Shown here: piece after piece, positions 1-64,000 of the stretch
Layout of the letters: each line of letters opens with the position of its first letter
Position numbering within the stretch: position 1 is the stretch's first letter
NCBI GenBank assembly: GCA_963555985.3
Contig: OY820591.1
Span: forward strand, 1,919,085-1,983,084
DNA from: Dehalococcoidia bacterium
GTDB lineage: Bacteria; Chloroflexota; Dehalococcoidia; Bin125
Length of the DNA: 64,000 nt
Reading direction: 5' to 3'
Notes under the pieces: generated by a model
What the model saw: the letters and a program-made list of their open reading frames with translations, nothing else
Told to the model about the DNA's origin: nothing
The model's database searches: none
Position numbers and translations under genes: made by a program

Positions 1-1338
<1,338 letters not shown>

Positions 1339-1408
1339 GTCAGCGTCCTTGTCTCGGCATCAGCTCGCTCGCATCGCTGTTGAAATGTTAACGCTCCCCA
1401 AGCGGCAT

Positions 1409-1663
1409 TCAGTCGCCGTCCGCGCCCGCATCCGGAACCAACCCGTCGTCCGAGATCGCCTCGGCGGTCATCTCCAACACGCCTATCCAGAAGCCCTCGG
1501 TCGAACCCGGAAAGTCGTGAACCAGTTGCCGAATCACTTGCCGGCCGTCGGGCAGATCGGCGTACGCGAGCACGATCATGATCAATGCGTCGACCGCCTC
1601 GCGATAGATCTTCTCGACCGCAGCCTGCTCACGCAGCGCCTCCAGATCATCCATTTCGCTCAT
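1409..1663 (-). CDS. Hypothetical small acidic protein (84 aa)
   Basis: ORF track. Balanced, non-shadow amino-acid composition. Sits between acs and the divergent rhodanese gene. No recognisable motif. Confidence 0.45.
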   Translation of the reverse strand: MSEMDDLEALREQAAVEKIYREAVDALIMIVLAYADLPDGRQVIRQLVHDFPGSTEGFWIGVLEMTAEAISDDGLVPDAGADGD

Positions 1664-1778
1664 CGCTCTCTCCTTCAGCCATTACGCCGTCGGCCAGCTG
1701 TCAGGGGCTGTCCTCCCCGGCCAGAAGCGATGATACGATGCAGGCAGGCCCGCAATCAGCCAAGCCGGGGGATAGACG

Positions 1779-2123
1779 ATGGCGCAACAGGAACCCTTTC
1801 AGCGAATTTCGGTGACCGAGGCGGAAGAAAAGCGCCAAGCCGGGGTCGCCTTGGTCGACACTCGAGAACTCGACGAGTACCAGGACGGGCACGCCGCCGG
1901 CGCGCCTCTGCTCCCCTACATGAGCGTGATGACCCAGGCCGAGAAACTCGAAGAGATCGCAGGCGGCAAAGACCAGCCCCTGATGTTCATCTGCGCCAAG
2001 GGCCAGCGCTCCGCCGTCGCCTGCGAATTCGCCGCCGCGCTCGGCTTCACCGACCTCTACAACGTCGAAGGCGGCACCGACGCCTGGATCGCAGCCGGGC
2101 TGCCGATCGAGTATCCCGGCTAG
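1779..2123 (+). CDS. Single-domain rhodanese-like sulfurtransferase
   Basis: 114 aa with the typical rhodanese layout: DTRELDEYQDGHAAGA, active-site loop CAKGQRS and C-terminal GGTDAW. Confidence 0.85.
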   Translation: MAQQEPFQRISVTEAEEKRQAGVALVDTRELDEYQDGHAAGAPLLPYMSVMTQAEKLEEIAGGKDQPLMFICAKGQRSAVACEFAAALGFTDLYNVEGGTDAWIAAGLPIEYPG

Positions 2124-2162
2124 CGTGCCCCGAACCGATCCCGCGACGAGCGGCCGCGTCCG

Positions 2163-2768
2163 ATGCTGAGAAACCTGAGCGGCACCCAGCGCTACGCGCT
2201 GTTCGTGCTGCTGGTCGTCGTCATTGTCGTGATCTACCTGTTCGTCAGCGGCGGCTTCCGCGAACTGACCGGCGGCGGCGAAGAAGAACAGACCGCAACC
2301 CAGACCGAACCGAGCGACGGCGTCCGCCTGCGTCAGGTCGGTGAACTGGTCGCCTTCGCCGAAGTGCCGCTCGGCGACCGCGCCCTGGTCGGCGACATCG
2401 AGATCGCCGTCCAGGCCATCACCTACCCCGATCAGGTGCGCATCGCCGGCTTCTGGCGGCAGCCCGCCGAGCGCTACGGACAACTCGTCCTCCGCGTCAC
2501 CAATCGCGGCTCAGCCTCCGTCCTGCTGCCGCTCGAATCCCTCCAACTGGTCTCCTCCGATGGACGCTCGTTCCTCGCCGACGCTGTAGTCTCCGCCGGA
2601 GCCGCCGCCGTTATGGAAGGCCCGGTCTACGCCGCCCCCGTCCTCCTCCAACCCGGCCTCACCGTCACCGTGCTCATGATCTACGAACTCCCCAACGACG
2701 CCGGCGGTCTCCAACTGCGCGCCACCGGCGCCTGGTTCGACTTCGCCCTCCGCGAGTCCGACGAATAG
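2163..2768 (+). CDS. Membrane-anchored hypothetical protein (DUF4352-like beta-sandwich ectodomain)
   Basis: N-terminal TM segment (ALFVLLVVVIVVIYLFV) followed by a beta-rich domain ending ..YELPNDAGGLQL. The family assignment is from memory of DUF4352 patterns. Confidence 0.55.
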   Translation: MLRNLSGTQRYALFVLLVVVIVVIYLFVSGGFRELTGGGEEEQTATQTEPSDGVRLRQVGELVAFAEVPLGDRALVGDIEIAVQAITYPDQVRIAGFWRQPAERYGQLVLRVTNRGSASVLLPLESLQLVSSDGRSFLADAVVSAGAAAVMEGPVYAAPVLLQPGLTVTVLMIYELPNDAGGLQLRATGAWFDFALRESDE

Positions 2769-2785
2769 CCGCGAGGGGCGCTGCC

Positions 2786-3448
2786 ATGACCATCCTCATG
2801 TTCGACATCGACGGAACCCTCTCCCACTCCCAGGGAGCCGGTACCGCCGCCATGACCCGCGCCTTTCAGGAACTCTGGGGCATCGAAAACGCCCTTGACG
2901 GCATGGACTTCGCCGGACGCTCCGACACCTGGATCGTCCCCACCGCGCTCGCCGCTCACGGACGGGAATGCTCCGCAGACGACTTGGCGCAGTTCATCGA
3001 CGCCTACGTCCCCGCACTGGGCGCCGTCCTCGCCGAGCGCGAAGCGCGCCTCTGCCCGGGCGTGCAGGAGTTACTGGATGCGCTCCGCGGCGAAGACGTA
3101 GTACTCGGACTGGGTACCGGCAACTTCCGTCGCGCCGCCAAAGCCAAACTGCAACCACTCGGCATCTGGGACTACTTCCTCACAGGCGGCTTCGGCGACG
3201 ACGCAGCCGACCGCACTTCCCTCCTAGCCGCCGGCCTAAAGCGATTGCGCGAACACTCCCATGACGGCGCGGATGTAGTTGTGATCGGAGACACCGGCCA
3301 CGACATAGAAGCCGGACAAGCCATCGGCGCGAGAGTCGTCGCCGTACGTACCGGCTACGCCAAACCCGGAGAGCTGGATCAAGCCGATGTGATTCTGGAC
3401 GATTTGTCCAACCTGGAGCAGTCCTTGCAAGCGTTGCTAAGCAGCTAG
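2786..3448 (+). CDS. HAD-superfamily hydrolase (phosphoglycolate-phosphatase-like)
   Basis: Motif I FDIDGTL at the N-terminus, motif III/IV region VVIGDTGHDIEAG, 220 aa. Confidence 0.85.
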   Translation: MTILMFDIDGTLSHSQGAGTAAMTRAFQELWGIENALDGMDFAGRSDTWIVPTALAAHGRECSADDLAQFIDAYVPALGAVLAEREARLCPGVQELLDALRGEDVVLGLGTGNFRRAAKAKLQPLGIWDYFLTGGFGDDAADRTSLLAAGLKRLREHSHDGADVVVIGDTGHDIEAGQAIGARVVAVRTGYAKPGELDQADVILDDLSNLEQSLQALLSS

Positions 3449-3532
3449 CCTCACCTTCTCTCATCCTCGCGCCCCCTCCGTCATTGCCGCGCCCATCCAG
3501 GAGTCCGCAACCGCTTGCGGTAGCCTTGAGCC

Positions 3533-4201
3533 ATGTCTACCGGACTCCTCGTCGGCATCATCATCCTGCTGCTCGTAGTGGGCGTACCGCTCTTGCAGGC
3601 GATCATCCGCTGGGCCCAGCGCCGGCGCTCGCTCGCCGCCGCCGGCGTGCCCGACCTCCGCGCCGCCGGCCTCCGCTCCGAAGAACTTCCCTCCGGGCTA
3701 TCCGCACAGGAACGAACAGCCGTGACCTCCGAAGAACTCGCCTTCGCCGACGACGATCCCCAGACTCGCATCCGCGAACTGGACGACGCCGGCCGCATAA
3801 TCGGCTACCGCGAAGTCTTCCGCGATCCCCGCTCCTGGGGCGAATTCGCCGACTGGCTGCTCGCCCAATCCCTCCACCGCCGCCGCGCCCACCGCCGCGT
3901 AGAACTGGAGCTCACCCGCTACGCATCGGCGGAACAGGCGGAGACCTCCCTCAACGACACGCCGCCGCCCCAGATCGGCGAGGACGACATCCGCATCAGC
4001 GACGCGGGCGAACGCAGCGGCGTCAAAGCGCGCGAATGGACCCGCCTGGAGGCCGGCGAGACCGTCCAGCGAATGCTCGAGCTCCGCTTCGCCGCCGGAG
4101 ATGTACTCGCAATCATCCGAGGCGATTCCGAGCCGGCCGGCACGCTCAGCGACGATGAAGTCTGGCGCTTGGCCGACGCAGTGAAAGGCCGCTTGCGATG
4201 A
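3533..4201 (+). CDS. Membrane-anchored hypothetical protein
   Basis: N-terminal TM segment (LLVGIIILLLVVGVPLL) followed by a soluble acidic domain. Its stop overlaps the next small ORF in an ATGA arrangement. Confidence 0.55.
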   Translation: MSTGLLVGIIILLLVVGVPLLQAIIRWAQRRRSLAAAGVPDLRAAGLRSEELPSGLSAQERTAVTSEELAFADDDPQTRIRELDDAGRIIGYREVFRDPRSWGEFADWLLAQSLHRRRAHRRVELELTRYASAEQAETSLNDTPPPQIGEDDIRISDAGERSGVKAREWTRLEAGETVQRMLELRFAAGDVLAIIRGDSEPAGTLSDDEVWRLADAVKGRLR

Positions 4202-4344
4202 TCCCCTTTCTCTGGCGGCTGCTGATGCTGGAGTGGCTCTGGAAATTCCTCTTCGGCGATTGGCTCGTCAAGCGAATCTGGGGCGACGAGGACTCAGAAA
4301 AACGCCGCCGTTCCCGGGAACGAGAAGCAGAGGATGAACGCTAA
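4198..4344 (+). CDS. Possible 48-aa Trp-rich hydrophobic micro-protein
   Basis: Below the ORF-track size cutoff. ATG at 4198 overlaps the upstream stop (ATGA) and the TAA at 4342-4344 overlaps the start of the next gene. Translation: MIPFLWRLLMLEWLWKFLFGDWLVKRIWGDEDSEKRRRSREREAEDER. Confidence 0.3.
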   Translation: MIPFLWRLLMLEWLWKFLFGDWLVKRIWGDEDSEKRRRSREREAEDER

Positions 4345-4807
4345 AGAGCGCGCCGAGCTCCTCGCCCGCTATCGGCGAGCGCCAACCCTGCTGGCCGAGT
4401 CCGTCGCCGGCGTTTCGCTCGCCCAACTCGACGGCAAGCCTCCCGAACCCGGCTGGACTGCCCGCCAGACCGTGCACCACGTCTCCGACATCGCCATAAT
4501 GGGCGCGCTCCGTCTGCGCATGATGCTGGTCGACATCGAAGTCGAGTACTGGCCCTACGAACAGGACACGCTCCAGACCCGCCTGCGCTACCGCAAACGC
4601 GCCGTCGGCCCGGCGGTACGCACAGTCGAAGCGCTGGTCGAGTCCTCCGCCGCCATCCTCGACACCCTGCGCGAAGACGAGTGGCTCCAACCCCGCCCCA
4701 TCCCCGGCAACGACTCCCGCAGCATCGAAGACTGGCTCCAGGCCAACACCCACCACATCGAAGAACACGTCGATCAGATCCGCTACTCCCTGACAGGAAC
4801 GTGTTAG
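4334..4807 (+). CDS. DinB-family (DinB_2 / four-helix-bundle metal-binding) protein, paralog 1
   Basis: WTARQTVHHVSD.. and C-terminal ..HHIEEHVDQI His motifs typical of the DinB superfamily. Confidence 0.8.
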   Translation: MNAKERAELLARYRRAPTLLAESVAGVSLAQLDGKPPEPGWTARQTVHHVSDIAIMGALRLRMMLVDIEVEYWPYEQDTLQTRLRYRKRAVGPAVRTVEALVESSAAILDTLREDEWLQPRPIPGNDSRSIEDWLQANTHHIEEHVDQIRYSLTGTC

Positions 4808-4829
4808 GCGAATCTGGGGACGCTACCTG

Positions 4830-5294
4830 ATGTCCGACCCAACAGCGTTGACGGCTGACCTTCTTGCGGAAGCGCGCAAAATCGAGCAACTCGTGAGCAG
4901 TCTCTCCGGGTCCGACCTGAACCGCCGCGAAACCCCCAACGACTGGTCCGTACGCCAGATCATCCACCACATCGCCGACGTCGAAGTCGGCGACGCCATG
5001 CGCCTGCGCCAGATGCTCGCCCACGACGCTCCCCTGATCGTCGCCTACGACGAGAACCGCTTCGCCGAAAAGCTGCACTACGACCGGCCAATCGCCGCCT
5101 CGCTGGCGACCTTCTCGGCCTTGCGAGCCTCCAACGCTGCAATCCTCGAGCGCATCCCCAACGCCGACTGGTCGCGCCAGGGCCGCCACGAAGAGCACGA
5201 GCTCTACACGGTCGAAATTCTGGTACACAGGAGCATCGAACACGACCGCCTCCACCTCCAGCAGATGCAGCGAGCGCTCAACTCCCCAACTTGA
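4830..5294 (+). CDS. DinB-family protein, paralog 2
   Basis: WSVRQIIHHIADVEV.. and ..SIEHDRLHLQQM, with the same architecture as the upstream gene. Confidence 0.8.
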   Translation: MSDPTALTADLLAEARKIEQLVSSLSGSDLNRRETPNDWSVRQIIHHIADVEVGDAMRLRQMLAHDAPLIVAYDENRFAEKLHYDRPIAASLATFSALRASNAAILERIPNADWSRQGRHEEHELYTVEILVHRSIEHDRLHLQQMQRALNSPT

Positions 5295-5321
5295 ACGCAT
5301 CGGCTCGAAAGGAACAACCGG

Positions 5322-5930
5322 ATGACCGCACAGTCATACACCCAACAAGACATCGAAGACCTGCTCTCCAAGATGCAACTGGAACGCGGCAGGCTCATCG
5401 CCGCAGCCGAGGCGCTGCGCGGCGACGACGCCGACCGCGTGCCGGTCGACGCCGTCGGCGAGGAACAGTGGACGGCAAAAGAACAGCTGGCCCACCTGAT
5501 GGAGATGGAGCGCGGCTACATCGCCTGGTGTCGGGCGAGTCTGGCCGAGTCCGGCGCGGATGTGAGCGCGGTGCGGGGCATCCCGGTCGATATCCCGATC
5601 GAGGACGCGCCCGATCATTCGGTGCGGGAGTTGCTGGATGCGCTGATCGCGGAGCGCGTGCGGACGAACCACTTCATCCGCTCGCTCTTGCTGGAGCAGT
5701 TCTCCAACACCGCTGTGACGCCGGGCTTCGGCGAATTGACCGTGATGCAGTACCTGCGCTCGTTCTACAGACACGACCGCCAGCACACCGCCCAGATCGA
5801 GGGACGCCAGTCCGACTACAAGCCCAACTTCCAGTCGGGCGTCGAACCAAATCAGCGAACTACGCGAATCGAACAGGTCGCTCGCCGCCGCGCCGCCGCG
5901 CAGTCGGGCGGAAACGGAGACAATCCATGA
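5322..5930 (+). CDS. DinB-family protein, paralog 3, with a basic C-terminal tail
   Basis: WTAKEQLAHLMEME.. and ..FYRHDRQHTAQI. 202 aa. Confidence 0.7.
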   Translation: MTAQSYTQQDIEDLLSKMQLERGRLIAAAEALRGDDADRVPVDAVGEEQWTAKEQLAHLMEMERGYIAWCRASLAESGADVSAVRGIPVDIPIEDAPDHSVRELLDALIAERVRTNHFIRSLLLEQFSNTAVTPGFGELTVMQYLRSFYRHDRQHTAQIEGRQSDYKPNFQSGVEPNQRTTRIEQVARRRAAAQSGGNGDNP

Positions 5931-6322
5931 GCGAGCAATCCGAATCCTCGGAATGGCCGGAGTGGCGGCGCGAGTGGGAACGAGCGCGCCCCCAACTCAA
6001 CGTCTGGGTCTCACGCGGCCAAGAGTGGGCGCGCGAACGCCAACAGCCGCAAACCCCGCGCTCACGCGCCCAACAAGCGCTTCGCGGCGTCCTGCTCTTC
6101 CCCGTCAACCTCCTTGCCGCAGCCTCAGGCATGATCGCAGCAGCCTTGGCGGCCGTCATCGGGCTGCTCGTCGTTGCTCTGTTCGCCTGGATCGCAATGG
6201 GCGTCATCGCCTCCATCATGGTCAGCCGCAAAGGCTGGGACTTCCGCTTCGGCTGGATCCTCGGCTTCACCCTCGGCCCCATCGGCGTCGCTCTCTCCCG
6301 CCTCCTCCCCACACGCCGCTGA
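5927..6322 (+). CDS. Small membrane protein (131 aa)
   Basis: Internal ATG at 5927 of track ORF 5291..6322 overlaps the upstream stop (ATGA). Two to three TM segments. C-terminal motif RKGWDFRFGWILGFTLGPIGVALSRLLP. Confidence 0.6.
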   Translation: MSEQSESSEWPEWRREWERARPQLNVWVSRGQEWARERQQPQTPRSRAQQALRGVLLFPVNLLAAASGMIAAALAAVIGLLVVALFAWIAMGVIASIMVSRKGWDFRFGWILGFTLGPIGVALSRLLPTRR

Positions 6323-6337
6323 GACAGCATCCATATC

Positions 6338-6440
6338 ACCCTCTCCCCCCTTGCGGAGCCTGTCCCCGCGTAGGCGGGGAGGGAGATGTCCCGTAGAGCC
6401 TGCCCCCGCGAAGGCGGGGGGACAGAGGGGGGGTCCTCCC
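6338..6440. repeat. Family-A hairpin repeat cluster (reverse orientation)
   Basis: ..ccctctcccccc..cccgcgtaggcgggg..gcccccgcgaaggcggggggacagaggggggtcc. This matches the units at 41296-41375 and 50681-50762. Confidence 0.8.
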
Positions 6441-6540
6441 TCACCCCTCTGTCAACCAAAACACACCCCAACTCCAACACATACGAACACACATACGGTA
6501 AGCTCGACTATCCACCCGCAGAACAAGAGAGCGAGCAAAG

Positions 6541-7452
6541 ATGAGCTTCCCCAACTTCCCCAACCCCGCCCGCCGCGCCAAACTGCTCCAGGCACACCAA
6601 CTCCGCCAACAAGGCCTCACCCTCCGACAGATCGCCCAAGCGATGGGCTGCGCACACTCCACCGTCGCCGCCTACCTCAAGGACTTCGAACTCTTCCGCG
6701 CCGACCTCATCCACGAACTCGCCGCCGACCAACTCGTCTCCCACCTGCTCCAACTCGCCGACCTCGACGACCCCCACCACGACCGCCGCCGCGCCGACAT
6801 CCGCGAACTCCGCCTGCTGCTCACGGCCGTGCCCAAAATCCGCCGCGACGAGTCCGAGCGCACCCAAGAACTCGTCCAGGGCGGCGTCAGCGTCGACCGC
6901 TACGGCCAACGCTACCCCAGGCCCGAACGCTTCTTCCCCCCCACCCCCGAAGAGATCGAGCAGATCAACCAACCCCACGCCAACCCGGAGACCGAGCTCG
7001 ACCCCGACCAACCGCTCGCCCTCGCACCCGAACCCAGTCGAACAGAACCGAACGCCTCCGAACACGCCGAACGCGCCCAAGACACCGACGCACCCGCCCG
7101 AACAGAACCGAACAAGCCCGAACACGCAATCGAGCAATCCCCCGACGACAACGGCGAATCAGAAGAATCCGGCCAGAATTCCCCGCCCCAAGCGCCCTAC
7201 CCCGGCTACATCGACGACCCCCAAGACCCCCTAATCCAGGCCGTCGACGGCCGCGACCCCAGGATCCGCGAATACCTTGAACTCAGCCGCCGCAAACGCC
7301 CCTTCCGCTTCCCCCAGGCCCCCAACCCCCAAGACCGCTGGAGCTGGATCGACCACCCCCAAGACCCCATCGTCGCCGCCGCCCGCGACAGCCTCAGCCT
7401 CCAGCGCATCCTCGAACAGAGCCGCCAATACCGACAACAACTCCCCGCCTAA
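6541..7452 (+). CDS. HTH DNA-binding protein with a long acidic/Pro-rich tail
   Basis: N-terminus QGLTLRQIAQAMGCAHSTVAAYL resembles a sigma-70 region-4 or resolvase-type HTH. The rest is low-complexity. Confidence 0.6.
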   Translation: MSFPNFPNPARRAKLLQAHQLRQQGLTLRQIAQAMGCAHSTVAAYLKDFELFRADLIHELAADQLVSHLLQLADLDDPHHDRRRADIRELRLLLTAVPKIRRDESERTQELVQGGVSVDRYGQRYPRPERFFPPTPEEIEQINQPHANPETELDPDQPLALAPEPSRTEPNASEHAERAQDTDAPARTEPNKPEHAIEQSPDDNGESEESGQNSPPQAPYPGYIDDPQDPLIQAVDGRDPRIREYLELSRRKRPFRFPQAPNPQDRWSWIDHPQDPIVAAARDSLSLQRILEQSRQYRQQLPA

Positions 7453-7463
7453 ATCCCAAAATC

Positions 7464-7690
7464 CGTCATTCCCGCGCAGAGAGGCCTTTGCGAAACCCCC
7501 ATTTCCGTCATTCCAGGCTTGACCTGGAATCTCGTTCCGAGTTCGGTCCATCAGGTCGGGCGAGATTCCAGCTTTCGCTGGAATGACGAGAGCAGCGCGA
7601 ATGCCAATTTGCAAAGGCCTCCGTAGGCGGGGAGGGAGATGTCGCGCAGAGCCTGCCCCCGCGCACGCGGGGGACAGAGGGGGGCGTCGC
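7464..7690. repeat. Mosaic repeat cluster (family B modules followed by a family A module)
   Basis: gtcattcccgcgcag.., gtcattccaggcttgacctggaat.., ttccagctttcgctggaatgac, then ..gcccccgcgcacgcgggggacagagggggg. Confidence 0.8.
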
Positions 7691-7845
7691 ACCCGAGCAG
7701 AGGGAATGAGAACGCCCCAGTCCGATCAGTTCAGTCGCGCCTTACCTCCCTCAAGAGGGAGCAAAGCGCTCTGTAAGCGTGGATCACTCGCCCTGAGCGA
7801 CCGATCCGATCTCTCTATCCTTGTGCCGCGAGAGAAGGAGCCGGC

Positions 7846-8823
7846 ATGAACCGGGCTTGGCGCGTCTTCGTAACCCGAGAACTACCGGGCGACGGCTTCG
7901 CCGCCCTCTGCGAGGACGACGCCTTCGAACTCGATATCTGGCCGGGCGACTTCCCGCCCCCGCGCGAGGCGCTGCTGCAACACGCGGTCGGCATGGACGG
8001 GCTGATTTGCCTGATCACCGATAGAATCGACGCAGCCGTCCTGGACGCAGCAGGTGAGGGCTTGCGGGTGGTCTCGCAAATGGCGGTAGGCGTAGACAAC
8101 GTCGACGTAGCCGCCTGTACAGCCCGCGGCATCCCCGTCGGCAACACCCCGGGCGTGCTCACCGAGACCACGGCCGACATCGCCTGGGCGCTGATGCTGG
8201 CCTCGGCCCGCCGCGTGGTCGAAGCGGCGGAGTACGTCAAGCACGGCGATTGGCGAACCTGGACGCCGACCCAGATGGCGGGCGTCGACGTCTACGGCGC
8301 CACCTTGGGCGTGATCGGTTTCGGCGCGATCGGACAGGCTGTAGCACGACGAGCGCAAGGCTTCGGAATGCGCACGCTCTACTGGAACCGCACCCTGCGC
8401 CCGGCCCAAGCCGAAGCCGTCGGCGCCGACTACCGCAGTTTCGAGGAAGTCTTGGCCGAGTCGGACTTTGTCTCGATCAACATCGCCCTCACCGACGAAA
8501 CTCGCGGTCTCATCGATGCGGACGCACTCGCGCAAATGCGCCCCGGAGCAATCTTGATCAACACTGCCAGAGGCCCCATCGTGGACGAAGACGCCTTAGC
8601 CGAGGCGCTCGCGGCAGGCCAAATCCGCGCCGCCGGCCTTGACGTGACCGCAGTGGAGCCGCTCTCGATGGATTCGCCCTTGCTCAAGATGGACAACGTA
8701 GTCGTCTTGCCCCACATCGGCTCGGCCAGCCTCGCCACCCGCTCGAAAATGGCGGACATGGCGGTCGCCAACCTCCGCGCCGGTCTCGCCGGCGAACCGC
8801 TCCCGCACCAGGCGGGCGTCTAG
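7846..8823 (+). CDS. D-isomer-specific 2-hydroxyacid dehydrogenase (glyoxylate/hydroxypyruvate reductase-like)
   Basis: NAD fold GVIGFGAIGQAVARRA, catalytic region INTARG..VDE and ..LPHIGSAS. Confidence 0.9.
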   Translation: MNRAWRVFVTRELPGDGFAALCEDDAFELDIWPGDFPPPREALLQHAVGMDGLICLITDRIDAAVLDAAGEGLRVVSQMAVGVDNVDVAACTARGIPVGNTPGVLTETTADIAWALMLASARRVVEAAEYVKHGDWRTWTPTQMAGVDVYGATLGVIGFGAIGQAVARRAQGFGMRTLYWNRTLRPAQAEAVGADYRSFEEVLAESDFVSINIALTDETRGLIDADALAQMRPGAILINTARGPIVDEDALAEALAAGQIRAAGLDVTAVEPLSMDSPLLKMDNVVVLPHIGSASLATRSKMADMAVANLRAGLAGEPLPHQAGV

Positions 8824-8832
8824 AGACCCGCA

Positions 8833-9510
8833 ATGAGCGAAGCCGGCCGCCCCGCCTGGACGCCCCAAGAGCCTGAGCCGGGCAACCTCTGGCTCGCCCG
8901 CGCCCTCTGGGACTCCGGCGGCATTATGTTTGGCGACTTCGACCTCGGCGCGACCCTCGGCTCGCCCGTCTACATCAACGTCCGCCGCTTGATCGGCAAC
9001 CCCTGGGCTCTGCGCCGAATCGGCGATCTACTCACCGACGAGACCCGCACCCTGGGCGGAATGCTCAGGCCGCACATCGCCCCCTTCGAGTTGATCGCGG
9101 GCATCCCCATGGGCGGCCTGCACGTAGCAATGGCGTTTTCGCTGACCTCGAACATGCCCCTGATCTACGTTCACCCCCCCAGCCAGGCTCGATACGTCGA
9201 AGAAGAGATCGAAGGCTCCTACTACCCCGGCCAGTCTGTCCTCCTCGTAGACGACCTGATGACGCGCGGCTCCAGTCTGCTCGAAACCACGGACCTGCTG
9301 CGCTCAGCGGGCCTTATGGTGCACGACGCCTTCGTCCTCATCGATCGCGGCTCCGGCGGCGCCGAGCGCCTGCGCCGCGAAGGCGTCACCGTGCATCCGC
9401 TGCTCACTCTGGACGCCCTCCTCAACTACCTGCTCTCCCGCGACCTCATCACCCAAGCCGTCTACGCCAAGTGCCTCACCTGGCTCGAACAGCAGCAACG
9501 ACCGGGCTGA
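8833..9510 (+). CDS. Type-I phosphoribosyltransferase, orotate-PRTase-like
   Basis: PRPP-binding loop VLLVDDLMTRGSS, in an OPRT-like length and layout. Confidence 0.75.
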   Translation: MSEAGRPAWTPQEPEPGNLWLARALWDSGGIMFGDFDLGATLGSPVYINVRRLIGNPWALRRIGDLLTDETRTLGGMLRPHIAPFELIAGIPMGGLHVAMAFSLTSNMPLIYVHPPSQARYVEEEIEGSYYPGQSVLLVDDLMTRGSSLLETTDLLRSAGLMVHDAFVLIDRGSGGAERLRREGVTVHPLLTLDALLNYLLSRDLITQAVYAKCLTWLEQQQRPG

Positions 9511-9585
9511 CGTGGTGTTGACAGGGCAAACGCGGGCGCTGCCGTATCTTCTCCTCAGACCGAATCAAGCGGAAAGGCGGCGCTG

Positions 9586-10629
9586 ATGGGCGGCTTCTTG
9601 CGAGTCCTGGTCTTGGCGGCGCTGGCCGCCGGCGCGGTGATCTGGCTCCGGCGCGGGGACGGCCGGATCCAGCTCCGACTCGGCGAAGACGCCGACCACG
9701 ATGACCGCGAAGCTGACCGCCGCCGGATTCGCGAGCTCGCCGAAACCGTCGAGCAGCTGCGCGGAGAACTAGACGCCGCGAAAGACGCCTGGCGAGACCA
9801 AGGCCAAACCGACGAACGCCTCGACACCCTCTGGTCGGAGCGCGAGCGCCAGCGCGAGCTCGAAGCGCGGATCGCCGAACTCGAACAGGCCCGCGCCGCC
9901 GACGCAGCCCGCGCCGAAGCCGAAGCAGCCCAGCTGGAACGAATCTCGACAGCTCTGGACGCACTCCGCGACGAAGTCGCGGCAGCCCACGCGCAGTGGC
10001 AGGCCGGCGACACGGATCGCGAAGACCGCATCGACGCCGTCCGCCAGGAGCGCGCCCGCGCCTTCATGCTCGAACAGCAGCTAGCGCAAGCAGACGGCGC
10101 AAAGCCCCCGCCGCCGGCGTGGTGGGAACTGGAGCCGCCAACATCGTTCGCCGAACTCGCCGAGCAGGTGCGAGCCTCGCTCCCGCTGATCGCGTTCCCG
10201 GATTCAGCCCTGACCGCCGCTGCCGAACTCGATCAGTCCGACTCAGCCCAAGCTTGGGCCGCCGAGACCTGGCGCGGGCTGGGCGCGCTGTCCGAATACG
10301 CCGCCCGCGCAACCCGCGACCCCAACGCGGCAGAAGCAGCGCTGCCGCCGGAATGGGACTTCACCCGCTGGTGCCGGGAAGGCGGCCACCCCCAAGCCTG
10401 GCCGCCGCAGCGGATCGGTCTGGATCGCGCCCGGCGACTGTTCGCCGTAGACCGAGGCGTGAACTGGTCGGGTCAAGTCGTCGCCCGCACCCACCTACTC
10501 GTCGGCGACTCCGCCGACGCTGCCTCCCCGGTCCTCTTCATCCACGACGACGCCCGCGGCCGCAGCGGCCAAATCCACGTCGTCTTCCTCGGCCCGCAGC
10601 GTCACGCCGCCTCAATCCCCGGCATCTAG
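9586..10629 (+). CDS. Membrane-anchored coiled-coil protein, unknown function
   Basis: N-terminal TM segment (VLVLAALAAGAVIWL), about 150 aa of E/R/A-rich coiled coil, then a globular C-terminal domain. Confidence 0.55.
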   Translation: MGGFLRVLVLAALAAGAVIWLRRGDGRIQLRLGEDADHDDREADRRRIRELAETVEQLRGELDAAKDAWRDQGQTDERLDTLWSERERQRELEARIAELEQARAADAARAEAEAAQLERISTALDALRDEVAAAHAQWQAGDTDREDRIDAVRQERARAFMLEQQLAQADGAKPPPPAWWELEPPTSFAELAEQVRASLPLIAFPDSALTAAAELDQSDSAQAWAAETWRGLGALSEYAARATRDPNAAEAALPPEWDFTRWCREGGHPQAWPPQRIGLDRARRLFAVDRGVNWSGQVVARTHLLVGDSADAASPVLFIHDDARGRSGQIHVVFLGPQRHAASIPGI

Positions 10630-10647
10630 GCTCCGCTCGGATCGCCC

Positions 10648-10962
10648 CTAGCGATCATCCCGCTCCCAGCGCGGCGGCGGCTTCGCCGGCGGCGGCGGCC
10701 AACCCGGATCCCGCCGCTGCTGCACATTCCAGTCGCCGCCCCGAGGATCGCGAATCTCGCCGGGCGAATATCCCCAGCCGCCGCCACCGCCGTCCGGCTC
10801 ACGGCGCTTGGGAATGATCAGGATGATCCCAACCCCGATCAGCCCCAGCAGAAAACCCAGAATCGCCCCCAGCCAGGGCGACCGCCCCTTCATGCGCACG
10901 GCGATCACCGCCCCAATCGCGGCAAAGATCAACGCGGCGACGATCACAGCGGCAAGGTCCAT
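10648..10962 (-). CDS. Small membrane protein (104 aa)
   Basis: Internal ATG at 10962 of track ORF 10648..11247. Two TM segments. Motif MKGRSPWLGAILGFLLGLIGVGIILIIP resembles the C-terminus of the 5927-6322 protein. Confidence 0.55.
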   Translation of the reverse strand: MDLAAVIVAALIFAAIGAVIAVRMKGRSPWLGAILGFLLGLIGVGIILIIPKRREPDGGGGGWGYSPGEIRDPRGGDWNVQQRRDPGWPPPPAKPPPRWERDDR

Positions 10963-11200
10963 CGCAGTCTCCGCACTCAAGCTACGCACGCCGCCGCGAC
11001 TTGGCAAGCGCCGATCATGGTGCCGTCCGGCTTGCCGGACGGAGACCGGAACCCTATACCGGACGCCGTGACTGACCGACGCCCGCTCCAACGCTCCACT
11101 GCGCCCATCGCTCGCCGCCCAGAGTGGAGTGACGGCGCGTACTCGCCCCACACACACAATCCGGAACGCTCGCTGACCGAAGCGCAAAACGGGCGGCGTC

Positions 11201-12193
11201 ATGACCGCCGCCTTCGATCCCGGCCAGCTGCGCCTGGGCGACGCCACCGACGCTTCGCTGTTCGATGAGGGACAGTTTCACCTCACCGTGACCTCACCGC
11301 CCTACAACGTGGGGCTGCGCTACGGCGACGCTGTAGACGATGCGACCAGCTACGCCGACTACCTCGAATTCAGCCGTCAGTGGTTAGCCAACGTCTACCG
11401 CTGGAGCGTCGTTGGCGGACGACTCTGCCTCAACATCCCCCTCGACAAGAACAGCGGCGGCAAGCAGGCGGTCACCGCCGACCTGACCAACATTGCGCGC
11501 GAGGTGGGTTGGAAATACCACGCAACGATCATTTGGAACGAGGGCAATATCTCGCGCCGCACGGCGTGGGGATCGTGGATGCGCCCCTCTGCCCCGCACA
11601 TCATCGCTCCAGTCGAAACGATTGTCGTGCTCTACAAAGGCGAATGGAAGCGCACGCACGCGGGGGATGAACTGGTCACAATCACGCGCGACGAGTTCAT
11701 GTCCTGGACCAGCGGCACTTGGCGCCACGAGAGCGGAGAAGGTACATCGCTGGCGTCCGAACCCTCAGAGAGCGAGGCGCGGATTACGCCCGACCTGCTC
11801 TGGGAGTTAGCAGCCGCCTTCCAGAACCAATCGACGATCTCGCCCGCAGAGTTTCAGGCCAAGTTCCGCGAGCTACTGACGCGCGAGCCGACTCCCGCCC
11901 TGCGCAGCGTGTCCGTGGGCATTCCCGAAGAGTGGCTGAGCCAACTCTGGACATTCGGCGGTGAGTCCGCGAAGCGGATCGGACATCCAGCGCCGTTTCC
12001 GCTCGAGCTGCCGCGCCGCTGCATTCGCTTGCTCTCCTACGTCGGCGATCAGGTGCTGGATCCCTTCGCCGGCAGCGGCACAACGCTAGTCGCCGCGCTC
12101 CAGGATCGACGACATGCATATGGAATCGAGCTAAACGCCGACTACCGCGAACTGGCGCTCGGGCGCATCAACGCTGAAGTGCCGAGGTTCTGA
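11201..12193 (+). CDS. Beta-class DNA methyltransferase (SPPY motif IV; N4-cytosine or N6-adenine)
   Basis: Motif IV TSPPYN near the N-terminus and motif I LDPFAGSGTT near the C-terminus, the circular permutation typical of the beta class. Confidence 0.9.
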   Translation: MTAAFDPGQLRLGDATDASLFDEGQFHLTVTSPPYNVGLRYGDAVDDATSYADYLEFSRQWLANVYRWSVVGGRLCLNIPLDKNSGGKQAVTADLTNIAREVGWKYHATIIWNEGNISRRTAWGSWMRPSAPHIIAPVETIVVLYKGEWKRTHAGDELVTITRDEFMSWTSGTWRHESGEGTSLASEPSESEARITPDLLWELAAAFQNQSTISPAEFQAKFRELLTREPTPALRSVSVGIPEEWLSQLWTFGGESAKRIGHPAPFPLELPRRCIRLLSYVGDQVLDPFAGSGTTLVAALQDRRHAYGIELNADYRELALGRINAEVPRF

Positions 12194-12777
12194 TGTCTCA
12201 GACAGACCTCATCTTCAGCTACTACCAGGCGCGCCCCAGGCAGATCATTCCGCACGCAGAGGTGGTCGACTGAGCCACATCGGAGTGGTCGAGGCGGACG
12301 GGAAAAGTGTTCCGCGACCCCGACCGAGCGATTCGCAAGCTCCATCAGCAAGGCAAACTGCAAAAGCACGGCAAAGGCCTGTACTGCTACGACCCGGATC
12401 TGGAGGCCGCGCGCGAGCTAGAAGATTTCAATCCCGCCCAGAAACAGGCGATCCTAAAGCGGGACGGCCACCGCTGCGTGGTCTGCGGGGCGAGCCGCGA
12501 CGAAGGCGTCGAACTGCAAGTCGATCACATCAAGCCGAAGGACAAAGGCGGCCGCGCAACGATCGAGAACGGCCAAACTCTCTGCGCGATGCACAACTTT
12601 CGCAAGAAGAACCTGGGACAAACGGAAACCGGAAAGAAGATGTTCATTCGCCTGCTAGATGCCGCGCGGGCCTCGGGAGATGCGGCATTGTGCGAGTTCA
12701 TTCGAGACGTCTTGCAAATCTACGATCGGCACGGCATTAACAGTCATATCCACTGGCGCAATGAGCTAGCGGACTAA
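12193..12777 (+). pseudogene. HNH endonuclease (likely restriction partner) interrupted by an in-frame TGA at 12271-12273
   Basis: ATG at 12193 overlaps the methyltransferase stop (TGATG). Translation is MSQTDLIFSYYQARPRQIIPHAEVVD-TGA-ATSEWSRRTGKVFRDPDRAIRKLHQQGKL.. in a single frame. HNH core: RCVVCG..VDHIKPKDKGG..NGQTLCAMHN. The track ORF only restarts at GTG 12307. Confidence 0.7.
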
Positions 12778-13073
12778 CGCCGCCCCGCATAGAACGCGCA
12801 GCCCGGCGTCTCCCGAGTCGGCGCCACGATTCCTGAACCGGGATGCAAACACCGCCCCCGCCCATCAAGATTGGCCGCTCCCGGCTCCACCCACTCCAGA
12901 CAGTTCCCGCACTCCCGCGCGAGCGGCGGCGCCGGCTTCGGCGAGTCAAGCCCGACCAGCTCGCGCCGGTCGCGGCGCGACTCGCGCACGTTGTGGTGAT
13001 CCTCACGCGACGGTTTGTGATACCGGCGCGGACGCTGGCCCGGGCGGCGTCCCTTGTGGTTGCGGCGCGGCAT
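12774..13073 (-). CDS. Small basic Cys-rich protein (99 aa)
   Basis: C-terminal CGNCLEW..GRCLHPGSG..PGCAFY. Starts 3 nt after the stop of the upstream zinc-ribbon gene. Confidence 0.45.
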   Translation of the reverse strand: MPRRNHKGRRPGQRPRRYHKPSREDHHNVRESRRDRRELVGLDSPKPAPPLARECGNCLEWVEPGAANLDGRGRCLHPGSGIVAPTRETPGCAFYAGRR

Positions 13074-13076
13074 CGC

Positions 13077-13619
13077 TCAGGTCAAGCGCGGCTCAAGCGC
13101 GTAGGGATCGGCGGCCAGCAGCATTTCGATCGCCGACAGCCAACGGTCGCGCACAACGGTGTAGTCGCGCCCGGTTCGGCGGTTGCGGGGCCGCGGCGCG
13201 CGCACCCCGTACCCCCCGCGCAGACCCTGCCCGTCGCCGATCCATTCGGTGCGCAGGGTGCGGTCGGCCTGGGGCGCCCAGCGCACGCGCAGGCGCGTCC
13301 GCCGACGCCGCGCCCGCCTGCTGCCGCGCCGTTCGCGCCAGCGGATGACCAGATCCCGCCCGCGCGAGGGGCGGACGGACTCGATCGCCGGGGCGGGGAT
13401 ATGCAGCAATGGTCGTCCGTCCTCGCGGTGAAACGTGAGCCCGGCGAAGTCCAGCACGAGGTCGCCGTGCAAAGCGGTAAAGGGAATCGGGCCAATCAGC
13501 GTCGCAGCATCGCGGCTGGGCAAGGCAATCGGCAACTGACGCGCCACATCCGCCCCGCAGCGATGGCAGGCGGCGCGTCCGTCAAACGTGTCCTGGTGGC
13601 AGGCCGGGCAGATTTTCAT
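13077..13619 (-). CDS. Zinc-ribbon protein (180 aa)
   Basis: The internal ATG at 13619 gives MKICPACHQDTFDGRAACHRCG.., a CxxC..CxxC ribbon. The longer track ORF would overlap the NMO gene. Confidence 0.5.
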   Translation of the reverse strand: MKICPACHQDTFDGRAACHRCGADVARQLPIALPSRDAATLIGPIPFTALHGDLVLDFAGLTFHREDGRPLLHIPAPAIESVRPSRGRDLVIRWRERRGSRRARRRRTRLRVRWAPQADRTLRTEWIGDGQGLRGGYGVRAPRPRNRRTGRDYTVVRDRWLSAIEMLLAADPYALEPRLT

Positions 13620-13686
13620 GCCGGGTTCCCGTCCCCGCCGTGCGCGGGGACCCGCTCGGCGCGCAGGCTGCCGACGATCGGAGCGC

Positions 13687-14823
13687 CTACACCCCGACCG
13701 GCGAACCCCAGCGCTCAACCAATTCCTCAGCCACCGAGACCATCGACTCGACCACTTCCGTAGCCGGGCGGATAGCCCTGATCAGTCCCGCGCCGTTGCC
13801 GGCGGGACCGCCGACCAACTCCTCGATATGAGCCTCGCGCGCTCCGCGCAGCGCCTCGCCGACAAGCAGTCCCTGAAGCGGCATCGGCAAGGTCTGCGGC
13901 GCTTCGGGGCGCTCCCAGGCTTCGGTCCAGGCGTTGTACATATGGCGCATCGTCTTGCCGGAGTACATCCGACCGATCCGGGTGTCCTCGTCGGTCGCGG
14001 CGACGAGCTTGTCCCACTGCACCTTGCGCGTCCACTCGTCCGTCTCGCCGCGCTCCTCGGAGTCTTGGTAGGCCTCCCAGGTAGCGAGGAACGCGGTGCC
14101 GCACCAGATCGCCTCAGCGCCCAGCGCCAGCGCCGCCATCAGACCGCGCCCGTCCATGATCCCACCGGCCGCAATCGTCTTGGTCGGCGCGATCGCGTCC
14201 GCGACCTGCGGCACCAGCGCCAGCGTGCCGATCCGTCCCGTGTGGCCGCCGGCTTCGGTGCCCTGCGCGACGACCGCGTCCACGTTCGCCGCCGCCACGC
14301 GGCGCGCGTTGCGCGTGTTGCCGACCAGGCCGATCACCTTCATCCCCTGCGCGTGCGCGTCGGGAACCATCCAACCAGGGTTGCCAAGACCCGACGCGAA
14401 CACGGGCACGTTCTCGTCGAGGATGACTTCCACCTGTTGGCGGAAGTAGTCCTGAGTCAGCGGCGGCCGGTCGAGCGGCCCGGACGGGTCGGGAATCTCG
14501 AACTCGCGCTTGAGCTGGTCGACGTAGTGATGGTGCTCCGCCGAGATCTCGAGCTCGAGATCCTCACGGTTGCCGGAGTCGGCAATCGACGAGGGCAGCA
14601 GCAAATCCACGCCGAAGGGCTTGTCGGTCAGCGAGCGAACCTTCGCGATCATGCCGGAGAGCTCGTCCGGCGTGTAGCCGGTCGCCCCGACCACGCCCAG
14701 TCCACCGGCCTCGGAGACCGCCGCCGCCAGGGTCGGGCCGGCGGCGCCGCCCATGCCGGCCAGAATCACCGGGATCTCGATGCCAAGCATGTCGCAGAGT
14801 TCAGTCTTAAGTGGGGAAACCAT
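13687..14823 (-). CDS. Nitronate monooxygenase / FabK-like FMN TIM-barrel oxidoreductase
   Basis: N-terminus LGIEIPVILAGMGGAAGPTLAAAVSEAGGLGV.. and ..AQGTEAGGHTG motifs of the NMO family. Confidence 0.9.
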   Translation of the reverse strand: MVSPLKTELCDMLGIEIPVILAGMGGAAGPTLAAAVSEAGGLGVVGATGYTPDELSGMIAKVRSLTDKPFGVDLLLPSSIADSGNREDLELEISAEHHHYVDQLKREFEIPDPSGPLDRPPLTQDYFRQQVEVILDENVPVFASGLGNPGWMVPDAHAQGMKVIGLVGNTRNARRVAAANVDAVVAQGTEAGGHTGRIGTLALVPQVADAIAPTKTIAAGGIMDGRGLMAALALGAEAIWCGTAFLATWEAYQDSEERGETDEWTRKVQWDKLVAATDEDTRIGRMYSGKTMRHMYNAWTEAWERPEAPQTLPMPLQGLLVGEALRGAREAHIEELVGGPAGNGAGLIRAIRPATEVVESMVSVAEELVERWGSPVGV

Positions 14824-14933
14824 ATGCGGCCTTTCTCTGAGTTGTGAGTGTCGAGAGGGTGTCGGGGGTATGGTACCAGCGCTTTTCGCGGCAAATCGCG
14901 CTACCGTGAAGCAGTCTTTGGAGGTGCGCGGTG

Positions 14934-15203
14934 ATGACCTGGCAAGACTACGAGGCTCGGGAGCGATTCGACGAATTGCTCGATACGACCCTCGACATCG
15001 GCCCGCAAGTGGTGCGTCGGGGTGAGAAGGAAGTCGCGATCATGGTGTCCTACGAACAGTGGCGCCGAATGCTGAGCACGGGCAACCTCCAGTACTCCGA
15101 CCTGAAGGAGTGGTTGCTCGCGCCGGAAGGCCGGACTGACGATCTGGTGCCGCCGTCCAGGAAGAACTTCTCATTTCGCCCGCTGCCTGACCTCGACGAT
15201 TAG
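14934..15203 (+). CDS. Phd/YefM-type antitoxin
   Basis: An approximately 89-aa protein upstream of the PIN toxin. GGAGGTG lies 9 nt before ATG 14934. Contains ..VVRRGEKEVAIMVSYEQW.. Confidence 0.75.
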   Translation: MTWQDYEARERFDELLDTTLDIGPQVVRRGEKEVAIMVSYEQWRRMLSTGNLQYSDLKEWLLAPEGRTDDLVPPSRKNFSFRPLPDLDD

Positions 15204-15214
15204 CCGAACAGCCC

Positions 15215-15628
15215 ATGCGCCTGCTCGATACCAACGTCGTCTCAGAACTGAGGCGACCGAGACCGCACCCTCAGGTGCAGCAGTGGCTCCGAAGCGTCGA
15301 ATCAGAGCCGCTGTTTCTCAGTGTCGTCACGGTCGCGGAAATTCAGGACGGCATCGAACGCAGGCGGAATCAGGATCCCAATGAGGCGTTGGTCATCGAG
15401 GACTGGCTCGAGCGCGTCGTCTTGCCCCAGTTCCTGATTCTCTCGATGGACGTTGAGGTCGCCCGCGAGTGGTCGCGGCTCATGCAGGGGCAACCGGACC
15501 GACTGCTCAAGGACGCCACGATCGCCGCGACGGCTCAGGTCTATGGATTCCAGGTCGTCACGCGAAACGTTCGCGACTTCGATCAGCTCGGTGTACCCAC
15601 GCTCAATCCGTTCGAGTTCACGGGCTGA
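15215..15628 (+). CDS. vapC: PIN-domain toxin (VapC/FitB-like)
   Basis: MRLLDTNVVSELRRP.. gives the first acidic residue, ..TVAEI.. follows, and ..ATAQVYGFQVVTRNVRDF is the typical C-terminus. Confidence 0.9.
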   Translation: MRLLDTNVVSELRRPRPHPQVQQWLRSVESEPLFLSVVTVAEIQDGIERRRNQDPNEALVIEDWLERVVLPQFLILSMDVEVAREWSRLMQGQPDRLLKDATIAATAQVYGFQVVTRNVRDFDQLGVPTLNPFEFTG

Positions 15629-15644
15629 CGCGGCGATTTCAGCA

Positions 15645-16859
15645 TCAGGTTCCTGCGGGACCGACGATGGTGATTTCTTCGCCCAGGGCGGCGAGGCCAA
15701 GCGAGTGCTGGAGTTCGTCGGTTTTCCAGGCCATCACGATGCCTCCGGTGAGGTCTCGGTAGAGACGCTCCAGCGGATGACCTTTGACATAGGCGTGGGC
15801 GCCGGTGGTCTTGATGCTGATCTGCGCGACCTCTTCGGCCATCCGGCGGAGGTGGTGGGTGGTCTGCACCTGCATCCGGATAAAGCTCTGGCGGTCGGCA
15901 TAGGCACGATCGACCTCCGCAACGGCGTGATAGAGCACCGCGCGCGCACTGGCCAGCCAGCTATCCATCTCCCCCAGCGCCATCTGCGCCCACGGCAGTG
16001 CGGCCCGAGTCTCGTTGGAGCCGCCCAACGGACTGTTCGCCGAAGCCAGGTAGCCGCGCCGCTGCTTCAGATACTCAACGGTCTCATCGAACATCGCTTG
16101 CGCGTTCCCCAGCCAGATCGCGCAGATGCCCAGCCCCGGCAGTGCTCGCCGCTGCCACAGGAGTTGCGGGATCATCTGCTCGCCCATCCGCAACAGCGAC
16201 ATCGGTACCACGAAACAGTCGGCGCGCGGGATACGCAAGTCTTCGATCACCATGTCATGCGACGCAGTAGCCCGCAGACCCATCCCGTTCCAGTTCCCAC
16301 GATTCGTGATCGCCTCGTTGGACAGCTCAGGCAATGAAATCACCAAGTCCGGCTCGGCGGGACGCTCAATCAACGCGCCGACCATTGCGTAGGTGGCTGC
16401 GTCAGCGCCCGAAGCAAAGCCCGCCCGTCCCGAAATCACGAGCTCCGTGCCCTCCTCAACCGCCCTGAAACCGGTGCTGGTGTTATCCAATTCGCGCGAA
16501 GGGATGCTGCCCGGAGCGCAACACCACGCGCCCCCGGCGCAGGCCTTCAGCATCTGGTCCCGATGTGGAAACGGCGGTAACGCGCTCGCAATCGCCGTCA
16601 CCAGCAGATGCATGTTCAGCGCCACCGCAGTAGAGGCGTCGCCGTAGGCGAGTTCCTCGATCACACGGATATACGTCTCCCCGTCCGCTTCGAGTCCGCC
16701 GAACGATTCCGAGATCAGCAGTCCGGGAATGCCAAGCGCAGAGAGATCGTCGAAGTTCTCCTGGCAAAGCTGACCGCTGCGGTCGGCTTCTTCGGCGCGC
16801 TCGCGGAGCGCTCCGCGGGCAAGCTCGCGAACTTGGTCGAGGAGTGGTTGATTGGTCAT
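15645..16859 (-). CDS. Acyl-CoA dehydrogenase family protein
   Basis: ACAD N-terminal, middle and C-terminal domain patterns. The start is set at ATG 16859, preceded by GGAGGA; the track ORF starts 54 nt upstream. Confidence 0.88.
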   Translation of the reverse strand: MTNQPLLDQVRELARGALRERAEEADRSGQLCQENFDDLSALGIPGLLISESFGGLEADGETYIRVIEELAYGDASTAVALNMHLLVTAIASALPPFPHRDQMLKACAGGAWCCAPGSIPSRELDNTSTGFRAVEEGTELVISGRAGFASGADAATYAMVGALIERPAEPDLVISLPELSNEAITNRGNWNGMGLRATASHDMVIEDLRIPRADCFVVPMSLLRMGEQMIPQLLWQRRALPGLGICAIWLGNAQAMFDETVEYLKQRRGYLASANSPLGGSNETRAALPWAQMALGEMDSWLASARAVLYHAVAEVDRAYADRQSFIRMQVQTTHHLRRMAEEVAQISIKTTGAHAYVKGHPLERLYRDLTGGIVMAWKTDELQHSLGLAALGEEITIVGPAGT

Positions 16860-16911
16860 GAAGTCCTCCTGCGTTAGCGAGCGTAGCGGGCATTGTCTAA
16901 AGTCATTTGCC

Positions 16912-17289
16912 ATGACCGATACAAGCGCTGCGACGTTCGCAGACCTATTGCAACAGGCGGCCGAACCGCTGCACGCGGTGATGTCGGCGTTGCGGTCGAT
17001 GATCTTAGAGATCGATGCGCAGGCAGTAGAGACGATCCGGCTCGGCGATCGCGCGGCAACCTATGGCGTTGGGCCGCGCAAGATGCGGGACGGCTATGCC
17101 TATCTGATGCCGCACTCAAGATGGGTGAATCTGGGCTTCTACGACGGAGCAAGTCTGGATGATCCTGCAGGGATATTGGAGGGGACGGGAAAACGTTTGC
17201 GGCATGTCAAAGTCCGGACGGTGGAGGCGGCCGGGGCGGAGGCGCTGAGGAGTCTGGTCGCGGAAGCGGTTGCGTTTCGGCGGCAATGA
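16912..17289 (+). CDS. DUF1801 (YdhG-like) domain protein
   Basis: Internal ATG at 16912. ..YGVGPRKMRDGYAYLMPHSRWVNLGFYDG.. is typical of DUF1801. Confidence 0.65.
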   Translation: MTDTSAATFADLLQQAAEPLHAVMSALRSMILEIDAQAVETIRLGDRAATYGVGPRKMRDGYAYLMPHSRWVNLGFYDGASLDDPAGILEGTGKRLRHVKVRTVEAAGAEALRSLVAEAVAFRRQ

Positions 17290-17471
17290 GCCTGTGAAAC
17301 TCGTCGAGTCGAGCACGGAGGCCAGTGCAGAACACAACGCGATTGCCGCGCTCCGTCGCAGCAAGAACATGCCTCCAGCATGAACGGGGAACAGAAGTCG
17401 CCGAAGCGCTGCGAGCGGGAGCGTTAGCATTCTCGGTCAGGAGACTCGATCCTCTGGAAGGGATTTCGCCG

Positions 17472-18425
17472 ATGCCATCGATCAACACCCTGCACGGAGA
17501 GCTGGACACGTCCGAACTCGGTCGGACTTTGATCCACGAGCACATCGGGATTCGCTCGCCCGGAATCTCCGAGAACTGGCCCGAACTCTGGGACGAAGCG
17601 GGCTGCGTCGCCTCCGCCGACGAGAAGTTGAACGCGCTCCAGCAGCGCGGCGTCAGCACCGTGGTCGACCTCTCCACTGCCGACCTCGGCCGCGACATGG
17701 GCTTCCTCCAGAAGGTCTCCCAGGTCACCTCGATCAACGTCGTGCTCTGCACCGGCATCTACTGGCTGCGCTCGATGTACTGGCGCGGCCGTCCCGCCGA
17801 AATGCTGACCGAAGTGTTTGTCAGGGACATCACCGAGGGCATCGCCGGCACCGACGTCAAGGCCAACATCATCAAGCTCGCCTCCGACGAACAGGGCGGT
17901 GGCGTAGATCACTACAACGAGAAATGCCTGCGCGCCGGCGCTCGCGCGCACCGCGCCACCGGCGTGCCGATCGCAACCCACAACGGCCCGCCCGAACTCG
18001 GAGCCAAGCAGCAGGACATCTTCGAAGACGAGGGTTGTGACCTCTCCCGAATCGTGATCGGGCACGTCGGCGACACCGCCGACACCGATTACCTCAAGTC
18101 GCTGATGGATCGCGGCTCCTACGTCGGCCTCGACCGCTTCGGGCTGGATCAGATCCTGCCATTCGATGATCGCGTCAACACGGTCGTCAAGCTCGCCGCC
18201 GACGGCTACACGGAACGGATGCTTTTGGCCCACGATGCCTCCTGCTGCCTCGACTGGATCCCCGACATCGACGCCATGCGCCAGGCCCAACCCAACTGGC
18301 ACTTCAACCACATCGCCGACGACGTCGTCCCCGCCCTGCTGGAGCGCGGCGTCACCCAGGAGCAGGTTGACCAAATGCTGATCGGCAACCCGCGCACCCT
18401 GTTCGAGCGCCAGGGCGCCTACTAG
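17472..18425 (+). CDS. Phosphotriesterase-family amidohydrolase (Php-like)
   Basis: MPSINTLHGELDTSELGRTLIHEHI.. carries the HxH metal motif, followed by ..ATHN.. and ..IGHVGD.. motifs. Confidence 0.88.
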   Translation: MPSINTLHGELDTSELGRTLIHEHIGIRSPGISENWPELWDEAGCVASADEKLNALQQRGVSTVVDLSTADLGRDMGFLQKVSQVTSINVVLCTGIYWLRSMYWRGRPAEMLTEVFVRDITEGIAGTDVKANIIKLASDEQGGGVDHYNEKCLRAGARAHRATGVPIATHNGPPELGAKQQDIFEDEGCDLSRIVIGHVGDTADTDYLKSLMDRGSYVGLDRFGLDQILPFDDRVNTVVKLAADGYTERMLLAHDASCCLDWIPDIDAMRQAQPNWHFNHIADDVVPALLERGVTQEQVDQMLIGNPRTLFERQGAY

Positions 18426-20071
18426 TGGCCGAACTGGAGCCGTCGGAACTGCTGGCCGCGGCGCGCTCGGGCTTCGCGCAAGGCTCGGACGCGCCAACTG
18501 GAGCGATCACGGCGCGGGCGCGCGTCTGGCGTGCAGGCCGAGTCCTGAGCGAGGCCGTCGCAGCAGGAACGGACGGACTATCGGCCGCCGCCAATGCAGC
18601 AGCAGCAGCGAGAGTTACGCTGGGCGACCAAGCGCTTGAAGCAGCCGATGCTCTCGCCATCGAGCTTGAGGCCGATCGCGAGACATGCTCGCCTCACGGC
18701 CTGAACGAACTCTTGCAAACCCCTCTGCTGGGACGGCACGGGCTGATCTTGCAGGACGGCGAGCGAATCGCCCGCGGCTGGCCCTTTGACGCCCTGCGCG
18801 AGGAAGGCCGCCTCTCCGCCTGGGTCAAGCGGCTCAACCGACAAGCCCGCCCGCCGGGCGCGCGGCTGGCCTCAAGTACCTCGGTGCAGCGCTTCACCAC
18901 CGTAGAAGCGATGGGACTGATCGAACCGCCGGACGAAGAGCGAATCGCCCCCCAAATCGGCGGATTTCGAGTCGTAGACCAAGACGAGGTGCTGCCCGAC
19001 CGACTCACCGGAGCCGCACTCCAAGCGACCGCCTGGCTCCTGCGCCACCAGCGCGACGACGGATCGTTTGCCTACGAGTACTCGCCGCGCGAGCGGGCTT
19101 GGTCTCCCTTCGATCAACTAGTGCGGCAATGCGGTTGCGCCTGGTCGCTCGCGCTGGTGGGGCGACTCACCCGCGATCGGGGCACTTTGCAGGCCGCCAC
19201 CCGTGCGGTACAGGGAATCCTCCAGCGACACCTGCGCCGCGACGGTCCGGGCCGGCTGTTCTACCTCCAAGACCTCTACGGCGAACCGAAGCTGGGCGCG
19301 ATTCCGCTCCTACTCCTCGCAATCCTGGAGTTGCGCGGTGCTGCACGCTTCGAACGCGAGACGGTCGATCAGCTGACCGCCGCCCTGCTAGCCGTGCAAT
19401 CCCGCGACGGCCGCTTCGGGACGACTGCGCGCGGACTGGAACTCGAAGGCTCCGAAACCTACTACGCCGGACAAGTCGCCCTAGCGCTCGCGCGAATGCA
19501 CGCGCCCAGACCGCGCCCGCGCCTGCGCACGGCAGTAGAGCGCTCCCTCCGCCACTACTACGAGCGCTGGGCCGACCAGGACGAGCGCGACCTCTCCTTC
19601 ACCACCTGGATGATCCAAGCCTGCGATCAGTGGCACACGCTCACAAACGACGATCTCAGCCGCCAATACGTCTACGAGATGATCGATTGGGCGCTCCAAG
19701 AACAGCACGGCTCCGAACACGAGCATCCGCTCTGGCCGGGCGCATTCCAAAACACCCCCGGCATAGGTACCGCCGCCTACAGCGAGGGCCTCGCCTCAGC
19801 CCTCGCAATCGCCCAGCGAGCAGGCGACGAAGATCGCGCGAAACGCTATCGAGCAGCCCTACTTTCGGCCATGCGCTTCCTCCTCCAACTCACAGTAGAA
19901 GCGCCCGAGGTCGCCCTCGTAGGCGAACCAGAGCACATCGGCGCCGTTCGCAGCGCCCTCCACCGCGACAGCCTCCGCTGCGACAACGCCCAACACTTCA
20001 TCATGTCAACCCTCCGCACCCGAGCCCTCTGCTGGATCGATCACGAGCCGCCGACACAAGCGTCCCGTTGA
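18425..20071 (+). CDS. Hypothetical two-domain protein; C-terminal half resembles an alpha/alpha-toroid (prenyltransferase/terpene-cyclase repeat) fold
   Basis: GTG start overlaps the upstream TAG by 1 nt. Repeats LLRHQRDDGSFAY.. and LLAVQSRDGRFG.. The N-terminal GRHGLILQDGERIARGWPFDA is faintly AMMECR1-like. Confidence 0.55.
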   Translation: MAELEPSELLAAARSGFAQGSDAPTGAITARARVWRAGRVLSEAVAAGTDGLSAAANAAAAARVTLGDQALEAADALAIELEADRETCSPHGLNELLQTPLLGRHGLILQDGERIARGWPFDALREEGRLSAWVKRLNRQARPPGARLASSTSVQRFTTVEAMGLIEPPDEERIAPQIGGFRVVDQDEVLPDRLTGAALQATAWLLRHQRDDGSFAYEYSPRERAWSPFDQLVRQCGCAWSLALVGRLTRDRGTLQAATRAVQGILQRHLRRDGPGRLFYLQDLYGEPKLGAIPLLLLAILELRGAARFERETVDQLTAALLAVQSRDGRFGTTARGLELEGSETYYAGQVALALARMHAPRPRPRLRTAVERSLRHYYERWADQDERDLSFTTWMIQACDQWHTLTNDDLSRQYVYEMIDWALQEQHGSEHEHPLWPGAFQNTPGIGTAAYSEGLASALAIAQRAGDEDRAKRYRAALLSAMRFLLQLTVEAPEVALVGEPEHIGAVRSALHRDSLRCDNAQHFIMSTLRTRALCWIDHEPPTQASR

Positions 20072-20253
20072 TAACGTCCCTGTTGATTCCCCTTCGATTG
20101 GGAGATGCCGAAAGCTCGCCCCTGGCCTGAACAGGGGTATCGCGCCGAGTCGAGCACAAACATCGCTACACCACACACCGGAGGCAGAAGCCGCGTTTCG
20201 AGACACGTGCCCGTGATCAGTTGACACTATGCTGGGGCTCGAGGAGGAGGACG

Positions 20254-20562
20254 ATGGCGATCATCGATGTACTGCGCTTTCGCGGGATCATGTTGCGAGG
20301 CGGGTTTCCCGAAGCGCCCGCGGAAGAGTTTGTCACGGCCTTCGACGAGACGCTGGAGCAGGAGCTCTCGGGCCTGGCGAGTAAGGTTGATCTCGAACGC
20401 TGGAAACAAGAGATCATCTACCAGCTGAAGTCCGAGATGCAGATGCTCATGCTGGAGCAGGAAGCGCGGCACTCGCGCGAGATGTTGCTTTGGACGGGCG
20501 TGGTGCTTGGAGGGATCGCAGTCGCCACCGCCATCATCATCGCCGTGGTGACGCTGGCTTAG
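20254..20562 (+). CDS. Small coiled-coil protein with a C-terminal TM anchor (DUF1640/XhlA-like architecture)
   Basis: GAGGAGGAGG lies directly upstream of ATG 20254. ..LERWKQEIIYQLKSEMQ.. is followed by the TM segment GVVLGGIAVATAIIIAVVTLA. Confidence 0.55.
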   Translation: MAIIDVLRFRGIMLRGGFPEAPAEEFVTAFDETLEQELSGLASKVDLERWKQEIIYQLKSEMQMLMLEQEARHSREMLLWTGVVLGGIAVATAIIIAVVTLA

Positions 20563-21461
20563 CCGCCTTTCACCGGGGGCCACACCTCCCGCCAGGTGGT
20601 TTCGATCGTTTGCAGGTACTCGTCTACCGGGATCGCGAGTTCGCGGTCGTAGTTAGGCATGCCGATGCCGAGGCGGGTAATACCCATGTCACGGGCGGCG
20701 CTGAGCAAACGCAGCGTGTTCGACGTGTCGGAGTCGAGCGGCGGCAGCCACTGGATCGGGAATTCGTCGGGGTCGCGGTCGTTGGCCTCGAGCTGCACGC
20801 GCAGGCGGCCAATCAGATCCGCGAGCTGGTCCAGGTTGGACTGAACGGGCGCGATCCAGCCGTCGCCGAAACGGGCCGTGCGCTCGATCGCGGCCTGAGC
20901 AAAGCCGCCGAAGAGGATCGGTGGGCCGCCGGGAGTGACCGGCTTGGGCATGACTGACATCTGGTCGATGTTGACGTAGCGACCGCTGAAGCTGATTGGT
21001 TCCTCGGTCCAGCAGGCGCGCAGGACGCGAATGTACTCCTCCATCCGGCTCGGGCGCTGGCGGAAGTTGGCGGAAAGCGCCTCGAACTCCTGCCACTGCC
21101 AACCAACCCCGATCCCCAGCCGCATCCGACCGCCAGAGAGGATGTCGATCTCCGCCGCCTGTTTGGCCACCAGCACCGGCTCGCGCTGGGGCAGGACGAG
21201 CACGTTGGTCTGGAGCGCCACGCGGTTCGTGATCCCCGCCAGCCAGGCCAGCGTGGTCAGCACCTCATGCTGATGCACGTCGTCCGTATACGGACCCGTC
21301 TGCGGGCGATCCTCACGCGCATAGGCGTAGATCACGTGATCCGCCATCGAGATAAAGTCGCAGCCAATCGCCTCCACCCCTTGCGCCCAGTCCCGCAACT
21401 CGGAGACATCCCAATGCCAATGCCAGGCCGGAATCTGGCAGCCGAATTCAAACTGTGTCAT
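20559..21461 (-). CDS. Luciferase-like monooxygenase family (F420-dependent LLM class) oxidoreductase
   Basis: TIM-barrel LLM pattern ..FISMADHV.. and ..GRMRLGIGVGWQWQEF.. 300 aa. Confidence 0.88.
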   Translation of the reverse strand: MTQFEFGCQIPAWHWHWDVSELRDWAQGVEAIGCDFISMADHVIYAYAREDRPQTGPYTDDVHQHEVLTTLAWLAGITNRVALQTNVLVLPQREPVLVAKQAAEIDILSGGRMRLGIGVGWQWQEFEALSANFRQRPSRMEEYIRVLRACWTEEPISFSGRYVNIDQMSVMPKPVTPGGPPILFGGFAQAAIERTARFGDGWIAPVQSNLDQLADLIGRLRVQLEANDRDPDEFPIQWLPPLDSDTSNTLRLLSAARDMGITRLGIGMPNYDRELAIPVDEYLQTIETTWREVWPPVKGG

Positions 21462-21851
21462 GAGAGCCTCCTCCTGCTCATCGGCGTTTCGCTGACGTGT
21501 ATCCTACGCGCAGCACAGCGCAATGGGGCCGCGATCGACCCCGGCGTCTAGGGAGCGGAGACCGGCGTTGGACGAACGTCATGCAGGCGAAGAAGGCGTG
21601 ATCCGCAGCGACATCGCGGATGTGATCGACCGCGCCGCGGCGATGGCCGTCTACGCCTATCACGCGGTGCGCCGCGCAGGCGAGATCGAGCAAGCATCAA
21701 GCGGCAAACCGCCCCTCACGCTGGCCGAGCATCTCGCCGAGGCCACCTACGTCGATGTCCTGCGCTACTCCCTCGACGAGTGCAACTGCCCCTGCCACCA
21801 GGACCACAACTAGCGCACAGGCCGCCGGTCGGCGGCAGAAGGGAACCGTTG

Positions 21852-22487
21852 ATGACCACCGCCACTTCCGAATCCGTAGTCACGCCCGACCGCTTCAAGA
21901 GCGGCATGACCTGGAATCAGTACCTCGCCTACATCCAGAGCGAAGAGAACCAGGCCCGCCTCACCCCCGGCGGCACGCCGCGCGGCGACGCCAACGTCGA
22001 GCGCTTCGTGCGCAACATGGGCGCCTGGCAAATCTCGGACGACGCGCGCGAGGCGCTGCACGAGCTGCCCCGCCTGAAGATGCTGGTGCTGGGTGAGGAC
22101 TGGTGCCCGGACGTCTACCGCGGCCTGCCCGTGCTCGCCGAAATCGCCGCCACCGCCGGCTGGGAACTGCGCATCTTCGCCCGCGATGAGAACAACGACA
22201 TCATGTCCGAGTTCCTCAAGGAGGGCCTCCACGAGTCGATCCCGACAGCAGTGCTCTACACACCCGAGCATGAATACGTGGGCCACTGGATCGAGCGCCC
22301 GGCCGTCGCCAACGAGCACATGGCCAACATGCAGAAGCTCTTCAGCCGCAACGAGGGCGAGTCCGAAGACGAGCACCGCGCCCGCATCCGCGACGGCTAC
22401 CGCAACCTCCAAAGCTCCGACGAGTGGGCCTCCTGGCGAGACGCCACCGTCGACGAGGTCATCGAACTGGCCCGGCCGACCTCGTAA
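21852..22487 (+). CDS. Thioredoxin-fold family protein (single-Cys WCPD site)
   Basis: Internal ATG at 21852. ..VLGEDWCPDVYRGLPVLAEIA.. is typical of thioredoxin-like proteins. Confidence 0.7.
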   Translation: MTTATSESVVTPDRFKSGMTWNQYLAYIQSEENQARLTPGGTPRGDANVERFVRNMGAWQISDDAREALHELPRLKMLVLGEDWCPDVYRGLPVLAEIAATAGWELRIFARDENNDIMSEFLKEGLHESIPTAVLYTPEHEYVGHWIERPAVANEHMANMQKLFSRNEGESEDEHRARIRDGYRNLQSSDEWASWRDATVDEVIELARPTS

Positions 22488-22505
22488 AGAACCGCTGCTA
22501 CAAAC

Positions 22506-22572
22506 TCTCTCCCCACGCTGCGGAGGGAGACGGCCCGCAGAGACAGAAGGGGTCTGCGAGACCCCCTCTGGG
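22506..22572. repeat. Degenerate family-A repeat / hairpin between convergent genes
   Basis: ctctccccacgctgcggagggagac.. and the hairpin aggggtctgcgagacccct. It may also act as a bidirectional terminator. Confidence 0.5.
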
Positions 22573-22586
22573 AATGTGAGCAGGCC

Positions 22587-23276
22587 CTAGCGGATCGGAC
22601 CAAAGGGTCCTCGCCGTACCGGTGGGGCCGGCTCTGTCTTGCTGGGAGCTTGTTCGGCCCCATCCGTCTCGTCAATCCCCAGCTCCCGCATCGCCCGCCA
22701 GGTCAGCGCCCAGCGCTGGAGCGCCGTCAGATTCGTCAGAATCGCCAACAGCCACAGAATCGGAATGATCTGACCCGACAACAAACCAATCACCACGATC
22801 AGCGTCCGCTCAAGCCGCGTCCCCAGACCGGAACGAATCCTGACCCCGAACTCCCCCGCCTTTGAGCGCGTGTAGCTCACCAACAGAGAGCCGAACAGCG
22901 TGAGGCCGATCAGCAGGATCGCCTCGCGATCGAAGCGGTCCACGGCGGAGTACCAGACGAGCAGACCGAAGAGGATGCCGAAATCAGCGAGGCGATCGGA
23001 GACCGCGTCGAAGACCGCGCCCCAATTCGTCGCGCGACCGCTCGCCCGCGCCACCGCCCCGTCAAGCAGATCGAAGAAGCTCGCCGCAATCACCACCACC
23101 CCGGCCTGCCAGAAGCGCCCGTACGCCGCCAGCGTCGACGCCCCGCCCATCCCCAGCAGGCCGATCACGGTGAGCGCGTTTGGAGAGAGTCCGGTCCGCG
23201 CGACCGCTCGCCCGAGGCGGTCGGAAATGTCGGCTGAGAGCGTGTGCGGAAGCAGCGACACGAGTGCGCACTTCAC
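22587..23276 (-). CDS. CDP-alcohol phosphatidyltransferase (probable phosphatidylinositol-phosphate synthase)
   Basis: Signature D(x2)DG(x2)AR..G(x3)D(x3)D appears as DLLDGAVARASGRATNWGAVFDAVSDRLAD. Multiple TM segments. The PIP-synthase call is inferred from the neighbouring ino1. Confidence 0.88.
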   Translation of the reverse strand: MKCALVSLLPHTLSADISDRLGRAVARTGLSPNALTVIGLLGMGGASTLAAYGRFWQAGVVVIAASFFDLLDGAVARASGRATNWGAVFDAVSDRLADFGILFGLLVWYSAVDRFDREAILLIGLTLFGSLLVSYTRSKAGEFGVRIRSGLGTRLERTLIVVIGLLSGQIIPILWLLAILTNLTALQRWALTWRAMRELGIDETDGAEQAPSKTEPAPPVRRGPFGPIR

Positions 23277-23330
23277 CAGGATCGAGCGGAAGGATCAAGG
23301 CTCAACTCTACCGCGCGAGCGGGGAGTGAG

Positions 23331-24560
23331 TCACTGGAGCAGCCGGTAGCCGATATAGGCGATGAAGGGCACAGCGATCACGGCGACGACGATGGCCATG
23401 ATCAAGCCGATGTTCAACCGTTCCCAAAATGGCGGCGTCTCCGACTCGATATAGGGCCAGGTGAGCAAGAGCGCACGTTCGGCGTTCTGCGTGAATTCCG
23501 CAATGAATTGCTCACGGTCGTAGCCGTAGACGGTCTCGAGCGCGCGATAGAAGTCGACGCCGTCTCCGACCTGGCTGAACAGTTCAATCAGAGCGGGCGG
23601 GCCCCAGTCCTGGAGCATCCAGGAGAGCATCCCGCCGGATTGGCCGAGGTAGAGCGCCTGAAACTGCCAGGTGGTCGGGAACGTCTCCAGTTCTTCGAAG
23701 CTGTAGTAGTCCTCGTGATCGAGAATCACGACAGACCCGGCGCGGCGCAGGTAAAAGCCGTTCATCGGGCCTTGCGACCACAGTCCCAAAGCGACTCGGA
23801 TCCACATCGGAACAGCTGCGGCGTTCGGCTGCGCCGCCGCATCGATCACCGCACCGGTGACTGCGTCGCGGACGGAGCCGCCGGTGTCGCGGAAGATGTA
23901 GATGATGCGCTCGCCGTGTCTCTGGGCGACGGTCATTCTCGGGATCGGAGGCGGTTGACCGCCGAAGAGCGCGGCCGGAATACCGCCCGCAGCAGCAGTG
24001 GAGCTTGGCCAGACGATCAGCGAGACTGGCTGTTCGACTGAGGTCTCCAGCAAGTCGCCAACGAGCTCGATCGCACCTGCCCCGTGGTCGACCAGTTGCT
24101 CCGCCTGGAGGTCGCTGCCCGGTCGCCAGACGGCAATGCCATCGTGCACTGCATAGCCCCAGTCGAAGCGCGGATCGAGGTAGCGCCAGTTGCCCGGAGG
24201 CGTGGGCTGTCCGTCGATGATCCAGAGATACTCGAGCTCAGCGCCCACCGGCAACCAGTCCCAGACGGCGGTCGGCTCGGCGGTCAGAATGCGGGCGCTG
24301 AGCTGGGCGCCGTCGAGGTTGGCATTGACGATCGTTGGTTCGCCCGCGGGCAGCAGTCGAAGCTGGAGGGCCGCGTCGGTTATGTCGGCGCTTGGCGCTT
24401 CGGCCCGGAGTTCAATGACTTCGGGGAATCCGTCGAGGATGAACTCAGTCGGAAGCGGCGAGGCCTGCGCGCGGAGGACACCGACAGCGGCGCCGGCCAG
24501 TACGCAGGCGCTGAGCATTGCCGCGACCAGAGCAAAGAAGCGAGGGCGGGTCATACGCAA
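23331..24560 (-). CDS. Secreted, C-terminally anchored hypothetical protein (409 aa)
   Basis: Signal peptide FFALVAAMLSACVLAGA and C-terminal TM segment IGLIMAIVVAVIAVPFIAYIGY. Overlaps the GT4 stop by 10 nt. Confidence 0.65.
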   Translation of the reverse strand: MRMTRPRFFALVAAMLSACVLAGAAVGVLRAQASPLPTEFILDGFPEVIELRAEAPSADITDAALQLRLLPAGEPTIVNANLDGAQLSARILTAEPTAVWDWLPVGAELEYLWIIDGQPTPPGNWRYLDPRFDWGYAVHDGIAVWRPGSDLQAEQLVDHGAGAIELVGDLLETSVEQPVSLIVWPSSTAAAGGIPAALFGGQPPPIPRMTVAQRHGERIIYIFRDTGGSVRDAVTGAVIDAAAQPNAAAVPMWIRVALGLWSQGPMNGFYLRRAGSVVILDHEDYYSFEELETFPTTWQFQALYLGQSGGMLSWMLQDWGPPALIELFSQVGDGVDFYRALETVYGYDREQFIAEFTQNAERALLLTWPYIESETPPFWERLNIGLIMAIVVAVIAVPFIAYIGYRLLQ

Positions 24561-25630
24561 AGTCTATGCGCGGATCGAGCGCGTACTAGCCGCCGGTACA
24601 GCGTCAGGTATTGGTTGGCGGCGGGGCGGATGTCGAAGCGTCTCGCAGCGGCCCTGCCGCGCGCGGCGAGGGCAGCGCGGCGCGGTTGATCATCCAGCAG
24701 AGCAGTCAAGGCGCCGGCGAGCGCTCCTGCGCTGCCGGCGGGCACGAGTTGGGCGGCAGCGCCGTCTCTCGATGCGATTCGATAGCCCGGAATGTCCGAG
24801 GCGACAACCGGGACGCCCGCCGCCATTGCCTCAACCAGCACGAGTCCGAGCGCTTCGCCGCTGAGGGCGGGGAAGACCGCGCAGCTCGCGGTCGCTAACC
24901 AGCGTGGCAGTTCGGCGTGCGGTACCTGACCGAGGAAGGAGACTCGCTCGAATACGCCGATCGCGCGGGCGTGGCGGAGAGTGTCCTGGCGGACGGGTCC
25001 GGCGACCGTGAGCCGAACCTGAGCGGGCATTTGCGCGATCGCGCCGAGCAGCAAGGGCAGCCCCTTGCGCGGATCGTCGCGGCCGACGAAGAGGATCGTT
25101 GGCGGCTCGGTCGGTTGCGCGGTGACGTTGATGAAGGGACTGAGCTCTATGCCTGGAGGGATGATCGCCACCGGCCGGGGGAGTCCGGCGGCGGCTGTAT
25201 CGAGCGTGACCCGGGTCGCGCAGACGACTGCATCCGCTCGTGCGAGCAGGCGACGGGTCAACGGCGCGCCGCGCCGATAGAGCTGCGCGGCCGCTTGCTC
25301 GGCGGAGTGCAGCGTGACCACCGTCGGGGGTTTGCCCGGATGGAGCAGCGCCAGCGGCCCGAGCAGGGGGAGCAACGGTTCTTGAATGTGCAGGATGTCG
25401 AGCGGCTGCTCGAGCAACCGGCGCAGCCGAAGCAGGTCGGCCGGGTGCAGGGCAAGATCGGCGCGAGTCTCTCCAAGCCGCACGCGAAGCGGACGAGCGG
25501 GCGCGAAGATCGTCGAATCGTGCCCCAGGCGGCGGAGCTGCCGGTCGAGAGCAAGCAGGTGCGTTTGCACGCCGCCCGGCTGGTTTGGGTCATAGGGCAG
25601 GATGTGAGCAATGCGCACAGCGGAGTTCAC
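24551..25630 (-). CDS. GT4-family glycosyltransferase (PimA-like mannosyltransferase)
   Basis: N-terminus RIAHILPYDPNQPGGVQTH.. and a C-terminal E(x7)E region ..SGEALGLVLVEAMAAGVPVVASD.. Confidence 0.88.
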   Translation of the reverse strand: MNSAVRIAHILPYDPNQPGGVQTHLLALDRQLRRLGHDSTIFAPARPLRVRLGETRADLALHPADLLRLRRLLEQPLDILHIQEPLLPLLGPLALLHPGKPPTVVTLHSAEQAAAQLYRRGAPLTRRLLARADAVVCATRVTLDTAAAGLPRPVAIIPPGIELSPFINVTAQPTEPPTILFVGRDDPRKGLPLLLGAIAQMPAQVRLTVAGPVRQDTLRHARAIGVFERVSFLGQVPHAELPRWLATASCAVFPALSGEALGLVLVEAMAAGVPVVASDIPGYRIASRDGAAAQLVPAGSAGALAGALTALLDDQPRRAALAARGRAAARRFDIRPAANQYLTLYRRLVRARSAHRLCV

Positions 25631-25833
25631 TCAAGTGGCTCTGGTGGGATTGCGATGTGAGGAGCGAGTCGGTATGTCCCGCGCCCGGAGCCCGGAATGA
25701 CCCGGCCGTCGCGTCTCAGTTCCGCCAATGCGTTGCGGACTACTCGCGGGAGGTCGTCTGCCGGCACAGTGAAGTCCGAGACAAGCGCACCCAGCAAGTC
25801 CCATACCGTCACGTTGGCGCTCGTTGAGGTCAT
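25627..25833 (-). CDS. 68-aa winged-helix-like protein
   Basis: ..LAELRRDGRVIPGSGRGTYRLA.. The stop overlaps the GT4 start by 4 nt, and the start lies 4 nt after the methyltransferase stop. Confidence 0.45.
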   Translation of the reverse strand: MTSTSANVTVWDLLGALVSDFTVPADDLPRVVRNALAELRRDGRVIPGSGRGTYRLAPHIAIPPEPLE

Positions 25834-25837
25834 TGTG

Positions 25838-26752
25838 TTAGAGCCTCGACAACGCAGGAATCGCCTCGCAAGCGAGCCGCCAAAACTCAGGATCGATTTC
25901 TGTTCCGACGCCTTCGACTCCGAGCGCCTCAGCTGCGGCGAGTGTTGTGGCGCAGCCCGCGAACGGGTCTAGCACAACACCCGTCCCCATCGGCAGCGAG
26001 GCCCGGATCAGACGCCGCAGAAAGTCTTGCGGCTTGGCGGTGGGGTGCGCAGCAACAGCTCGCTCCGAGGCGGGCGTCTTGCCGCTCTCAATCACATCGA
26101 GGAACGGGGTCTCCTCCGACAAGCGGCGCAGGCCGCCAACCTCCCAGCGGCGCAGGTTCGCCGCTACGGTCGATTCCGAGAGCGGCCGCCGATACAGGCC
26201 CCACGGCTCCCAACACGAACGCGGCATCGTACTCAGATCGGGGAATTCGTCATGTGCGCCCTTCGGCCGGTCGCCGCCGCGCAGCGTGCGCACGAGCCGC
26301 ACGATCTCGCCTCGCCGCTCAAATCCGGCTGCTTCCATCGCAGCGGCGACAATCGGAGACATCAGCGGATTGCTCGCAACGAACACGTGCCCGCCGGGTC
26401 GGAGCACCGGATAGAGCAACTCTGCCCACTCCTGGAAGAAGGCGCGCAGATTGGAGCGGTCGGTCGCGGAGTGGACGGTAAAGCGGGGAACGGGCCGCCG
26501 TTGCGCGCCGTCGAACGCCGGCGGCAGTCTCCAGACGCCGCCGCGGCCATTGAGCATCTTCGCCACCTGGGCGGCCTGGTACTCGTGCAAGCCGTAGGGC
26601 GGGTCGGTGATGACGGCGTGAACGCTGTTGGGTGGAGCATCGCGTAACCAAGCGCGGCAATCCGTCAGGTGCAGAGTCTGGCGTCCATAGCGGAATGGCG
26701 ATGGAGCTTCGGCCAGCTCGGGCAGCGGCGCTTGTTTCTCGACGCCTCGCAT
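25838..26752 (-). CDS. Beta-class DNA methyltransferase (DPPY; probable N6-adenine), no intact nuclease partner
   Basis: Motif IV ITDPPYGL near the N-terminus and motif I LDPFAGCATT near the C-terminus. Confidence 0.9.
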   Translation of the reverse strand: MRGVEKQAPLPELAEAPSPFRYGRQTLHLTDCRAWLRDAPPNSVHAVITDPPYGLHEYQAAQVAKMLNGRGGVWRLPPAFDGAQRRPVPRFTVHSATDRSNLRAFFQEWAELLYPVLRPGGHVFVASNPLMSPIVAAAMEAAGFERRGEIVRLVRTLRGGDRPKGAHDEFPDLSTMPRSCWEPWGLYRRPLSESTVAANLRRWEVGGLRRLSEETPFLDVIESGKTPASERAVAAHPTAKPQDFLRRLIRASLPMGTGVVLDPFAGCATTLAAAEALGVEGVGTEIDPEFWRLACEAIPALSRL

Positions 26753-26764
26753 GTCGCGCTCCTC

Positions 26765-26800
26765 TATCTAGAACTAATCATCATTATATAACTCATGCGG
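26765..26800 (-). promoter_or_regulatory. Possible promoter for the MTase-to-PgsA operon
   Basis: The only AT-rich patch in the area. The minus strand reads ..gttatataatgatgatt.., with TATAAT at 26787-26782, about 30 nt upstream of the methyltransferase ATG. No clear -35 box. Confidence 0.25.
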
Positions 26801-26871
26801 CCGCGCCGCAGCGCCCAGCGAGAGCGCAACTTCTTTGCCGCCATAAGAGACCGATGCATATCACTCCTGAA

Positions 26872-27100
26872 TTGCCGCATTTCCGCCATTCCGACTCAAT
26901 GAGGCATCCAGTGTCGAGCAGATACGGAGACTGGATTCCCGCGTTCGGAGACATTTGCAAGATTCCCGATCTGAGCGTTTCGTCATTCTTGCGAACGCGA
27001 GAATCTACGTCCCACCCGATACGCCGCATGGATTCCCGCCTGCGCGGGAATGACGGAAATGGGGATTTTGCAAAGGCCTGCGTTCGCGGGAATGACGGTG
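26872..27100. repeat. Family-B mosaic repeat cluster
   Basis: ..cgatacgccgcatggattcccgcctgcgcgggaatgacggaaatggggattttgcaaaggcc.. plus degenerate copies upstream. Confidence 0.8.
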
Positions 27101-27290
27101 GAGGGAGTTATGCATCAAGTCTCCATAAGCGGACATCCGATTGCCTGTGCGAGCCTGTCCGGAGACTGGCAGCGATGGCGAACGCCGGCTCTTGCTCACG
27201 GCGATCTGTTGATGTTTCGTGAACGAATGGTTAACGTCTGGTTAGCGCGAGCCGGTCGGTTGAACGCGGCTCGCAAGAGGGGAGCGGCGC

Positions 27291-27923
27291 ATGACCTTGT
27301 CCAACTTCTCCATTTGCGAACAGCTGCTGCTGCTTGGCCTCAGCGAAGACGGAGCGCTTGACCAGTTGCGCCAAGCGCGGTTGGACTATGCCATCGCGGG
27401 CGCATCGCTAATCGACCTCTCTTTCGCCGGGCGGATTGACACCGATCTCGAGCATCTGCACGTGACCAGCGACGCGCCGACCGGAGACTCGCTGCTGGAC
27501 GAGGTGCTCAACCGGATTGCGAGCGGCTCGGCGAGGCAATCCACGCTCCACTGGATTGTGCAGATTGGCGCGTACGCCCACGATCTGCGCGAAGCCCGGC
27601 TGAGACACCTACGAGCGCGGACTGTCGTTCGGGAACGAGGCGGACGCCGGCAGATCGAGTTCCGCTGGTCACGAGAGGCGAAGCTCGACCCAAGCGTCGT
27701 TGCGGGGATCCGCGAGCATGTGTTTGGGTTGCTTCGAGGCAACGAGATTCCCGATCCTGAAGACGCGGCGCTGATCAGTCTGGCGCGCGCTAGCGGATTG
27801 CTCGACGTCCTGCTCTCACAAACGGAACGCGAGCAAGTCGAACCACGCCTCCTCACGCTGGCGAAGCTCGATCTGATCGGCCGCCAAGTCAACCACATGC
27901 TCGATGAAGCCCTGGCGAGCTGA
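27291..27923 (+). CDS. GPP34/GOLPH3-family protein
   Basis: ICEQLLLLGLSEDG..LDYAIAGASLIDLSFAGRI..PTGDSLLDEVL.. matches the GPP34 family pattern. Confidence 0.8.
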   Translation: MTLSNFSICEQLLLLGLSEDGALDQLRQARLDYAIAGASLIDLSFAGRIDTDLEHLHVTSDAPTGDSLLDEVLNRIASGSARQSTLHWIVQIGAYAHDLREARLRHLRARTVVRERGGRRQIEFRWSREAKLDPSVVAGIREHVFGLLRGNEIPDPEDAALISLARASGLLDVLLSQTEREQVEPRLLTLAKLDLIGRQVNHMLDEALAS

Positions 27924-28023
27924 CAGAGGCTCTTGCACCAGGCTCCACCCCACCATACCCGCGCTCGCCACGGGCGGCTTGCCATGATCGACGCCGAGGT
28001 CAACTGGTCGCCGCAGACGGTGT

Positions 28024-29217
28024 CTACTCCGACTCCCCCCGATAACGATCACGATCAGGAATAGCCGAGCCGCGAGTCAGCGGCGGCAGATCGAGCATCT
28101 GGCGCGTACCCGCGTCCCAGTTGAAGTCCAGACCGGCGTTGTGGCGGCGCGCGACCTGGAGATCGCGGAAGCGACGTTCGAGCGTCCAGCGGCGGTGGAT
28201 GGCGTTGGTGCCGGCGGCGGGGAAGAGCAGCTCCACCGCCTCGGTGGCGGCGTGGACGGCATTGACGTTGGCCAGCCGCCAATGGGCGACGGCTTCGAGG
28301 TTGGGCGTCTCGTCCAACACTGATTGCCAGGCGATGCCGCCCATTTCGCGGACGTAGGAACGGGCCGAGCCGACTCTGGCCTGGGCGCGGCCGAGGGCGA
28401 CGCGAAAGTGTTCGCGTTCGGCCAGTGAGCGCGAGTCGCTCTTGCTTGCGACGTGCTTTGCGTGTTGGACGACTTCGTTGATCGCGCCCTGGGCTGCGCC
28501 GAGCGCCTGTCCGCCGTTTTGGAGCCAGCTGGCGATGCCGCCGTCGGGGATGCGCCAGTTGGGCCCCTGAGCGTGCGGCCTGGAGCCGATCTTCATGGTT
28601 CGCTTGTCGGGCGCGAAGACGTTCTCGCTCTGGTAGTCGTGGGAACCGGTGCCGCGCAGACCCATCGTGTCCCAAGTCCGCAGGATTTTGCCCTGGTCGG
28701 GGTCGAGGAAGGACATATAGGCGTCGTTGGGGTGATCTTCGTCGCGGAAAGCGGCCACGACTTGAGTGGCGTGGTCGATGCCGCTGGCGTAGGTGGCGAT
28801 GCCGTTGATGATCCAGCCGCCCTCGACGCGCTTGCCCCAGTTGGTGGGGCGGGCCGAACCAGCGATCCGGCAGCGGGGGCCGTCCGGCTGGTCGGAGCCG
28901 ATCATTTCGCGCAGATCGTCCGTTTGGAGGAAGCCTGTGACGAGTGAGAGTTCGGTGGCGAGCATGACCACCCAGCCGCTGGAAGGGTCGGCCTCGGCGA
29001 GGGCTTCGACGGCGTGGAAGGCGACGAGCGGCGGGACTTCCTCGCCGCCGGCGGCGGCGGGGATGAACATGCGAAAGAGGCCGGCGTCGGTGAAGGTCTC
29101 GATCAGGTGGGCGGGCGGCTTGCCGTTGGCCTCCGTCTCGTCGGCGCACTGGGCGACCAGCGGTTGGAGCGCTCGCGCGCGTTCGACGATTGGGTGCTGA
29201 GCGGGATCGGGTTGCAT
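28024..29217 (-). CDS. Acyl-CoA-dehydrogenase-fold flavin-dependent oxidoreductase/monooxygenase
   Basis: ACAD type-2 layout ..WDTMGLRGTGSHDY.. Starts 9 nt after the PHP gene stop. Confidence 0.8.
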   Translation of the reverse strand: MQPDPAQHPIVERARALQPLVAQCADETEANGKPPAHLIETFTDAGLFRMFIPAAAGGEEVPPLVAFHAVEALAEADPSSGWVVMLATELSLVTGFLQTDDLREMIGSDQPDGPRCRIAGSARPTNWGKRVEGGWIINGIATYASGIDHATQVVAAFRDEDHPNDAYMSFLDPDQGKILRTWDTMGLRGTGSHDYQSENVFAPDKRTMKIGSRPHAQGPNWRIPDGGIASWLQNGGQALGAAQGAINEVVQHAKHVASKSDSRSLAEREHFRVALGRAQARVGSARSYVREMGGIAWQSVLDETPNLEAVAHWRLANVNAVHAATEAVELLFPAAGTNAIHRRWTLERRFRDLQVARRHNAGLDFNWDAGTRQMLDLPPLTRGSAIPDRDRYRGESE

Positions 29218-29226
29218 TGAGACAGG

Positions 29227-29973
29227 CTAGCTCCCTGGCATTCGACGGCTGCGGCGCAGCAATGCCTTTGGGGTCGCGGTGAGTCCGCGCCAGGGCTGTC
29301 TGATGAGGCGCTTCGCGCCAATTCCGCGCAGTCTGGGTACGTGATCGAGGCGCGAAGTTGTGGCTCCGGCTTTGAGCGCTGCGTGGAGGGCGGCTTCTCC
29401 CTGTCCGGCGAACTCGGTGACGCCTGCGCCGACCTGTTCCCAGAAGTGGGCGTCGGAGCCTCCGGTTTCGGGCAGCTTCCAGCGGTTGCGGTTGGCTTGG
29501 ATCACGGCATCGCGGCGCCAGCGGGCGAATGGGATCGGATTTGAGGTCTCGATCGCCAGGATGGGTGCGTCGCCGCCGCTGAGCTCGGGGCGCAGGGTAT
29601 TGACCAAGCGGTCGATCGTGCGCAGACCGAGGCTGAAGGGCAGCACTGCGGCTGGATGGGCGATGATCGCCGCGCCGCCTTGGCGCCAGATCAGTTCGAC
29701 GGTACGGGCGGGGCTGCGGAAGGCGGGGATGGGTTCTTCGATCCAGAGGGCGAGGATGTGTCCAGCGCGGCTGGTGACTTCGCTGCCGACGATCAGGTCG
29801 AAGGGCTGCTGTTGTTGGGCGGCGAGTTCGCGGGCGAGGAGCGCGCCTCGGGTTTGGTCGTGGTCGGTGATCGCGAGCACGTCCAGTTCGCGGCGCCGTG
29901 CGGCCTCGAAGATGGTCGCGGCGGAGTCCATGCCGTCGGATTGGTCGGTGTGGATTTGGAGGTCGGCGGGCAT
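29227..29973 (-). CDS. PHP-domain metal-dependent phosphoesterase
   Basis: The internal ATG at 29973 gives MPADLQIHTDQSDGMDS..VLAITDHD..AHP..GGSDAH, the PHP His/Asp motifs. The long N-terminal extension in the track is Arg/Pro-rich shadow sequence. Confidence 0.85.
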   Translation of the reverse strand: MPADLQIHTDQSDGMDSAATIFEAARRRELDVLAITDHDQTRGALLARELAAQQQQPFDLIVGSEVTSRAGHILALWIEEPIPAFRSPARTVELIWRQGGAAIIAHPAAVLPFSLGLRTIDRLVNTLRPELSGGDAPILAIETSNPIPFARWRRDAVIQANRNRWKLPETGGSDAHFWEQVGAGVTEFAGQGEAALHAALKAGATTSRLDHVPRLRGIGAKRLIRQPWRGLTATPKALLRRSRRMPGS

Positions 29974-29981
29974 GGCGTGGG

Positions 29982-30905
29982 TCAGTTCAGGCTGCGTTGG
30001 CGGGGCCGGGGGTCGTCCCAGGGGGTATCGCGGCAGGGCGCCCAGGGCGACTCGGCGACGCGCCATTGAGCGCAGTGTTCGGCGATGATTGGCTCGAAGA
30101 GGGTAGCCAGATTGGCGATGTTGGTGCGGGTGTCGAGGGCGCGGTTGCCGCTGAGCAGGAGTGCGAGCGGGGGCAGGAACTCGACCCGGAAGCGCAGCCG
30201 ATCGCGCTCGTTGAGGCGAACGGCGTAGAGCGGGAGCACGTCGGCGTCGGCGCGGAGGGCGAGATCGATCGCGCCGACGGGAAAGCGGGCCTGGCGTCCG
30301 AAGAAGGGCACGCAGGCGCCTCCGCCCTGGAGGTCGCGATCCCAGAGGATGCAGACCACGCCGCCCTCGCGGAGCGCGCGCAGGGCAGCGGCGACGCCGG
30401 TCTGGGTGGCGGTGAGGAACTCGATTCCGACGGCGGCGCGGGAGGCGTTGACGGCTTCGAGTTGGCGCGGGTCGGAGAGTTTCTCGACCAGGGCGAGGGC
30501 GGGGATGTCGAGCGCGGCCAGGGCCTTGAGCGCGACTTCGGGGTTGGAGAGGTGAGCGGTGGTGAGGACAACGCCGCGGCCGGCGCGATGGGCGTTGGTG
30601 AGGTGATGGAGTCCGTGGACGTCGAGCTGGCGGTGGAGGATGCGTTGGGGGGAGAGGGCGGGGAGCACAGCCAGATCGACGTAGTAGCGGGCGGTCTCCT
30701 GGAGGGCGGCCAGAGCAGCGCGGTTGAGTTGGGGCAGTTCCCACTCGGGGTGGATGCGCTGGAGGTTGTTGCGGATGCGCAGGCGTCGGCGTTCGAGCAG
30801 GGGCAGGGCGAGCCGGGTGAGGGTCTCGGCGGTTGTGTAGAGGTCGGTGCGGGGGAGGTATCGGGCGAGGATGGTGAGAGCGCGTAGGAGTGCGGCGGTG
30901 GACAT
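29982..30905 (-). CDS. LpxL/HtrB-family lipid acyltransferase, paralog 1 (PIM acyltransferase-like)
   Basis: Internal ATG at 30905 (307 aa). ..VVLTTAHLSNPE.. carries the H(x4)D/E-type motif. The gene ends 8 nt before the PHP start. Confidence 0.8.
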   Translation of the reverse strand: MSTAALLRALTILARYLPRTDLYTTAETLTRLALPLLERRRLRIRNNLQRIHPEWELPQLNRAALAALQETARYYVDLAVLPALSPQRILHRQLDVHGLHHLTNAHRAGRGVVLTTAHLSNPEVALKALAALDIPALALVEKLSDPRQLEAVNASRAAVGIEFLTATQTGVAAALRALREGGVVCILWDRDLQGGGACVPFFGRQARFPVGAIDLALRADADVLPLYAVRLNERDRLRFRVEFLPPLALLLSGNRALDTRTNIANLATLFEPIIAEHCAQWRVAESPWAPCRDTPWDDPRPRQRSLN

Positions 30906-30970
30906 GGGTTGAGCGTATTGCAGGGGTGGGGTGGTGTTGGTGTTGGCGGGGTTTTGTCTGGGTTCGGGGT

Positions 30971-31030
30971 GGGACCCCCCTCTGTCACTTCGTGACATCT
31001 CCCCCCGCAGTGCGGGGGGAGAGGGGAGAC
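30971..31030. repeat. Family-A short-form repeat
   Basis: gggacccccctctgtcacttcgtgacatctccccccgcagtgcggggggagagggga, nearly identical to 39473-39527. Confidence 0.85.
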
Positions 31031-31102
31031 GCTTTGGGGGCATGTCCGTGCGCGGCGTGGGGGAAGGGGGAGTGGCGACGGGTTGGTTTGTTCGGCATTT
31101 TG

Positions 31103-31957
31103 TTAGGTGAAGAAGGGGCGGAATTGGTACCACTGATCGGGGTCTTGGGCGAGCCAGTGTTCGAATCTGGTGAGGGTTTGGGCGACGATTTGATGGGGGT
31201 CGTCTGCGGTCTCGAAGTCCAGATCGAGGCGGGGCTGGAATTGGAGCAGGCCGCGGCGAACGGCGGTGAGGGGGATGACTTTGGCGTTGGTGAGGGCGGC
31301 GATTCGGCCCATGGTTGCGGGTAGGCGGCAGCGCTCGCCGTAGAGGCTTGCTTCGACGACGCGCTCGCGGCGGCCGATTGGGCGGTCGAAGAGGATGGCG
31401 GCAGTACCGTTGGCGCGGAGATGGGCGACGATCTGGCGGAGTCCGCGTTGACCGGCAGCGGGCTGCATTCCGAGGCGCTCGCGTTGAGTTTGAATGGCGT
31501 CGTTGAGGGCGGGATGGCCGAGGTCGTCGACCAAGACCATGGAGCGGCCGACGGCGTGGGTGTAGGCGCCGCCGAGGATGTCCCAGTTGCCCATGTGCAT
31601 GACAGCGAAGAGGACGGGGCGGCGGCCGTACCAGTCGCGCAACTGGGCCCACTCGCTTTCGTAGCCGGTTTCGAGTGCGCCGAAGCAGTCTTGGGGGGAG
31701 AGTTCGTCGAGGCGGACGGCGTCGACCAGGTACTCGCCGTAGCGCCGGAACTGGGCTCGGGCCAGAGTGCTCGCGCCGCCCGGCCATTGCACGTGGGGGA
31801 GCAGCCGGGCGGCGTTCGCGTGGGCGGCGCGGCGGCCTTGCGGCCAGGCGTAGTAGAGGGCGGTCAGCATCCGCCGGGCGAGGGCGTAGGCGGCGGGCCG
31901 GGGGAGGGTTCGGGCGGCTCGTCCGAGGGTGTGGTAGCCGAGGGCGAGGGGGTGCAT
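31103..31957 (-). CDS. LpxL/HtrB-family lipid acyltransferase, paralog 2
   Basis: Internal ATG at 31957 (284 aa). ..VLFAVMHMGNWD.. is the HxxxxD-like motif. Confidence 0.8.
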   Translation of the reverse strand: MHPLALGYHTLGRAARTLPRPAAYALARRMLTALYYAWPQGRRAAHANAARLLPHVQWPGGASTLARAQFRRYGEYLVDAVRLDELSPQDCFGALETGYESEWAQLRDWYGRRPVLFAVMHMGNWDILGGAYTHAVGRSMVLVDDLGHPALNDAIQTQRERLGMQPAAGQRGLRQIVAHLRANGTAAILFDRPIGRRERVVEASLYGERCRLPATMGRIAALTNAKVIPLTAVRRGLLQFQPRLDLDFETADDPHQIVAQTLTRFEHWLAQDPDQWYQFRPFFT

Positions 31958-31969
31958 TGGGGATTGGGC

Positions 31970-32212
31970 CTCGCTCTCACCCTCTCCTAGTGGAGATCGA
32001 TGCATCATCCCGCGATCGGCTGAGCTCGTCATTTCGGCGTGGGCGGGAGTCCAGATGCCATTCGATACGCCGCATGGATTCCCGCTTTCGCGGGAATGAC
32101 GGGAACGGGAGTTTTGCAAAGGCCTCCCTGCGCGGGTATGACGGATATGGGAGTTTTGCAACGGTCTCCCTACGCGGGGGCAGGCTCTGCGGCAAGCGCG
32201 GGTATGACGAAT
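31970..32212. repeat. Family-B mosaic repeat cluster
   Basis: ..cattcgatacgccgcatggattcccgctttcgcgggaatgacgggaacgggagttttgcaaaggcc..cgcgggtatgacgg.. Confidence 0.8.
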
Positions 32213-32219
32213 CCACGGG

Positions 32220-33320
32220 TTATTCGCCTTGGGCGAAAGTTTCGACGGCGTCTCGGGCGATGTCGTCGGTCCATTGTTCGGGTGGGGATTTCATGAAGTA
32301 GGCGCTGGGGGCGAGGAGTGGGCCGGCGAGGCCTCGGTCGAGGCCTAGTTTGGCGCAGCGGACGGCGTCGATGACGACTCCGGCGCTGTTGGGGGAGTCC
32401 CAGACTTCGAGTTTGAGTTCGAGGTTGAGGGGGACGTCGCCGAAGGTGGTGCCTTCGATGCGGATGTGGCACCACTTGCGGTCGTCGAGCCAGGGGACGT
32501 GATCGGAGGGGCCGACGTGGACGTCGCCGGGCGGGAGTTCGTAGTCGATCTGGCTGGTGACGGCGTTGGTCTTGCTGATCTTCTTGGATTCGAGGCGCTC
32601 GCGTTCGAGCATGTTGTAGAAGTCGGTGTTGCCGCCGAAGTTGAGTTGGTAGGTGCGGTCGATCTGGACGCCGCGGTCGCGGAAGAGTCGGGAGAGGACG
32701 CGGTGGACGATGGTGGCGCCGACCTGGGACTTGATGTCGTCGCCCACGATCGGCGCGCCCGCCCGCCGGAAGCGGTTGGCCCAGTACTCCTCGCGGGCGA
32801 TGAAGACGGGGATGCAGTTGACGAAGCCGCAGCCCGCTTCCAGCACCTGCTCGACGTACCACTTGGTCGCCTCTTCGGAGCCGACCGGCAGGTAGTTGAT
32901 CACGACGTCGACGTCTCGCTCCTTGAGGATTTGGGCGACATCGACAGTCGAGCCGGGCGCTTTCTCGATCATCGTGGAGAGATACTTGCCCAGTCCGTCG
33001 TGGGTCATGCCGCGCTCGACGGGGACGCCGAGGTAGGGCACGTCGCAGAACTTCACGGTGTTGTTGGGTTCGCAGAAGATGGCCTCCGAGAGATCTTTAC
33101 CGACCTTGTTGCGGTCGATGTCGAAGGCGGCGACGAAGTTGAGGTCGGCGATCGAGTAGCCGCCGAGCACGGCGTGCATGATGCCTGGGATTTCGTCGCC
33201 GTCCTGGGCGTTCTGGTAGTGGGTGACGCCCTGTACGAGGGAGGAGGCGCAGTTGCCGACGCCGATGATGGCGACGTTGATTTTGGACTGGGGCGCGGGA
33301 TCGGAGTGAGCTTCGGGCAT
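32220..33320 (-). CDS. ino1: myo-Inositol-1-phosphate synthase
   Basis: The internal ATG at 33320, preceded by AAGGAA, gives [26 protein letters not shown].. (NAD fold), followed by ..[10 protein letters not shown].. and a conserved C-terminal half. Confidence 0.92.
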
Positions 33321-33489
33321 AGGGGTTCCTTGCGGCGAGTGACGGCGGGGGAGACTTGCCGCCGTGGCGGGGCGGAAGCTCGCCAGAGGTGCGCCGCGTC
33401 CGCCGCCTGCGAGTACTGCAAGGTAGCAGCGGGAGTGTGGGGATAGTGTTCCGCAGTGCACAGGGGTTGGGTGAGGGGTTGGGGGGTTG

Positions 33490-33680
33490 GGGAGTCCCCC
33501 CTCTGTCCCCCGCCTGCGCGGGGGCAGGCGCTGCGGGGCATCTCCCTCCGCAGTGCGGGGGGAGAGGGGAGGTTGGTTGGGGGCGTTTGTGCTGGGGGTG
33601 GCGTTTCACCCCCTCTGCCCCGTTGGGGCATCTCCCCCTTGAGGGGGAGATTCTTGGGGGCGGGGATGACGGAATTGTGG
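33490..33680. repeat. Family-A mosaic repeat cluster (long form plus A3 module)
   Basis: ggagtcccccctctgtcccccgcctgcgcgggggcagg.. followed by gcgtttcaccccctctgccccgttggggcatctcccccttgagggggagattcttggggg. The latter is nearly identical to 39559-39618. Confidence 0.85.
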
Positions 33681-33691
33681 GTGGGCATGGG

Positions 33692-35113
33692 TTAGAGCTG
33701 ATTTCTCATGCTGGCGATGCGGCCGCGGTCGAGCGGCGGGAGGTGGAAGAACTCGATCCGGGTGGTTGGAGCTTGGGGCCGGGGTTGGGCCAGCTCGTGG
33801 CAGTAGCGGTCGGCGTCCAGGAGGTCGTCGTCGCGGTCTCGGGGTTGGGGGTTGGCGGCGCGGGGGTCTCGCCACTGGTACTCGCGCATCCGGCGCGGGA
33901 ACTGGACGAGCTCGGGGGTGTAGAAGGAGGTGGGCGGGTCGTTCGAGAGGCGTTCTTGGACCAGGCCGATGCCCTGGTGGACGGAGCCGGGCCCGCCCCG
34001 GCTGGGGCGGATGTCGCGCCCGCGGCGGTGGAGGTGGTCGATCCAGGCGGATTGGCTGCGGTCGGCGTTCCAACTGATCGAGCCGAAGCGCCGGCGGCAG
34101 TGGAGCATCCACTGTTCGAGCCGTTGAGTGACGCCGGGGCCGCGGTCCTCGAACTCGGCCAGGCGGATGAGGACATTGGGTCCGCAGACGGCGTAGCGGG
34201 CGGTGAGGCCGGCGACGATGCCGGCGGTGTAGTGGGCCTGCTCGGTCTGGGCGCCGAAGTCGAGGCCGCCGAGGTAACGCTCGAAGCTGGGCAGGCGCTT
34301 ATCCCAGAGGTGGCGTTTGGGGTCGAACTTGGGGTAGACCAGACCCTCGAAGGCGTCGAAGCGGCCCTCGATGAAGCGTTCGACCCAGTCGGGCGGGAGC
34401 AGGGCGCGTTGCTGTTCGGCGTAGTTGTCGGGCAGATGGGGGTTGTCCTCGATCTTGGCGGGGATGAAGACTGCTTGTCCGCCGGCGTGCTCGAGTTCAG
34501 CTTTGTTCAGTTCGCGTTGGACGAACCAGCGCTCGAACCAGCCTGGGTGGGGGTTGGAGGCGGCCACGAACCAGCGTTGCGGTTGGGCCGGGTGGCGGAG
34601 TCTGGTCAAGAGCATTTGGGCGGCTTCTTCGGCGACTTCGCCGGCTTCGTCGATCAGGACGGTGCCGTACTGCTGGGAGCCGAGGCCGGTCCAGTCGGAG
34701 AGATGGCGAAAGTGGATCGTGGAGGGTTCGCTCGAGTACTGGAGGCTGCTGACCGTGAGGGAATGGGTGGGTGAACTGCGGCGTTGGACGGTGAGGTCGG
34801 GGTCAGCGGTGCAGATGCGCAGGAACTCGCCCATGGTCGTGGTGTAGAGGTCTGTGAACGTGTCGCGTGCGAGCAGGATGTTGTTGCCCGGGAAGATCAA
34901 GGCCGCGTCCAGGGCGAGCTCGGCCAGGGCGCGGGTCTTGCCGCCGCCCATGGCGCCGCCGTAGCCGACCAGGGCGAGGCCGGGATTGGGCACGGTAGCG
35001 ACTGCGCAACAGAGCTCGCGCTGTCTGTCCGTCGGAAAAAAACCGCGAGACTTGTGCAAGCGGTCGAACGCAACGACCGCCCGCTTTGAGCTGGGGGTAT
35101 TACTGTGGCTCAT
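33692..35113 (-). CDS. Phage terminase large subunit
   Basis: Walker A GYGGAMGGGKT, Walker B ..GTVLIDEAGE.., and a C-terminal RNaseH-like nuclease region ..DDDLLDADRYC.. Confidence 0.85.
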   Translation of the reverse strand: MSHSNTPSSKRAVVAFDRLHKSRGFFPTDRQRELCCAVATVPNPGLALVGYGGAMGGGKTRALAELALDAALIFPGNNILLARDTFTDLYTTTMGEFLRICTADPDLTVQRRSSPTHSLTVSSLQYSSEPSTIHFRHLSDWTGLGSQQYGTVLIDEAGEVAEEAAQMLLTRLRHPAQPQRWFVAASNPHPGWFERWFVQRELNKAELEHAGGQAVFIPAKIEDNPHLPDNYAEQQRALLPPDWVERFIEGRFDAFEGLVYPKFDPKRHLWDKRLPSFERYLGGLDFGAQTEQAHYTAGIVAGLTARYAVCGPNVLIRLAEFEDRGPGVTQRLEQWMLHCRRRFGSISWNADRSQSAWIDHLHRRGRDIRPSRGGPGSVHQGIGLVQERLSNDPPTSFYTPELVQFPRRMREYQWRDPRAANPQPRDRDDDLLDADRYCHELAQPRPQAPTTRIEFFHLPPLDRGRIASMRNQL

Positions 35114-35456
35114 CCTCTTCCTCTTCGCTTTCCTCGTCCTCCGTCAGGGGGACGTCTTCGCCGCGCATGAGGGCGGCTGCTTGGGCGTGGACCGAGTGGA
35201 GGTGGAACTCCTTCTGCTGCTCAGCGGTGAGCGGGGCTTCGGGCAGGTGGGGGGAATGGTTGGGCCGGGGCGGGGGCTCGGGGTGGGGCACGATGCCGAG
35301 CGCGTGGTGGATCTCGCGGCTCTTGGGGTTGGCCGGGGAGAGTTCGCGGCGCAGGATGGCGAAGGCTTGGGCGCGGACGTAGCCGGGTTCGCGCTTGCAG
35401 AAGGCGAGCTCGCCGACGCCGGCCATGGCGGACTGGTAGCTGTAGTTGAAGGGCAT
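35100..35456 (-). CDS. Hypothetical protein occupying the terminase small-subunit position
   Basis: Internal ATG at 35456 (118 aa). Overlaps the TerL start by 14 nt. Acidic tail EDEESEEEEDEPQ. No recognisable motif. Confidence 0.45.
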   Translation of the reverse strand: MPFNYSYQSAMAGVGELAFCKREPGYVRAQAFAILRRELSPANPKSREIHHALGIVPHPEPPPRPNHSPHLPEAPLTAEQQKEFHLHSVHAQAAALMRGEDVPLTEDEESEEEEDEPQ

Positions 35457-35556
35457 GGGTCGGGGTTCCTCTCTTGCTGAATAAAGGACACTTGATCTTA
35501 TATGGATGGGTGCTCGGGTGGGTAATTTGGGGGTGTGTCGTGGTTGACTGAGGGTT

Positions 35557-35784
35557 GGGGAGTCCCCCCCTCTGTCGCTACGCGACATCTCCCCCCGCGG
35601 AGGGGGGGAGAGGGGAGAAGAAGGGAAGGGGTGAGGTGAGGGTTGGGTGCTGGTCACGGCGAGATACCCGCGACGGAGCGCGGGTATGACGGAGCTTGTT
35701 TGGGGCGGGGATGACGGAGGTGGGGATTTCGCAACGGTCTCCGCAGGCGGGAGTCCGGATGCCATTCGAGACGCCGCATGGATT
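35557..35784. repeat. Mosaic repeat cluster (A then B), truncated on the right by the IS30 insertion
   Basis: ggagtccccccctctgtcgctacgcgacatctccccccgcgg.., ..gagatacccgcgacggagcgcgggtatgacgg.., and ..gagacgccgcatggatt ending at 35784. Confidence 0.8.
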
Positions 35785-36825
35785 TCCTAGTCTCACAGAC
35801 GAAGTGCGACAGATGATTGAGGTGAGCCCATGGGCGCGCAGTACACGCAGTTGGACCTGGCGGAGCGATGCGCGGTTGCCCGCTTACAGGCCGAGGGGCG
35901 CTCGATCCGGCAGATCGCTGCAGCTCTGGATCGCTCGCCATCGACGATTGCTCGAGAGCTGAAACGCAACACGGCGCGCGACGGCTACCGTCCCGACTAC
36001 GCCCAGCAACAGGCCCAGGCGCGGCGCTGGCGCGGTTCGCGGCTGGAACGCGACGATCAGCTGCGCGCGCGGGTGCTGCGCGAGTTGGCCCGCGGGCTCT
36101 CGCCGCAACAGGTCGCAGGCCGGCTGGCGCGCGAGGCGGGCGCGCCGGTGATCTCGCACGAGAGCATCTACCGCTTCATCTACGCCCAAGCCTCGCGGGC
36201 CAAGCCCGGCCGCGGCGGCGGTTGGCGCCAGTATCTGCCGCGGCGCAAGGCGAAACGCGGTTGGCGCGGGCGCAAAGGCGGCAGTTCGGTCGAGCGCATC
36301 CAACTGCGGCGGCCCCTGAGCGAGCGCCCGGCGGCGGCCGCCGGGCGGCTCGAAGCCGGTCACTGGGAGGCCGACCTGATGCTCTTCGGGCGCGGCGGTC
36401 CGCTCCTGCTGATGCTGCACGAGCGCTCCTCGCGGCTGCTCGTGGGCTTGCCCGTGGCGGGCAAGGCGGCCGCTCCGGTCGCGCGCCTGCTGCTCAGCCT
36501 GCTCCGCGCCTGGCCGCCCGCCCTGCGGCGCACGGTCGCGTTCGACAACGGGACCGAGTTCGCCCGCCACTACGAACTGCACCGGCTGGGCGTGGAGACC
36601 TTCTTCTGCGACCCCTACGCGCCCTGGCAGAAGGGCGGGATCGAGAATGCGATCGGACGCCTGCGCCGGGTCCTGCCGCGCCGGCTCGACCTCGCCCAAC
36701 TCAGCCTCGCGCGTTTGATCGAAGTGCTGCAGTTGTACAACAACACCCCCCGCCAGTGCCTCGACTACCTCTCCCCGGCCGAAGTCTTCGGTCGGCAGTT
36801 GTTGCAGTTGCAATGTGAACCCACC
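35785..36825 (+). mobile_element. IS30-family insertion sequence (~1.04 kb; boundaries inferred from the interrupted repeat)
   Basis: The flanks ..ccgcatggatt | IS | ttcccgcctgcgcgggaatgacgg rebuild an intact family-B module (compare 27023-27056) with a putative 2-bp TT duplication. Terminal inverted repeats are only weakly recognisable by eye. Confidence 0.6.
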
Positions 36826-36846
36826 TTCCCGCCTGCGCGGGAATGA
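35830..36846 (+). CDS. IS30-family transposase
   Basis: N-terminal HTH ..GRSIRQIAAALDRSPSTIARELKRN.. and a DDE core ..GHWEADLM.. The last 7 codons and the stop lie in the flanking repeat. Confidence 0.88.
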   Translation: MGAQYTQLDLAERCAVARLQAEGRSIRQIAAALDRSPSTIARELKRNTARDGYRPDYAQQQAQARRWRGSRLERDDQLRARVLRELARGLSPQQVAGRLAREAGAPVISHESIYRFIYAQASRAKPGRGGGWRQYLPRRKAKRGWRGRKGGSSVERIQLRRPLSERPAAAAGRLEAGHWEADLMLFGRGGPLLLMLHERSSRLLVGLPVAGKAAAPVARLLLSLLRAWPPALRRTVAFDNGTEFARHYELHRLGVETFFCDPYAPWQKGGIENAIGRLRRVLPRRLDLAQLSLARLIEVLQLYNNTPRQCLDYLSPAEVFGRQLLQLQCEPTFPPARE

Positions 36847-36885
36847 CGGAATTGGGGATTTACGCGCGGGTCTCCTCAAGGGGGA
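36826..36885. repeat. Right-hand remainder of the IS-interrupted family-B module
   Basis: ttcccgcctgcgcgggaatgacggaattggggatttacgcgcgggtctcctcaaggggg. Confidence 0.75.
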
Positions 36886-37013
36886 TGGGGGAGGCGATAG
36901 GATGGGTGGTACTGGGACTGGCCAGGTATTGGGCTTTGCCGATGTGCAGTGGGCGGACGACATCGACTCGCGTTCGAGCGGTTTTTCCTGATCCGCCACG
37001 ACGGCCGGGGGAT

Positions 37014-37757
37014 ATGACCAGCTTTAAACACATCGCGATCAGCGGGAATGCTCATCACCTGCTTCAGCACTTCATTGAGCGGGGCGGGCGGCCGGAGACC
37101 ATGCTGGTTGGGGGCGAGCTGTATTTGAGTCCTGATTTCGGGGTGGGGCGGCGGGGATTGCGGGTGCCTGACCTGTTGGTGGCGTTCGATGTCGACATAG
37201 AGGCGTATTACCGCAGCAATGCGTATGTGATTTCGGAGCAGGGCAAGCCGCCCGACTTTGTGCTGGAGGTCGCTTCGCCGAGCACGGCGCGGGTGGATAC
37301 GGGAGTGAAGCGGGAGGCGTACGCGGCGCTTGGGGTGGGAGAGTACTGGCGGTTTGACGAGACGGGGCGGTTGCATGGGGCGCGTCTGGCGGGCGACCGG
37401 CTGGTTGAGGGCGAATATGAGCCGCTTGCGCTAGAGGAGTTGTCGGCGGATGCGGTGCAGGGGTACAGCGCGGCGCTCGATTTGCATCTACGCTGGGAAC
37501 GGGGCGAGCTGGTGTTCGTTGATCCGGCGACGGAACGTCGGATCCTGAGCTATGAGGATCAGCGTCTGCGGGCGGATGAGGAAACGGCGGCGCGGATTCG
37601 GGCGGAAGCGCAGCTCGACCAAGAAGAGGCAGCGCGCGTTCGTGAAGAAGCCGCGCGGGAGCGGGCGGAGGCCGCGCGCGAGCAGGCCGAGGCGCGAGTG
37701 CGCGAATTGGAACGACAACTTGAGGGCCGCTCTGAGGGCGGCGAACAGGAAGCGTGA
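37014..37757 (+). CDS. Uma2-family (DUF820) endonuclease with a C-terminal coiled coil
   Basis: Internal ATG at 37014. ..PDLLVAFDVD..PPDFVLEVASPST..KREAYAALGVGEYWRFD.. is a PD-(D/E)xK-like core. Tail: ..ARVRELERQLEG. Confidence 0.85.
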   Translation: MTSFKHIAISGNAHHLLQHFIERGGRPETMLVGGELYLSPDFGVGRRGLRVPDLLVAFDVDIEAYYRSNAYVISEQGKPPDFVLEVASPSTARVDTGVKREAYAALGVGEYWRFDETGRLHGARLAGDRLVEGEYEPLALEELSADAVQGYSAALDLHLRWERGELVFVDPATERRILSYEDQRLRADEETAARIRAEAQLDQEEAARVREEAARERAEAAREQAEARVRELERQLEGRSEGGEQEA

Positions 37758-37760
37758 GGT

Positions 37761-39464
37761 TTGAAGTTGAGCGCTGCACTGAGGACGGTCTCGGAGATTT
37801 CTCACTGGTACGTAGATGCGATCGCGGCAGAGCATCCGAATCTGGCGACCTCGCTGGGGATTGCGGGGGGAGAGACGGAGTTGACGGACTACTCGCCAGA
37901 CGGTCAGGCGGCGCGGACGGCGGTTCGCAAGCGGGCCGAGGCGGCGCTGGCGGAGGCGCCGATTGAGAGTGAGCGGGATCGGGTGGCGCGGGATGTGATG
38001 TTGGAGCGGTTTGAGTATGAGGCAGAGTTGGAGTCGCAGCAGGAGCATCTGCGCTCGCTGAACATTTTGGCGTCGCCGTTGCAGAACACTCGCTCGGTGT
38101 TTGATTTGATGCCGAAGGGGTCGGAGGAGGACCAGGCGAAGATCGTCGAGCGGATGGGCGCGGTGCCGGAGGCGCTGGAACGCTATCGGGCGTCGCTGGC
38201 GGCGGGGCTGGATGAAGGGATCGTGGTGGCGCAGCGGCAGGTTCGGGGTGCGGTTGAGCAGTGCCGGGTGTGGGCGGGGCAGGGAACCCCCCTTCAGCCT
38301 TCGGCAGGAGCCAAGTCGTTCTTCCGGCAGCTTTGCGATGACCTGGGGATTGATGGCGGCGAGAACGTCACCGCGGCCGAGCGGGGCTATGCGGCGATGG
38401 GGGATTGGTTGGAGACTGAGTACCTGCCCAAGGCGAATCCTCGCGATCCGGTGGGGCGGGAGCGGTATGCGGCGGCGTCTCGGGGGTTCAATGGGATCGA
38501 GCTTGATTTGGAGGAGACGTATGCGTGGGGCTGGGAAGAGTTGTGGCGGATTCAGGAGGAGATGCGGGAGACAGCGGAGCGGATTTCGGCGGGGGCGTCG
38601 GTAGCGGAGGCGATTGCGATTCTGGAAGCGGACGCAGAACGCACGATTGAGGGGGAAGACGCCTTTCGGGAGTGGATGCAGGAGACGCAGGATCGGACGA
38701 TGGGGGAGTTGCAGGGGCGGCATTTTGAGATCGCGGAGCCGGTGCAGCGGATCGAGGCGATGATTGCGCCTCCGGGCGGGGCGCTGGCGATGTATTACAC
38801 GGGTCCGACGGAGGATTTTTCGCGTCCGGGGCGGACGTGGTATCCGACCGGGGGGGCGACGCGGTTTCCGCTCTGGCGGGAGTTGTCGGTGTGTTATCAC
38901 GAGGGGGTGCCGGGGCATCACTTGCAGATTGGGACGACGCGCTGGCTGGGGGAGCGGCTGACGCGGTATCAGCGGCTGTTGGCGGGGACGTCGGGGTATG
39001 TGGAGGGTTGGGCGCTGTACGCGGAGCGTTTGATGGCGGAGTTGGGGTATCTGGAGGATCCGGCGTACTACATGGGGTTGTTGTCGAGTCAGGCGTTGCG
39101 GGCGGCGCGGGTGGTGGTGGATATCGGGATGCACCTGGAGTTGACGATTCCGGAGCGGGAGCCGGCGTTTGGGGGCGCGGATTACGGAGGCGAAGTGTGG
39201 CGGGGGGAGATTGCGCTGCCGTTCTTGTTGGAGCGGTCGTTCTTTCCTGCGCAGATGTTGGCGAGTGAGGTGGATCGGTATCTGGGCTGGCCGGGGCAGG
39301 CGATTAGCTACAAGGTGGGGGAGCGGGAGTGGTTGGCGGCGCGGGAGTCGGCGCGGTCGGCGCTGGGGAGCGAGTTTGATTTGAAGCGGTTTCATGCGGA
39401 GGCGTTGGAGTTGGGTCCGATGGGGTTGGGGCAGTTGCGGTCGGAGATGTCGGGGTTGGAGTGA
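37761..39464 (+). CDS. DUF885-family protein (metallopeptidase-like)
   Basis: ..CYHEGVPGHHLQ.. motif and a DUF885-like length of 567 aa. The track places the start at TTG. Confidence 0.8.
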   Translation: MKLSAALRTVSEISHWYVDAIAAEHPNLATSLGIAGGETELTDYSPDGQAARTAVRKRAEAALAEAPIESERDRVARDVMLERFEYEAELESQQEHLRSLNILASPLQNTRSVFDLMPKGSEEDQAKIVERMGAVPEALERYRASLAAGLDEGIVVAQRQVRGAVEQCRVWAGQGTPLQPSAGAKSFFRQLCDDLGIDGGENVTAAERGYAAMGDWLETEYLPKANPRDPVGRERYAAASRGFNGIELDLEETYAWGWEELWRIQEEMRETAERISAGASVAEAIAILEADAERTIEGEDAFREWMQETQDRTMGELQGRHFEIAEPVQRIEAMIAPPGGALAMYYTGPTEDFSRPGRTWYPTGGATRFPLWRELSVCYHEGVPGHHLQIGTTRWLGERLTRYQRLLAGTSGYVEGWALYAERLMAELGYLEDPAYYMGLLSSQALRAARVVVDIGMHLELTIPEREPAFGGADYGGEVWRGEIALPFLLERSFFPAQMLASEVDRYLGWPGQAISYKVGEREWLAARESARSALGSEFDLKRFHAEALELGPMGLGQLRSEMSGLE

Positions 39465-39470
39465 GTGGTT

Positions 39471-39625
39471 GGGGGACCCCCCTCTGTCACTTCGTGACAT
39501 CTCCCCCCGCAGTGCGGGGGGAGAGGCTCCGGGTTTAGGGGGTTGGGTGCTGGATGTGGCGTTTCACCCCCTCTGCCCCGTTGGGGCATCTCCCCCTTGA
39601 GGGGGAGATTCTTGGGGGGGCGGGG
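39471..39625. repeat. Family-A mosaic repeat cluster (short form plus A3 module)
   Basis: gggggacccccctctgtcacttcgtgacatctccccccgcagtgcggggggagagg.. followed by gcgtttcaccccctctgccccgttggggcatctcccccttgagggggagattcttggggg. Confidence 0.85.
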
Positions 39626-39666
39626 TAGTATTGAGGGACTGGGCGGTTGCCGGGGATGGAGTTGGT

Positions 39667-40434
39667 ATGGGGCGGACTTGGCGGCTGGTGTGGTTGATGG
39701 GGCTGGCGCTGGGGGCGGCGGTGGCGGCGGCTTGCGGTTCGGGTGGGGAGGAGTCTGCGGCGGCGCCGTCTCAGGCTCAGACGGAGCAGGCGCAGGTGGC
39801 GCAGGCTGCTGAGGAGGTAGCGCAGGAGGGGGAGTCGGTGGGGCCGCAGGCACCTGAGGCGGAGCCGGAGGGGGAGGAGCAGGGGGATACGGTGACGGTG
39901 GTGTCGGTGAGTTATCACAAGGGGGTGGCGGCTGAGCGGCATGTGTTGGGAGAGCCGGATGCGCCGGTGGTGATTTTGCACTTTGGGGACTTTCAGTGAC
40001 CGTTTTGCCAACGTTTCACGGCTCAGGTTGAGCCGGTGATCATTGAGCGGTTGGTGACGACGGGGATTGCGCGTTATGAGTTCCGGCAGTTCCCGGTGTT
40101 GGGCGAGCGGTCGGTCTATGCGGCGCTGGCGACGGAGTGCGCGGCGGATCAGAACGAGTTCTGGCCGCTGCATGACCGTTTCATGGCGAATGACCGGACG
40201 CTCTATACGGAGGGGGGTCTGCGGCGGCAGGCGATTGCGGAGGGGATGGACGCGGACGCGCTCTTTGAGTGCATCCGCGAGAATGCGCATCTCGAGGCGA
40301 TCCAGGCGTCGCGCGCCGAGGGTCAGCGGCGGGGGGTGACGGCGACGCCGACGATCTTTGTGAACGACGTGAAGGTGGATCCGACGCTGGAGGCGATTTT
40401 GGCGGCGGTCGCCCAGGCGGGAGACGGCTCGTAG
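39667..40434 (+). CDS. DsbA-like thiol:disulfide oxidoreductase, predicted selenoprotein (U-P-F-C; TGA 39997-39999 read as Sec)
   Basis: Track ORFs 39631-39999 and 40036-40434 share one frame with no other stop between them. Context is ..VVILHFGDFQ-TGA-PFCQRF.. The downstream half has DsbA features (..ATECAADQ.., cis-Pro loop TATPTIFVN). Signal peptide MGRTWRLVWLMGLALGAAVAAAC. A hairpin lies downstream (next feature). Confidence 0.75.
40017..40038 (+). promoter_or_regulatory. Putative bacterial SECIS hairpin for the 39997 TGA
   Basis: cggctca-ggt-tgagccg is a perfect 7-bp stem that can be extended with a bulge. It starts 20-22 nt after the U of TGA. The same sequence class follows the two paralog TGAs. 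Confidence 0.65.
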
Positions 40435-40455
40435 CGTGAAGGAGGGTGTCGAGAT

Positions 40456-41259
40456 ATGAGTGCGACGCGGACGTGGGTACTGGGGCTTGCGGTGGCCGGC
40501 GTGCTGGCGGCGCTGTCGGCGAGCGCTTGCGGCTCGCAGGGGGACGGCGAGCAGCCGGAGCAGCCGGTCAGCTATCAGGCGGGGGCGACGGAGACGACGG
40601 AGCGGCCGGATCGCCAGTCCACGGTTGCGGCCGGCCAACCGGATCAAGCCGAGCAAGCTGAGCAGAGCACGATCGATAGCGAACAAGCCGATGCGGAGCC
40701 TGAGGATGACGGCGCGGTCAGGGAAGTGCTGCGGCGTCACCGGGAGGGGTTGCAGGCGAACCGGAATGTGGTGGGCGATCCGAATGCGCCGATCACGATT
40801 GTGGAGTATTCGGACTTTCAGTGAAGCTCCTGCCGCCGGTTCGCGGCTCAGGCTGAGCCGCAGATTATCGAGGAAGTGGTGCGGACGGGGCTGGCGAAGT
40901 ATGAGTACCGGCACTTTCTGATTTTTGGGGCGCAGTCGGAGTTTGCGGCGCTGGCGACGGAGTGCGCGGGGGATCAAGGTCACTGGTGGGATTTCCACGA
41001 TGAGTACATGACGGGGAATGCGGTGCGTTATACGCGCAAGGGGGCGCTGGAGTACGCGGCTGAGCTGGGGATGGACGGTGAGGAGTTCAGTCAGTGTCTG
41101 GAGGACGGTCGTCATTTGGGCCGGATCGAGGCGATGCAGCGTGAGGCGTATGAGCGTGGGATACCGGGGACGCCGACGATCACGATTAATGGCGAGCGGG
41201 TGGGGAATTCGCCGGCGACGATCATTCGCCGGGTACGGGAGTTGGCCGGGGTGGAGTGA
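40456..41259 (+). CDS. DsbA-like thiol:disulfide oxidoreductase, predicted selenoprotein (U-S-S-C; TGA 40822-40824 read as Sec)
   Basis: Track ORFs 40456-40824 and 40876-41259 share one frame. Context is ..ITIVEYSDFQ-TGA-SSCRRF.. The downstream half has ..ATECAGDQ.. and cis-Pro loop IPGTPTITIN. Signal peptide ..LAVAGVLAALSASAC. Confidence 0.75.
40843..40861 (+). promoter_or_regulatory. Putative bacterial SECIS hairpin for the 40822 TGA
   Basis: gcggctca-ggc-tgagccgc is a perfect 8-bp stem with a 3-nt loop, starting 21 nt after the U of TGA. Confidence 0.65.
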
Positions 41260-41295
41260 GGGGGTTTTGGGGGATATGAGTGTACGGATCGCTTA

Positions 41296-41493
41296 GGGGA
41301 CCCCCCTCTGTCCCCCCGCCTTCGCGGGGGCAGGCTCTACGGGACATCTCCCCCCGCAAGGGGGGAGAGGGGAGCTGGGGTTTGGGGTTGGTAGTGCTCA
41401 CGGCGAGATACCCGCGGCAAGCGCGGGTATGACGGAGCTGTGGGCGCGGGAATGACGGAATGTGGGATTACGCGCAGGTCTCCTTGAGGGGGA
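41296..41493. repeat. Mosaic repeat cluster (A long form plus B2 plus B modules)
   Basis: ggggacccccctctgtccccccgccttcgcgggggcaggctctacgggacatctccccccgcaaggggggagagggga.. and ggcgagatacccgcggcaagcgcgggtatgacggag.. Confidence 0.85.
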
Positions 41494-41498
41494 GCGGG

Positions 41499-41705
41499 TT
41501 AGGCGGGGTCGTCTTTGGGGTGGGGGGTGTGGAGAGGGAGCGGGGTGCGCTGGGATTGTTTGCAGCGGCGGCAGCGCCAGACGACGACGATGTGGGCTTC
41601 GTAGTCGTGCTCGACGACGCTGTGGAGGGCGGGGCGGCCGTTGTGTTGGACGCTGGGGCAGTCGGGGTTTTGGCAGCGGACTTCCTGCTTGTGCGGGCCG
41701 GTCAT
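41499..41705 (-). CDS. Small zinc-ribbon protein (68 aa)
   Basis: ..VRCQNPDCPS.. and ..WRCRRCKQ.. form a CxxC..CxxC arrangement. Lies immediately downstream of the portal-like gene. Confidence 0.45.
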   Translation of the reverse strand: MTGPHKQEVRCQNPDCPSVQHNGRPALHSVVEHDYEAHIVVVWRCRRCKQSQRTPLPLHTPHPKDDPA

Positions 41706-41747
41706 TGAGGCTCCTTTGGGGATTGCGAGTTTCGGGGCGTCAGTGGA

Positions 41748-43694
41748 TCAGGGATGGGGGACGCGCTCGTCGGCGGGATCGGTGAGCGGGGAGAGCGGGG
41801 GCAGGTGGGCGCGAGTCGTGATCGAGGCCGCCGAGCTGGGTTGGGTCTTGGCGGACGGGCTGACGGTGGCGAGTTCGCGCTCGAGTTCGGCTTGCTCGCG
41901 ACGCCAGGCGCGATGCCGGGCGAGCGTTTCGGCGGCGTGCTCGTCGCCGATGTACTGCTCCAGATAGGCGCGCTGGTCAAGCGGATCGAGTGGATCATTG
42001 AGGCGGGCTCGTCCATGTTCCTGGACGGCGATGCGCTGGGCGGTGGAATAGGGATCGATCCAGACGTCGATATCGAGTTCGGCGAGTTGTTCGGGGGGGA
42101 CGCCGACGGTTTCGCTGCGGCGCACGCGCCCGTCGCCGGACTTGGCATAGGTCCAGACCGGGCCGCCGAAACCGCCCTCGGCGAGGGGCTTGGACATGAC
42201 CAGGGCCATGTTGCGCAGCATCACCCGCACCGCGCGGGCTTGATTGCGCTTGAGTTGTTGCACCTGCAAGCTGCGCGAGCCGAGCAGCAGATTGAGCGTG
42301 TGGGGTTGGGTGTTGGGGCCGATCTCGCCGCGTTCGACCGCGCCCGCGTCGGGGGCGGCGGCGATCAGTTCGTCGGCGGACATGCGCAGGAATTCAACGA
42401 AGGCGGGGTCGATCCGAAACTCGATGCGGTGCAGCGATGCGCCCTGGGGGAGGGTGCGCGCGGCGGCGGTATCGGGCGTCAGGGCGACCCGGTTGCCGTC
42501 ATCATCGGTCTGCCAGGAGCCGTCGGCGAGTTGGACCCAGTAGAGCGGGAGCGCGGTCTGTTCGGCGAGGAAGCGTCCGAGTGAACGCTCGTAGTCGTAG
42601 CCCGGCTTGACGCGATAGACGCCTTCCATCGCGGGTTCCCAACGGTAGAGCGGATCGGGATGTTCGTTGACGTCGGCCTCGGCCAGGACGAAGGGCGGCA
42701 TTTCGTAGGGATGGGGATGGGACTTGATCAAGAGCCAGCGGTCGTTGGCGGGGGCGGGGGCGGCCAGTTCGTAGTACTCGCGGCGGGTCCAGACGGAGGC
42801 GACGCGGATGCGCTCGCCCCAACCGTCCCCCGACGGTTCATCGGCCTGGGGCGCAGCGGCCGGGCTGCCGATCGCCAGTGAGGGTTCGTCACCGAGCCGA
42901 TGTAGGCGAAGCTCGATGCGGTCTTGACGGCGCACGCGATCGCGGTAGTCGAACAGAGCCAGTTCACGGAGGACGACCGCGAGTCCAAGTCCGTTGCCGG
43001 CCCCGCGATCTTCGATGAAGGCGAACTGATCGGGGCGGATGACCTCGATTTCCCAAGGGAAGCCGGCGTTGGCCTGCGCCTGCCGATCGCGGTTACGGCG
43101 GCTCGCTTCGGTTTCGATCCAGTCGGCGTCGGCGTGATCGTTGGGTTGTGCGCGGCGGAAGCGTTGTCGTTCGCCGGGGTCGCGCGGCTCCGTGTCGCGG
43201 GTTTCGGCGGGCGGATAAGCGGGCAGCCGGTCGAGCGCGCGTTGCCAGTGAAGCACGCCGAAGCAAAGGCAAACCTGTCCATAGCCGAGCGCGGCCTGGA
43301 TGTTGATGCCGCTGCGTTCCTGGAGCAGGCGCAGTCCGTGCTCAAAGACGTGTTCGAGATCGTCGGCGGCGCGGCGGGCCGCGTCGGACTGATCGGGCGG
43401 CTCGACGTGGACGCGCAAGGGATGCTCGGTCAGGCGCTGGCGGAGCTGCGCCCAGGTGCGTCGGAGCAGGTCGGTCTGCCACGGTTCGGCCTTGCTGTGA
43501 GTCTTGTCGAAGCGGGGATTGACCGCTTCGCTGTTGTAGAGGTGCTGCTCGCGGTGGAGGATGCGGTCATGCAGAACTCCGAAGCGAGTCAGCGCGCCGC
43601 CGCCGGCGCGTCCGCGTCCGCCTCCCAACTGTTCGAGGATGCGATTGAGGTCGTCCTCGGAGAGGGTGTGTGCCAAGATTCGGTTGTGCGACAT
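41748..43694 (-). CDS. Putative phage portal protein
   Basis: About 648 aa from ATG 43694; the track offers an alternative start at 43712. Size and helical/acidic pattern look portal-like, and other phage head genes are in the window. No diagnostic motif can be verified by eye. Confidence 0.5.
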   Translation of the reverse strand: MSHNRILAHTLSEDDLNRILEQLGGGRGRAGGGALTRFGVLHDRILHREQHLYNSEAVNPRFDKTHSKAEPWQTDLLRRTWAQLRQRLTEHPLRVHVEPPDQSDAARRAADDLEHVFEHGLRLLQERSGINIQAALGYGQVCLCFGVLHWQRALDRLPAYPPAETRDTEPRDPGERQRFRRAQPNDHADADWIETEASRRNRDRQAQANAGFPWEIEVIRPDQFAFIEDRGAGNGLGLAVVLRELALFDYRDRVRRQDRIELRLHRLGDEPSLAIGSPAAAPQADEPSGDGWGERIRVASVWTRREYYELAAPAPANDRWLLIKSHPHPYEMPPFVLAEADVNEHPDPLYRWEPAMEGVYRVKPGYDYERSLGRFLAEQTALPLYWVQLADGSWQTDDDGNRVALTPDTAAARTLPQGASLHRIEFRIDPAFVEFLRMSADELIAAAPDAGAVERGEIGPNTQPHTLNLLLGSRSLQVQQLKRNQARAVRVMLRNMALVMSKPLAEGGFGGPVWTYAKSGDGRVRRSETVGVPPEQLAELDIDVWIDPYSTAQRIAVQEHGRARLNDPLDPLDQRAYLEQYIGDEHAAETLARHRAWRREQAELERELATVSPSAKTQPSSAASITTRAHLPPLSPLTDPADERVPHP

Positions 43695-43852
43695 GCGAGC
43701 GCCTTTCACCACACGGGAATGGGTAGGCGCTCAATAGTGAAATGTCAGTTCGCTGATGTCAAGATAGAATGAAGGACTTGTGTTGTCTGGGATGCGTGTT
43801 CTATAGGAAGCGGACATAACGGAGTCGAAGAGGCGATATCCGCATTGGTCGC

Positions 43853-43898
43853 GGGACCGCCTCTGTCTTCGATGTCTCCCCCGCTGGGTCGAGAGAGC
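43853..43898. repeat. Degenerate family-A repeat
   Basis: gggaccgcctctgtcttcgatgtctcccccgctgggtcgagagagcgg. Confidence 0.45.
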
Positions 43899-43901
43899 GG
43901 A

Positions 43902-44855
43902 TTAGTTCTGATCGTCCAGCGCCGCCTGGACGGCCTCGATGACTGAGGCGGCGTTCGCTCCGACGCGGCGGCCGTCTACGTAGATGGCGGGAGTGCGAAG
44001 GCGGCCGCCGGGATCGCCGGCTTCGGCTCGGGCGCGGCGGGCGGCGGCGTTGATCGTGGGAACGTGGGTGTTGCGATCGAGGCAGCGTTCGAACCGGGCG
44101 GCGTCAAGCCCCAGTTGTTGGGCCAGCCAGACTGCGCCTGCGCGTTGATAGAGGCGGTGGAAGCCCTGAGGCGGGATTGGTTCGGCCCTGGTCATGTAGG
44201 TGTCGTGGAATTGCCAGAAGGCGCCTTGATCGGCGGCGCATTCGACCGCTTCGGAGACGAACTCGCTCTGCGCGTGCTGGAGGACGTGGACGAACTCGAT
44301 CCGGGCGAGTCCGCTTCTGACCACTGCTTCGATGATCTGCGGCTCAGCCTGAGTCGCGTACCGCTGGCAGAGGGGTCACAGGAAGTCGCTGTAGTCGATG
44401 ATCAGGACGGGGGCCTGGGGATGTCCGAGGAGGTTGCGGTCGTGGAGGATGCCGGCGAGTTCGCCTTCCTGGATCGCGGCCGGATCGATTTGGGCGCTCA
44501 CGGCTCCGCCGCTGTAGTAGAGGCGGCTGGAGGTTGAGAGCTCGAAGTCGGCGGCGCCCGGCAGGTTCCGTCCGCCGGCGTCGGCGGCGTAGCCGAGCCA
44601 GCGCGAGCCGTCCCAGAGCCACAAGGCGCGAACGCCTGTGGCGCGCAGGCGAGCGCCGTGCTCTCGCCACAACTCGGAGGCGGTTGCGCCGGGCGCCCAG
44701 GTTGGCCAGGCGATGCGCTGATCGCCGAAGGAGAGGTGGAGTCCGCCGGTGTCTTCGGGTCCGTGGGCGTCGGCGTGAGTGTGGAAGCCGATCGCGCCGG
44801 CAAGGATGAGCGCGCAGAGGAGGAGGCGTAGGGCGGCGGGGTTTGGGGGTGTCAC
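43902..44855 (-). CDS. DsbA-like thiol:disulfide oxidoreductase with an extra N-terminal domain, predicted selenoprotein (U-P-L-C; TGA at 44378-44376 read as Sec)
   Basis: Track ORFs 44376-44921 and 43902-44324 share one frame. Context is ..VLIIDYSDFL-TGA-PLCQRY.. The downstream half has ..AVECAADQ.. and the loop RTPAIYVDG. The start is tentatively GTG 44855, just ahead of the signal-like LRLLLCALILAGAIG; the track start lies inside a repeat. Confidence 0.7.
44339..44357 (-). promoter_or_regulatory. Putative bacterial SECIS hairpin for the 44378 TGA
   Basis: The minus strand reads gcgactca-ggc-tgagccgc, an 8-bp stem with one A/C mismatch, starting 21 nt after the U of TGA. Confidence 0.6.
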
Positions 44856-44872
44856 GGTTGGCAAGATAGCTG

Positions 44873-45046
44873 CGGGGGTTTGCCGGACCCCCGCTGTCGC
44901 TTCGTGACATCTCCCCCTCAAGGAGACTTGTGCATAAGTCGATTTTCTCCCGTCATTGCCGCGGCGGAGCGCGGCAATCTCGCTGTGCGCACGACGATGG
45001 TGCAGATAAGGGCGTCATACCCGCGGCAAGCGCGGGTATGACGAGG
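44873..45046. repeat. Mosaic repeat cluster (A short form plus B2-type hairpins)
   Basis: ..ggacccccgctgtcgcttcgtgacatctccccc.., gtcattgccgcggcggagcgcggcaat.., gtcatacccgcggcaagcgcgggtatgac. Confidence 0.8.
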
Positions 45047-45090
45047 CTTGTTGGAGAGGGGATGAGAGGGTTGCGGTTGTTGCGGGGGTC

Positions 45091-46329
45091 TTAGTTTTGG
45101 GCGACGGCGCGGACGGCGACGGTTCCGCCTTCGAGGGGGTCGGTGATTTGGCCGGCGAGGCCGGGGTGGGCGGCGGGACGGTCGAAGTTGATGGAGGCGA
45201 GGTTGGCGAGGTAGTCGTCGTACTGGCGCTGGCGCAGGTTCTTGAGCTTGTCCAGGCCGGCCTGGAGGTTTTCGAGGCCGCCGGCGAGGAGGACGATCAG
45301 GGCTTCGCGCTCGGAGGTGCTGAGGCGCATTTCCTGGACGAGGGAGGCTTCGGCGCGGAGGAAGGAGATGGGCAGGCGGCGGTCGGCGTCGGGCTTGTAG
45401 CGGTCGTACCACTCGAGGTGTCCGAGGCCGTAGTCGAGGTGGCGGCGGGAGTCGGCGGCGATGCGGGCGAAGATGTCGCGCTCGACGTCGGTCTGGGCCC
45501 ACTCGGAGGCGGACTCGAAGAGGGTGACTTCGTAGCTTTTGTAGACGACGTTGAGGGCGATGATCATGTCGGTGAAGGTGAGGCCCTGGTACCAGCCACG
45601 GTAGATTTGACCGAGTGGGGCTTGTCCGAGGCCGCCGCCGTTGATGAGGGCGCGCTTGCGGAGGACTTCGACCTTGCGTCCGGCGTCGAAGGCTTGGGTG
45701 GCGAGGAAGAGCTTGACTTCGTGGAAGCCGTAGGAGATTTCTTCGAGCCAGCGGCCGATGATCTTCTGCTCGACGAGGCCGTTGTTGCTGTAGACGGTGC
45801 AGATTTGTCCGACGGCCTTTTCGAGTTCTTCGGGCAGTTCTTCGAGGCCGTTGGCCCAGTCGAGTTCGGTGGCCGGAGTCCAGCGGGCCTTGATGGCGTC
45901 TTCGTAGAGGTCGACGGCGTTTTCGGACCAGACTTCGGCCTTGTCGAAGATGGAGTAGCCGGCGGCCATGATCTGACCGGTGGTTTCGGTGCCGCGGGGG
46001 GCGTCGTTGGGGAGTTGCCAGTTGTCTGGGACGACGCCGTAGCTGCCGATGTTGATGTCGCGCAGGCGGAGACCGTCGGGGCCGGGCGTCGCCTTCAATC
46101 CAACCTCCGCCGGAGAGTTGAAGATGTTGAAGGGGGCCTTGCCGAAGGGGTTGTCGGGATGGTTTTCGAGGAAGTCGAGCCAGCCGTTGATTTTTTCTTC
46201 GCTCAGTTCGCCCCGGGCCAGGTTCTCGACTTGCTTGTCGGTGGCTTCCGAGGCTTCGATGCGTTCGAGGAGTGCGTCGGACCAGCCAGCCTTGCGGGCG
46301 CGGACTTTGGTCATGGTGGAGAGTTGCAT
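45091..46329 (-). CDS. Ferritin-like (diiron-carboxylate fold) protein with degenerate metal ligands
   Basis: Clear paralog of the next gene: LFLATQAFDAGRKVEVLRKRALINGGGL aligns with LFLGTQLMDEARHLDVFRKRTLINGGGM, and AADSRRHLDYGLGHLEW aligns with AQDESRHLAFGVTHLKY. Both ExxH glutamates are replaced. Confidence 0.75.
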   Translation of the reverse strand: MQLSTMTKVRARKAGWSDALLERIEASEATDKQVENLARGELSEEKINGWLDFLENHPDNPFGKAPFNIFNSPAEVGLKATPGPDGLRLRDINIGSYGVVPDNWQLPNDAPRGTETTGQIMAAGYSIFDKAEVWSENAVDLYEDAIKARWTPATELDWANGLEELPEELEKAVGQICTVYSNNGLVEQKIIGRWLEEISYGFHEVKLFLATQAFDAGRKVEVLRKRALINGGGLGQAPLGQIYRGWYQGLTFTDMIIALNVVYKSYEVTLFESASEWAQTDVERDIFARIAADSRRHLDYGLGHLEWYDRYKPDADRRLPISFLRAEASLVQEMRLSTSEREALIVLLAGGLENLQAGLDKLKNLRQRQYDDYLANLASINFDRPAAHPGLAGQITDPLEGGTVAVRAVAQN

Positions 46330-46371
46330 GGGGGCTCCGGCGGTTAAACGGCTGCGGTCTTGAGGGTGTCT

Positions 46372-46513
46372 GGGGACCCCCCTCTGTCCCTACGGGACCT
46401 CTCCCCCCGCGATGCGGGGGGAAAGGGGACCTGATTTCGGGACGACTCCCTCTGCGATGCGGGGGGAGAGGGGGCTGATTTCGGGACGGTTCTCTCCGCG
46501 CTGGGGGGAGATG
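46372..46513. repeat. Family-A repeat cluster (2-3 tandem sub-units)
   Basis: ggggacccccctctgtccctacgggacctctccccccgcgatgcggggggaaaggggacctgatttcgggac.. repeated. Confidence 0.8.
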
Positions 46514-46515
46514 GA

Positions 46516-47562
46516 CTAGTTGTCTTCGCCGACGAGGGCTCGGACTTCTGGGGCGAAGCGTTCGGCGCGGTCGAGGCCGATCACTTCGAGGCGGTGGGCG
46601 TACTCGACGAACTGCTTTTTGCGCATGAGCATGACCATGTTGTAGCCCTCGTCGAGGTGTTCAATGCCGCCGCCGGAGAGGATGGCGAGGGCTTCGCCGG
46701 TGAGGGGGTTGGTGGTCAGGCTGGTCTGCTGGCTCTGGGTGAGGAGAGCTTCCTGCATGTCGAGGATGTGGTGCAGTTCTTCCTTGCGCCAGGGTTCGGT
46801 TTCGACGGTGTACTTGAGGTGGGTGACGCCGAAGGCGAGGTGTCGGGACTCGTCCTGGGCGGAGAGGCGGAAGATGCGCTTCTCGGCTTCGTTCTGGGCG
46901 ATCAGTTCGCCCATGCGGAAGAGGGTCTGGACGAAGCCCTCGCCGACGAGGTGGAGGAGGGCGGTCATTTCGGTGAAGTCGTCGGAGCTGAGCAGCTGGA
47001 CGGCGCCGATGCCGGCGCCGGACATGCCGCCGCCGTTGATGAGGGTGCGCTTGCGGAAGACGTCGAGGTGTCGGGCTTCGTCCATGAGCTGGGTGCCGAG
47101 GAAGAGCTGGGACTCGAAGAATTCGGGGTGAATCTGTTCGAGGAAGCGTCCGGGGACGTCGCCGGCGATGAATTCGACCTGAGTGAGGAAGGTGCAGAGG
47201 GTGCACATGGCGCGCTCGAGGTCGGGGGACATTTCGTCGATGGTGTCCCAGGGGATGTCGCGGGCAGAAGACCACTGGCGCTGAAGCGCCTCTTCGTAGA
47301 GCAGCATGGCGGATTCGGTCCAGACGTCGGCCTTGTTCATGTGCTGGACGCTGTTGGAGGGCGAGCGTGGGTCGGCGGCGGCGCCGCGCGGGGCCCACTG
47401 TCGCTGGCGGGCTTCGTCGCGGTCGTCGACGCCGTAGGTGAGTTGGTTGATCGTCTCCAGCGTGAGCCCTTTGCGCCCGGTCTCGATCTCCATGCCCTGC
47501 TCGGTATCGACGTTGAGCCAATCGAGGTTGATTCCGGGGAGGTCGTGCTGAATCGTGGCCAT
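46516..47562 (-). CDS. Ferritin-like diiron-carboxylate protein (putative oxygenase catalytic subunit)
   Basis: Two ExxH motifs (MDEARH, QDESRH) plus single-Glu helices. The start is set at ATG 47562, with GGAG 9 nt upstream; the track ORF starts at 47622. Confidence 0.75.
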   Translation of the reverse strand: MATIQHDLPGINLDWLNVDTEQGMEIETGRKGLTLETINQLTYGVDDRDEARQRQWAPRGAAADPRSPSNSVQHMNKADVWTESAMLLYEEALQRQWSSARDIPWDTIDEMSPDLERAMCTLCTFLTQVEFIAGDVPGRFLEQIHPEFFESQLFLGTQLMDEARHLDVFRKRTLINGGGMSGAGIGAVQLLSSDDFTEMTALLHLVGEGFVQTLFRMGELIAQNEAEKRIFRLSAQDESRHLAFGVTHLKYTVETEPWRKEELHHILDMQEALLTQSQQTSLTTNPLTGEALAILSGGGIEHLDEGYNMVMLMRKKQFVEYAHRLEVIGLDRAERFAPEVRALVGEDN

Positions 47563-47683
47563 CAGTGCGCTCCAGGTGTTCTGAGGCGGACGTCGCAGGT
47601 CCGCGGGTGGTTTGGGAGGCATGGTACATGGTCGGGTTAGTTGGTGCAGAATCGGTCTACGTGCAGCGCGCTAGACTGCGCGC

Positions 47684-47935
47684 ATGGCTCTCAGTTCGTT
47701 CAACCCACTGACGATTCTCAACGATCTCCGCGACAACGGCGTGCCCGAAGCTCAGGCTCAAGCCGTGGTCCGGGGTTATGAGCAAACCCGTGATGACCTC
47801 GTGACTAGGAAAGACATCGAGCTCCTTCAGGCAAACTTCGAGAAGATGTTCTGGCGCGGTATTGCTTTGCTGGCAGGTATGATCCTCGCGGCGACCGGCG
47901 CGATCATCGGTGCGCTTGCCGCATTTGGATCTTGA
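47684..47935 (+). CDS. Small coiled-coil protein with a C-terminal TM anchor (DUF1640/XhlA-like architecture)
   Basis: ..TRKDIELLQANFEKMFWRGIALLAGMILAATGAIIGALAAF. Same layout as the 20254 and 58930 proteins. Confidence 0.55.
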   Translation: MALSSFNPLTILNDLRDNGVPEAQAQAVVRGYEQTRDDLVTRKDIELLQANFEKMFWRGIALLAGMILAATGAIIGALAAFGS

Positions 47936-47959
47936 CGGCTCCCACCTACACTCCTCAGC

Positions 47960-49132
47960 GTGTATCTGACGCTGCTTGAATTGTCCGAGTTTCGTTCGTG
48001 GGCGCGAATTGAGCTGGCGCTCGAGCCTGGATTGACCCTGATCTCGGGTCCTAATGCGGCGGGGAAGTCGAACCTGATTGAGGCGCTTTATCTGCTGGCG
48101 GCGCTGCGTTCGACGCGGGCGTCGGTAGAGGGTGAGTTGATTCGCTGGGGGGCGGACGCGCCGCAGACGATGCGCATTGCCGGCACGGCCGCGACCCGCG
48201 CAGGGGAGGTGGAGGTAGAGGTGGCGGTGTCGGCGCGATCGGGGACTGCGGGCGGGGGCGCGCGGATGCGGACGGGCGCTCCCTTGACGAGCAAGCGGAT
48301 TCGGGTGAACGGGGTGCCACGGCGGGCGGCTGAGGCGCTGGGCGCGATCCGAGCGGTGCAATTCACGACGCTCGATCTGGAACTGCTGACTGGTTCGTCG
48401 TCGCTGCGCAGGCGCTACCTCGATGTGGCGATCGGTCAGTTGCGGGCGGGTCATGCGTCTGCGCTCTCGCGTTATCAGCGGGCGCTGCAACAGCGCAATG
48501 CGCTGCTCAAGCGGGTTGCGGCGCATCAGGCGCGCGCATCGGAGTTGGAGCAGTGGGACGGGTTGCTGGCTTCGGCTGCTGCGCCGATCTGGAGATCGCG
48601 CTCGGCGGCGACGGCGGCGCTCGCGGCGGCTGCGGTAGTGCGGCACACTGAGTTGCGAGCGGGCAACGAGGCGCGGGAGGAGTTCGCACTGCGTTATGTT
48701 CCGGCACTGCCGGACGGTGCGAATGGCGAAGACTGGGAGGGCGCGATGGGGGATGCGCTCGCTCAGGGGCGCGGGCGCGATCTTGCACGGGGCAGCACTC
48801 AGATCGGGCCGCATCGGGATGAGTTGGCGATTGATCTGGATGGGCGGCCGGCTGCTGCGTTCGGCTCCCGCGCCCAGCAACGCGCCTGCGCGCTCGCGCT
48901 GCGGCTGGCGGAGGCGGACTATCTCGAGGCCGGCTCCGGCGAAGCGGCGATTCTGCTGCTGGATGACATCTTCAGCGAACTCGATCCTGATCGGCGCGAG
49001 CGTACGGCGTCGGCGCTCGACGGTGCGGAACAGGTGATCCTCACGACGGCGGATACGGATTCGCTGCCGGACGGCCTAGACAACCTGTCGGCGGCGTGGA
49101 CGATTGAGGATGGGCGGCTGCGCGGTCGCTAG
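47960..49132 (+). CDS. recF: DNA replication and repair protein RecF
   Basis: N-terminus LELSEFRSW..ISGPNAAGKSNLIEALYLL (Walker A), signature ..GSRAQQRACALALRLAE.., and Walker B ILLLDDIFSELD. Confidence 0.9.
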   Translation: MYLTLLELSEFRSWARIELALEPGLTLISGPNAAGKSNLIEALYLLAALRSTRASVEGELIRWGADAPQTMRIAGTAATRAGEVEVEVAVSARSGTAGGGARMRTGAPLTSKRIRVNGVPRRAAEALGAIRAVQFTTLDLELLTGSSSLRRRYLDVAIGQLRAGHASALSRYQRALQQRNALLKRVAAHQARASELEQWDGLLASAAAPIWRSRSAATAALAAAAVVRHTELRAGNEAREEFALRYVPALPDGANGEDWEGAMGDALAQGRGRDLARGSTQIGPHRDELAIDLDGRPAAAFGSRAQQRACALALRLAEADYLEAGSGEAAILLLDDIFSELDPDRRERTASALDGAEQVILTTADTDSLPDGLDNLSAAWTIEDGRLRGR

Positions 49133-49156
49133 GCTGTAGCCATTGACCGGAGCGAC

Positions 49157-49846
49157 ATGTCCACTGCCGATGCCTCATCCACCGCCCAAACCTTGGTCCG
49201 CTTCCGCCTGCCGGAACCGCCGGAGCGGAATCCCGACGAAGTGACTTCTTACGACTACGTCCATCTGACCGGCAACCCGCATTTCCTGGCGCAGCATTTC
49301 GCCCAGCCCGAGACGACGCTCGTCAGCGCGGAGCGCTACCTCGTCGCCGCTCGCGGCTCTCGACTGCGCCGCGTCCCCGACCTGCTGATCGCCTTCGACG
49401 TCGATCCCGAGCTGTACTACGAGCAGAACGGCTACGTGATCGCCGACCAGGGCAAGCCGCCCGATTTCATCCTCGAGGTCGCTTCGCCCAGCACGGCGAA
49501 GATCGACACGGTCGACAAGCGGCGCGACTACGCCGCCCTGGGCGTGCGCGAGTACTGGCGCTTCGACCACACGGGCGAGTGGCACGGCGCGCGTTTGGCC
49601 GGCGACCGCCTGGTCGGGGAGCGCTACGAGCCGATCCCGATCGTGGAGTTGTCGCCCGGCGTTTTGCAAGGCGAGAGCGAAGCCTTGGGTCTGTGGCTGC
49701 GCTGGGAGCAAGGCGCGCTCGGTTGGTACGACCCGGCGACGGGGCGGCACATCCCTACCTTCGACGCGGAGCGGGAAGGCCGCTTGGCTGCGGAAGCGCG
49801 GGTGCGGGAGCTTGAGGCGGAGTTGCGGCGGCGCGGGGAGCGCTAG
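49157..49846 (+). CDS. Uma2-family endonuclease, tandem copy 1
   Basis: ..PDLLIAFDVD..PPDFILEVASPST..RRDYAALGVREYWRFD.. Coiled-coil tail ..ARVRELEAELRRRG. Confidence 0.85.
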   Translation: MSTADASSTAQTLVRFRLPEPPERNPDEVTSYDYVHLTGNPHFLAQHFAQPETTLVSAERYLVAARGSRLRRVPDLLIAFDVDPELYYEQNGYVIADQGKPPDFILEVASPSTAKIDTVDKRRDYAALGVREYWRFDHTGEWHGARLAGDRLVGERYEPIPIVELSPGVLQGESEALGLWLRWEQGALGWYDPATGRHIPTFDAEREGRLAAEARVRELEAELRRRGER

Positions 49847-49878
49847 CGGCGTATCCTCCAACCACCGACCGGAGCGAC

Positions 49879-50610
49879 ATGTCCACTGCCGATGCCTCAT
49901 CCACCGCCCAGACCTTGGTCCGCTTCCGCCTGCCGGAACCGCCGGAGCGGAATCCCGACGAAGTGACTTCTTACGACTACGTCCATCTGACCGGCAACCC
50001 GCATTTCCTGGCGCAGCACTTCGCCCAGCCCGAGTCGACGCTCGTCAGCGCGGAGCGCTACCTCGTCGCCGCTCGCGGCTCGCGACTGCGCCGCGTCCCC
50101 GACCTCCTAATCGCCTTCGATGTCGATCCCGAGCTGTACTACGAGCAGAACGGCTACGTGATCTCGGACCAGGGCAAGCCGCCCGATTTCATCCTCGAGG
50201 TCGCCTCGCCCAGCACGGCCAAGATCGACACGATCGACAAGCGGCGCGACTACGCCGCCCTGGGCGTGCGCGAGTACTGGCGTTTCGACCACAGCGGCGA
50301 GTGGCACGGCGCTCGGTTGGCCGGCGACCGCCTAGTCGGCGAGCGCTACGAGCCAATCCCGATCGTGGAGTTGTCGCCCGGCGTCTTGCAGGGCGAGAGC
50401 GAGGCCCTGGGTCTCTGGCTGCGCTGGGAGCAGGGCGCGCTGGGTTGGTACGACCCGGCGACGGGGCGGCACATCCCTACCTTCGACGCCGAGCGCGAAG
50501 GCCGCTTGGCTGCAGAAGTACGAGCAGATACGGAGCGAGCGGCGCGGTTGGCTGCGGAAGCGCGGGTGCGGGAGCTTGAGGCGGAGTTGCGGCGACGGGG
50601 AGGGCGGTAG
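49879..50610 (+). CDS. Uma2-family endonuclease, tandem copy 2
   Basis: Nearly identical to copy 1 at a 722-bp offset. By eye there are 4 substitutions in the first ~200 aa plus a 14-aa insertion, EVRADTERAARLAA, in the tail. Confidence 0.85.
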   Translation: MSTADASSTAQTLVRFRLPEPPERNPDEVTSYDYVHLTGNPHFLAQHFAQPESTLVSAERYLVAARGSRLRRVPDLLIAFDVDPELYYEQNGYVISDQGKPPDFILEVASPSTAKIDTIDKRRDYAALGVREYWRFDHSGEWHGARLAGDRLVGERYEPIPIVELSPGVLQGESEALGLWLRWEQGALGWYDPATGRHIPTFDAEREGRLAAEVRADTERAARLAAEARVRELEAELRRRGGR

Positions 50611-50680
50611 TCGGCCTCTTGGCTCTGAGCGGCTCTGGGAAGGGGGCGAGGGAGCTCAGCGGGGCCGGCTGGGGGCAGCT

Positions 50681-50893
50681 GGGGACCCCTCTCTGTCCCC
50701 CCGCCTTCGCGGGGGCAGGCTCTACGGGACATCTCCCCCCGCAGTGCGGGGGGAGAGGGGGACTTGCTTCGGGACATCTGCGCTTGCGGTGTAGGGGGAG
50801 AGGGGGACTTGCTTCGGGACATCTGCGCCTGCGGTGTAGGGGGAGAGGGGGACTTGCTTCGGGACGGCTCGCTTGTGGTGTGGGGGAGTTGAG
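50681..50893. repeat. Family-A long form followed by ~3.7 tandem copies of a 45-bp unit
   Basis: Units at 50726-50770, 50771-50815 and 50816-50860, with a partial copy to 50893: gggacatctgcgcYtgcggtgtagggggagagggggacttgcttc. Confidence 0.85.
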
Positions 50894-51018
50894 ATTCTGG
50901 GTTTGCAGAGCTCTCACATGACGCTTACGCGGGCTGTTCGGAGGGCTTACATATGGCCCGTAGGTTGATTGTTGTCGAGGGGGTGCCCGAGTGAGTGCGC
51001 TCCTGCGGTTAGCTGGAG

Positions 51019-51819
51019 ATGGAGCGAACGATGCAGAGCAGAGCCGGGGGTTGGATGCGATTGGGGTTGCGCTGGTTGTTGCCGCTGGCAGGGGCGGCGG
51101 CGATTGGGGTGTTGGCGGTGACGCTGGTGAGCGCGCGTCCGCATGGGGAGGGCGGCGAGCGGCGCGGTCATGGGCATGGTCTTGGCGAGGAGATTGCGGA
51201 GTTGGTCGGAACCGACTCGGCGACGCTGCGTGAGTCGCTGAAGGAAGGCCAAACGCTGGCGCAGATCGCGGAGTCGAACGGAGTGGATGCGCAAACGGTG
51301 ATCGATGCGCTGGTTGGTACGGCCAACGAGCGCATTGCGGCGGCCGTCGAAGCGGGCAAGCTGAGCGAGGCTGAAGCTGAGCAGAAGCGCGTGGAGATCG
51401 AAGAGCGGGTGACGACGTTCGTGCACGAGGGCGGCGGCTTCAAGTGGGGCAAGCACGGCAAGCTCGGTCACCACAAGTGGGGAGGGGGCGCGAAGCTGGC
51501 GGAACTGGCGGAGTTGGCCGGGACGGACGTGGACGGCCTCAAGACCGCGCTGGGGGAGGGTCAGACGCTGGCAGAGATCGCGGAGTCGAACGGAGTGGAT
51601 CCGCAAACGGTGATCGCTGCGCTGGTTGAGGCGGCCCACGCTCGGATCGACGGGGCGGTCGCAGCGGGCAAGCTGAGTGAGGCGGAAGCGGAGAGCAAGA
51701 AGTCGGAGGCGGCGAGCGCGATCGAGGATTTGGTCAACCACGGATTCGACAAGTCGAAATTGCGTAGTTGGGGCAAGGGGCGCTGGGGCGGTCTGGGAGG
51801 GAGTGTCGAGCGCAGCTGA
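51019..51819 (+). CDS. Secreted protein with an internal ~100-aa duplication
   Basis: Signal peptide ..LRWLLPLAGAAAIGVLAV. Two repeats, AEL(V/A)GTD..L(K/G)EGQTLA(Q/E)IAESNGVD(A/P)QTVI(D/A)ALV..AGKLSEAEAE.. Confidence 0.65.
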   Translation: MERTMQSRAGGWMRLGLRWLLPLAGAAAIGVLAVTLVSARPHGEGGERRGHGHGLGEEIAELVGTDSATLRESLKEGQTLAQIAESNGVDAQTVIDALVGTANERIAAAVEAGKLSEAEAEQKRVEIEERVTTFVHEGGGFKWGKHGKLGHHKWGGGAKLAELAELAGTDVDGLKTALGEGQTLAEIAESNGVDPQTVIAALVEAAHARIDGAVAAGKLSEAEAESKKSEAASAIEDLVNHGFDKSKLRSWGKGRWGGLGGSVERS

Positions 51820-51843
51820 GGAGCGGTTGCCGGACGGCGATGC

Positions 51844-51874
51844 GGGCGCCCGCGGGGGCGCCCGTTCTGCTTCT
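51844..51874 (+). terminator. Probable intrinsic terminator
   Basis: gggcgccc-gcgg-gggcgccc is an 8-bp GC stem, followed by gttctgcttct, 25 nt after the 51819 stop. Confidence 0.55.
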
Positions 51875-52105
51875 CCGCGCGGACGCTGACGACGTTACGT
51901 TCATGATCGTGTCGTGAGGTGTTGCACGAGATATTCATCAAACAGGCATTGGCGTTAGTTTGTAATCATGATTTGCACACCGACAGGCGACGCGAGGATT
52001 GCGCGCTGGCGAGGAGTCGATTTGAACGCCCACAGCACTGCTCGCAGGTCTCGACCGCGCCGATTCTCCCCCCCCCGCAAGTCCTGGGGTCTTTGGGGAC
52101 AGGGA

Positions 52106-53653
52106 ATGAGGCGGCGGGGGCCGGCGGTGCTGGCGCTGGGGTTGTTGACGCTGTTGCTGGCCGGGGCGCTGCTTCCCTCTGAGACCAAGGCCCAGTCGGT
52201 GCCTGACAAACCGACGATCACGGCGGTTATTCCCGTTGGGGGCTGCATCATCGTGCGTTGGACACCTCCCGCCGACGACGGTGGCTCGGCAATCCTTCAG
52301 TACAAGATCGACGATCCCGGCGCTGGCGTCGGCGAAAAAACGGTCGGGAGCAGTGTTCGGGAGGTGAAGTGGGGCAACTCCGGCTGCACCTTGTTTGGTC
52401 ATCTGGAGTTCGACATGCGAGTCCAGGCGCGCAACGCGAATGGCTGGGGGTCTTGGTCCGACCCGGTCAGTTCGACTCCGGTCAAACCGACTGTGACGGC
52501 TTCCAACCAGGCACCGACCTCCGCGACTATCTCCGTCACCAACTTGAGCAAGGCACCGTGGTGGTATCAGGGCGACCAGCCCGGTACCGTCTGTACCGCG
52601 GTTGCGAAGGGGACCACCTCAGTCGATTTGACAGGCCTGAGCCCGTCTAACACCTACACCTACAGGGTCTTCTACGACGACGACTGCAATACAAATTCGG
52701 AGCTCAACAGCGCGACCTTCACCACCTCGGACCCCACCGAGCCGGCCAAGCCGGATGCGCCCACGCTGACCGTCGGGGACCAACAGATCCGCGTCTCATG
52801 GTCTGCGCCGGAGAACAACGGCTCGGCGATCACCGACTACGACGTGCGGTACTCGTCGGATGGCGGCTCAACCTGGACGGAGTGGAATGCGTCGGACGAC
52901 GGGACGACGCGCAGCGCGACGATCACGGGCTTGACGAACGGCACGACCTATCAGGTGCAGGTACGGGCGACGAACACAATCGGCGTCAGCGACTGGTCGG
53001 TCTCAGCCACGGCTACGCCGGCGCAGCCGCAGGCCGAAGTCCATTATGAGATCGTCCTTCGAGGGGCGGTGGAGCGGGCGTCGAACGAGGACGAACCGGA
53101 ACCGTTGTCGCTGTATTTTCCGACGCGGAGTCTGAGCGATTGCGAGGAGCCGGTCGACTCGGATTGCGGCTCGCTGACTTTCCCCGACGGCGTGTATGCG
53201 GGTCTGGACGAGGCGGTCTCGGAGACGGTGCGGGAGAACATCTGGGGTTCTTATGTGGTGACGGACGAGGTTGGGACGGCGCGGGATTGGGAGCGGCGCT
53301 TCCGGGTGTGGTTGGATACGGATCGGCTGGGCTTCGAGCTTGAGGGTCGGCGCTATTTTGCGCTGCCGAGGCGGGCGGTGTTCGATTTGGACCTGTGGGT
53401 GATCTACTACATGGCGGAGCGGGGGATGAACAGCGTGCGGCTGGCGGAGCGTCCGTTCGAGCCGATGTTGACGGTGTGTTTGCCGCTGCCGTTGGGTCAG
53501 GCTGAGGCGAGCGTCGCGGTGTGGGATAAGCGGGAGTGGGGCTGGAGGTTGCTGGAGTCGGCGGTGAGCCTGGATGAGGAGCAGGTTTGCGGGTTGACTC
53601 CGTATGTGACGGTGTTCGGTTTGGTGGCGCCTGAGTTGTCGCAGGGGCCGTGA
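52106..53653 (+). CDS. Secreted multi-FN3-domain protein with an uncharacterised C-terminal domain
   Basis: Internal ATG at 52106, with signal peptide MRRRGPAVLALGLLTLLLAGA. Three FN3-like units: PDKPT..W.PP.DDGGSAI..Y.., ..PAKPDAPTL..VSWSAPENNGSAITDYDVRYS..TNGTTYQVQVRATN. Confidence 0.8.
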   Translation: MRRRGPAVLALGLLTLLLAGALLPSETKAQSVPDKPTITAVIPVGGCIIVRWTPPADDGGSAILQYKIDDPGAGVGEKTVGSSVREVKWGNSGCTLFGHLEFDMRVQARNANGWGSWSDPVSSTPVKPTVTASNQAPTSATISVTNLSKAPWWYQGDQPGTVCTAVAKGTTSVDLTGLSPSNTYTYRVFYDDDCNTNSELNSATFTTSDPTEPAKPDAPTLTVGDQQIRVSWSAPENNGSAITDYDVRYSSDGGSTWTEWNASDDGTTRSATITGLTNGTTYQVQVRATNTIGVSDWSVSATATPAQPQAEVHYEIVLRGAVERASNEDEPEPLSLYFPTRSLSDCEEPVDSDCGSLTFPDGVYAGLDEAVSETVRENIWGSYVVTDEVGTARDWERRFRVWLDTDRLGFELEGRRYFALPRRAVFDLDLWVIYYMAERGMNSVRLAERPFEPMLTVCLPLPLGQAEASVAVWDKREWGWRLLESAVSLDEEQVCGLTPYVTVFGLVAPELSQGP

Positions 53654-53694
53654 TTGGGGCGCATTGGGTGCTGTGAGGAGTGCGCTTCGTCGGA

Positions 53695-53957
53695 CGGGGC
53701 CCCTCCGTTACTTCGTGAGATGTGGTGTAGCAGATAGCACGGCGGCGTTCTCACCCCCTCTGCCTTCGGCATCTCCCTCCCCGCCTGCGCGGGGACAGGC
53801 TCTCAAGGGGGAGATCGATTTTGGTCTACGTGCAGGTCTTCCAAAAGGGGAGGTTTTGGGAGTTAGCCGACGGCACCGTCGGTGGCGCGCCGGTCGTGTT
53901 CGCGACGACGGTACAGGTCATGGCGAGATACCCGCGGCAAGCGCGGGTATGACGGAG
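53695..53957. repeat. Mosaic repeat cluster (degenerate A modules plus a B2 module)
   Basis: ..ttctcaccccctctgccttcggcatctccctccccgcctgcgcggggacaggctctcaaggggg.. and ggcgagatacccgcggcaagcgcgggtatgacggag. Confidence 0.75.
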
Positions 53958-53987
53958 TATTGGGTGCGAGGAGGGGAGGTTTGGGGG

Positions 53988-56474
53988 TTAGCCGAGGGTT
54001 CCGGCGGCGGCTAGGCGGGTGATGTCGGTGTCGGTGTAGTGGAGGAGGTGTCGGAGGATGTGTTCGGTGTGTTCTCCCCAGAGGGGGGCGCGCTCGGTTT
54101 TGAGGCGCTGGTTGTCCCAGAGGATGGGTTCGTGCTGGATGTGGAGGCTGGGGCCTTCGGGGGATTGGGCGTGGTGATAGTTGGCGCGCATGGCGTGGTC
54201 TTGCTCGAAGAAGTCGCGCAGGCGCTCGACGGGGCTGGCGGGGAGGCCGGCGTTGAGCAGGAGTTGGGCGGCGCTCCACTCATCGTGTTGGCTCGACCAG
54301 CTAGAGATCGCGGCTTCGATTTCGTCTTCGGCGGCTTGGCGGCCGGAAAGCGTGGCGAAGTCGTCTCGCGCGGCAAGGTCGGCTCGTCCGATCACACGGC
54401 AGAGGGATCGCCATTCGTTGTCGCTGCGGCAGGCGAGCGCCAGCCAGCGATCCTCGCCGGCCGCGGGGAAGACTCCGTGCGGAGACATCCAGGGAGAGCG
54501 GTTGCCGATGCGGGGGCGTTCGGGGATGCCGTTGAGAGCTTCGAGCAGTTCGGTGTCGAGGAGGTGGGTGGCGGTTTCGTATTGCGCAACCTCGACGTAG
54601 CTGCCCTCGCCGCTGCGCTCTCGTTGCTCCAGGGCTGCCAGGACGGCGGCGGCGAGATAGTAGGGGACGGTGAAGTCGGTGTGGAGGGTACCGAGGCAGA
54701 TGGGGGGTTGGTGTCCGAAGCCGGAGCGGTAGGCGAGGCCGCTCATGCCGACGATGCCGTTGCCGTAGGAGCGCCACTCGGCGCGGGGGCCTTCGATGCC
54801 CATGACGGCGACGTTGCAAAGGATGATGGCGGGGTTGATTTGGGAGAGCACGTCGTAGCCCACGCCCCAGCGGTCGAGGACGTAGGGGGTGTAGTTGGAG
54901 GTGACGACGTCGGCGGTTTCCGCCAGCCGGAGGATCGCTTCGATTCCCTCCTCCGTCTTGAGATTGAGGGTGCAGGAGAGTTTGTTGGCGCTGCAATCGT
55001 TGAAGACGCCGTTGGTGTTGAGGGAGAAGCGATCGGGCGGTTGGACACCGATATAGCGGATGGGGTCGAGGCGTCCCTCGGATTCGATTTTGATGACTTC
55101 GGCCCCGAGGTCGGCAAGGAGGCGGGTACCGAGTGGTCCGGCGATAGCCCAGCAGAAGTCGAGGATGCGGACGCCGGCGAGGGGTTGGCGTGGGGGTGGT
55201 TGGGGGACCCCCCTCTGCCGCTTCGCGGCATCTCCCCCCGCACTGCGGGGGGAGAGGGGAGCGTGCTTCGGGGCATCTTCGTCTGTAGTGCGGGGAGAGA
55301 GGGGAGCGGGCTTCGGGGCGTCTGTTGCTGTCGGGAGGGAGGTGAGGATTTCGTGGGTGTGTTCTCCGAGCATGGGGGCTCGTTTGGCTTGGGGTTGTTG
55401 GCCTCGTTGGCGGATGGGTGGGCGGGGGAAGGTGAGGGCCTGGTTGAGTTGAGGATGGTGGACTTCTTGGTAGAAGCCTCGGGCGCGGAGGTGGGGATCG
55501 TTGGCGACTTCTTCGACGGTGTGGATGGGGAGGACGAGCAGGCTGCGGCGCTGGCCTTCGCTGGTGAGTTGTTCGAGGGTGAGGGTCTCGCAGAGGCGGA
55601 CGACCCAGGGGCGGATTTCTTGGTTGAAGTTGAGGTTGCGATAGCCCTCGTCGTCGAAGCGCGCTTCGTGGAGGACTGCGGCGTCTTCGAAGACGCGGTC
55701 GCACCAGTCGACGAACTTGTACCAGTGGGGCGGGTGGATGGTGAAGGTGAGCCAGTGTCCGTCGGCGCTTTGGAAGGTGGCGCCGCTGCCGATGGGGGTG
55801 TGGCGGTCGGGGGAGTGGTTGTGCCAGGGGTGATAGTTGCCGTTGGCGGTCTGGAGGGTGGTGAAGGCGACGGCTTCCTGCATCCCGACCGTGACCCAGC
55901 CGGGGTCTCCGCCGCGGCGGCGTTGGGTGATCATGGCGAGGGCGGCTTCGGCGGCGACGAGTGAGATTTGCTTGTAGGCGAGGTTGCCGGCGGGCCAGAG
56001 GGGCGGGTCTTCGGGGAAGCCATTGAGGACGATGTGTCCGCCGGCCGCCATCGCGGTCAGGTCAGTCACTGGTTCAGGTTCGCGTTCGTTGCGTCGGAAG
56101 ACGCAATCGACAACTGGGATTTGGTGTGTCCAGAGGCCGTCGCGTCCGCGTTGGAGCCAGTCGGCGAGCGCCGGCGCGGGCTGCAAGGGCGCGAGCAGGG
56201 CGTCGCAGCGGGGGAGCATGGTTTCGACGGTTTGCCAGGTGTCGGGGTCGTCGAGATCGACGGCGAGGGAGCGTTTGCCGGCGTTGTAGAGGAGGTGCGC
56301 CCAGCCGCGTTCGAGGCGGTCGGCGTCTGTGTCGAGGGCGGGTTCGCGTCGGCGGAGTTGGTCTCCGCGCTGATCTTCGATGCGGATGACGTCTGCGCCG
56401 AGGTCGGCGAGCAGGCGCGCGCCGAGGGCGAGCGGCTCGTCGGTGAGGTCGAGGATGCGGATGTGATTGAGCAT
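53988..56474 (-). CDS. Fusion of two family-III (CaiB/BaiF) CoA-transferase modules joined by a repeat-derived linker
   Basis: Module 1 starts MLNHIRILDLTDEPLALGARLLADLGADVIRIE. Module 2 starts ..PLAGVRILDFCWAIAGPLGTRLLADLGAEVIKIE. No stop codon and no ATG/GTG/TTG lies between them. The linker is ..DAPKPAPLSPRTTDEDAPKHAPLSPRSAGGDAAKRQRGVPQPPPRQ.. Confidence 0.85.
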   Translation of the reverse strand: MLNHIRILDLTDEPLALGARLLADLGADVIRIEDQRGDQLRRREPALDTDADRLERGWAHLLYNAGKRSLAVDLDDPDTWQTVETMLPRCDALLAPLQPAPALADWLQRGRDGLWTHQIPVVDCVFRRNEREPEPVTDLTAMAAGGHIVLNGFPEDPPLWPAGNLAYKQISLVAAEAALAMITQRRRGGDPGWVTVGMQEAVAFTTLQTANGNYHPWHNHSPDRHTPIGSGATFQSADGHWLTFTIHPPHWYKFVDWCDRVFEDAAVLHEARFDDEGYRNLNFNQEIRPWVVRLCETLTLEQLTSEGQRRSLLVLPIHTVEEVANDPHLRARGFYQEVHHPQLNQALTFPRPPIRQRGQQPQAKRAPMLGEHTHEILTSLPTATDAPKPAPLSPRTTDEDAPKHAPLSPRSAGGDAAKRQRGVPQPPPRQPLAGVRILDFCWAIAGPLGTRLLADLGAEVIKIESEGRLDPIRYIGVQPPDRFSLNTNGVFNDCSANKLSCTLNLKTEEGIEAILRLAETADVVTSNYTPYVLDRWGVGYDVLSQINPAIILCNVAVMGIEGPRAEWRSYGNGIVGMSGLAYRSGFGHQPPICLGTLHTDFTVPYYLAAAVLAALEQRERSGEGSYVEVAQYETATHLLDTELLEALNGIPERPRIGNRSPWMSPHGVFPAAGEDRWLALACRSDNEWRSLCRVIGRADLAARDDFATLSGRQAAEDEIEAAISSWSSQHDEWSAAQLLLNAGLPASPVERLRDFFEQDHAMRANYHHAQSPEGPSLHIQHEPILWDNQRLKTERAPLWGEHTEHILRHLLHYTDTDITRLAAAGTLG
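55202..55322. repeat. Family-A tandem repeat embedded in-frame in the CoA-transferase CDS
   Basis: gggggacccccctctgccgcttcgcggcatctccccccgcactgcggggggagaggggagcgtgcttcggggcatcttcgtctgtagtgcggggagagaggggagcgggcttcgggg. Same unit type as 50726-50893. Confidence 0.8.
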
Positions 56475-56536
56475 TGGGGGAGGATAGCGGTGGGTGTTGC
56501 GGGGGCTGGTTGGGTTTGGAGTGGATTGTGGCGTGC

Positions 56537-56610
56537 GGGACCCCCTCTGTCCCCCCGCCTTCGCGGGGGCAGTCGCTGGGGGACATCTGCTCTTGTGGTG
56601 TGGGGAGAGT
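56537..56610. repeat. Family-A repeat
   Basis: gggaccccctctgtccccccgccttcgcgggggcagtcgctgggggacatctgctcttgtggtgtggggagag. Confidence 0.8.
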
Positions 56611-56767
56611 GATTGAGAATGTCTGTGTGATGTAGATTACATTTGTGGAATTTGAGTTCTCTGGGCGTCTTGGGTAAGTTTGGGTTTCCGAGCACGACTG
56701 CTGCGCGCCTCCGAGCGCCGAACGGACAGAGACCGTCGGCGCTCGCAGTGTTTTGAAGGAGGCGCGT

Positions 56768-57178
56768 ATGCAGACTGATGAGCCCACCCCCGCCGAGTCT
56801 CCGCCGGAGCCCTCGGAGACGGGCGTACTGGCGATCCGTGAAGCGATCCTCGAGGCGATTGGCGAGCTCTCGCAGGAGGAGCGCGAGCGCTTGACCGCGT
56901 CCGAGCAGCCGCAAGAGACCGTTCGCGTCTGGCGCGAACTGATCGCGGAGCGGGCGGCGCGGGAGCGCGAACAATCGCTGCGGCGTGAGTTGCAGAGCGA
57001 GACTCTGGCGGCTCAGCCCCAACCAACTCGAGGACTGCATACCGCTGTCGCCCCGGCCGCTGCGCCGGACACGGTCGAACAGTGGACGAATTGGATCCGG
57101 GGGATTGAGGACTCCTCGGAGCAGGCGCGACGGCGGGCCGACTTCGCGGCCTGGCTCGCCAGCCACCCCGAGGCCTGA
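56768..57178 (+). CDS. Putative phage scaffolding-like protein
   Basis: GAAGGAGG lies 6 nt upstream of ATG 56768. The protein is acidic, helical and E/R/A-rich (136 aa) and lies directly upstream of the capsid gene. The call is positional only. Confidence 0.45.
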   Translation: MQTDEPTPAESPPEPSETGVLAIREAILEAIGELSQEERERLTASEQPQETVRVWRELIAERAAREREQSLRRELQSETLAAQPQPTRGLHTAVAPAAAPDTVEQWTNWIRGIEDSSEQARRRADFAAWLASHPEA

Positions 57179-57243
57179 GCGCAGCCTTTGGCCTCTTGCG
57201 CGCCGAGTGCGCCGAACTTTTCTCACCACGAAGCAGGCAACGA

Positions 57244-58137
57244 ATGGAGAACTTGATGCCTGACACGCTCTCGACGCATGTCGAGTCCGCGAGCAACGAG
57301 ATCATCGAGCGCACGATCGCGCAGATGCCGCAGTCGGCCCCGATGCTCTCGCTGGCGCACAAGGTGACGATCCCGAAGGGATCGAACAAGGCGGAACTGC
57401 CCCGGGTGACCAGCGTCAGCGCCGTGCAGACGCCGGCGGAAGACGCGGAACTGAGCACGCGCTCCCGCTTCACTCTCGGGAGCAAGACGATTACGCCTAC
57501 CTTCCGCGCGATCCAGGTGCGGATTCACACCCGCGCGATCAACTACTCGCGCGAAGACTTGGTTCGTCTGGTCTCGAGCGAGATGGCGCTCTCGCAGGGA
57601 CAGGACATCGACACCGATCTGCTCGGCGAGTTCGCCAACTGGCACACGGACAACGATGTCGGCACGACGAACGTGGCTCTCAAGCTCGCCGAACTACGCA
57701 AAGCGCGGCGGTTCTTGCAGTCGGTGCCCCGGGCCAAGGGCGGGCCGCCGCGCGGCGATGTGGTCGCGGTGCTATCTCCGCTGGTGGCGGAACAGTTGCT
57801 GACCGAGCTCGGCGCGCGCGGCGTGGGCGCGGGCAGCCACTACATCCCCCACGGCATCTCCGAGCAGATGATCCGGCGGTTTCACGTCTCCGAGATCTCG
57901 CTGATGGGCGCCTCCGTGTTCGTGGACGGCTACATGACGACGGACAACGCGGGCGACTACATCTGCTCGATGTTCGGGCGTGAAGCGCTGGTCTGGGCCT
58001 GTTCGATGGACTGGGATCTCTCTGTCTTCGAGGTGCCCGAATGGCCCGGCAAGGTGCTGCGCTCGCTTGCCGACTACGAAGCCGCGATCGGCGGTTATCC
58101 CCACCACGGCTGTCAGATCACTGCGGACGGAGAGTGA
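57244..58137 (+). CDS. Phage major capsid protein (HK97-fold type)
   Basis: ..VTIPKGSNKAELPRV..A.EDAELS..TL..KTITP..FRAIQVRIHTRAINYSREDL..LVSSEMALSQGQDIDTDLLGEF.. matches the Phage_capsid family pattern as I recall it. ATG 57256 is an alternative start. Confidence 0.65.
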   Translation: MENLMPDTLSTHVESASNEIIERTIAQMPQSAPMLSLAHKVTIPKGSNKAELPRVTSVSAVQTPAEDAELSTRSRFTLGSKTITPTFRAIQVRIHTRAINYSREDLVRLVSSEMALSQGQDIDTDLLGEFANWHTDNDVGTTNVALKLAELRKARRFLQSVPRAKGGPPRGDVVAVLSPLVAEQLLTELGARGVGAGSHYIPHGISEQMIRRFHVSEISLMGASVFVDGYMTTDNAGDYICSMFGREALVWACSMDWDLSVFEVPEWPGKVLRSLADYEAAIGGYPHHGCQITADGE

Positions 58138-58139
58138 TC

Positions 58140-58457
58140 ATGCCGCTCGACGAACGCGGCCTCTACGCCCCGGCCGACTTCTCCGCCCTGCGCTCGCGCC
58201 GCTTCGCCGCGCCCCAGGTTGCTGCCGGACTGCGAGTCCAGCACGGCTGCCTGCGGGAGCCGAAGCAGACTCGGCAAGGACGCGAGTATCTGGGCCGCAA
58301 CCACCATCTCCTCGGCCAGGGTTTTCACGACTCACGCGAAGCGGAGCGGCTGCTGCTGGAGGCCGCTGCGCAGGAGGGTCTGCCCCACGACTCCGTCGAG
58401 ATCGAGGCGCGGCCTTGGCTGGAGACCGAGATCAATGCCGGCGCGGACCCGAGCTGA
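58140..58457 (+). CDS. Hypothetical protein (105 aa) downstream of the capsid gene
   Basis: ATG lies 2 nt after the capsid stop. No motif. The position fits a head-completion or decoration protein, but that is not verifiable here. Confidence 0.4.
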   Translation: MPLDERGLYAPADFSALRSRRFAAPQVAAGLRVQHGCLREPKQTRQGREYLGRNHHLLGQGFHDSREAERLLLEAAAQEGLPHDSVEIEARPWLETEINAGADPS

Positions 58458-58513
58458 ACGCACTCGGCTCCCGCGCCGGCGCGACCACCAGAGACAGGAA
58501 AGGAAACCGAACG

Positions 58514-58876
58514 ATGAACGAACGCAGCCACAGCTCCGACTCGCAGCCGACCGGCTCGGTCTGGAGCGTCTACCCGTTCCCCCTGGACAGGGGCGAGCGT
58601 CCGCTGATCTTCACCCACGAGCAGTACCGCAGCCTGCGCACCGATGGGCGGCTGGACGAATACGACATCCTCATGCTGCAGCCCAGCCTGGAGCTTGAGC
58701 CGGGTGAGCGCGAGCCGGACGAGGACAAGCGCTGGCAGCCGGTCGCGGCCAGGAAGTACCTCAAGTACCGAGCATTGGAGTGGCGCGAAGCGGACCAAAT
58801 CTCGGACCTGCCTGAGCGCTGGCAGGATCGGGCCGAGCAACTGGAAACGCTGATCGCGGAGCGCAGCTGGGACTGA
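58514..58876 (+). CDS. Hypothetical protein (120 aa)
   Basis: Internal ATG at 58514, preceded by GGAAAGGAAA. Balanced amino-acid composition. No motif. Confidence 0.5.
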   Translation: MNERSHSSDSQPTGSVWSVYPFPLDRGERPLIFTHEQYRSLRTDGRLDEYDILMLQPSLELEPGEREPDEDKRWQPVAARKYLKYRALEWREADQISDLPERWQDRAEQLETLIAERSWD

Positions 58877-58929
58877 TCCGCTCGGAGCAGCACCAGCGCG
58901 CTGAGGAGCAATGCAGAACGGAGTGAGAC

Positions 58930-59172
58930 ATGACCGAACAGCGAGCAACGGCCGACCAGCCGCCTCCCGCGTGCGCGCGCGGGGCGGCTGGCGGTCCCGC
59001 CAACTGCGAGTGCGCCTCGACCGGCGCGCTCTGGCAGTATCTGCGCCGGATTGAAGGCGGACTCGACCAGATCGAGTCCCGGATCGACCGGCTCTACGTC
59101 GCGATCGGGGGCGGGACTGTGTTGTTGGCGGCGATCAGTTTCGGAGCGGCGTTTATCGCTCGCGGGGGCTGA
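58930..59172 (+). CDS. Small coiled-coil protein with a C-terminal TM anchor (XhlA-like architecture)
   Basis: ..YLRRIEGGLDQIESRIDRLYVAIGGGTVLLAAISFGAAFIA. Confidence 0.5.
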   Translation: MTEQRATADQPPPACARGAAGGPANCECASTGALWQYLRRIEGGLDQIESRIDRLYVAIGGGTVLLAAISFGAAFIARGG

Positions 59173-59204
59173 GGGGGTGAGACGTGACGTGGCAGACGGG
59201 ACCG

Positions 59205-59412
59205 CGGCGTTTTCACCCCCTCTGCCCCCCCGCCTTCGCGGGGGCAGGCTCTTTGGGGCATCTCCCCCTCGAGAGACTTTCGCAACACTCCCCGAACTCC
59301 ACGCTTCGTCATTCCTGTGAACGCAGGAATCCAGGCGCCACTCGATACGCCGCATGGATTCCCGCCTGCGCGGGAATGACGGATATGGGGGTTTGCGACG
59401 GTCTCTCGAGGG
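59205..59412. repeat. Mosaic repeat cluster (A plus B) splitting the lysis cassette
   Basis: ..ttttcaccccctctgcccccccgccttcgcgggggcaggctc.., gtcattcctgtgaacgcaggaat.., cgatacgccgcatggattcccgcctgcgcgggaatgacggatatggggg. Confidence 0.85.
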
Positions 59413-59470
59413 GCAGATTGATCGGGAGTTGAGCATCGGATGTTCCGGTGCAACGGATTGGAGGCTTCGG

Positions 59471-59704
59471 ATGGCGGAGATAGTGAATTCGGGGCGCGGG
59501 GAGCGGCCGCTTTGGCTTCCTCGCGGGAGTGTTCGGGCGCTGATTGCGTTGGGTGTGATTGGCGTTTGGGCGGTTTTGGAGACGGGCGTGTTTGGGCCTG
59601 GGGAGGCCTCGGACGCGGTGCGCTCGATGGCGGTCGCGGTGGCGGCGGGCTACGGGGTGCTGCGCGAACGTGATCGTCGGTTGCAGGAAGGGAGCGGAGT
59701 ATGA
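59471..59704 (+). CDS. Putative holin (77 aa, two TM segments)
   Basis: Internal ATG at 59471. TM segments ALIALGVIGVWAVLETGVF and AVRSMAVAVAAGYGVL. The stop overlaps the amidase start (ATGA). Confidence 0.5.
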   Translation: MAEIVNSGRGERPLWLPRGSVRALIALGVIGVWAVLETGVFGPGEASDAVRSMAVAVAAGYGVLRERDRRLQEGSGV

Positions 59705-60417
59705 GCAGCACCAGCACGAGGGTCCGGCCGGCGCCGGATTTGAGCGGGATTCGGGGTTTGCCGGAGGGTGCGGCGACGATCTGGGCGCCTGCCCATCCGA
59801 GCAATTTCTACGCCGCTGGCTCGCCGGACCCGAAGCGGGGCGGCAGCGCTCCCTACCGGGGCGCGCCGCGCCGTATGGTAGCCATCTGCTACCACACGCC
59901 GGAGGAACCCTGGGACGACCGCGAGACGACGCCGGAGTGGTTCGCCAATCCCCAGGCGAACGCCTCCACGGGCTACTACGCGGACAGCGACGGCGACCTG
60001 TACCAAATGGTGCGGGACGCCGATTTCGCCTGGGCGCAGGGAGTGCGGACAGCGCAGCTGGTGCTGCCGCGGCCGCTCTGGTGGCGTGACGAATACGTCT
60101 CCTACAACACCTGCATGGCCTCAATCGAGATCGAGGGCTACGCGGATCGGATCGGGGAGACGTTCACGGTCGGCAGCCGCCAATTCGCCTCGGTGGTGGC
60201 CTGGTCGGCCTATATCTGCCGGAAGTACGGGATTCCGCCGGAGCGGGCGTATCACCTCGGCCACTCGGAGTTGACGCAGCGCAAGCACGACCCGGGCCCG
60301 GCCTTTCCCTGGGAACCGTTGCTGGCGGCGGTGGCGGCGCAGCTGGCGCTGGCGGAGCGGCCGCTGGAGGCGCGCGTGTTGGAGTTGGAGCGGCGCGTGT
60401 CTGTACTGGAGCGGTGA
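59701..60417 (+). CDS. N-acetylmuramoyl-L-alanine amidase (Amidase_2/PGRP-type endolysin) with a C-terminal coiled coil
   Basis: ..ICYHTPEE.., ..YNTCMASIEIEG.. and ..HLGHSELTQRKHDPGPAFPW.., the zinc-amidase motifs. Confidence 0.85.
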   Translation: MSSTSTRVRPAPDLSGIRGLPEGAATIWAPAHPSNFYAAGSPDPKRGGSAPYRGAPRRMVAICYHTPEEPWDDRETTPEWFANPQANASTGYYADSDGDLYQMVRDADFAWAQGVRTAQLVLPRPLWWRDEYVSYNTCMASIEIEGYADRIGETFTVGSRQFASVVAWSAYICRKYGIPPERAYHLGHSELTQRKHDPGPAFPWEPLLAAVAAQLALAERPLEARVLELERRVSVLER

Positions 60418-60444
60418 TGCACTGAGGCGAGATGATCGGCTAAT

Positions 60445-60852
60445 GTGTCTTCGACAGATTTTCGGCTCGTCGGACACTACGGGAAGAAGGGCGTCCAGGT
60501 CATGGAGGACGATTCCGGAACGTATCTACGAGGCGGCGAAGACGCGCTCGCTGATCGGGTGCAGTTGTGCTGGTCGCCGACGGCGCAACTGGCGCGCGAA
60601 TGGGGCGAAGAGGCTCGCTGGGAGCTGTTCGAGCAGTTGCTGACCTTGCAGGTGGAGCGGAGCGCGAATCGGGGCGCGCCGCTTGCGCCTGGGCGGTATT
60701 ACGCGGAGGTGTTTGACGACGCTGCGGAGGGCGCGCATGGGTTCCTGATTGAGATTCGGGCTGATCGATGTCGCGTAATCGAACGGGTTTGGCAAGAGAA
60801 GCCGCGGCGGGAGTTGCTGGCTTCGGTGGCGTTGGGGTTGGGTCGGTTGTAG
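60445..60852 (+). CDS. Hypothetical protein (135 aa)
   Basis: ORF track. Balanced amino-acid composition. No motif. Confidence 0.45.
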   Translation: MSSTDFRLVGHYGKKGVQVMEDDSGTYLRGGEDALADRVQLCWSPTAQLAREWGEEARWELFEQLLTLQVERSANRGAPLAPGRYYAEVFDDAAEGAHGFLIEIRADRCRVIERVWQEKPRRELLASVALGLGRL

Positions 60853-60861
60853 GGGCGGACT

Positions 60862-60912
60862 GGGGGAGGGATCCCCCTCTGTCCCCCCGCGATGCGGGGG
60901 GAGACAGGGAGC
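60862..60912. repeat. Family-A repeat (single unit)
   Basis: gggggagggatccccctctgtccccccgcgatgcggggggagacaggg. Confidence 0.7.
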
Positions 60913-60954
60913 CGGGTTCCCTCACGATGTGGTAGGAGAGGATGGAGCGAGGGC

Positions 60955-62337
60955 TTAGCGGGTGGGTTTTTGGCCGGACATGAGGGCGACGGGGCGGAGC
61001 AGCGGGGGCGGGGGCTTGACTCCTGCGCCGTTGCCGCTGCCCGCTCTCACGACTTGAGCGCCGCGAAGGTCGGTATCCGGAGTGAGGCTGATCTGCGGGG
61101 CGGCGCGCTCGTACTTGCGGATCGCCAGCCAGCCAAGCACGCCCACGGCGACCACGACGAACGTGATCAGACCAACACCCACCAGCACTTCACGCTCGCC
61201 CAGCAGATCGGCGATGATGCCGGCGGGGCCGCCGCTGACCGACGAGATCCCCCACGACATCATCGTGAAGGCGGTCACCCGGCCGAGATAAGCCGACTCG
61301 GTGTTCATCACGATCTTGGCCTGGAGCAGCAAGGTCGGCCCTTGCAGGCCGGGACCGAGCAAAGCCATGGAAGCGATGGCCACGCCATAGGTCTGAGCCT
61401 GCGACATCACGAGATAGCCGAGGCCCATCACGCCGAGCAGCACGAAGATCAGCGGCCACGACCAGCGCGAGGTGGCCATGCCGGCTACGCCGATCGCCAG
61501 TACCGCGCTGGCGATGCCGTTGACCGTCATCATCAGACCCATGTCGGTGGAGGCGCGGTCCAGGTGTTGTTCGAGCAGCGCCGGCGTGAGCACGCGGAAC
61601 ATGAAGCCGATTACGACCGTGGCCATGAAGAGGAACAGCATCAGGCGCAGGGGCGGCCGGCGGGCGACGTAGCGGATGCCGTCCATGAGGTCAGCGGCGG
61701 GACTGCGGCGCTCGCTCTGTTGCGGTTTGCCCGTATTCGGCATCACCGCCATCGAGAGCACGCCGATCGAGACCAGCACTCCCATGACGACATAGGTACC
61801 GCCGCCGCCCGCCGCCGATTCGAGCAGCAGCGCCGCGATCATCGGCGCGATCGGCATCCCCCAGCTATGCGCAAGCTGGTTCAGCGCGACCGCGTTGCCG
61901 ATCAGCCTGGGACCCACGATGTCGGCGGTAAAGGCGTTGCGCGCCGGTCCCATGAAGACGAAGGTCGCGCCCAGGATCAGGGTGAGAATGAACATCAAGG
62001 GCAAGTTGACGAGATCGAGCAAGAGCAAGACGCCGGTGAGGGCGAGCATCACCGCGCCGGCGCCCTGGCCCCAGACGATTAGGCGCTTGCGGTTGACGCG
62101 GTCGGCGATCACCCCGCCCCAGGGCGAGCCGATCAGCATCGAAATCCCGGTACCCATCGTCACCAAACCGACCGCCGAGTTGGTGCCGCCGAGGTCGTAG
62201 GAGACGACCGACATGGCGACGAACATCATCATGTAGGCGAGGGTCGCGAAGAGCGTGCCCGCGAAGAGGATGCGGAATTGTGGGTGCTCAAGCGCGAGGA
62301 AAGTGTTGGACTTCCAGCCCTGAATGCTTCGCCTCAT
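60955..62337 (-). CDS. MFS transporter
   Basis: 460 aa with about 12 TM segments. N-terminus ..FRILFAGTLFATLAYMM.. and an MFS loop motif ..GGVIADRVNRKRL.. Confidence 0.88.
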   Translation of the reverse strand: MRRSIQGWKSNTFLALEHPQFRILFAGTLFATLAYMMMFVAMSVVSYDLGGTNSAVGLVTMGTGISMLIGSPWGGVIADRVNRKRLIVWGQGAGAVMLALTGVLLLLDLVNLPLMFILTLILGATFVFMGPARNAFTADIVGPRLIGNAVALNQLAHSWGMPIAPMIAALLLESAAGGGGTYVVMGVLVSIGVLSMAVMPNTGKPQQSERRSPAADLMDGIRYVARRPPLRLMLFLFMATVVIGFMFRVLTPALLEQHLDRASTDMGLMMTVNGIASAVLAIGVAGMATSRWSWPLIFVLLGVMGLGYLVMSQAQTYGVAIASMALLGPGLQGPTLLLQAKIVMNTESAYLGRVTAFTMMSWGISSVSGGPAGIIADLLGEREVLVGVGLITFVVVAVGVLGWLAIRKYERAAPQISLTPDTDLRGAQVVRAGSGNGAGVKPPPPLLRPVALMSGQKPTR

Positions 62338-62446
62338 GCGAACAGTCTACGAGTGGGCGGTAGGATTGAGTGTCGCCGGGTTTGCCGGGGGGTGGATGGT
62401 GGCGCGGGGTTGTCGGAATCGTGAGTAGTGGCGATACGCTGGCGGA

Positions 62447-63034
62447 ATGTACGCTCAGCCGTCTCGCTGGCCGAAGGTTCTTGGGGTTGCGTTCGTTGCG
62501 GCGATCGTCGGTCTGGGGATCTGGGCGTTTGGGGTGGACAAGCCTCCGCGCACGGTGCAGGTGCAGATCGCGGTGCAGCACATTGAGGGTGAGCGGGCGC
62601 AGCTCGGAATCCGCGAGACCGATCACGAGGGGGTCGTGCATTTCTATGAGGTGACGGGCCTTGAGCTCGATTACTCGCTCGTCGATCGGCCGCGCTCGCT
62701 GTACACGGATCCGATCGTGCTCTCGAACGACCGTGAGAAAGCGCCGAGCCAAGTGCGGATCACGCTGCGCGGTGAGAGCGACAGCGAGGTCAAGCTGGGG
62801 CTGCGGGTGATGAAGCAGAACCGCCGCTGGACCAGTACGCGCTTTCCGCGCGACGAGCCGATCAGTCCGGCGGAGTGGCAGAGCGAGGAGTGGGTGTACT
62901 TGAGTGCGATCCCGATCAACGTGGTGTATCACCAGCTTGCGGTGGAGGGGATCCGGTTGTTTGTGTACATCATGATCGCGTTGGGGGTGATCTTTGCGGT
63001 GGCCTGGTTTGTCTGGCGTCGCTGGTTGAGTTAG
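62447..63034 (+). CDS. Hypothetical bitopic membrane protein
   Basis: TM segments at both ends (VLGVAFVAAIVGLGIWAF and LFVYIMIALGVIFAVAWFVW). Confidence 0.55.
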   Translation: MYAQPSRWPKVLGVAFVAAIVGLGIWAFGVDKPPRTVQVQIAVQHIEGERAQLGIRETDHEGVVHFYEVTGLELDYSLVDRPRSLYTDPIVLSNDREKAPSQVRITLRGESDSEVKLGLRVMKQNRRWTSTRFPRDEPISPAEWQSEEWVYLSAIPINVVYHQLAVEGIRLFVYIMIALGVIFAVAWFVWRRWLS

Positions 63035-63579
63035 TCGGCGAGGAGCTGTCGGAGGCCAGAGAGGAAGACCTGCAAACTCGGCGAGTGATTCGATTCCAGA
63101 TCGAGCAGCGGGCCGAGTTCTTCGGCCAATTGCCTCTTTCGTCGCCCTGCGAGTTCCATGAGCTGCGTAGCGGGCTGTTGTAGATTGTCCGGGGAGCGGA
63201 AGCGCGCTTGGCCTCGGACTTGGCGAAAACGCGGATAGAGATCGGACAATGTATCGGGATCGCCGAAATACCATGCCTCGAGCTCGTAGCACACGATTCG
63301 CACCAAGATTTCGTTGCGGCGATACTCCGGCACCACCGAGGCGATGTCCGACTTTCGCTGAAGGCAGTCTGCTTTGTCCTGATCACAGAGCACGACGAAG
63401 CGAGTATTCGGAGGCCAAGACATCCGTAAGTTCGCCTCGATGAGCGGCCTCATATTTTGGTACCCGCCGGCGATGCGGAAGACAATCTGAACGTCGTTCG
63501 GGATTGGGAGCCGCTCTCGCGCCCCTTCGAGGAAGGCGCGCATCGATGGCTCTTCGATCAGGAAAACTAAGAGTCGCAT
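63031..63579 (-). CDS. DUF4276-family protein (TOPRIM-like: Glu plus DxD)
   Basis: MRLLVFLIEEPS.. gives the conserved Glu, ..VVLCDQDKAD.. gives DxD, and ..YELEAWYFGD.. follows. The ATG overlaps the upstream ATPase stop (TGATG). Confidence 0.7.
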   Translation of the reverse strand: MRLLVFLIEEPSMRAFLEGARERLPIPNDVQIVFRIAGGYQNMRPLIEANLRMSWPPNTRFVVLCDQDKADCLQRKSDIASVVPEYRRNEILVRIVCYELEAWYFGDPDTLSDLYPRFRQVRGQARFRSPDNLQQPATQLMELAGRRKRQLAEELGPLLDLESNHSPSLQVFLSGLRQLLAD

Positions 63580-64000
63580 CAGTCCGGATAAGCGCCTTCA
63601 AATGCGCGCGACTTCCACATCCAACCGAGTTTGTTTCCGTAGTCGTACTCTTCGACCAATTGAGGGTACTCGCTCACTCGACGCGCTCGTGTGACTCCTC
63701 GTTCCTTAACCAGCCAAAACACTTCGTGCGGACGAACCGCATCCAGCAGGTCCGTAGAGTGTGTGGTGACGATGACCTGGCCTTGGCTGCGCTGTGAGTA
63801 ACTCCACAGCTCCTCGGTCAGCAGACCCAGCAGCGAATGGTACAACTGGTTTTCTGGTTCTTCGATACACATCAGCGGATGTGGTTCAGGATCGTGAATC
63901 ATCAAGAGGTACGCCCACATCTTCAGAGTTCCGTCGGATACTGACGCGGCACTGAACGGTTCGGATAGCCCGGCGTTATAGAATTGCAGCGCGACACGAC
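63579..64000 (-). CDS. ABC/AAA_15-21-type ATPase, C-terminal part; N-terminus lies beyond the right edge
   Basis: Manual extension of track ORF 63579-63920 to the window edge gives ..FSAASVSDGTLKMWAYLLMI.. (signature-like motif), Walker B ..LMCIEEPENQLH and D-loop/H-loop ..VIVTTHS.. Confidence 0.75.
   Translation of the reverse strand, partial: RVALQFYNAGLSEPFSAASVSDGTLKMWAYLLMIHDPEPHPLMCIEEPENQLYHSLLGLLTEELWSYSQRSQGQVIVTTHSTDLLDAVRPHEVFWLVKERGVTRARRVSEYPQLVEEYDYGNKLGWMWKSRAFEGAYPD

Follow-up and report, generated by a model that had tools for sequence, protein, structure and literature searches.

Two repeat families of known kinds, each bracketing its own nuclease gene, in the intergenic mosaic of a Dehalococcoidia genome

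Introduction

Among the closest described systems are the REP/BIME elements with their RAYTs and the REPINs, which were reportedly described by Nunvar in 2010, Bertels and Rainey in 2011 and Ton-Hoang in 2012. REPs that carry a CGTC tag have no dedicated transposase according to the literature. Ssn GIY-YIG nucleases bind the hairpin of the Ssn-related motif (SRM) and cut beside it, on a single strand only and in ssDNA only (Di Nocera et al. 2013, PMC3733652; Chenal et al. 2025, PMC11893778). The intrastrand triplex motifs BoxC, PIT and TMECO were reported by Hoyne & Maher (2000, 2002), as cited in Holder et al. 2015 (PMC4666352). CD and NMR have shown that TMECO, whose architecture is the one described below for family A, adopts a triplex fold in vitro.

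Here we analyse the window, a 64,000-nt stretch of a Dehalococcoidia genome in which an earlier note had seen a mosaic of two hairpin-repeat families, A and B, of REP/BIME or MITE type and with ongoing mobility or recombination, a reading that our results partly support.

Results

Using iterated nhmmer profiles, we found ~500 clusters (499) covering 1.3% of the 3.3-Mb genome, and the repeats are common to three genera of one Dehalococcoidia family. The modules are therefore not confined to the window, and intergenic hairpin repeats of the REP/BIME class, as proposed, occur both genome-wide and family-wide. Family A was found in none of the 376 other genomes of the class that were searched. Families A and B lie in the intergenic gaps of this sponge-type Dehalococcoidia genome.

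In the window, the profiles identified 20 clusters (2240 bp), and a BLAST-based count (genome-wide matches with at least 5 copies) gave ~19-20 short clusters spanning 6339 to 60914 and totalling ~3.07 kb, or 4.8% of the window, in good agreement with the earlier estimate of at least 20 clusters, ~3 kb and ~5%. All five modules quoted earlier are present at or near the positions given for them, with 0 matches in 100 shuffles of the window. The mosaic had been called exceptionally dense, which holds in relative terms only: with 20 clusters where the genome averages 9.6 per 64 kb (sd 4.4), the window has about twice the mean density, ranks in the top 1.4% of sliding windows and forms the densest region of the genome. 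The housekeeping stretch said to be nearly free of repeats indeed has no profile-detected cluster between 7684 and 22505, and the repeats do create false ORF extensions, as exemplified by the ORF at 35100-35765, which runs through a cluster.

The family A strand consists, in order, of a pyrimidine arm, a loop, a purine arm, a 16-nt mini-hairpin linker and a mirror-image purine arm. In a Watson-Crick fold, the 10-nt arm that is conserved best remains unpaired; this arm is the mirror image of the pyrimidine strand of the hairpin. By its sequence, family A belongs with the BoxC/PIT/TMECO intrastrand triplex motifs, of which it is a lineage-specific variant, and its strand could fold as a hairpin with a third strand in the groove (purine motif, class II). 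The three strands covary. At triple position 1, (T,T,A) is found in 146/163 elements (with an anchor independent of the third arm), and where the pair is changed the third arm follows in 12 of 13 cases, as (C,C,G) or (A,G,C); the three allowed combinations are obeyed by 146 of the 150 copies listed, from 20 genomes, a covariation that goes back to about three subfamily founder events and not to many independent changes. The second position covaries too, from (C,C,G) to (T,T,A), and run lengths are equal across the three arms, as (6,6,6) (n=43) and (5,5,5) (n=34). On the bottom strand, the triplets A.A-T, G.G-C and T.C-G correspond to purine-motif geometry. T.C-G would be the tolerated triplet at a C-G inversion, for which published work says only that no natural base binds stably. 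In at least one copy (C1:2112090) the Watson-Crick pair is kept and the third arm is not adjusted.

Within the window, family A copies lie on the minus strand at the left end, where a long element at 6339..6447 has a G/C hairpin, 'module I', nested in both loops and a weak copy at 22505..22552 is the last before the GC-skew flip at 23.3 kb. All of the following are on the plus strand. Short elements are found with a G-run flank at 30933..31049 (element 30973-31025), with one additional 45-bp tandem unit at 46361..46474 and with tandem units at 55183..55347, a cluster that sits within a long open frame joining two CoA-transferase modules. A long element at 50681-50760, with 1 mismatch to the module quoted earlier, is followed by three decaying 45-bp tandem units (50680..50893). 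The cluster at 33465..33690 combines a G-run flank, a long element (33496-33575) and an A3 element (33601-33660), and that at 39448..39626 a short element (39475-39527) and an A3 element (39559-39618); where near identity had been noted, the two A3 copies are identical (60/60), and the copies at 30971 and 39473 agree completely across the 52-nt element. Further copies are an A3-type element whose loop 1 contains a nested module I (53715..53817), a degenerate long element (56530..56609) and a truncated one (60868..60914).

Both DUF559 genes of this genome, at C1:2139046 and C1:1607874, are bracketed by family A copies. In relatives, 12 DUF559 loci were retrieved, and every one has a TM- or A-type motif no more than a few tens of bases away on at least one side, most of them on both. 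Copies of the classical TMECO pattern, 12 of which occur in this genome, are likewise found beside DUF559 genes in relatives. The DUF559 proteins, which have a Vsr-like nuclease fold, are the likely partner of family A and may act on it.

Family B is a CGTC-tagged REP, alias the SRM of Neisseria dRS3/NTS. Read on the opposite strand, B1 (CGTCATTCCCGCGCAGGCGGGAATCCAT) matches the NTS consensus (CGTCATTCCCGCGMAVGCGGGAATCYRG) at 27 of 28 positions, and the family fits the CGTC-1 description in its tag, 8-9 bp stem, 4-5 nt loop and head-to-head dimers. The genome contains two Ssn-like single-domain GIY-YIG ORFs of 96 aa each, which are 64% identical and each of which has its own stem variant: ssn1 (C1:84724-85014) has TTCCAGC-type SRMs on both sides, and the SRMs around ssn2 (C1:2090340-2090630) are of the TACCCGCG/TGCCGCG type. 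A third abundant variant has the exact NTS stem TTCCCGC. From these sequences, Ssn is predicted to cleave at its own SRMs in this genome.

Family B clusters in the window lie at 26847..27132, where an exact NTS-type hairpin CGTCATTCCCGCGCAGGCGGGAAT (27032-27055, minus-strand reading) is joined to linker modules, and at 31995..32209, with SRM hairpins (32078-32101 and others) and TTTGCAAAGGCC-type linkers; a B2 SRM with a G-run flank (53922-53957) makes up the plus-strand cluster 53895..53986. The B1 module was found at 27017, 32063 and 59343, and the B2 module at 53922-53957 and 41402-41437. Other clusters mix the two families. That at 7447..7686 pairs inverted TTCCAGC-type SRM hairpins (7508-7590), the same variant that flanks ssn1, with a long family A element (7634-7684, minus); that at 41296..41498 (plus) contains a long family A element (41296-41375), a B2 SRM (41402-41437) and a B1-like SRM; that at 44882..45065 has degenerate family A beside an inverted, REPIN-like SRM doublet (44951-44978, 45013-45043); and that at 59171..59419 joins an A3-type long element (59211-59279) to an inverted SRM pair (59307-59330, 59358-59381). 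On the plus strand at 35549..35787, a short family A element (35563-35615) and a B2 SRM (35664-35691) precede the left half of a B1 SRM, whose right half, with a linker, lies at 36830..36893 (plus). The two halves are separated by an IS30-family insertion sequence within the B1 hairpin (35788..36829, plus), which uses the repeat as a target and is not part of it. Indeed, 9 of the 10 genomic copies of this element sit at the same SRM position, between GATTCC and CGC, and its ends do not resemble the repeats.

The co-occurrence of repeats and nucleases is specific across 47 genomes. Family A has a median of 63 copies in genomes with DUF559 and 8 in those without (p = 8.5e-5), SRMs have a median of 106 in Ssn-positive and 5.5 in Ssn-negative genomes (p = 3e-4), and the cross-tests are weak (p = 0.04 and 0.20), all of these p-values being overstated because related genomes are not independent. 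Exceptions are G005 and G027, with many A copies and no DUF559, G006 and genus g10, with DUF559 and no A core, and G026 and G046, with more than 100 SRMs and no Ssn. The earlier note had missed the small nuclease gene that each family brackets elsewhere in the genome, the identity of family B with the known NTS/SRM target of Ssn nucleases and the mirror symmetry of family A, a triple-helix signature.

Modules had been described in both orientations. Both do occur, but family A runs one way before ~23 kb and is reversed after it, in step with the GC-skew flip at 23.3 kb. With repeats masked in the skew calculation, orientation agrees with regional GC skew for 84/85 family A and 71/77 family B copies at an absolute skew of at least 0.1, and where skew and gene direction conflict in this set, the skew is followed by 10/10 and 9/10 copies, respectively. 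The chi-square values for skew and gene direction are 111 vs 23 for family A and 79 vs 5.6 for family B. Orientation thus follows regional GC skew and not gene direction, which points to a DNA-level, replication-linked biology of the repeats. Skew turns from minus to plus exactly upstream of dnaA; the polarity argument draws on this one flip among 76, and the C-rich strand carries 54.6% of genes, which speaks against it.

Discussion

We consider it probable that the mosaic consists of two unrelated ssDNA-folding repeat families, each paired with its own repeat-bracketed stand-alone nuclease gene, an arrangement reminiscent of an insertion sequence. The nucleases would promote repeat spread or keep it in check while the DNA is single-stranded, and the mosaic may have arisen because fresh copies gather where intergenic DNA tolerates them and insert into one another's loops. 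The strand that would be dangerous when single-stranded, Ssn-cuttable in B and triplex-forming in A, would be kept off the lagging-strand template. Neither GIY-YIG Ssn nor DUF559 proteins are known to mobilise anything or to join DNA.

That the repeats are mainly RNA elements, terminators or mRNA-stabilising 3'-end hairpins with an orientation set by transcription, seems unlikely. Convergent gaps contain clusters 1.7x as often as tandem ones (24.7% vs 14.6%), one orientation relative to the genes accounts for ~80% of family A copies in co-directional gaps, gene direction is informative beyond skew for this family (the chi-square of 23) and hairpin stability is very high (z = -5 to -6). However, regional skew is by far the better predictor, with 19 of the 20 conflicting copies siding with it; promoter-side divergent gaps are not depleted (16.6%), no U-tract was seen after the hairpins when the cluster sequences were read by eye, Rfam gave no matches, and RNA forms no purine-motif triplexes and is not acted on by Ssn. 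It is also doubtful, if slightly less so, that the clusters serve above all as hotspots of recombination or instability, giving rise to gene-module boundaries and marking them (by inversion or by insertion of phage fragments and paralogs), as suggested for Neisseria dRS3 and E. coli TMECO, both of which the literature ties to variability. Two co-assembled strains that are 97-98% identical differ by 11 indels of at least 10 bp, of which 5 are inside clusters (1.3% of the sequence), and modules are swapped at one locus, so the ongoing change proposed earlier is real in the form of module gain, loss and swap within clusters. Moreover, multi-copy families are over-represented among cluster-adjacent genes (odds ratio 1.6, p = 1e-5), and the accessory patch of the window is the densest region genome-wide. 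Yet the indels alter the repeats themselves and not the flanking genes, the 76 GC-skew flips show no cluster excess over other gene junctions (13% vs 13%; 33% vs 37% within one gene) and 20 breakpoints of kb-scale strain replacements are no closer to clusters than random positions (2/20 within 100 bp, 4.5% expected). What stands of the earlier claim that repeats sit at rearrangement boundaries and paralog junctions is the modest enrichment beside multi-copy genes; boundary marking is not supported.

A classical REP/BIME or REPIN system moved by RAYT (IS200/IS605-like Y1), or MITEs moved in trans by a DDE transposase, is highly improbable, even though linker modules and short, high-copy, GC-rich palindromes together make up intergenic mosaics, inverted doublets (44951-45043, for example) are REPIN-like and the IS30-family element is physically tied to family B. 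The Y1 transposase domain PF01797 was not found in this 96%-complete genome by a search that was positive in 6 control genomes, and 63 of the 65 genomes of the family likewise have no RAYT/IS200-type Y1 transposase, which argues against the mobiliser suggested earlier. The tag is CGTC, not GTAG, and belongs to REPs without a dedicated transposase. Family A has no terminal inverted repeats and, because it has no target-site duplication, is not a classical MITE, contrary to the earlier suggestion; the IS30-family element targets the hairpin.

We thus retain the reading of two repeat families with their own nucleases. Since A and B belong to known classes, each bracketing its own nuclease gene, what is new is the host, and the selfish repeats themselves are of known kinds and do not constitute a new system. 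By description they can be likened to the small non-coding repeats (SNRs) that Makarova et al. 2007 (PMC1978522) described in Deinococcus radiodurans, also a mosaic of small intergenic modules found in one lineage and missing from close relatives, although here in another organism. With REP/BIME elements, RAYTs and REPINs they share small hairpin repeats in mosaics, an expected action on ssDNA and a single-copy 'host' gene bracketed by inverted repeat copies, but the folds are GIY-YIG and DUF559 instead of HUH Y1 transposases and there is no GTAG tag. Family A has, like BoxC/PIT/TMECO, a 9-nt C-rich arm, a complementary G-rich arm and a mirror G-rich arm on one strand, the class II purine motif, a similar word content (CTCTCCC / GGGAGAG) and an intergenic, multi-copy distribution that varies in number among relatives. 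It differs in its loop 2, which is 16 nt with its own 5-bp mini hairpin where that of TMECO is 3 nt, in the nesting of bigger hairpins (module I) in either loop, in its C5-C6 runs, in its limitation to three genera and in its three-strand covariation, which is not reported in Holder et al. 2015 (PMC4666352). Family B shares with CGTC-1/dRS3/NTS and Ssn its hairpin make-up (tag, stem, loop and tail), a copy number in the hundreds, an arrangement in clusters and head-to-head dimers, ~96-aa single-domain GIY-YIG genes with the motif on both sides, the lack of a RAYT and a symbiont host. In contrast, the host here is a member of the Chloroflexota (Dehalococcoidia) of a sponge-associated type, two predicted Ssn paralogs have separate stem variants beside a third NTS-stem variant, orientation is tightly locked to GC skew and an IS30-family element is specialised on the hairpin.

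Two hairpin-repeat families in the window and genome-wide

All of the hairpin modules quoted in the earlier note are found at or next to the positions from which they were described, whereas 100 shuffles of the window that preserve its dinucleotides yield no match to any of them. A direct-repeat scan of the window recovers interlocking copies that fall into at least 60 repeat families. When the window is compared by BLAST with its own genome, ~19-20 short segments stand out between 6339 and 60914, each with 5 to 140 further genomic copies, and the repeats amount to ~3.07 kb or 4.8% of the window, in line with the hand estimate of roughly 3 kb and 5%. The stretch from 7.7 to 22.5 kb contains zero clusters; the earlier note had described the modules as nearly absent there. 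Far from being confined to the window, the modules recur across the 3.33-Mb, 65% GC assembly, in which the window spans C1:1919085-1983084. A k-mer repeat map (k = 13) is too noisy at this GC content, and iterated nhmmer profiles were used instead; these give 115-277 matches per module genome-wide and, after merging, 499 clusters that together occupy 42 kb (1.26%) of the genome. The mosaic had been called exceptionally dense, and this holds in degree but not in kind: the window is the densest region, with 20 clusters where 64 kb of this genome has 9.6 on average (sd 4.4), which ranks it in the top 1.4% of sliding windows.

Gene calls are GC3-based and were made within this analysis; scanned for known RNAs, the window shows neither a match to an Rfam family nor a tRNA. 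The DinB and Uma2 paralogs present here are suggestive of Deinococcus, but its mosaic small non-coding repeats (SNRs) were rejected as an identity for the modules, the relatives being Dehalococcoidia/Chloroflexota MAGs. The repeat-free stretch and its surroundings include two genes for DNA methylases (N6_N4_Mtase) and one for an HNH endonuclease (11201-12193, 12307-12777 and 25838-26752). At 53988-56474 (-) an 828-aa open frame joins two CoA-transferase family III domains across the cluster at 55183-55347; it may be either a true fusion or a pair of genes linked only because the repeat between them lacks stop codons. Across the genome, 26 clusters are found well inside long ORFs.

Family B and the Ssn-like genes

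Family B, a CGTC-tagged REP, combines a CGTC(AT) tag with an 8-9 bp stem whose first pairs are A/T, a loop of 4-5 nt and a short tail. Read on the opposite strand, its B1 module is CGTCATTCCCGCGCAGGCGGGAATCCAT, which agrees at 27 of 28 positions with the 'Neisseria transformation sequence' (NTS), CGTCATTCCCGCGMAVGCGGGAATCYRG, an agreement seen at both 27017-27056 and 59343-59382. A pattern of the CGTCATTCCCGCGMAVGCGGGAATCYRG type has 314 matches in the host's own genome and its reversed control pattern has 0. The published partner of this hairpin, also termed the Ssn-related motif (SRM), is Ssn, a 94-aa single-domain GIY-YIG nuclease (CDD cd10448) that binds the SRM hairpin and cuts a few bases upstream, acts on ssDNA only and on the NTS strand only, and is encoded by a gene that is typically bracketed by SRM (PMC11893778).

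Two 96-aa ORFs on the main contig, C1 (ssn1, C1:84724-85014, and ssn2, C1:2090340-2090630), match PF01541 at 60 and 56 bits, share 64% identity and resemble the UPF0213 structures 1zg2 and 1ywl. SRM hairpins are found no more than 150 bp from both genes, on each side, with a separate stem variant for each gene. The flanks of ssn1 are TTCCAGC/GCTGGAA, a stem variant also present in the window at 7508-7590, and those of ssn2 are TACCCGCG and TGCCGCG, the B2 module of the earlier note and its inverted partner. Among the 47 genomes of g1-g3, the three repeat-carrying genera of the host's GTDB family, the median SRM count is 106 with an Ssn homolog and 5.5 without (p = 3e-4, with relatives that are not independent).

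An IS30-family element of 1042 bp occupies window 35788-36829 and nine other sites on C1, its 10 copies being 99.9-100% identical. Nine of the 10 sit at one exact position within the SRM hairpin (GATTCC-IS-CGCCTGCGCGGGAATGACGG), and this shared position marks the element as specialised on family B.

Architecture of family A

The short element of family A has sharp ends and unique flanks and is laid out as GA-CCCCCCTCT-G-[GTCAC TTC GTGAC]-CA-TCTCCCCCC-GC-AGT-GC-GGGGGGAGA-GG; its 52-nt bottom strand is CCTCTCCCCCCGCACTGCGGGGGGAGATGTCACGAAGTGACAGAGGGGGGTC. A Watson-Crick fold pairs a mini hairpin and a long hairpin (z = -6) and leaves free a 10-nt 5' arm that is better conserved than any other part of the element. 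This arm mirrors the pyrimidine strand of the hairpin and is not its complement. When the mini hairpin and the Watson-Crick stem are the sole anchors of a search and the 5' arm is left out, the mirror arm agrees at 8 of 9 positions of the 9-nt arms in more than 150 of 163 elements. The bases at matched positions of the three arms are (T,T,A) in 146 of the 163, and the arm changes together with a changed base pair in 12 of 13 cases. Subfamilies in relatives shift three positions jointly (TCT-G...CA-TCT...AGA; TCC-G...CA-CCT...AGG; TCA-G...CA-GCT...AGC), and 146 of the 150 copies listed from 20 genomes have (T,T), (A,G) or (C,C) at two positions that are both free in the pattern. A second co-varying triple, C.C.G to T.T.A, is found in CCCCCTTCA...GCTTCCCCC...GGGGGAAGC copies of several genomes, the three-strand covariation as a whole representing few subfamily founders. 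Run lengths are equal in all three arms, at (6,6,6) in 43 copies and (5,5,5) in 34.

This mirror covariation is explained by a base triple and by no antiparallel Watson-Crick scheme. Among the Watson-Crick alternatives, antiparallel pairing of the 5' arm with the purine arm and pairing of the arm with the flanks were both rejected, as was use of the arm as an extension of the mini hairpin, which works for the T variant only. Along the bottom strand a pyrimidine arm is followed by a purine arm and then a mirror purine arm, the architecture of a class II purine-motif intrastrand triplex, and the three combinations read there as A.A-T, G.G-C and T.C-G. A.A-T and G.G-C are the canonical antiparallel triplets, and T is reportedly the best natural choice opposite a C-G inversion, a result attributed to Beal & Dervan in 1992. 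A pyrimidine-motif triplex of the top strand is less likely, as it needs six adjacent protonated cytosines and, for subfamily 2, a non-canonical A.C-G. From comparative covariation at two positions, which supports triplex folding, we infer that family A is probably a variant of the triplex-type repeat.

The known repeat of this type, BoxC/PIT/TMECO, has the motif CCCTCNCCC-N3-6-GGGNGAGGG-N3-GGGNGAGGG, with loops of 3-6 nt and 3 nt in TMECO and of 1-6 nt in the ITxF search; TMECO forms a stable triplex by CD and NMR, is abundant in many bacteria and is tied to local instability (PMC4666352). Compact, short-loop copies of family A number only 3, two of them beside a DUF559 gene. Loop 2, loop 1 (53749-53815) or the two together (6339-6447) can harbour larger nested hairpins (the long-form insert, CCCCGCCTKCGCGGGGRCAGGCTC), and such loop-only insertions are what a structural constraint predicts for family A. 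Runs of G3-6 spaced by T or TT (GGGGTT-like) flank family A on the same strand at window 30925-30975, 33463-33493, 41370-41392 and 55180-55206 and are capable of G-quadruplex formation; genome-wide, family A flanks are ~50% G across 14 nt on each side.

DUF559 as a candidate partner of family A

The genome contains two intact DUF559 genes. One (C1:2139046-2139354) has an A3-type copy on one side and an inverted subfamily-3 copy on the other, and the second (C1:1607874-1608191) sits within an array of A3 copies and compact copies with TMECO-like 3-nt loops (CTCTCCCCCC-GCA-GGGGGGAGA-TAC-AGAGGGGGG). In each of the 12 DUF559 loci examined in relatives, at least one flank carries a triplex motif no more than a few tens of bases from the gene; most loci carry it on either flank, usually as inverted copies whose mirror arms point inward. 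The motifs are in part the literal TMECO consensus (CCCTCTCCC-TCT-GGGAGAGGG-TTA-GGGTGAGG) and in part A-type with the mini hairpin. The median family A count is 63 with a stand-alone DUF559 gene and 8 without (p = 8.5e-5; 47 genomes, whose relatives are not independent). The cross-associations, of A with Ssn and of B with DUF559, are weak, and the nuclease-repeat association has exceptions both ways.

Orientation and GC skew

Approximately 80% of the copies in co-directional gene pairs have one orientation relative to the genes, a bias that is largely a by-product of a stronger rule set by GC skew. C1 is divided into ~77 skew domains with a median of ~30 kb and gene-level skew to +/-0.3, far from the usual two-replichore pattern, and one flip falls in the window at 23276-23331. 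The sign of a domain does not depend on gene direction: at 28-56 kb of the window, plus- and minus-strand genes alike have a plus-strand skew of +0.15 to +0.37. With repeats masked and an absolute skew of at least 0.1, orientation agrees with the skew of the region for 84/85 (A) and 71/77 (B) clusters, and where skew and gene direction conflict, skew is obeyed in 10/10 (A) and 9/10 (B). In a logistic model the added chi-square is 111 (A) and 79 (B) for skew, and 23 (A) and 5.6 (B) for gene direction.

For family B it is the NTS strand, and for family A the predicted triplex-forming bottom strand, that lies on the regionally C-rich strand. A minus-to-plus flip is positioned exactly at the upstream end of dnaA (C1, ~66.0 kb), with a chance of ~3% among 76 flips, and this one flip suggests that the G-rich strand is, as usual, the leading strand. 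The lagging-strand template would then present NTS as its uncuttable complement and A in its pyrimidine form, which is weak and pH-dependent. Selection may keep the reactive strand off the single-stranded template, which is the weakest step of the argument; 54.6% of genes are on the C-rich strand, and this counts against the polarity argument. A far-reaching, and on balance doubtful, extension is that family A folds as a purine-motif triplex in vivo when single-stranded and that DUF559 recognises the fold, so that the genome would have two independent nuclease-repeat systems, both hiding the reactive strand from the lagging-strand template.

Distribution among relatives

The host genus is a GTDB singleton within a family of 65 species genomes and 10 genera. 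A and B repeats are found in genera g1-g3 and almost never in the remaining seven, and outside the family no family A repeat was found in 376 other genomes of the class. An exact-pattern scan for B2 across 185,579 species genomes returned mostly 'Dehalococcoidia bacterium' and Chloroflexota MAGs, the carriers including sponge bins, closed chromosomes of 3.1-3.6 Mb and a few Rhodopseudomonas records. The exact pattern (ATACCCGCG-N5-CGCGGGTATGACGG) is also present in three alphaproteobacterial genomes (L023, L044 and L048; Rhodopseudomonas faecalis and R. palustris). These copies fit the published alphaproteobacterial home of CGTC REPs and hint at transfer or convergence across phyla.

Strain variation and module boundaries

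The ten small contigs C2-C11 (11-55 kb) represent a second strain as haplotigs, with an identity to parts of C1 put at 97-98% or, more widely, 95-99%, and explain the 7.5% 'contamination' figure of the assembly. Over the 173 kb aligned between the two strains, 11 indels reach 10 bp or more, and five of them fall in or beside clusters; these involve, among others, units of 41 and 25 bp that were gained or lost. One locus has an NTS-type hairpin and an A element in one strain and two B2-type hairpins in the other. Since strain indels concentrate in or beside them, the clusters turn over quickly.

The proposal that the repeats mark most module boundaries is not borne out. Twenty kilobase-scale replacement breakpoints are no nearer to clusters than random positions, the 76 GC-skew flips show no cluster enrichment, and multi-copy genes are only modestly enriched next to clusters (odds ratio 1.6). 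The apparent boundary marking therefore reflects a preference for the many short intergenic gaps of the accessory patch, with no role in boundary creation shown.

Relation to known repeat systems

The earlier note had likened the repeats to REP/BIME- or MITE-type elements and had suggested a RAYT/IS200-like mobiliser. Such a mobiliser finds no support, as PF01797 (Y1 HUH) is without a match in the host's own genome; the same search, positive in six control genomes, gave 2 weak partial matches among the 65 genomes of the family. Neither family has a GTAG-type REP tag, the tag of family B being of the CGTC type and family A being without one. A MITE-type origin fares no better: target-site duplication in family A is not above the shuffled expectation, and the sole repeat-associated insertion sequence differs from the MITE arrangement in that it enters the hairpin and its ends are not shared with it. 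A 25-copy small gene was set aside as a repeat partner, having no family match. It encodes ~117 aa, lies at window 35100-35453 (-) and ~24 other loci with paralogs of 72-90% DNA identity, several of them adjoining repeat clusters, and is upstream of a terminase-large-subunit-like gene (33692-35113); the 2.1-kb terminase unit has 4-5 occurrences at 87-96% identity.

On the best reading of the mosaic, two selfish repeat systems that operate at the DNA level have piled up and nested where intergenic DNA tolerates them. In abundant sponge symbionts such repeats account for 1-2% of the genome; they give rise to spurious ORF extensions and gene fusions in annotations, and small differences between strains concentrate in them. 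If the triplex reading is true, the three-strand covariation would be comparative evidence that selection acts on an intrastrand DNA triple helix of a natural repeat family, evidence of a kind that is not reported in the triplex-motif study PMC4666352. If both pairings are true, one genome would hold two parallel repeat-nuclease pairs, with different nuclease folds and the same architecture and strand polarity, arguing for a general class of element alongside REP-RAYT in which a stand-alone nuclease is matched with an ssDNA-folding repeat.

The repeats are no new kind of system, and a link to large rearrangements is unsupported. Each family belongs to a known class, as a member or as a variant, and has a plausible nuclease partner. 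Family B fits the CGTC-1 family (= dRS3) of CGTC-tagged REPs, which 'apparently lack a dedicated transposase' (PMC3733652). Family A has the same three-block order on one strand as BoxC/PIT/TMECO but differs in its loop 2, which at ~16 nt and with a mini hairpin exceeds the short loops of that class; were the DUF559-triplex reading true, these 25-year-old BoxC/PIT repeats would gain a protein partner and a replication-linked logic.

Follow-up and report, generated by a model that had tools for sequence, protein, structure and literature searches.

Predicted DsbA-like selenoproteins of the UxxC type from a tandem gene pair and a third paralogue in a Dehalococcoidia bacterium

Three genes in a stretch of 64,000 nucleotides from a Dehalococcoidia bacterium (the window) very probably encode extracytoplasmic oxidoreductases of the DsbA/BdbD type in which the first residue of the CxxC active site is selenocysteine (Sec), placed there by decoding of an in-frame UGA to give a UxxC motif. 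A sequence-only reading of the tandem pair g1 and g2 had proposed exported UxxC selenoproteins and had spoken of three copies in the locus. The third copy, g3, is real, it lies outside the 39667-41259 interval given for the locus and on the minus strand.

The g1 gene (39667-40434, plus strand) begins with ATG at 39667, has GGAG upstream and ends with TAG. It is a predicted DsbA-like (Thioredoxin_4) selenolipoprotein gene, in which the lipobox Cys codon (39733-39735) is followed by an acidic Q/E/A-rich linker and then by the UxxC domain. The predicted Sec codon is the TGA at 39997-39999, which occupies the first position of UPFC (..HFGDFQ-TGA-PFCQRF..). The g2 gene (40456-41259, plus strand), a second predicted DsbA-like selenolipoprotein gene, also begins with ATG, with GGAGG upstream, and its lipobox Cys codon is at 40528-40530. 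Its predicted Sec codon is the TGA at 40822-40824, at the first position of USSC (..EYSDFQ-TGA-SSCRRF..), and its terminator is another TGA (41257-41259). The third paralogue, g3, runs on the minus strand from 43902 to about 44855 and ends with TAA. The start of g3 is uncertain, it may be GTG at 44853-44855 or lie as far out as TTG at 44919-44921, the frame being open to 44921. The predicted Sec codon of g3 is the TGA at 44376-44378 on the minus strand, in UPLC (..DYSDFL-TGA-PLCQRY..). A 654-residue protein adjoining the locus had no match in PHROGs or PDB searches.

The proposal that one in-frame TGA splits g1 and g2 is borne out: each consists of two ORF halves in the same frame, and the TGA is the sole stop between the halves. 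TGA is an ordinary terminator elsewhere in the window, as had been claimed; it ends the genes at 11201-12193 and 57196-58137, the DUF885 gene ending at 39464 and many Pfam-supported genes, as well as g2 itself.

When the halves are joined, with C set at the TGA, each of the three proteins gives one uninterrupted match across the TGA to Thioredoxin_4 (PF13462). The scores are 108.9 bits for g1 (E-value 4e-31), 101.8 bits for g2 (5.9e-29) and 60.2 bits for g3, all above the gathering threshold of 23.2. PF01323 is not the best domain, it scores far lower in g1 (47.9 bits) and g2 (45.2 bits), and the Pfam domain search gave no PF01323 match in g3. In alignments with Cys homologues, which read ..EYSDFQCPFC.. 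at this place in the databases, and with solved structures of the DsbA/BdbD type, the TGA falls on the N-terminal Cys of CxxC. Of 187 homologous active sites located in all fetched loci, this position is TGC or TGT in 164, TGA in 17 and degenerate in five, while TAA and TAG do not occur. The window proteins keep the second Cys as well as the cis-Pro (GTP) loop, in agreement with the sequence-only reading. The Cys-type proteins of known structure (3GYK, 4PWP/4PWO, the BdbD structure 3EU3 and 4JR4) contain the same domain and can be aligned with the window proteins at every residue of CxxC and of the cis-Pro GTP loop; they are about 30-35% identical, and they differ in having Cys at the place of the TGA and in having no recoding element.

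A profile search of 1.84 billion representatives returned mostly multi-domain DsbA fusions among its best 150 matches. Only five of these 150 were short C-terminal fragments, and one of the five was the window's own. By this search Sec forms are rare; it is otherwise little informative. A scan of genome contigs for g2 found Cys-type homologues only, at no more than 42% identity, in a search that was biased by its VEYSDFQC pattern.

The N-termini of g1 and g2 had been read as signal peptides ending in Cys, and both (..LGAAVAAAC-GSGG and ..LAALSASAC-GSQG, respectively) fit the lipoprotein signal-peptide rule. The acidic Q/E/A-rich linker that follows the lipobox is about 70 residues long in each. 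Lipobox signal peptides were found in 14 of the 15 clade relatives checked; the exception is the g3 orthologue on the syntenic contig L165. This orthologue and g3 itself start with a signal peptide of the plain kind, in which the lipobox is missing, and they share an additional N-terminal domain, conserved and about 110 residues long, that matches no family.

The predicted Sec codons are followed by SECIS-like hairpins. In g1 the hairpin is CGGCUCA-GGU-UGAGCCG (40019-40035, plus strand; -9.8 kcal/mol), in g2 it is GCGGCUCA-GGC-UGAGCCGC (40843-40861, plus strand; -13.2 kcal/mol), and in g3 it is GCGACUCA-GGC-UGAGCCGC with one A.C mismatch (44339-44357, minus strand; -6.0 kcal/mol, or -7.5 kcal/mol with dangling ends). 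The apical loop starts exactly 26 nt past the TGA in all three genes. The sequence-only reading had hairpins at both g1 and g2, which are indeed present, with stems starting 20-22 nt past the TGA; the stems start 20 nt (g1) and 19 nt (g2) past the A of the TGA. Its assignment of these hairpins as bacterial SECIS elements agrees with the published constraints for g1 and g2, which have the loops GGU and GGC with G in the first loop positions. The g3 hairpin is borderline, since it reaches the model threshold of -7.5 kcal/mol only when dangling ends are counted. Compared with the bSECISearch consensus, the hairpins of g1 and g2 have the small apical loop starting with GG, the upper stem of 7-8 bp, the distance of 26 nt from the UGA and a suitable minimum free energy, whereas g3 lies at the energy limit.

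A single hairpin of this kind is weak evidence, because in a window as G+C-rich as this one 11% of positions satisfy the permissive bSECIS model, and the fold z-scores are unremarkable. For the 64-nt stretches past the TGA the z-scores of the minimum free energy are -1.7 (g1), -0.8 (g2) and +0.9 (g3, where the fold began 3 nt past the TGA), which is not significant in G+C-rich sequence. Scanning the window against Rfam, with gathering thresholds applied, gave no match, and no curated family was seen covering the hairpin. The motif CGGCTCAGGYTGAGCCG occurs at three sites in the 64 kb, all of them at these TGAs, where 0.12 would be expected. Across homologues the model is passed at 14 of 16 distinct TGA-type sites, compared with 5 of the 154 sites of Cys type (Mann-Whitney p = 1.5e-25), and the contrast persists against 42 G+C-rich Cys sites.

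The codons of the hairpin point to selection beyond the encoded peptide. Across 12 genes from the clade of the window type, synonymous variation is absent from all five hairpin codons that are conserved at the amino acid level (GCG GCT CAG .. GAG CCG), whereas outside the hairpin the third base is invariant in only one of 45 such codons; the hypergeometric chance computed from these counts is about 3e-6. The proposed helix is 85% paired, compared with at most 40% for slid controls. Classical covariation is thin because the core stem is nearly invariant, and it amounts to one core pair in which U-A is replaced by C-G (in L085d and L167). Sec lineages further removed from the window type carry other hairpins in this zone, and these show compensatory changes of their own, such as CUGACG/CGUCAG in L091 against CUGGCG/CGCCAG in L100. 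In two of them (L090 and L099) the conserved GAGCCGC segment, which encodes Glu-Pro, pairs downstream, whereas in the window type it pairs upstream. Judged from these comparisons, the hairpin is under selection as RNA.

RecF (47960-49132 in the window) assigns the source organism to Chloroflexota. Syntenic relatives were found through this protein, which is 79% identical in L163, 75% in L165 and 65% in L167. L163 has the gene order DUF885, g1, g2, small ORF and 650-aa gene; it keeps the two TGAs and the two hairpins and lacks the g3 orthologue. All three genes are present with TGA in L165, where the g3 hairpin has the same sequence down to the A.C mismatch. L167, a contig of 3.49 Mb, carries four tandem TGA-type genes. 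TGA-type genes with the hairpin also occur on unrelated metagenome and Logan contigs (two each in L001 and L084, four in L085 and one in L086). In all, the same TGA position is found in 24 distinct genes from independent samples, in four paralogue groups. Alignment of the TGA with Cys and conservation of the hairpin in orthologues had been named beforehand as a check; both were found, and since the TGA and the hairpin are kept in orthologues and paralogues of independent assemblies, assembly error is ruled out. The window-type genes form a coherent clade of Sec-only members in these four groups, as arrays of 2-4 tandem paralogues plus one solitary copy, and the nearest Cys relative is 36-46% identical. 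Gene calls on the relatives' contigs and on L001 split every copy into two fragments, which agrees with the earlier remark that such copies are still annotated as fragments.

The sequence past the TGA evolves as coding sequence. Against the syntenic orthologues its dN/dS is 0.12 for g1, 0.05-0.06 for g2 and 0.10 for g3, at dS of 1.0-2.2, so the downstream part has been translated in frame throughout the divergence. This excludes pseudogenes as well as assembly errors.

The genes for Sec insertion lie elsewhere if they exist in this genome: selA, selB, selD and tRNA-Sec were found neither within the 64-kb window nor in any fetched locus, and the window and the fetched loci have no tRNA of any sort. 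When SelA, SelB and SelD of E. coli served as tblastn queries against the window and every locus, the only match was to a GTPase domain, in L105, L107 and L108. L163 encodes an AIRS-family protein that was considered as a candidate SelD; it is 27% identical to SelD and lacks the N-terminal Cys/Sec motif, and was judged not to be SelD. Given the conservation pattern, a genome without Sec machinery appears very unlikely.

The splitting of every copy into two ORFs by gene callers, together with the lack of Sec machinery in the window, would also be expected if the TGAs were ordinary nonsense codons, the genes being decaying pseudogenes or annotation fragments whose downstream part does not belong to the same protein. 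This is extremely improbable in view of the low dN/dS of the downstream halves at saturated dS, the retention of the TGA position in so many genes of four paralogue groups, the selection on the hairpin at the RNA level and the fact that the stop is always TGA and never TAA or TAG. It is similarly hard to credit that the hairpin is a by-product of the peptide AAQxEP, or serves mRNA stability or pausing, with the C-terminal halves made from an internal GTG. GTG codons do stand 3' of the hairpins at 40036 and 40876, and the hairpin does encode a conserved peptide; the freezing of synonymous sites nevertheless goes beyond peptide conservation, and Cys-type homologues, including the nearest one (L087), have no hairpin. 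A product started at the internal GTG would moreover be a C-terminal fragment lacking the signal peptide, the active site and the beta-strand with which the thioredoxin fold begins.

Read-through of the UGA by near-cognate or suppressor decoding, with Trp, Cys or Gly inserted and the hairpin acting as a generic stimulator, has a slightly better but still very small chance of being correct. The hairpin alone is silent on the residue inserted. The site is however the catalytic Cys of CxxC, where all catalogued UxxC selenoproteins have Cys/Sec pairs (PMC1088965), and Trp or Gly there would inactivate the enzyme. The hairpin also fits the geometry of a SelB-type bacterial SECIS, with G in the first loop positions, and the closest curated family is explicitly one of (seleno)lipoproteins.

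Selenoproteins of this general type are not new. Predictions of UxxC selenoproteins, both DsbA-like (COG2761) and DsbG-like (COG1651), go back to 2005-2006 (PMC1088965, PMC1794560), and a 2026 review still includes the two types (PMC13188914). The sequence-only reading had mentioned that UxxC selenoproteins, DsbA-like ones among them, were predicted earlier, and these papers together with the curated family NF041057 confirm it. The same review links the DsbG-like family to NF041057, whose counterpart in the Zhang/Gladyshev selenoprotein lists is the 'DsbG-like protein' (UxxC, COG1651).

NF041057, the "Rcas_1661 family thioredoxin-like (seleno)lipoprotein", is the best curated match for all three genes (E-values from 1e-33 to 1e-44), and g2 aligns with positions 6-231 of the 247 in the model. 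The scores (130.9 bits for g1, 152.9 for g2 and 116.2 for g3) are all below the equivalog cutoff of 190 bits, so by NCBI's rule the window genes belong to sister subfamilies and are not members. A literature search for 'Rcas_1661' found no paper. The likeness extends over the lipoprotein signal peptide (in g1 and g2), the linker and the Thioredoxin_4/COG1651 domain with UxxC or CxxC. The differences are the missing lipobox and the additional N-terminal domain of g3, and the arrangement of window-type genes in arrays of 2-4 tandem paralogues.

The prediction of the DsbA-like selenoprotein form 1 (PF01323/COG2761, UxxC) was based on Sargasso Sea and genome sequences (PMC1088965, PMC13188914). 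This family shares with the window genes a thioredoxin-fold domain of the DsbA type in which Sec replaces the first Cys of CxxC, and a SECIS hairpin shortly downstream. It is, however, defined by PF01323/COG2761, whereas g1 and g2 favour PF13462 (102-109 bits against 45-48), and the window genes differ from it in carrying export signals. The COG2761/PF01323 DsbA-like selenoprotein family is FrnE-like. By comparison with these families, the window genes are a new, unannotated subfamily of a known type of predicted selenoprotein, from a Chloroflexota lineage. As the prediction of UxxC selenoproteins dates from 2005, the novelty is modest.

We propose that the hairpin, with its loop 26 nt past the UGA, acts as a bacterial SECIS and would recruit SelB-GTP and Sec-tRNA(Sec), so that the UGA would be read as Sec and not as a stop. 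The full-length pre-protein would then be exported unfolded through the Sec translocon. The products of g1 and g2 would be lipidated at the lipobox Cys and the long acidic linker would tether the enzyme to the outer face of the membrane, while the product of g3 would be secreted or anchored by its plain signal peptide. Outside the cytoplasm the Se-S redox pair may exchange with thiols and disulfides of exported proteins. At an exposed nucleophilic position Sec is expected to give faster exchange than Cys and more resistance to irreversible over-oxidation, and to lower the redox potential. These enzymes may therefore act as oxidases, isomerases or reductases.

A wider reading, which we consider possible but rather doubtful, is that a Chloroflexota lineage has converted a whole set of its surface oxidoreductases of the DsbA type to Sec. 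This would make a selenium-dependent system of extracytoplasmic thiol-disulfide exchange and a sister family missed by current curated models, in which the SECIS has been rebuilt around GAGCCGC, pairing upstream or downstream according to lineage. The set in question comprises the four paralogue groups, in arrays of 2-4 tandem genes with one solitary copy, and has persisted over a divergence that exceeds one substitution per synonymous site.

These genes leave the established account of Sec decoding as it is. Related hairpins, some with the stem rebuilt in another register, provide a compact natural data set on what SelB needs in a SECIS. Joining of the fragments would add three selenoproteins to the genome from which the window comes, and up to four per genome in its relatives. 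In the published lists consulted, it is uncommon for a prokaryotic selenoprotein family to be extracytoplasmic and tethered to the membrane, and the conservation of a set with several paralogues suggests that selenium may be of advantage in oxidative protein folding or in redox defence outside the cytoplasm.

The surroundings of the DsbA-like genes include several that are shared with syntenic relatives. Convergent with g2, the second of the tandem TGA-containing genes, are two genes on the minus strand encoding proteins of 68 aa (41499-41705) and 654 aa (41748-43712). Neither protein has a match in Pfam, PHROG or PDB. Their position is kept in the relatives L163 and L165, in which the proteins are 70 aa and 650-652 aa long, and a 676-aa gene lies alongside the DsbA array of a third relative, L167. 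The minus-strand gene g3 encodes an N-terminal extension of approximately 110 aa (44480-44855, minus strand; ..GLHLSFGDQRIAWPTW..LWLWDGSRW..), for which a family search gave no match; this extension is conserved in the L165 orthologue.

Two adjacent minus-strand genes (45091-46329 and 46516-47622) show weak similarity to R2-like ligand-binding oxidase, with E-values of 2e-4 and 5e-8. The pair adjoins recF (47960-49132 in the window) here and in L163, L165 and L167. The window also has a strong GC skew that turns from negative to positive at approximately 23-28 kb, independently of the coding strand of the genes. This sign change, near 23000-28000, could mark an origin or a terminus of replication, but the window yielded no clustered DnaA boxes.

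Synteny with the relatives is broken by insertions of IS30-type transposase and Uma2-family genes. The IS30-type transposase (35830-36846, plus strand) is present in at least seven near-identical copies in the genome, and there are three Uma2-family endonuclease genes (36843-37757, 49157-49846 and 49879-50610). Close to the DsbA array and the DUF885 gene that precedes it is a phage-type large terminase gene (33692-35113, minus strand). At least four variants of this terminase, at least 90% identical, are found on the same 3.15-Mb contig, it is therefore part of a multi-copy element. In L167, too, there is a terminase, and it adjoins DUF885 (20696-21128).

A family of G/C-rich palindromic intergenic repeats with the core GGGGGAGATGNCNCNAAG occurs at 39469-39600, 41293-41390, 44900-44917 and 12 other sites in the window. 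The family is present in 15 copies in the window, compared with 0.25 expected. Copies lie on both sides of the g1-g2 pair and further copies are found in L163; the family looks REP- or MITE-like.

Another thioredoxin-fold gene with an in-frame stop codon at the cysteine position of a CxxC motif was found on two metagenome contigs, at approximately 2630 in L092 and 2610 in L098, on the minus strand in both. The active-site context is ..VYSSPT-stop-PRCPQAV.., where "stop" may be any one of TGA, TAA or TAG, and the gene adjoins DsbA-like genes of the Cys type. It probably represents a different selenoprotein family. Many homologues (P0001, P0002 and P0261-P0271) are single polypeptides of up to 1196 aa in which two to six DsbA-like domains are fused. 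These multi-domain polypeptides correspond, in fused form, to the tandem arrays of genes described here.

Follow-up and report, generated by a model that had tools for sequence, protein, structure and literature searches.

Three genes for DsbA-like proteins with a predicted UxxC active site are found in the window, the 64-kb stretch of DNA that was analysed as a whole. P1 (39667..40434, plus strand) and P2 (40456..41259, plus strand) encode predicted lipoproteins and contain in-frame TGA codons at 39997-39999 and 40822-40824, followed by the hairpins cggctca-ggt-tgagccg (40019-40035) and gcggctca-ggc-tgagccgc (40843-40861), respectively. P3 (43902..44855, minus strand) is a complete gene for a predicted secreted, selenocysteine (Sec)-containing DsbA-like (Thioredoxin_4) protein of 317 aa including Sec160, an assignment based on its one-TGA frame, its Pfam match and its orthologs. 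A preliminary description of this DNA had proposed that the minus-strand ORFs 44376-44921 and 43902-44324 belong to one frame joined by the TGA at 44378-44376. Translation of the reading frame confirmed this: a single TGA, in the context ..VLIIDYSDFL-TGA-PLCQRYATQAEPQII.., interrupts a frame that is otherwise open from 44921 to 43902, and the stop codon is TAA (43904-43902).

The annotated start of P3, TTG 44921, sits within a repeat (44877-44917 and 44911-44937), as had been noted earlier. The start proposed in its place, GTG 44855, is supported by a public gene call (P0153) of exactly 159 aa from the same codon, and by the ortholog in L086, which has an ATG start (MTRPP..) after ggaggaagg at the aligned position. 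GTG 44855 opens a predicted signal peptide (44766..44855, minus strand; aa 1-30, MTPPNPAALRLLLCALILAGAIGFHTHADA, read from the sequence), which by inspection ends in the signal-peptidase-I site ADA/HG (..GFHTHADA/HGPED..) and has no lipobox, its sole Cys (C14) lying in the hydrophobic core after L-L-L. The P3 orthologs in L086, L087, L088, L091, L092 and L093 are identical in build, and equivalent signal peptides ending ..TDA/HGPE or ..ADA/HDPE are present in the orthologs.

The Thioredoxin_4/DsbA-like domain of P3 (43911..44432, minus strand; the Pfam match covers aa 142-315) contains the active site motif U160-P-L-C163, a second Cys pair (C206 and C258) and the cis-Pro motif T288-P289. The TGA (44376..44378, minus strand), read here as selenocysteine U160, aligns with the first (N-terminal) Cys of CxxC in every Cys-form homolog, comprising P0002-P0006 and 56 genes from 80 genome loci. 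In the alignment with these homologs, columns 160, 163, 206 and 258 (Cys), T288 and P289 are invariant. P3 is very probably one gene, encoding a 317-aa secreted thiol-disulfide oxidoreductase of the DsbA-like/Thioredoxin_4 fold in which selenocysteine is the attacking residue of the active site.

All three proteins exceed the cut-off of 23.2 bits for Pfam PF13462 Thioredoxin_4 (P3 60.3, P1 108.9 and P2 101.8), while for PF01323 (DSBA) P1 and P2 lie above the cut-off and P3 below it. The top-scoring curated family for P1, P2 and P3 is NCBIfam NF041057 ('Rcas_1661 family thioredoxin-like (seleno)lipoprotein'; E 1.6e-33 to 1.1e-44), which is named after a locus tag of the Chloroflexota bacterium Roseiflexus castenholzii. 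Since their scores (116.3 bits for P3, 130.9 for P1 and 152.9 for P2) are all under the equivalog cut-off of 190, the three proteins are relatives rather than members of this family. Sec or Cys occupies the same position in NF041057, and P1 and P2 share with it the arrangement of lipoprotein signal, linker and thioredoxin domain, whereas P3 covers only profile positions 82-215 and lacks a lipobox Cys. The NCBIfam DsbG model scores 18.3 bits on P3 against a cut-off of 124, and matches the thioredoxin part only.

DsbA-like and DsbG-like UxxC selenoproteins are established families, described in the Sargasso Sea and bacterial selenoproteome surveys (PMC1088965, PMC1794560, PMC13188914), with NF041057 appearing as 'DsbG-like protein, UxxC' in PMC13188914. 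P3 belongs to this already catalogued kind of selenoprotein, near NF041057. With the DsbA-like UxxC family ('DsbA-like protein form 1', PF01323) it shares the DsbA-type thioredoxin fold, Sec in place of the first Cys of CxxC, an intragenic small-loop hairpin after the UGA with G in the loop, and abundant Cys-form homologs. It differs in matching PF13462 and not PF01323 above threshold and in carrying an extra N-terminal module, and the locus differs in having three Sec-containing paralogs (four in L083). Existing knowledge of selenoproteins and of SECIS (selenocysteine insertion sequence) elements is left unchanged by P3, and the potential for discovery is limited to the undescribed N-terminal module.

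The three paralogs differ mainly ahead of the thioredoxin domain. P1 and P2 have, by inspection, a lipobox-like Cys (..VAAAC/GSG and ..SASAC/GSQ) and a low-complexity acidic linker, and P3 has a signal peptide and a folded module. Relative to P1 and P2, neither lipobox nor acidic linker is retained in P3, and a module of ∼75-100 aa stands in their place. The preliminary description had credited P3 with ∼130 extra N-terminal residues; with lengths of 317 aa for P3, 255 aa for P1 and 267 aa for P2 the excess is only ∼50-60 aa, but the N-terminal part is indeed a real conserved domain.

This module (aa 31-129; 44469..44765, minus strand) has the conserved core ..ELW..L...GV.ALWLWDG..W..Y......PG..DF... 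An exhaustive phmmer search returned nine representatives at E <= 1e-3, three of which (P0017, P0018 and P0020) are N-terminal fragments ending exactly at the TGA. The module also occurs C-terminally in unrelated secreted proteins, and in 13 copies in one 3001-aa protein. Structure prediction, suggested earlier as a check on the N-terminal domain, gave a folded AlphaFold2 model (pLDDT 79.5, pTM 0.70). Comparison of the module with Pfam and NCBIfam gave no significant match, as did a profile search against the PDB (best E 0.057); a Foldseek search of the PDB with the model gave no match at E <= 0.001, the best (E 0.19, TM ∼0.35) being to FHA domains. Identity with the fucose-lectin RSL (E 1-3) or with FHA domains was rejected as noise. 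No DsbC or DsbG entry was among the top 50 Foldseek PDB matches listed for the model, and together with the low DsbG score this speaks against a place for P3 among the DsbC/DsbG-type isomerases, which have an N-terminal dimerisation domain.

The module is an undescribed small domain, and the sole unusual feature of P3. Given its C-terminal place in unrelated secreted enzymes and its 13 copies in a giant surface protein, its most plausible role may be in binding or anchoring. A more far-reaching proposal, which we regard as possible but doubtful, is that the W-rich module represents a novel extracellular domain for binding or anchoring, so far limited to a group of marine, possibly sponge-associated, Chloroflexota, where it would have taken the place of the lipid anchor in one of a conserved set of three to four Sec-containing DsbA-like enzymes. 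Such a lineage would carry out selenium-dependent, spatially differentiated oxidative folding in its envelope, with two membrane-tethered enzymes and one bound to the wall or to substrate.

Downstream of the TGA of P3 lies a SECIS-like hairpin, GCGACUCA-GGC-UGAGCCGC (44339..44357, minus strand), the evidence for which comprises its fold, synonymous-site conservation, a recoding test, a consensus structure and its absence from Cys-form homologs. The 19-nt element reported earlier, gcgactca-ggc-tgagccgc, was recovered at 44357-44339, with its first base 21 nt from the T of the TGA (an 18-nt spacer); it has eight stem positions with one A.C mismatch and the apical motif A-GGC-U. A search of the window with the 19-mer, allowing up to three mismatches, gave four matches (two sites, each on both strands) against 0.14 expected by chance. 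It had been stated that the hairpin again encodes ..TQAEPQII... This does not hold for P1, where the peptide is ..TAQVEPVII.., the stem has 7 bp and the loop is GGU.

The hairpin was compared with the bacterial SECIS consensus of PMC13188914 (Fig. 2), which specifies an upper stem of 4-16 bp capped by an apical loop of 3-9 nt, a G within the first two loop positions (mostly N1-G-[G/U]-N-N2, with N1 and N2 paired), a distance of 16-37 nt from the UGA to the apical loop, and a minimum free energy (MFE) of -7.5 kcal/mol or lower. The P3 hairpin agrees with this published model on all four counts. Its loop, GGC, has 3 nt, and seven of its eight stem positions are paired, with 4 bp above the A.C mismatch (all eight positions are paired in P2, and seven in P1). 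The loop motif is A-GGC-U in P2 and P3, A-GGU-U in P1 and A-GUU-U in the relatives L083c and L085a. The UGA-to-loop distance is 26 nt in P1, P2, P3 and the 19 relatives with the same hairpin, and 20 nt in L084. The MFE of P3 is -9.0 kcal/mol, the weakest of the three (P1 -13.0, P2 -15.4), and the P3 hairpin taken by itself is no more stable than shuffled sequence (z = -0.83). A search of Rfam at gathering and permissive thresholds gave no SECIS-type or other relevant match to the hairpin. An extended lower stem, pairing the UGA region with codons +14 to +20 in single-sequence folds, was rejected as not conserved, since RNAalifold on 17 sequences retains the apical hairpin only.

The prototype bacterial SECIS is that of Escherichia coli fdhF (PMC13188914), which likewise is a coding-region stem-loop just 3' of the UGA, with an apical motif of G then G/U at a defined distance. 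There is no sequence similarity between the two, and the putative element described here has a short, perfect or near-perfect stem without a conserved lower stem, and a loop of 3 nt, or of 5 nt with the A-U closing pair open.

Several observations support selection on the hairpin as RNA, beyond selection on the protein. In P1, P2 and P3 alike, codons +7 to +13 end in G,T,G,T,G,G,G, including codons for which the amino acid is not the same in all three, which bears out the earlier statement that the same nucleotide element is kept in three diverged paralogs. In the codon-aware alignment of the paralogs, proposed as a test of hairpin conservation, the best-conserved nucleotide stretch of seven codons begins at codon +6; 17 of its 21 nt are identical, the median for such stretches being 8, so that the hairpin exceeds its flanks. 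In comparisons with orthologs (dS ∼1.1-1.9), where an amino acid is shared the codon is also the same in 7/7, 6/6 and 6/6 cases within the hairpin, and in 46-55% elsewhere. Part of the nucleotide conservation is attributable to the semi-conserved peptide AQxEPxI, which is present in some Cys-form homologs too. Synonymous recoding of a 36-nt segment around the hairpin seldom attained the observed stability (P3, 2-3% of trials; P2, 5%; P1, 8%). In L083a a stem pair is changed from U-A to C-G (5' side ACC, 3' side GGG), the 3' change costing an E-to-G substitution; this is the one compensatory pair among 14 sequences, a level of covariation reached by 33 of 500 shuffles.

The opposite-strand copy serves as a natural control. 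In P3 as a whole, C accounts for 61%, G for 20% and T for 6% of third positions, and the G,T,G,T,G,G,G of its hairpin codons runs counter to this: P3 has re-equilibrated to C-ending codons except in these seven. The very strong strand-specific codon bias of the genome and the exception within the hairpin thus allow selection on RNA and on protein to be separated without experiment. DnaA boxes showed no enrichment near the GC-skew switch.

The following mechanism is proposed. At UGA 44378-44376, SelB carrying Sec-tRNA(Sec) would bind the hairpin, the apical loop of which lies downstream at the distance given above, and Sec would be inserted in place of termination. Translation then continues through the remainder of the thioredoxin domain, as purifying selection downstream of the TGA indirectly shows. 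The signal peptide would take the protein across the membrane, and its fold and motifs suggest that the U-x-x-C pair would exchange disulfide or selenylsulfide bonds with envelope proteins.

Read-through can in principle be favoured by a hairpin that lies 3' of a stop codon, and it is conceivable, but improbable, that the P3 hairpin helps a near-cognate or suppressor tRNA to insert a standard amino acid (Cys, Trp or Gly), or that the lineage partly reassigns UGA, with no Sec involved. Consistent with such read-through, selA, selB, selD and tRNA-Sec were found neither in the 64 kb of the window nor in the related loci. However, TGA is an ordinary stop in the window, for instance at the end of P2 (41257-41259), and the only credible in-frame TGA codons in the 64 kb are those at the catalytic-Cys positions of the three DsbA-like genes. 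The position is moreover the exact Sec-for-Cys site of known UxxC thioredoxin-fold selenoproteins, and the loop fits the SelB-type consensus.

Still less probable is the production of two separate proteins, from a 159-aa ORF (44379-44855) and a 140-aa ORF (43902-44324), with the hairpin as an intercistronic or regulatory element. Public gene calls do split all such genes at the TGA (P0153, P0017, P0018, P0020 and P0154-P0156, and the gene tables of L087, L091 and L092). The split would, however, sever a single thioredoxin domain at its active site, leaving an N-terminal part that ends one residue before CxxC and a C-terminal part without β1, the catalytic nucleophile or any signal peptide; the 17 codons that separate the TGA from the next start downstream, GTG 44324, show conservation as in-frame coding sequence, and the Cys-form homologs are single polypeptides. 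For annotation it is of use that such pairs of 'hypothetical' ORFs (P0153, P0017 and others) become one enzyme with a complete active site once the TGA is read as Sec.

Another 20 genes, on seven other contigs, likewise have TGA at the codon of U160. These TGA-form relatives are found in L083 (four in tandem), L084, L085, L086, L087, L088 and L091, plus L092 and its duplicate L093. The P3-type hairpin is carried by 19 of the 20, with a second mismatch in the L086 ortholog; the exception, L084, is a more distant UxxC relative with its own, different 8-bp hairpin, which has a GUU loop and lies at a similar distance from the UGA. A scan of the genome contigs returned 80 loci (L001-L080), all of the Cys form with identities of up to 41%, and no Sec relatives; these loci served well as a negative control. 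These Cys-form DsbA/BdbD-type extracytoplasmic oxidoreductases, from Gram-positive bacteria, Chloroflexota and archaea, resemble P3 in the domain, the cis-Pro loop, the second Cys pair and export, but have Cys at the active site and no hairpin; in the 56 Cys-form homologs only 0-5 of the 8 pairs are possible at the same positions. Against the two closest orthologs, dN/dS of P3 is 0.11-0.17 before the TGA as well as after it, and against L088 it is 0.30-0.38.

P3 is not a pseudogene, given these low dN/dS values on either side of the TGA. TGC becomes TGA by one base change and tandem paralogs can swap short tracts via gene conversion, but the notion of nonsense mutations in redundant paralogs with an inherited or homogenised hairpin is effectively refuted by 23 genes with a stop at exactly the same codon and no other disruption, by dN/dS of 0.11-0.17 downstream of the stop at dS ∼1.4, by a conserved tract that coincides with the stem-loop and persists across genomes, opposite strands and opposite codon bias, and by the compensatory change in L083a. 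The central claim of the preliminary description, a third UxxC DsbA-like paralog in which TGA is a Sec codon accompanied by a conserved SECIS-like hairpin under selection as RNA, has survived all the tests that could be run.

With the TGA read as Sec, this Chloroflexota lineage stands out as one that uses selenium and that encodes, in a single conserved locus, unusually many (three to four) exported disulfide oxidoreductases containing Sec. A common A.C mismatch and 'ATQ' had pointed to L083a as an ortholog of P3, an idea that was dropped, as the identity of P3 to the four L083 paralogs is similar (33-39%). That the zinc-ribbon, 654-aa and P3 genes were turned round relative to L083 in a simple inversion, by way of the inverted repeat 41468-41494/44911-44937, was likewise set aside, the gene orders differing by more than one step. 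In L087, L091 and L092 the gene arrangement is the same as in the window.

The reading of the minus-strand gene P3 (43902-44855) as a selenoprotein gene is correct and well supported, and will not surprise a specialist; its value lies in a corrected annotation, an unusually clean demonstration of RNA-level selection on a hairpin, and an extracellular module without earlier description. The frame running from 44921 to 43902 contains a single TGA (44378-44376, in the context ..APVLIIDYSDFL-TGA-PLCQRYATQAEPQIIEAVV..) and is otherwise open, in agreement with the preliminary description, which had joined two ORFs through this codon into a third UxxC DsbA-like gene (U, selenocysteine, Sec). The two plus-strand UxxC paralogs it alluded to are likewise real: P1 (39667-40434, TGA at 39997-39999, ..HFGDFQ-U-PFCQRFTAQVEPVII..) has a 7-bp hairpin with a GGU loop, and P2 (40456-41259, TGA at 40822-40824, ..EYSDFQ-U-SSCRRFAAQAEPQII..) a perfect 8-bp hairpin. 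Scanning of the entire window for TGA codons with at least 50 stop-free codons on each side and coding-like GC3 recovers P1, P2 and P3, the remaining matches being same-frame neighbouring genes or antisense shadows. TGA is also used as an ordinary stop in the window (e.g. at the end of P2), so a genome-wide reassignment of the codon is unlikely.

Relatives of P3 share the interrupted frame. The matches of an exhaustive search of 1.84 billion representative proteins with the N-terminal module include three of 148-162 aa, which stop exactly at ..IIDYSDFL or ..YYGEFL, and a profile search adds a 159-aa call from the source genome (P0153, covering the front part of P3) and three further fragments. 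The contigs of these TGA-ending fragments (L086, L087, L088, L091, L092 and L093) all have TGA at that codon, with the remainder of the domain following in frame. A DNA pattern scan of metagenome contigs, constraining the hairpin no further than the peptide Q-x-E-P does, gives three additional TGA loci: L083 (Ga0209543_1000181, 4348-7362, minus strand), with four tandem UxxC DsbA-like lipoprotein genes; L084 (Ga0326728_10050143, 3315-3361, plus strand), encoding two DsbA-like domains, the first with Sec (UPYC) and the second without (CSDC); and L085, with two UxxC genes. In total, 23 genes on eight contigs (L093 being a duplicate of L092) have TGA at the catalytic codon and no other disruption.

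Comparison of P3 with its two closest orthologs (∼71% amino-acid identity, dS ∼1.3-1.5) gives dN/dS values of 0.16-0.17 upstream and 0.11-0.13 downstream of the TGA; for the more distant L088 ortholog the values are 0.30 and 0.38. Low values on both sides of the codon indicate that both halves are maintained as protein. This argues strongly against two independent ORFs in place of one gene, and excludes the reading of P3 as a pseudogene.

Downstream of the TGA lies a 19-nt inverted repeat, GCGACTCA-GGC-TGAGCCGC (44357-44339), which begins 21 nt from the TGA, counted from its T. With up to three mismatches, this 19-mer occurs in the window at two sites (44339-44357 and 40843-40861), each matched on both strands, giving four matches where 0.14 are expected. 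The consensus for the bacterial selenocysteine insertion sequence (SECIS) comprises a stem of 4-16 bp capped by an apical loop of 3-9 nt, a G at loop position 1 or 2 (mostly N1-G-[G/U]-N-N2), a UGA-to-loop distance of 16-37 nt, and a minimum free energy (MFE) of -7.5 kcal/mol or lower (PMC13188914). The P3 hairpin agrees with all four: its GGC loop is closed by an A-U pair (A-GGC-U), the UGA-to-loop distance is 26 nt, and the MFE is -9.0 kcal/mol (-15.4 for P2 and -13.0 for P1). Taken alone, the P3 hairpin does not stand out in folding energy (z = -0.83), owing to an A.C mismatch in its stem, and the SECIS argument therefore leans on conservation. The hairpin of L084, a more distant relative, is an unrelated 8-bp one (CAGUUUGC-GUU-GCAAACUG), placed 6 nt nearer its UGA.

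Conservation of the element is seen at synonymous positions. The three paralogs are 37-47% identical as proteins, and in a codon-aware alignment the third positions of codons +7 to +13 read G,T,G,T,G,G,G in all of them, despite the amino-acid differences A/T/A, A/A/T, A/V/A and Q/V/Q. Of all seven-codon stretches of the alignment, the one beginning at codon +6 is the most conserved in nucleotides (17 of 21 nt identical; median 8). Where two paralogs have the same amino acid, the codon is shared in 38% (P2-P3) and 37% (P1-P3) of columns outside the hairpin, and in 6/6 and 3/3 inside it. In comparisons of P3 with three orthologs, every codon for a shared amino acid is the same within the hairpin (7/7, 6/6 and 6/6), against 46-55% elsewhere. 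Codon usage in the genome depends strongly on the strand, plus-strand genes preferring G-ending and minus-strand genes C-ending codons (GCG to GCC, 310:94 and 95:381, respectively). P3 follows the minus-strand bias (third positions 61% C, 20% G, 6% T), and none of its seven hairpin codons ends in C. When codons are replaced synonymously using strand-matched usage, the observed folding energy is reached in 2.3-2.7% of trials for P3, and in 5% for P2 and 8% for P1 (36-nt segment around the hairpin).

The pairing itself is also retained. RNAalifold on nine sequences gives exactly the P3-type hairpin as consensus, and local folding of 17 longer sequences retains only a shorter form of the same hairpin. 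Across a 14-sequence alignment 93% of cells are paired, and displacing the 3' partner by 1-3 columns lowers this to 26-35%. A compensatory change of both partners is seen at one pair, U-A to C-G in L083a (5' side ACC, 3' side GAG-to-GGG), the 3' change costing an E-to-G substitution; as a single event it yields a weak covariation statistic, reached by 33 of 500 shuffles. Among 56 Cys-form homologs, only 0-5 of the eight pairs are possible at the hairpin positions, and the sole one with the same Q-x-E-P peptide retains two of eight. The hairpin is thus more conserved than its flanking codons, in line with the selection on RNA structure that had been proposed.

In profile searches with Cys put in place of U, each of the three proteins scores well above the cut-off of 23.2 bits for PF13462 (Thioredoxin_4) (P3 60.3, P1 108.9, P2 101.8), and P1 and P2 also match PF01323 (DSBA). 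Among curated families the highest-scoring is NCBIfam NF041057, 'Rcas_1661 family thioredoxin-like (seleno)lipoprotein' (E 1.6e-33 to 1.1e-44), with scores of 116 (P3), 131 (P1) and 153 (P2) bits, all below the equivalog cut-off of 190. The thioredoxin domain aligns end to end with Cys-form homologs from the protein collection, with invariant U/C160 and C163 (active site, U160-P-L-C163 in P3), C206 and C258 (second Cys pair) and T288-P289 (cis-Pro motif); the UGA therefore takes the place of the attacking Cys of CxxC. UxxC DsbA-like and DsbG-like proteins are established bacterial selenoprotein families, known from the Sargasso Sea survey and later catalogues (PMC1088965, PMC1794560, PMC13188914), and 'DsbG-like protein, UxxC' is tied to NF041057 in the 2026 catalogue (PMC13188914). 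P1, P2 and P3 work as these families do. Since they pass at the Pfam level but fall short of the NF041057 cut-off, and P3 moreover lacks a lipobox, they are best described as DsbA-like UxxC selenoproteins related to, yet outside, the Rcas_1661 family, P3 being a domain-architecture variant.

Neither tRNA genes nor selA, selB or selD are found in the 64 kb window, and a search of the related loci for tRNA-Sec finds none. For the neighbouring DUF885 gene, the closest relatives that bear a name are labelled 'MAG: Chloroflexi/Chloroflexota bacterium', and Rcas_1661, the locus tag behind the NF041057 name, belongs to the Chloroflexota bacterium Roseiflexus castenholzii. Together with the Sec decoding known in some Chloroflexi (PMC1794560), this makes Sec machinery in the source genome plausible.

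P3 (317 aa) is only ∼50-60 aa longer than P1 (255 aa) and P2 (267 aa), so the ∼130 extra N-terminal residues first reported are an overestimate of length, while the distinct front end stands: the proteins differ more in architecture than in length. In P1, P2 and all four L083 genes the thioredoxin domain is preceded by a lipoprotein-type signal (..AAC/GSG, ..SAC/GS) and a low-complexity linker rich in Q, E and A. P3 and its orthologs instead have a signal peptide with a conserved AxA-type cleavage site (..ADA/HGPE) and a ∼100-aa module with a ∼60-aa core (..ELW..L...GV.ALWLWDG..W..Y......PG..DF..). The structure prediction proposed for this part (AlphaFold2, nine-sequence alignment) gives a folded model with a β-hairpin, one helix and more strands (pLDDT 79.5, pTM 0.70). 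The module has no significant match to PDB sequences (best E 0.057) or folds (best E 0.19, TM ∼0.35), and no family in Pfam or NCBIfam. It is rare (nine representatives at E ≤ 1e-3 among 1.84 billion), occurring beyond these enzymes at the C-terminal ends of an arylsulfotransferase-like protein and three other secreted proteins, and in 13 copies in a 3001-aa protein also bearing PKD, TIG and lectin domains. Such an occurrence would fit a module for extracellular binding or anchoring in general better than a DsbC/DsbG-type domain dedicated to dimerisation. The farthest in-frame start, TTG 44921, lies inside intergenic repeats (44877-44917 and 44911-44937), and the proposed start GTG 44855 is supported by P0153, by the L086 ortholog, which has an ATG at the aligned position behind ggaggaagg, and by the signal peptide that this start yields; a TTG three codons upstream is a possible alternative.

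The locus is conserved, with the same gene order in the window, L087, L091 and L092: recF-like, two ferritin-like, P3-type, 652/654-aa and zinc-ribbon genes, then on the opposite strand P2-type, P1-type and DUF885 genes. L083 has another order, with its four tandem paralogs. The two minus-strand genes upstream of P3, of unassigned function, encode 412 aa (45091-46329, directly upstream) and 368 aa (46516-47622; 348 aa in L087, L091 and L092, where the other is again 412 aa), and show weak, sub-threshold similarity to R2-like ligand-binding oxidase (ferritin-like di-metal family; E 2e-4 and 5e-8, respectively). In L091, the P3 ortholog begins 8 nt past the stop of the 412-aa gene and is thus probably co-transcribed with both ferritin-like genes; in the window, repeats are inserted in this gap. 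The 654-aa gene (41748-43712, minus strand) is 68% identical in L083, has a called gene of nearly equal length at the corresponding place in L087, L091 and L092, and has no match in Pfam, NCBIfam or PHROGs. It is always followed by a gene for a zinc-ribbon-like protein of 68-70 aa with two CxxC pairs (41499-41705, minus strand). REP-like intergenic repeat families occupy 39467-39620, 41291-41507 and 44877-45079, one with a palindromic core ATACCCGCGGCAAGCGCGGGTAT (41408-41434 and 45013-45039). An inverted repeat pair (41468-41494 / 44911-44937, 89% complementary) flanks a block of three genes (zinc-ribbon, 654-aa and P3), whose order is different in L083 and the same in L087, L091 and L092.

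Elsewhere in the window, plus-strand GC skew runs from ∼0 down to -0.24 up to ∼23 kb and is positive, up to +0.39, from 28 kb on. This very strong strand asymmetry is independent of gene orientation, and the switch at about 23000-28000 resembles a replication origin; around it there is no enrichment of DnaA boxes, and a Pfam scan finds no dnaA or dnaN among the window's predicted genes, only the recF-like gene (47960-49132). A lone phage terminase large-subunit gene (33692-35113, minus strand; Pfam Terminase_6N/Terminase_3; PHROG 2, E 1.3e-26) adjoins an IS30-like transposase gene (35830-36846, plus strand; HTH_38 and rve), with no further phage genes recognised around it in the window. L087 has a terminase-like gene at the same relative place beyond DUF885, so the gene seems conserved and not part of a recent prophage. 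A further thiol-redox gene encodes a Thioredoxin_9 family protein (21780-22487, plus strand, E 1.4e-24) and has no in-frame TGA. Three tandem DinB_2 genes (4334-5930) and two tandem Uma2-family endonuclease genes (49157-50610) lie on the plus strand, and genes for acyl-CoA dehydrogenase, CoA-transferase III, luciferase-like monooxygenase and phosphotriesterase abound in the remainder of the window.
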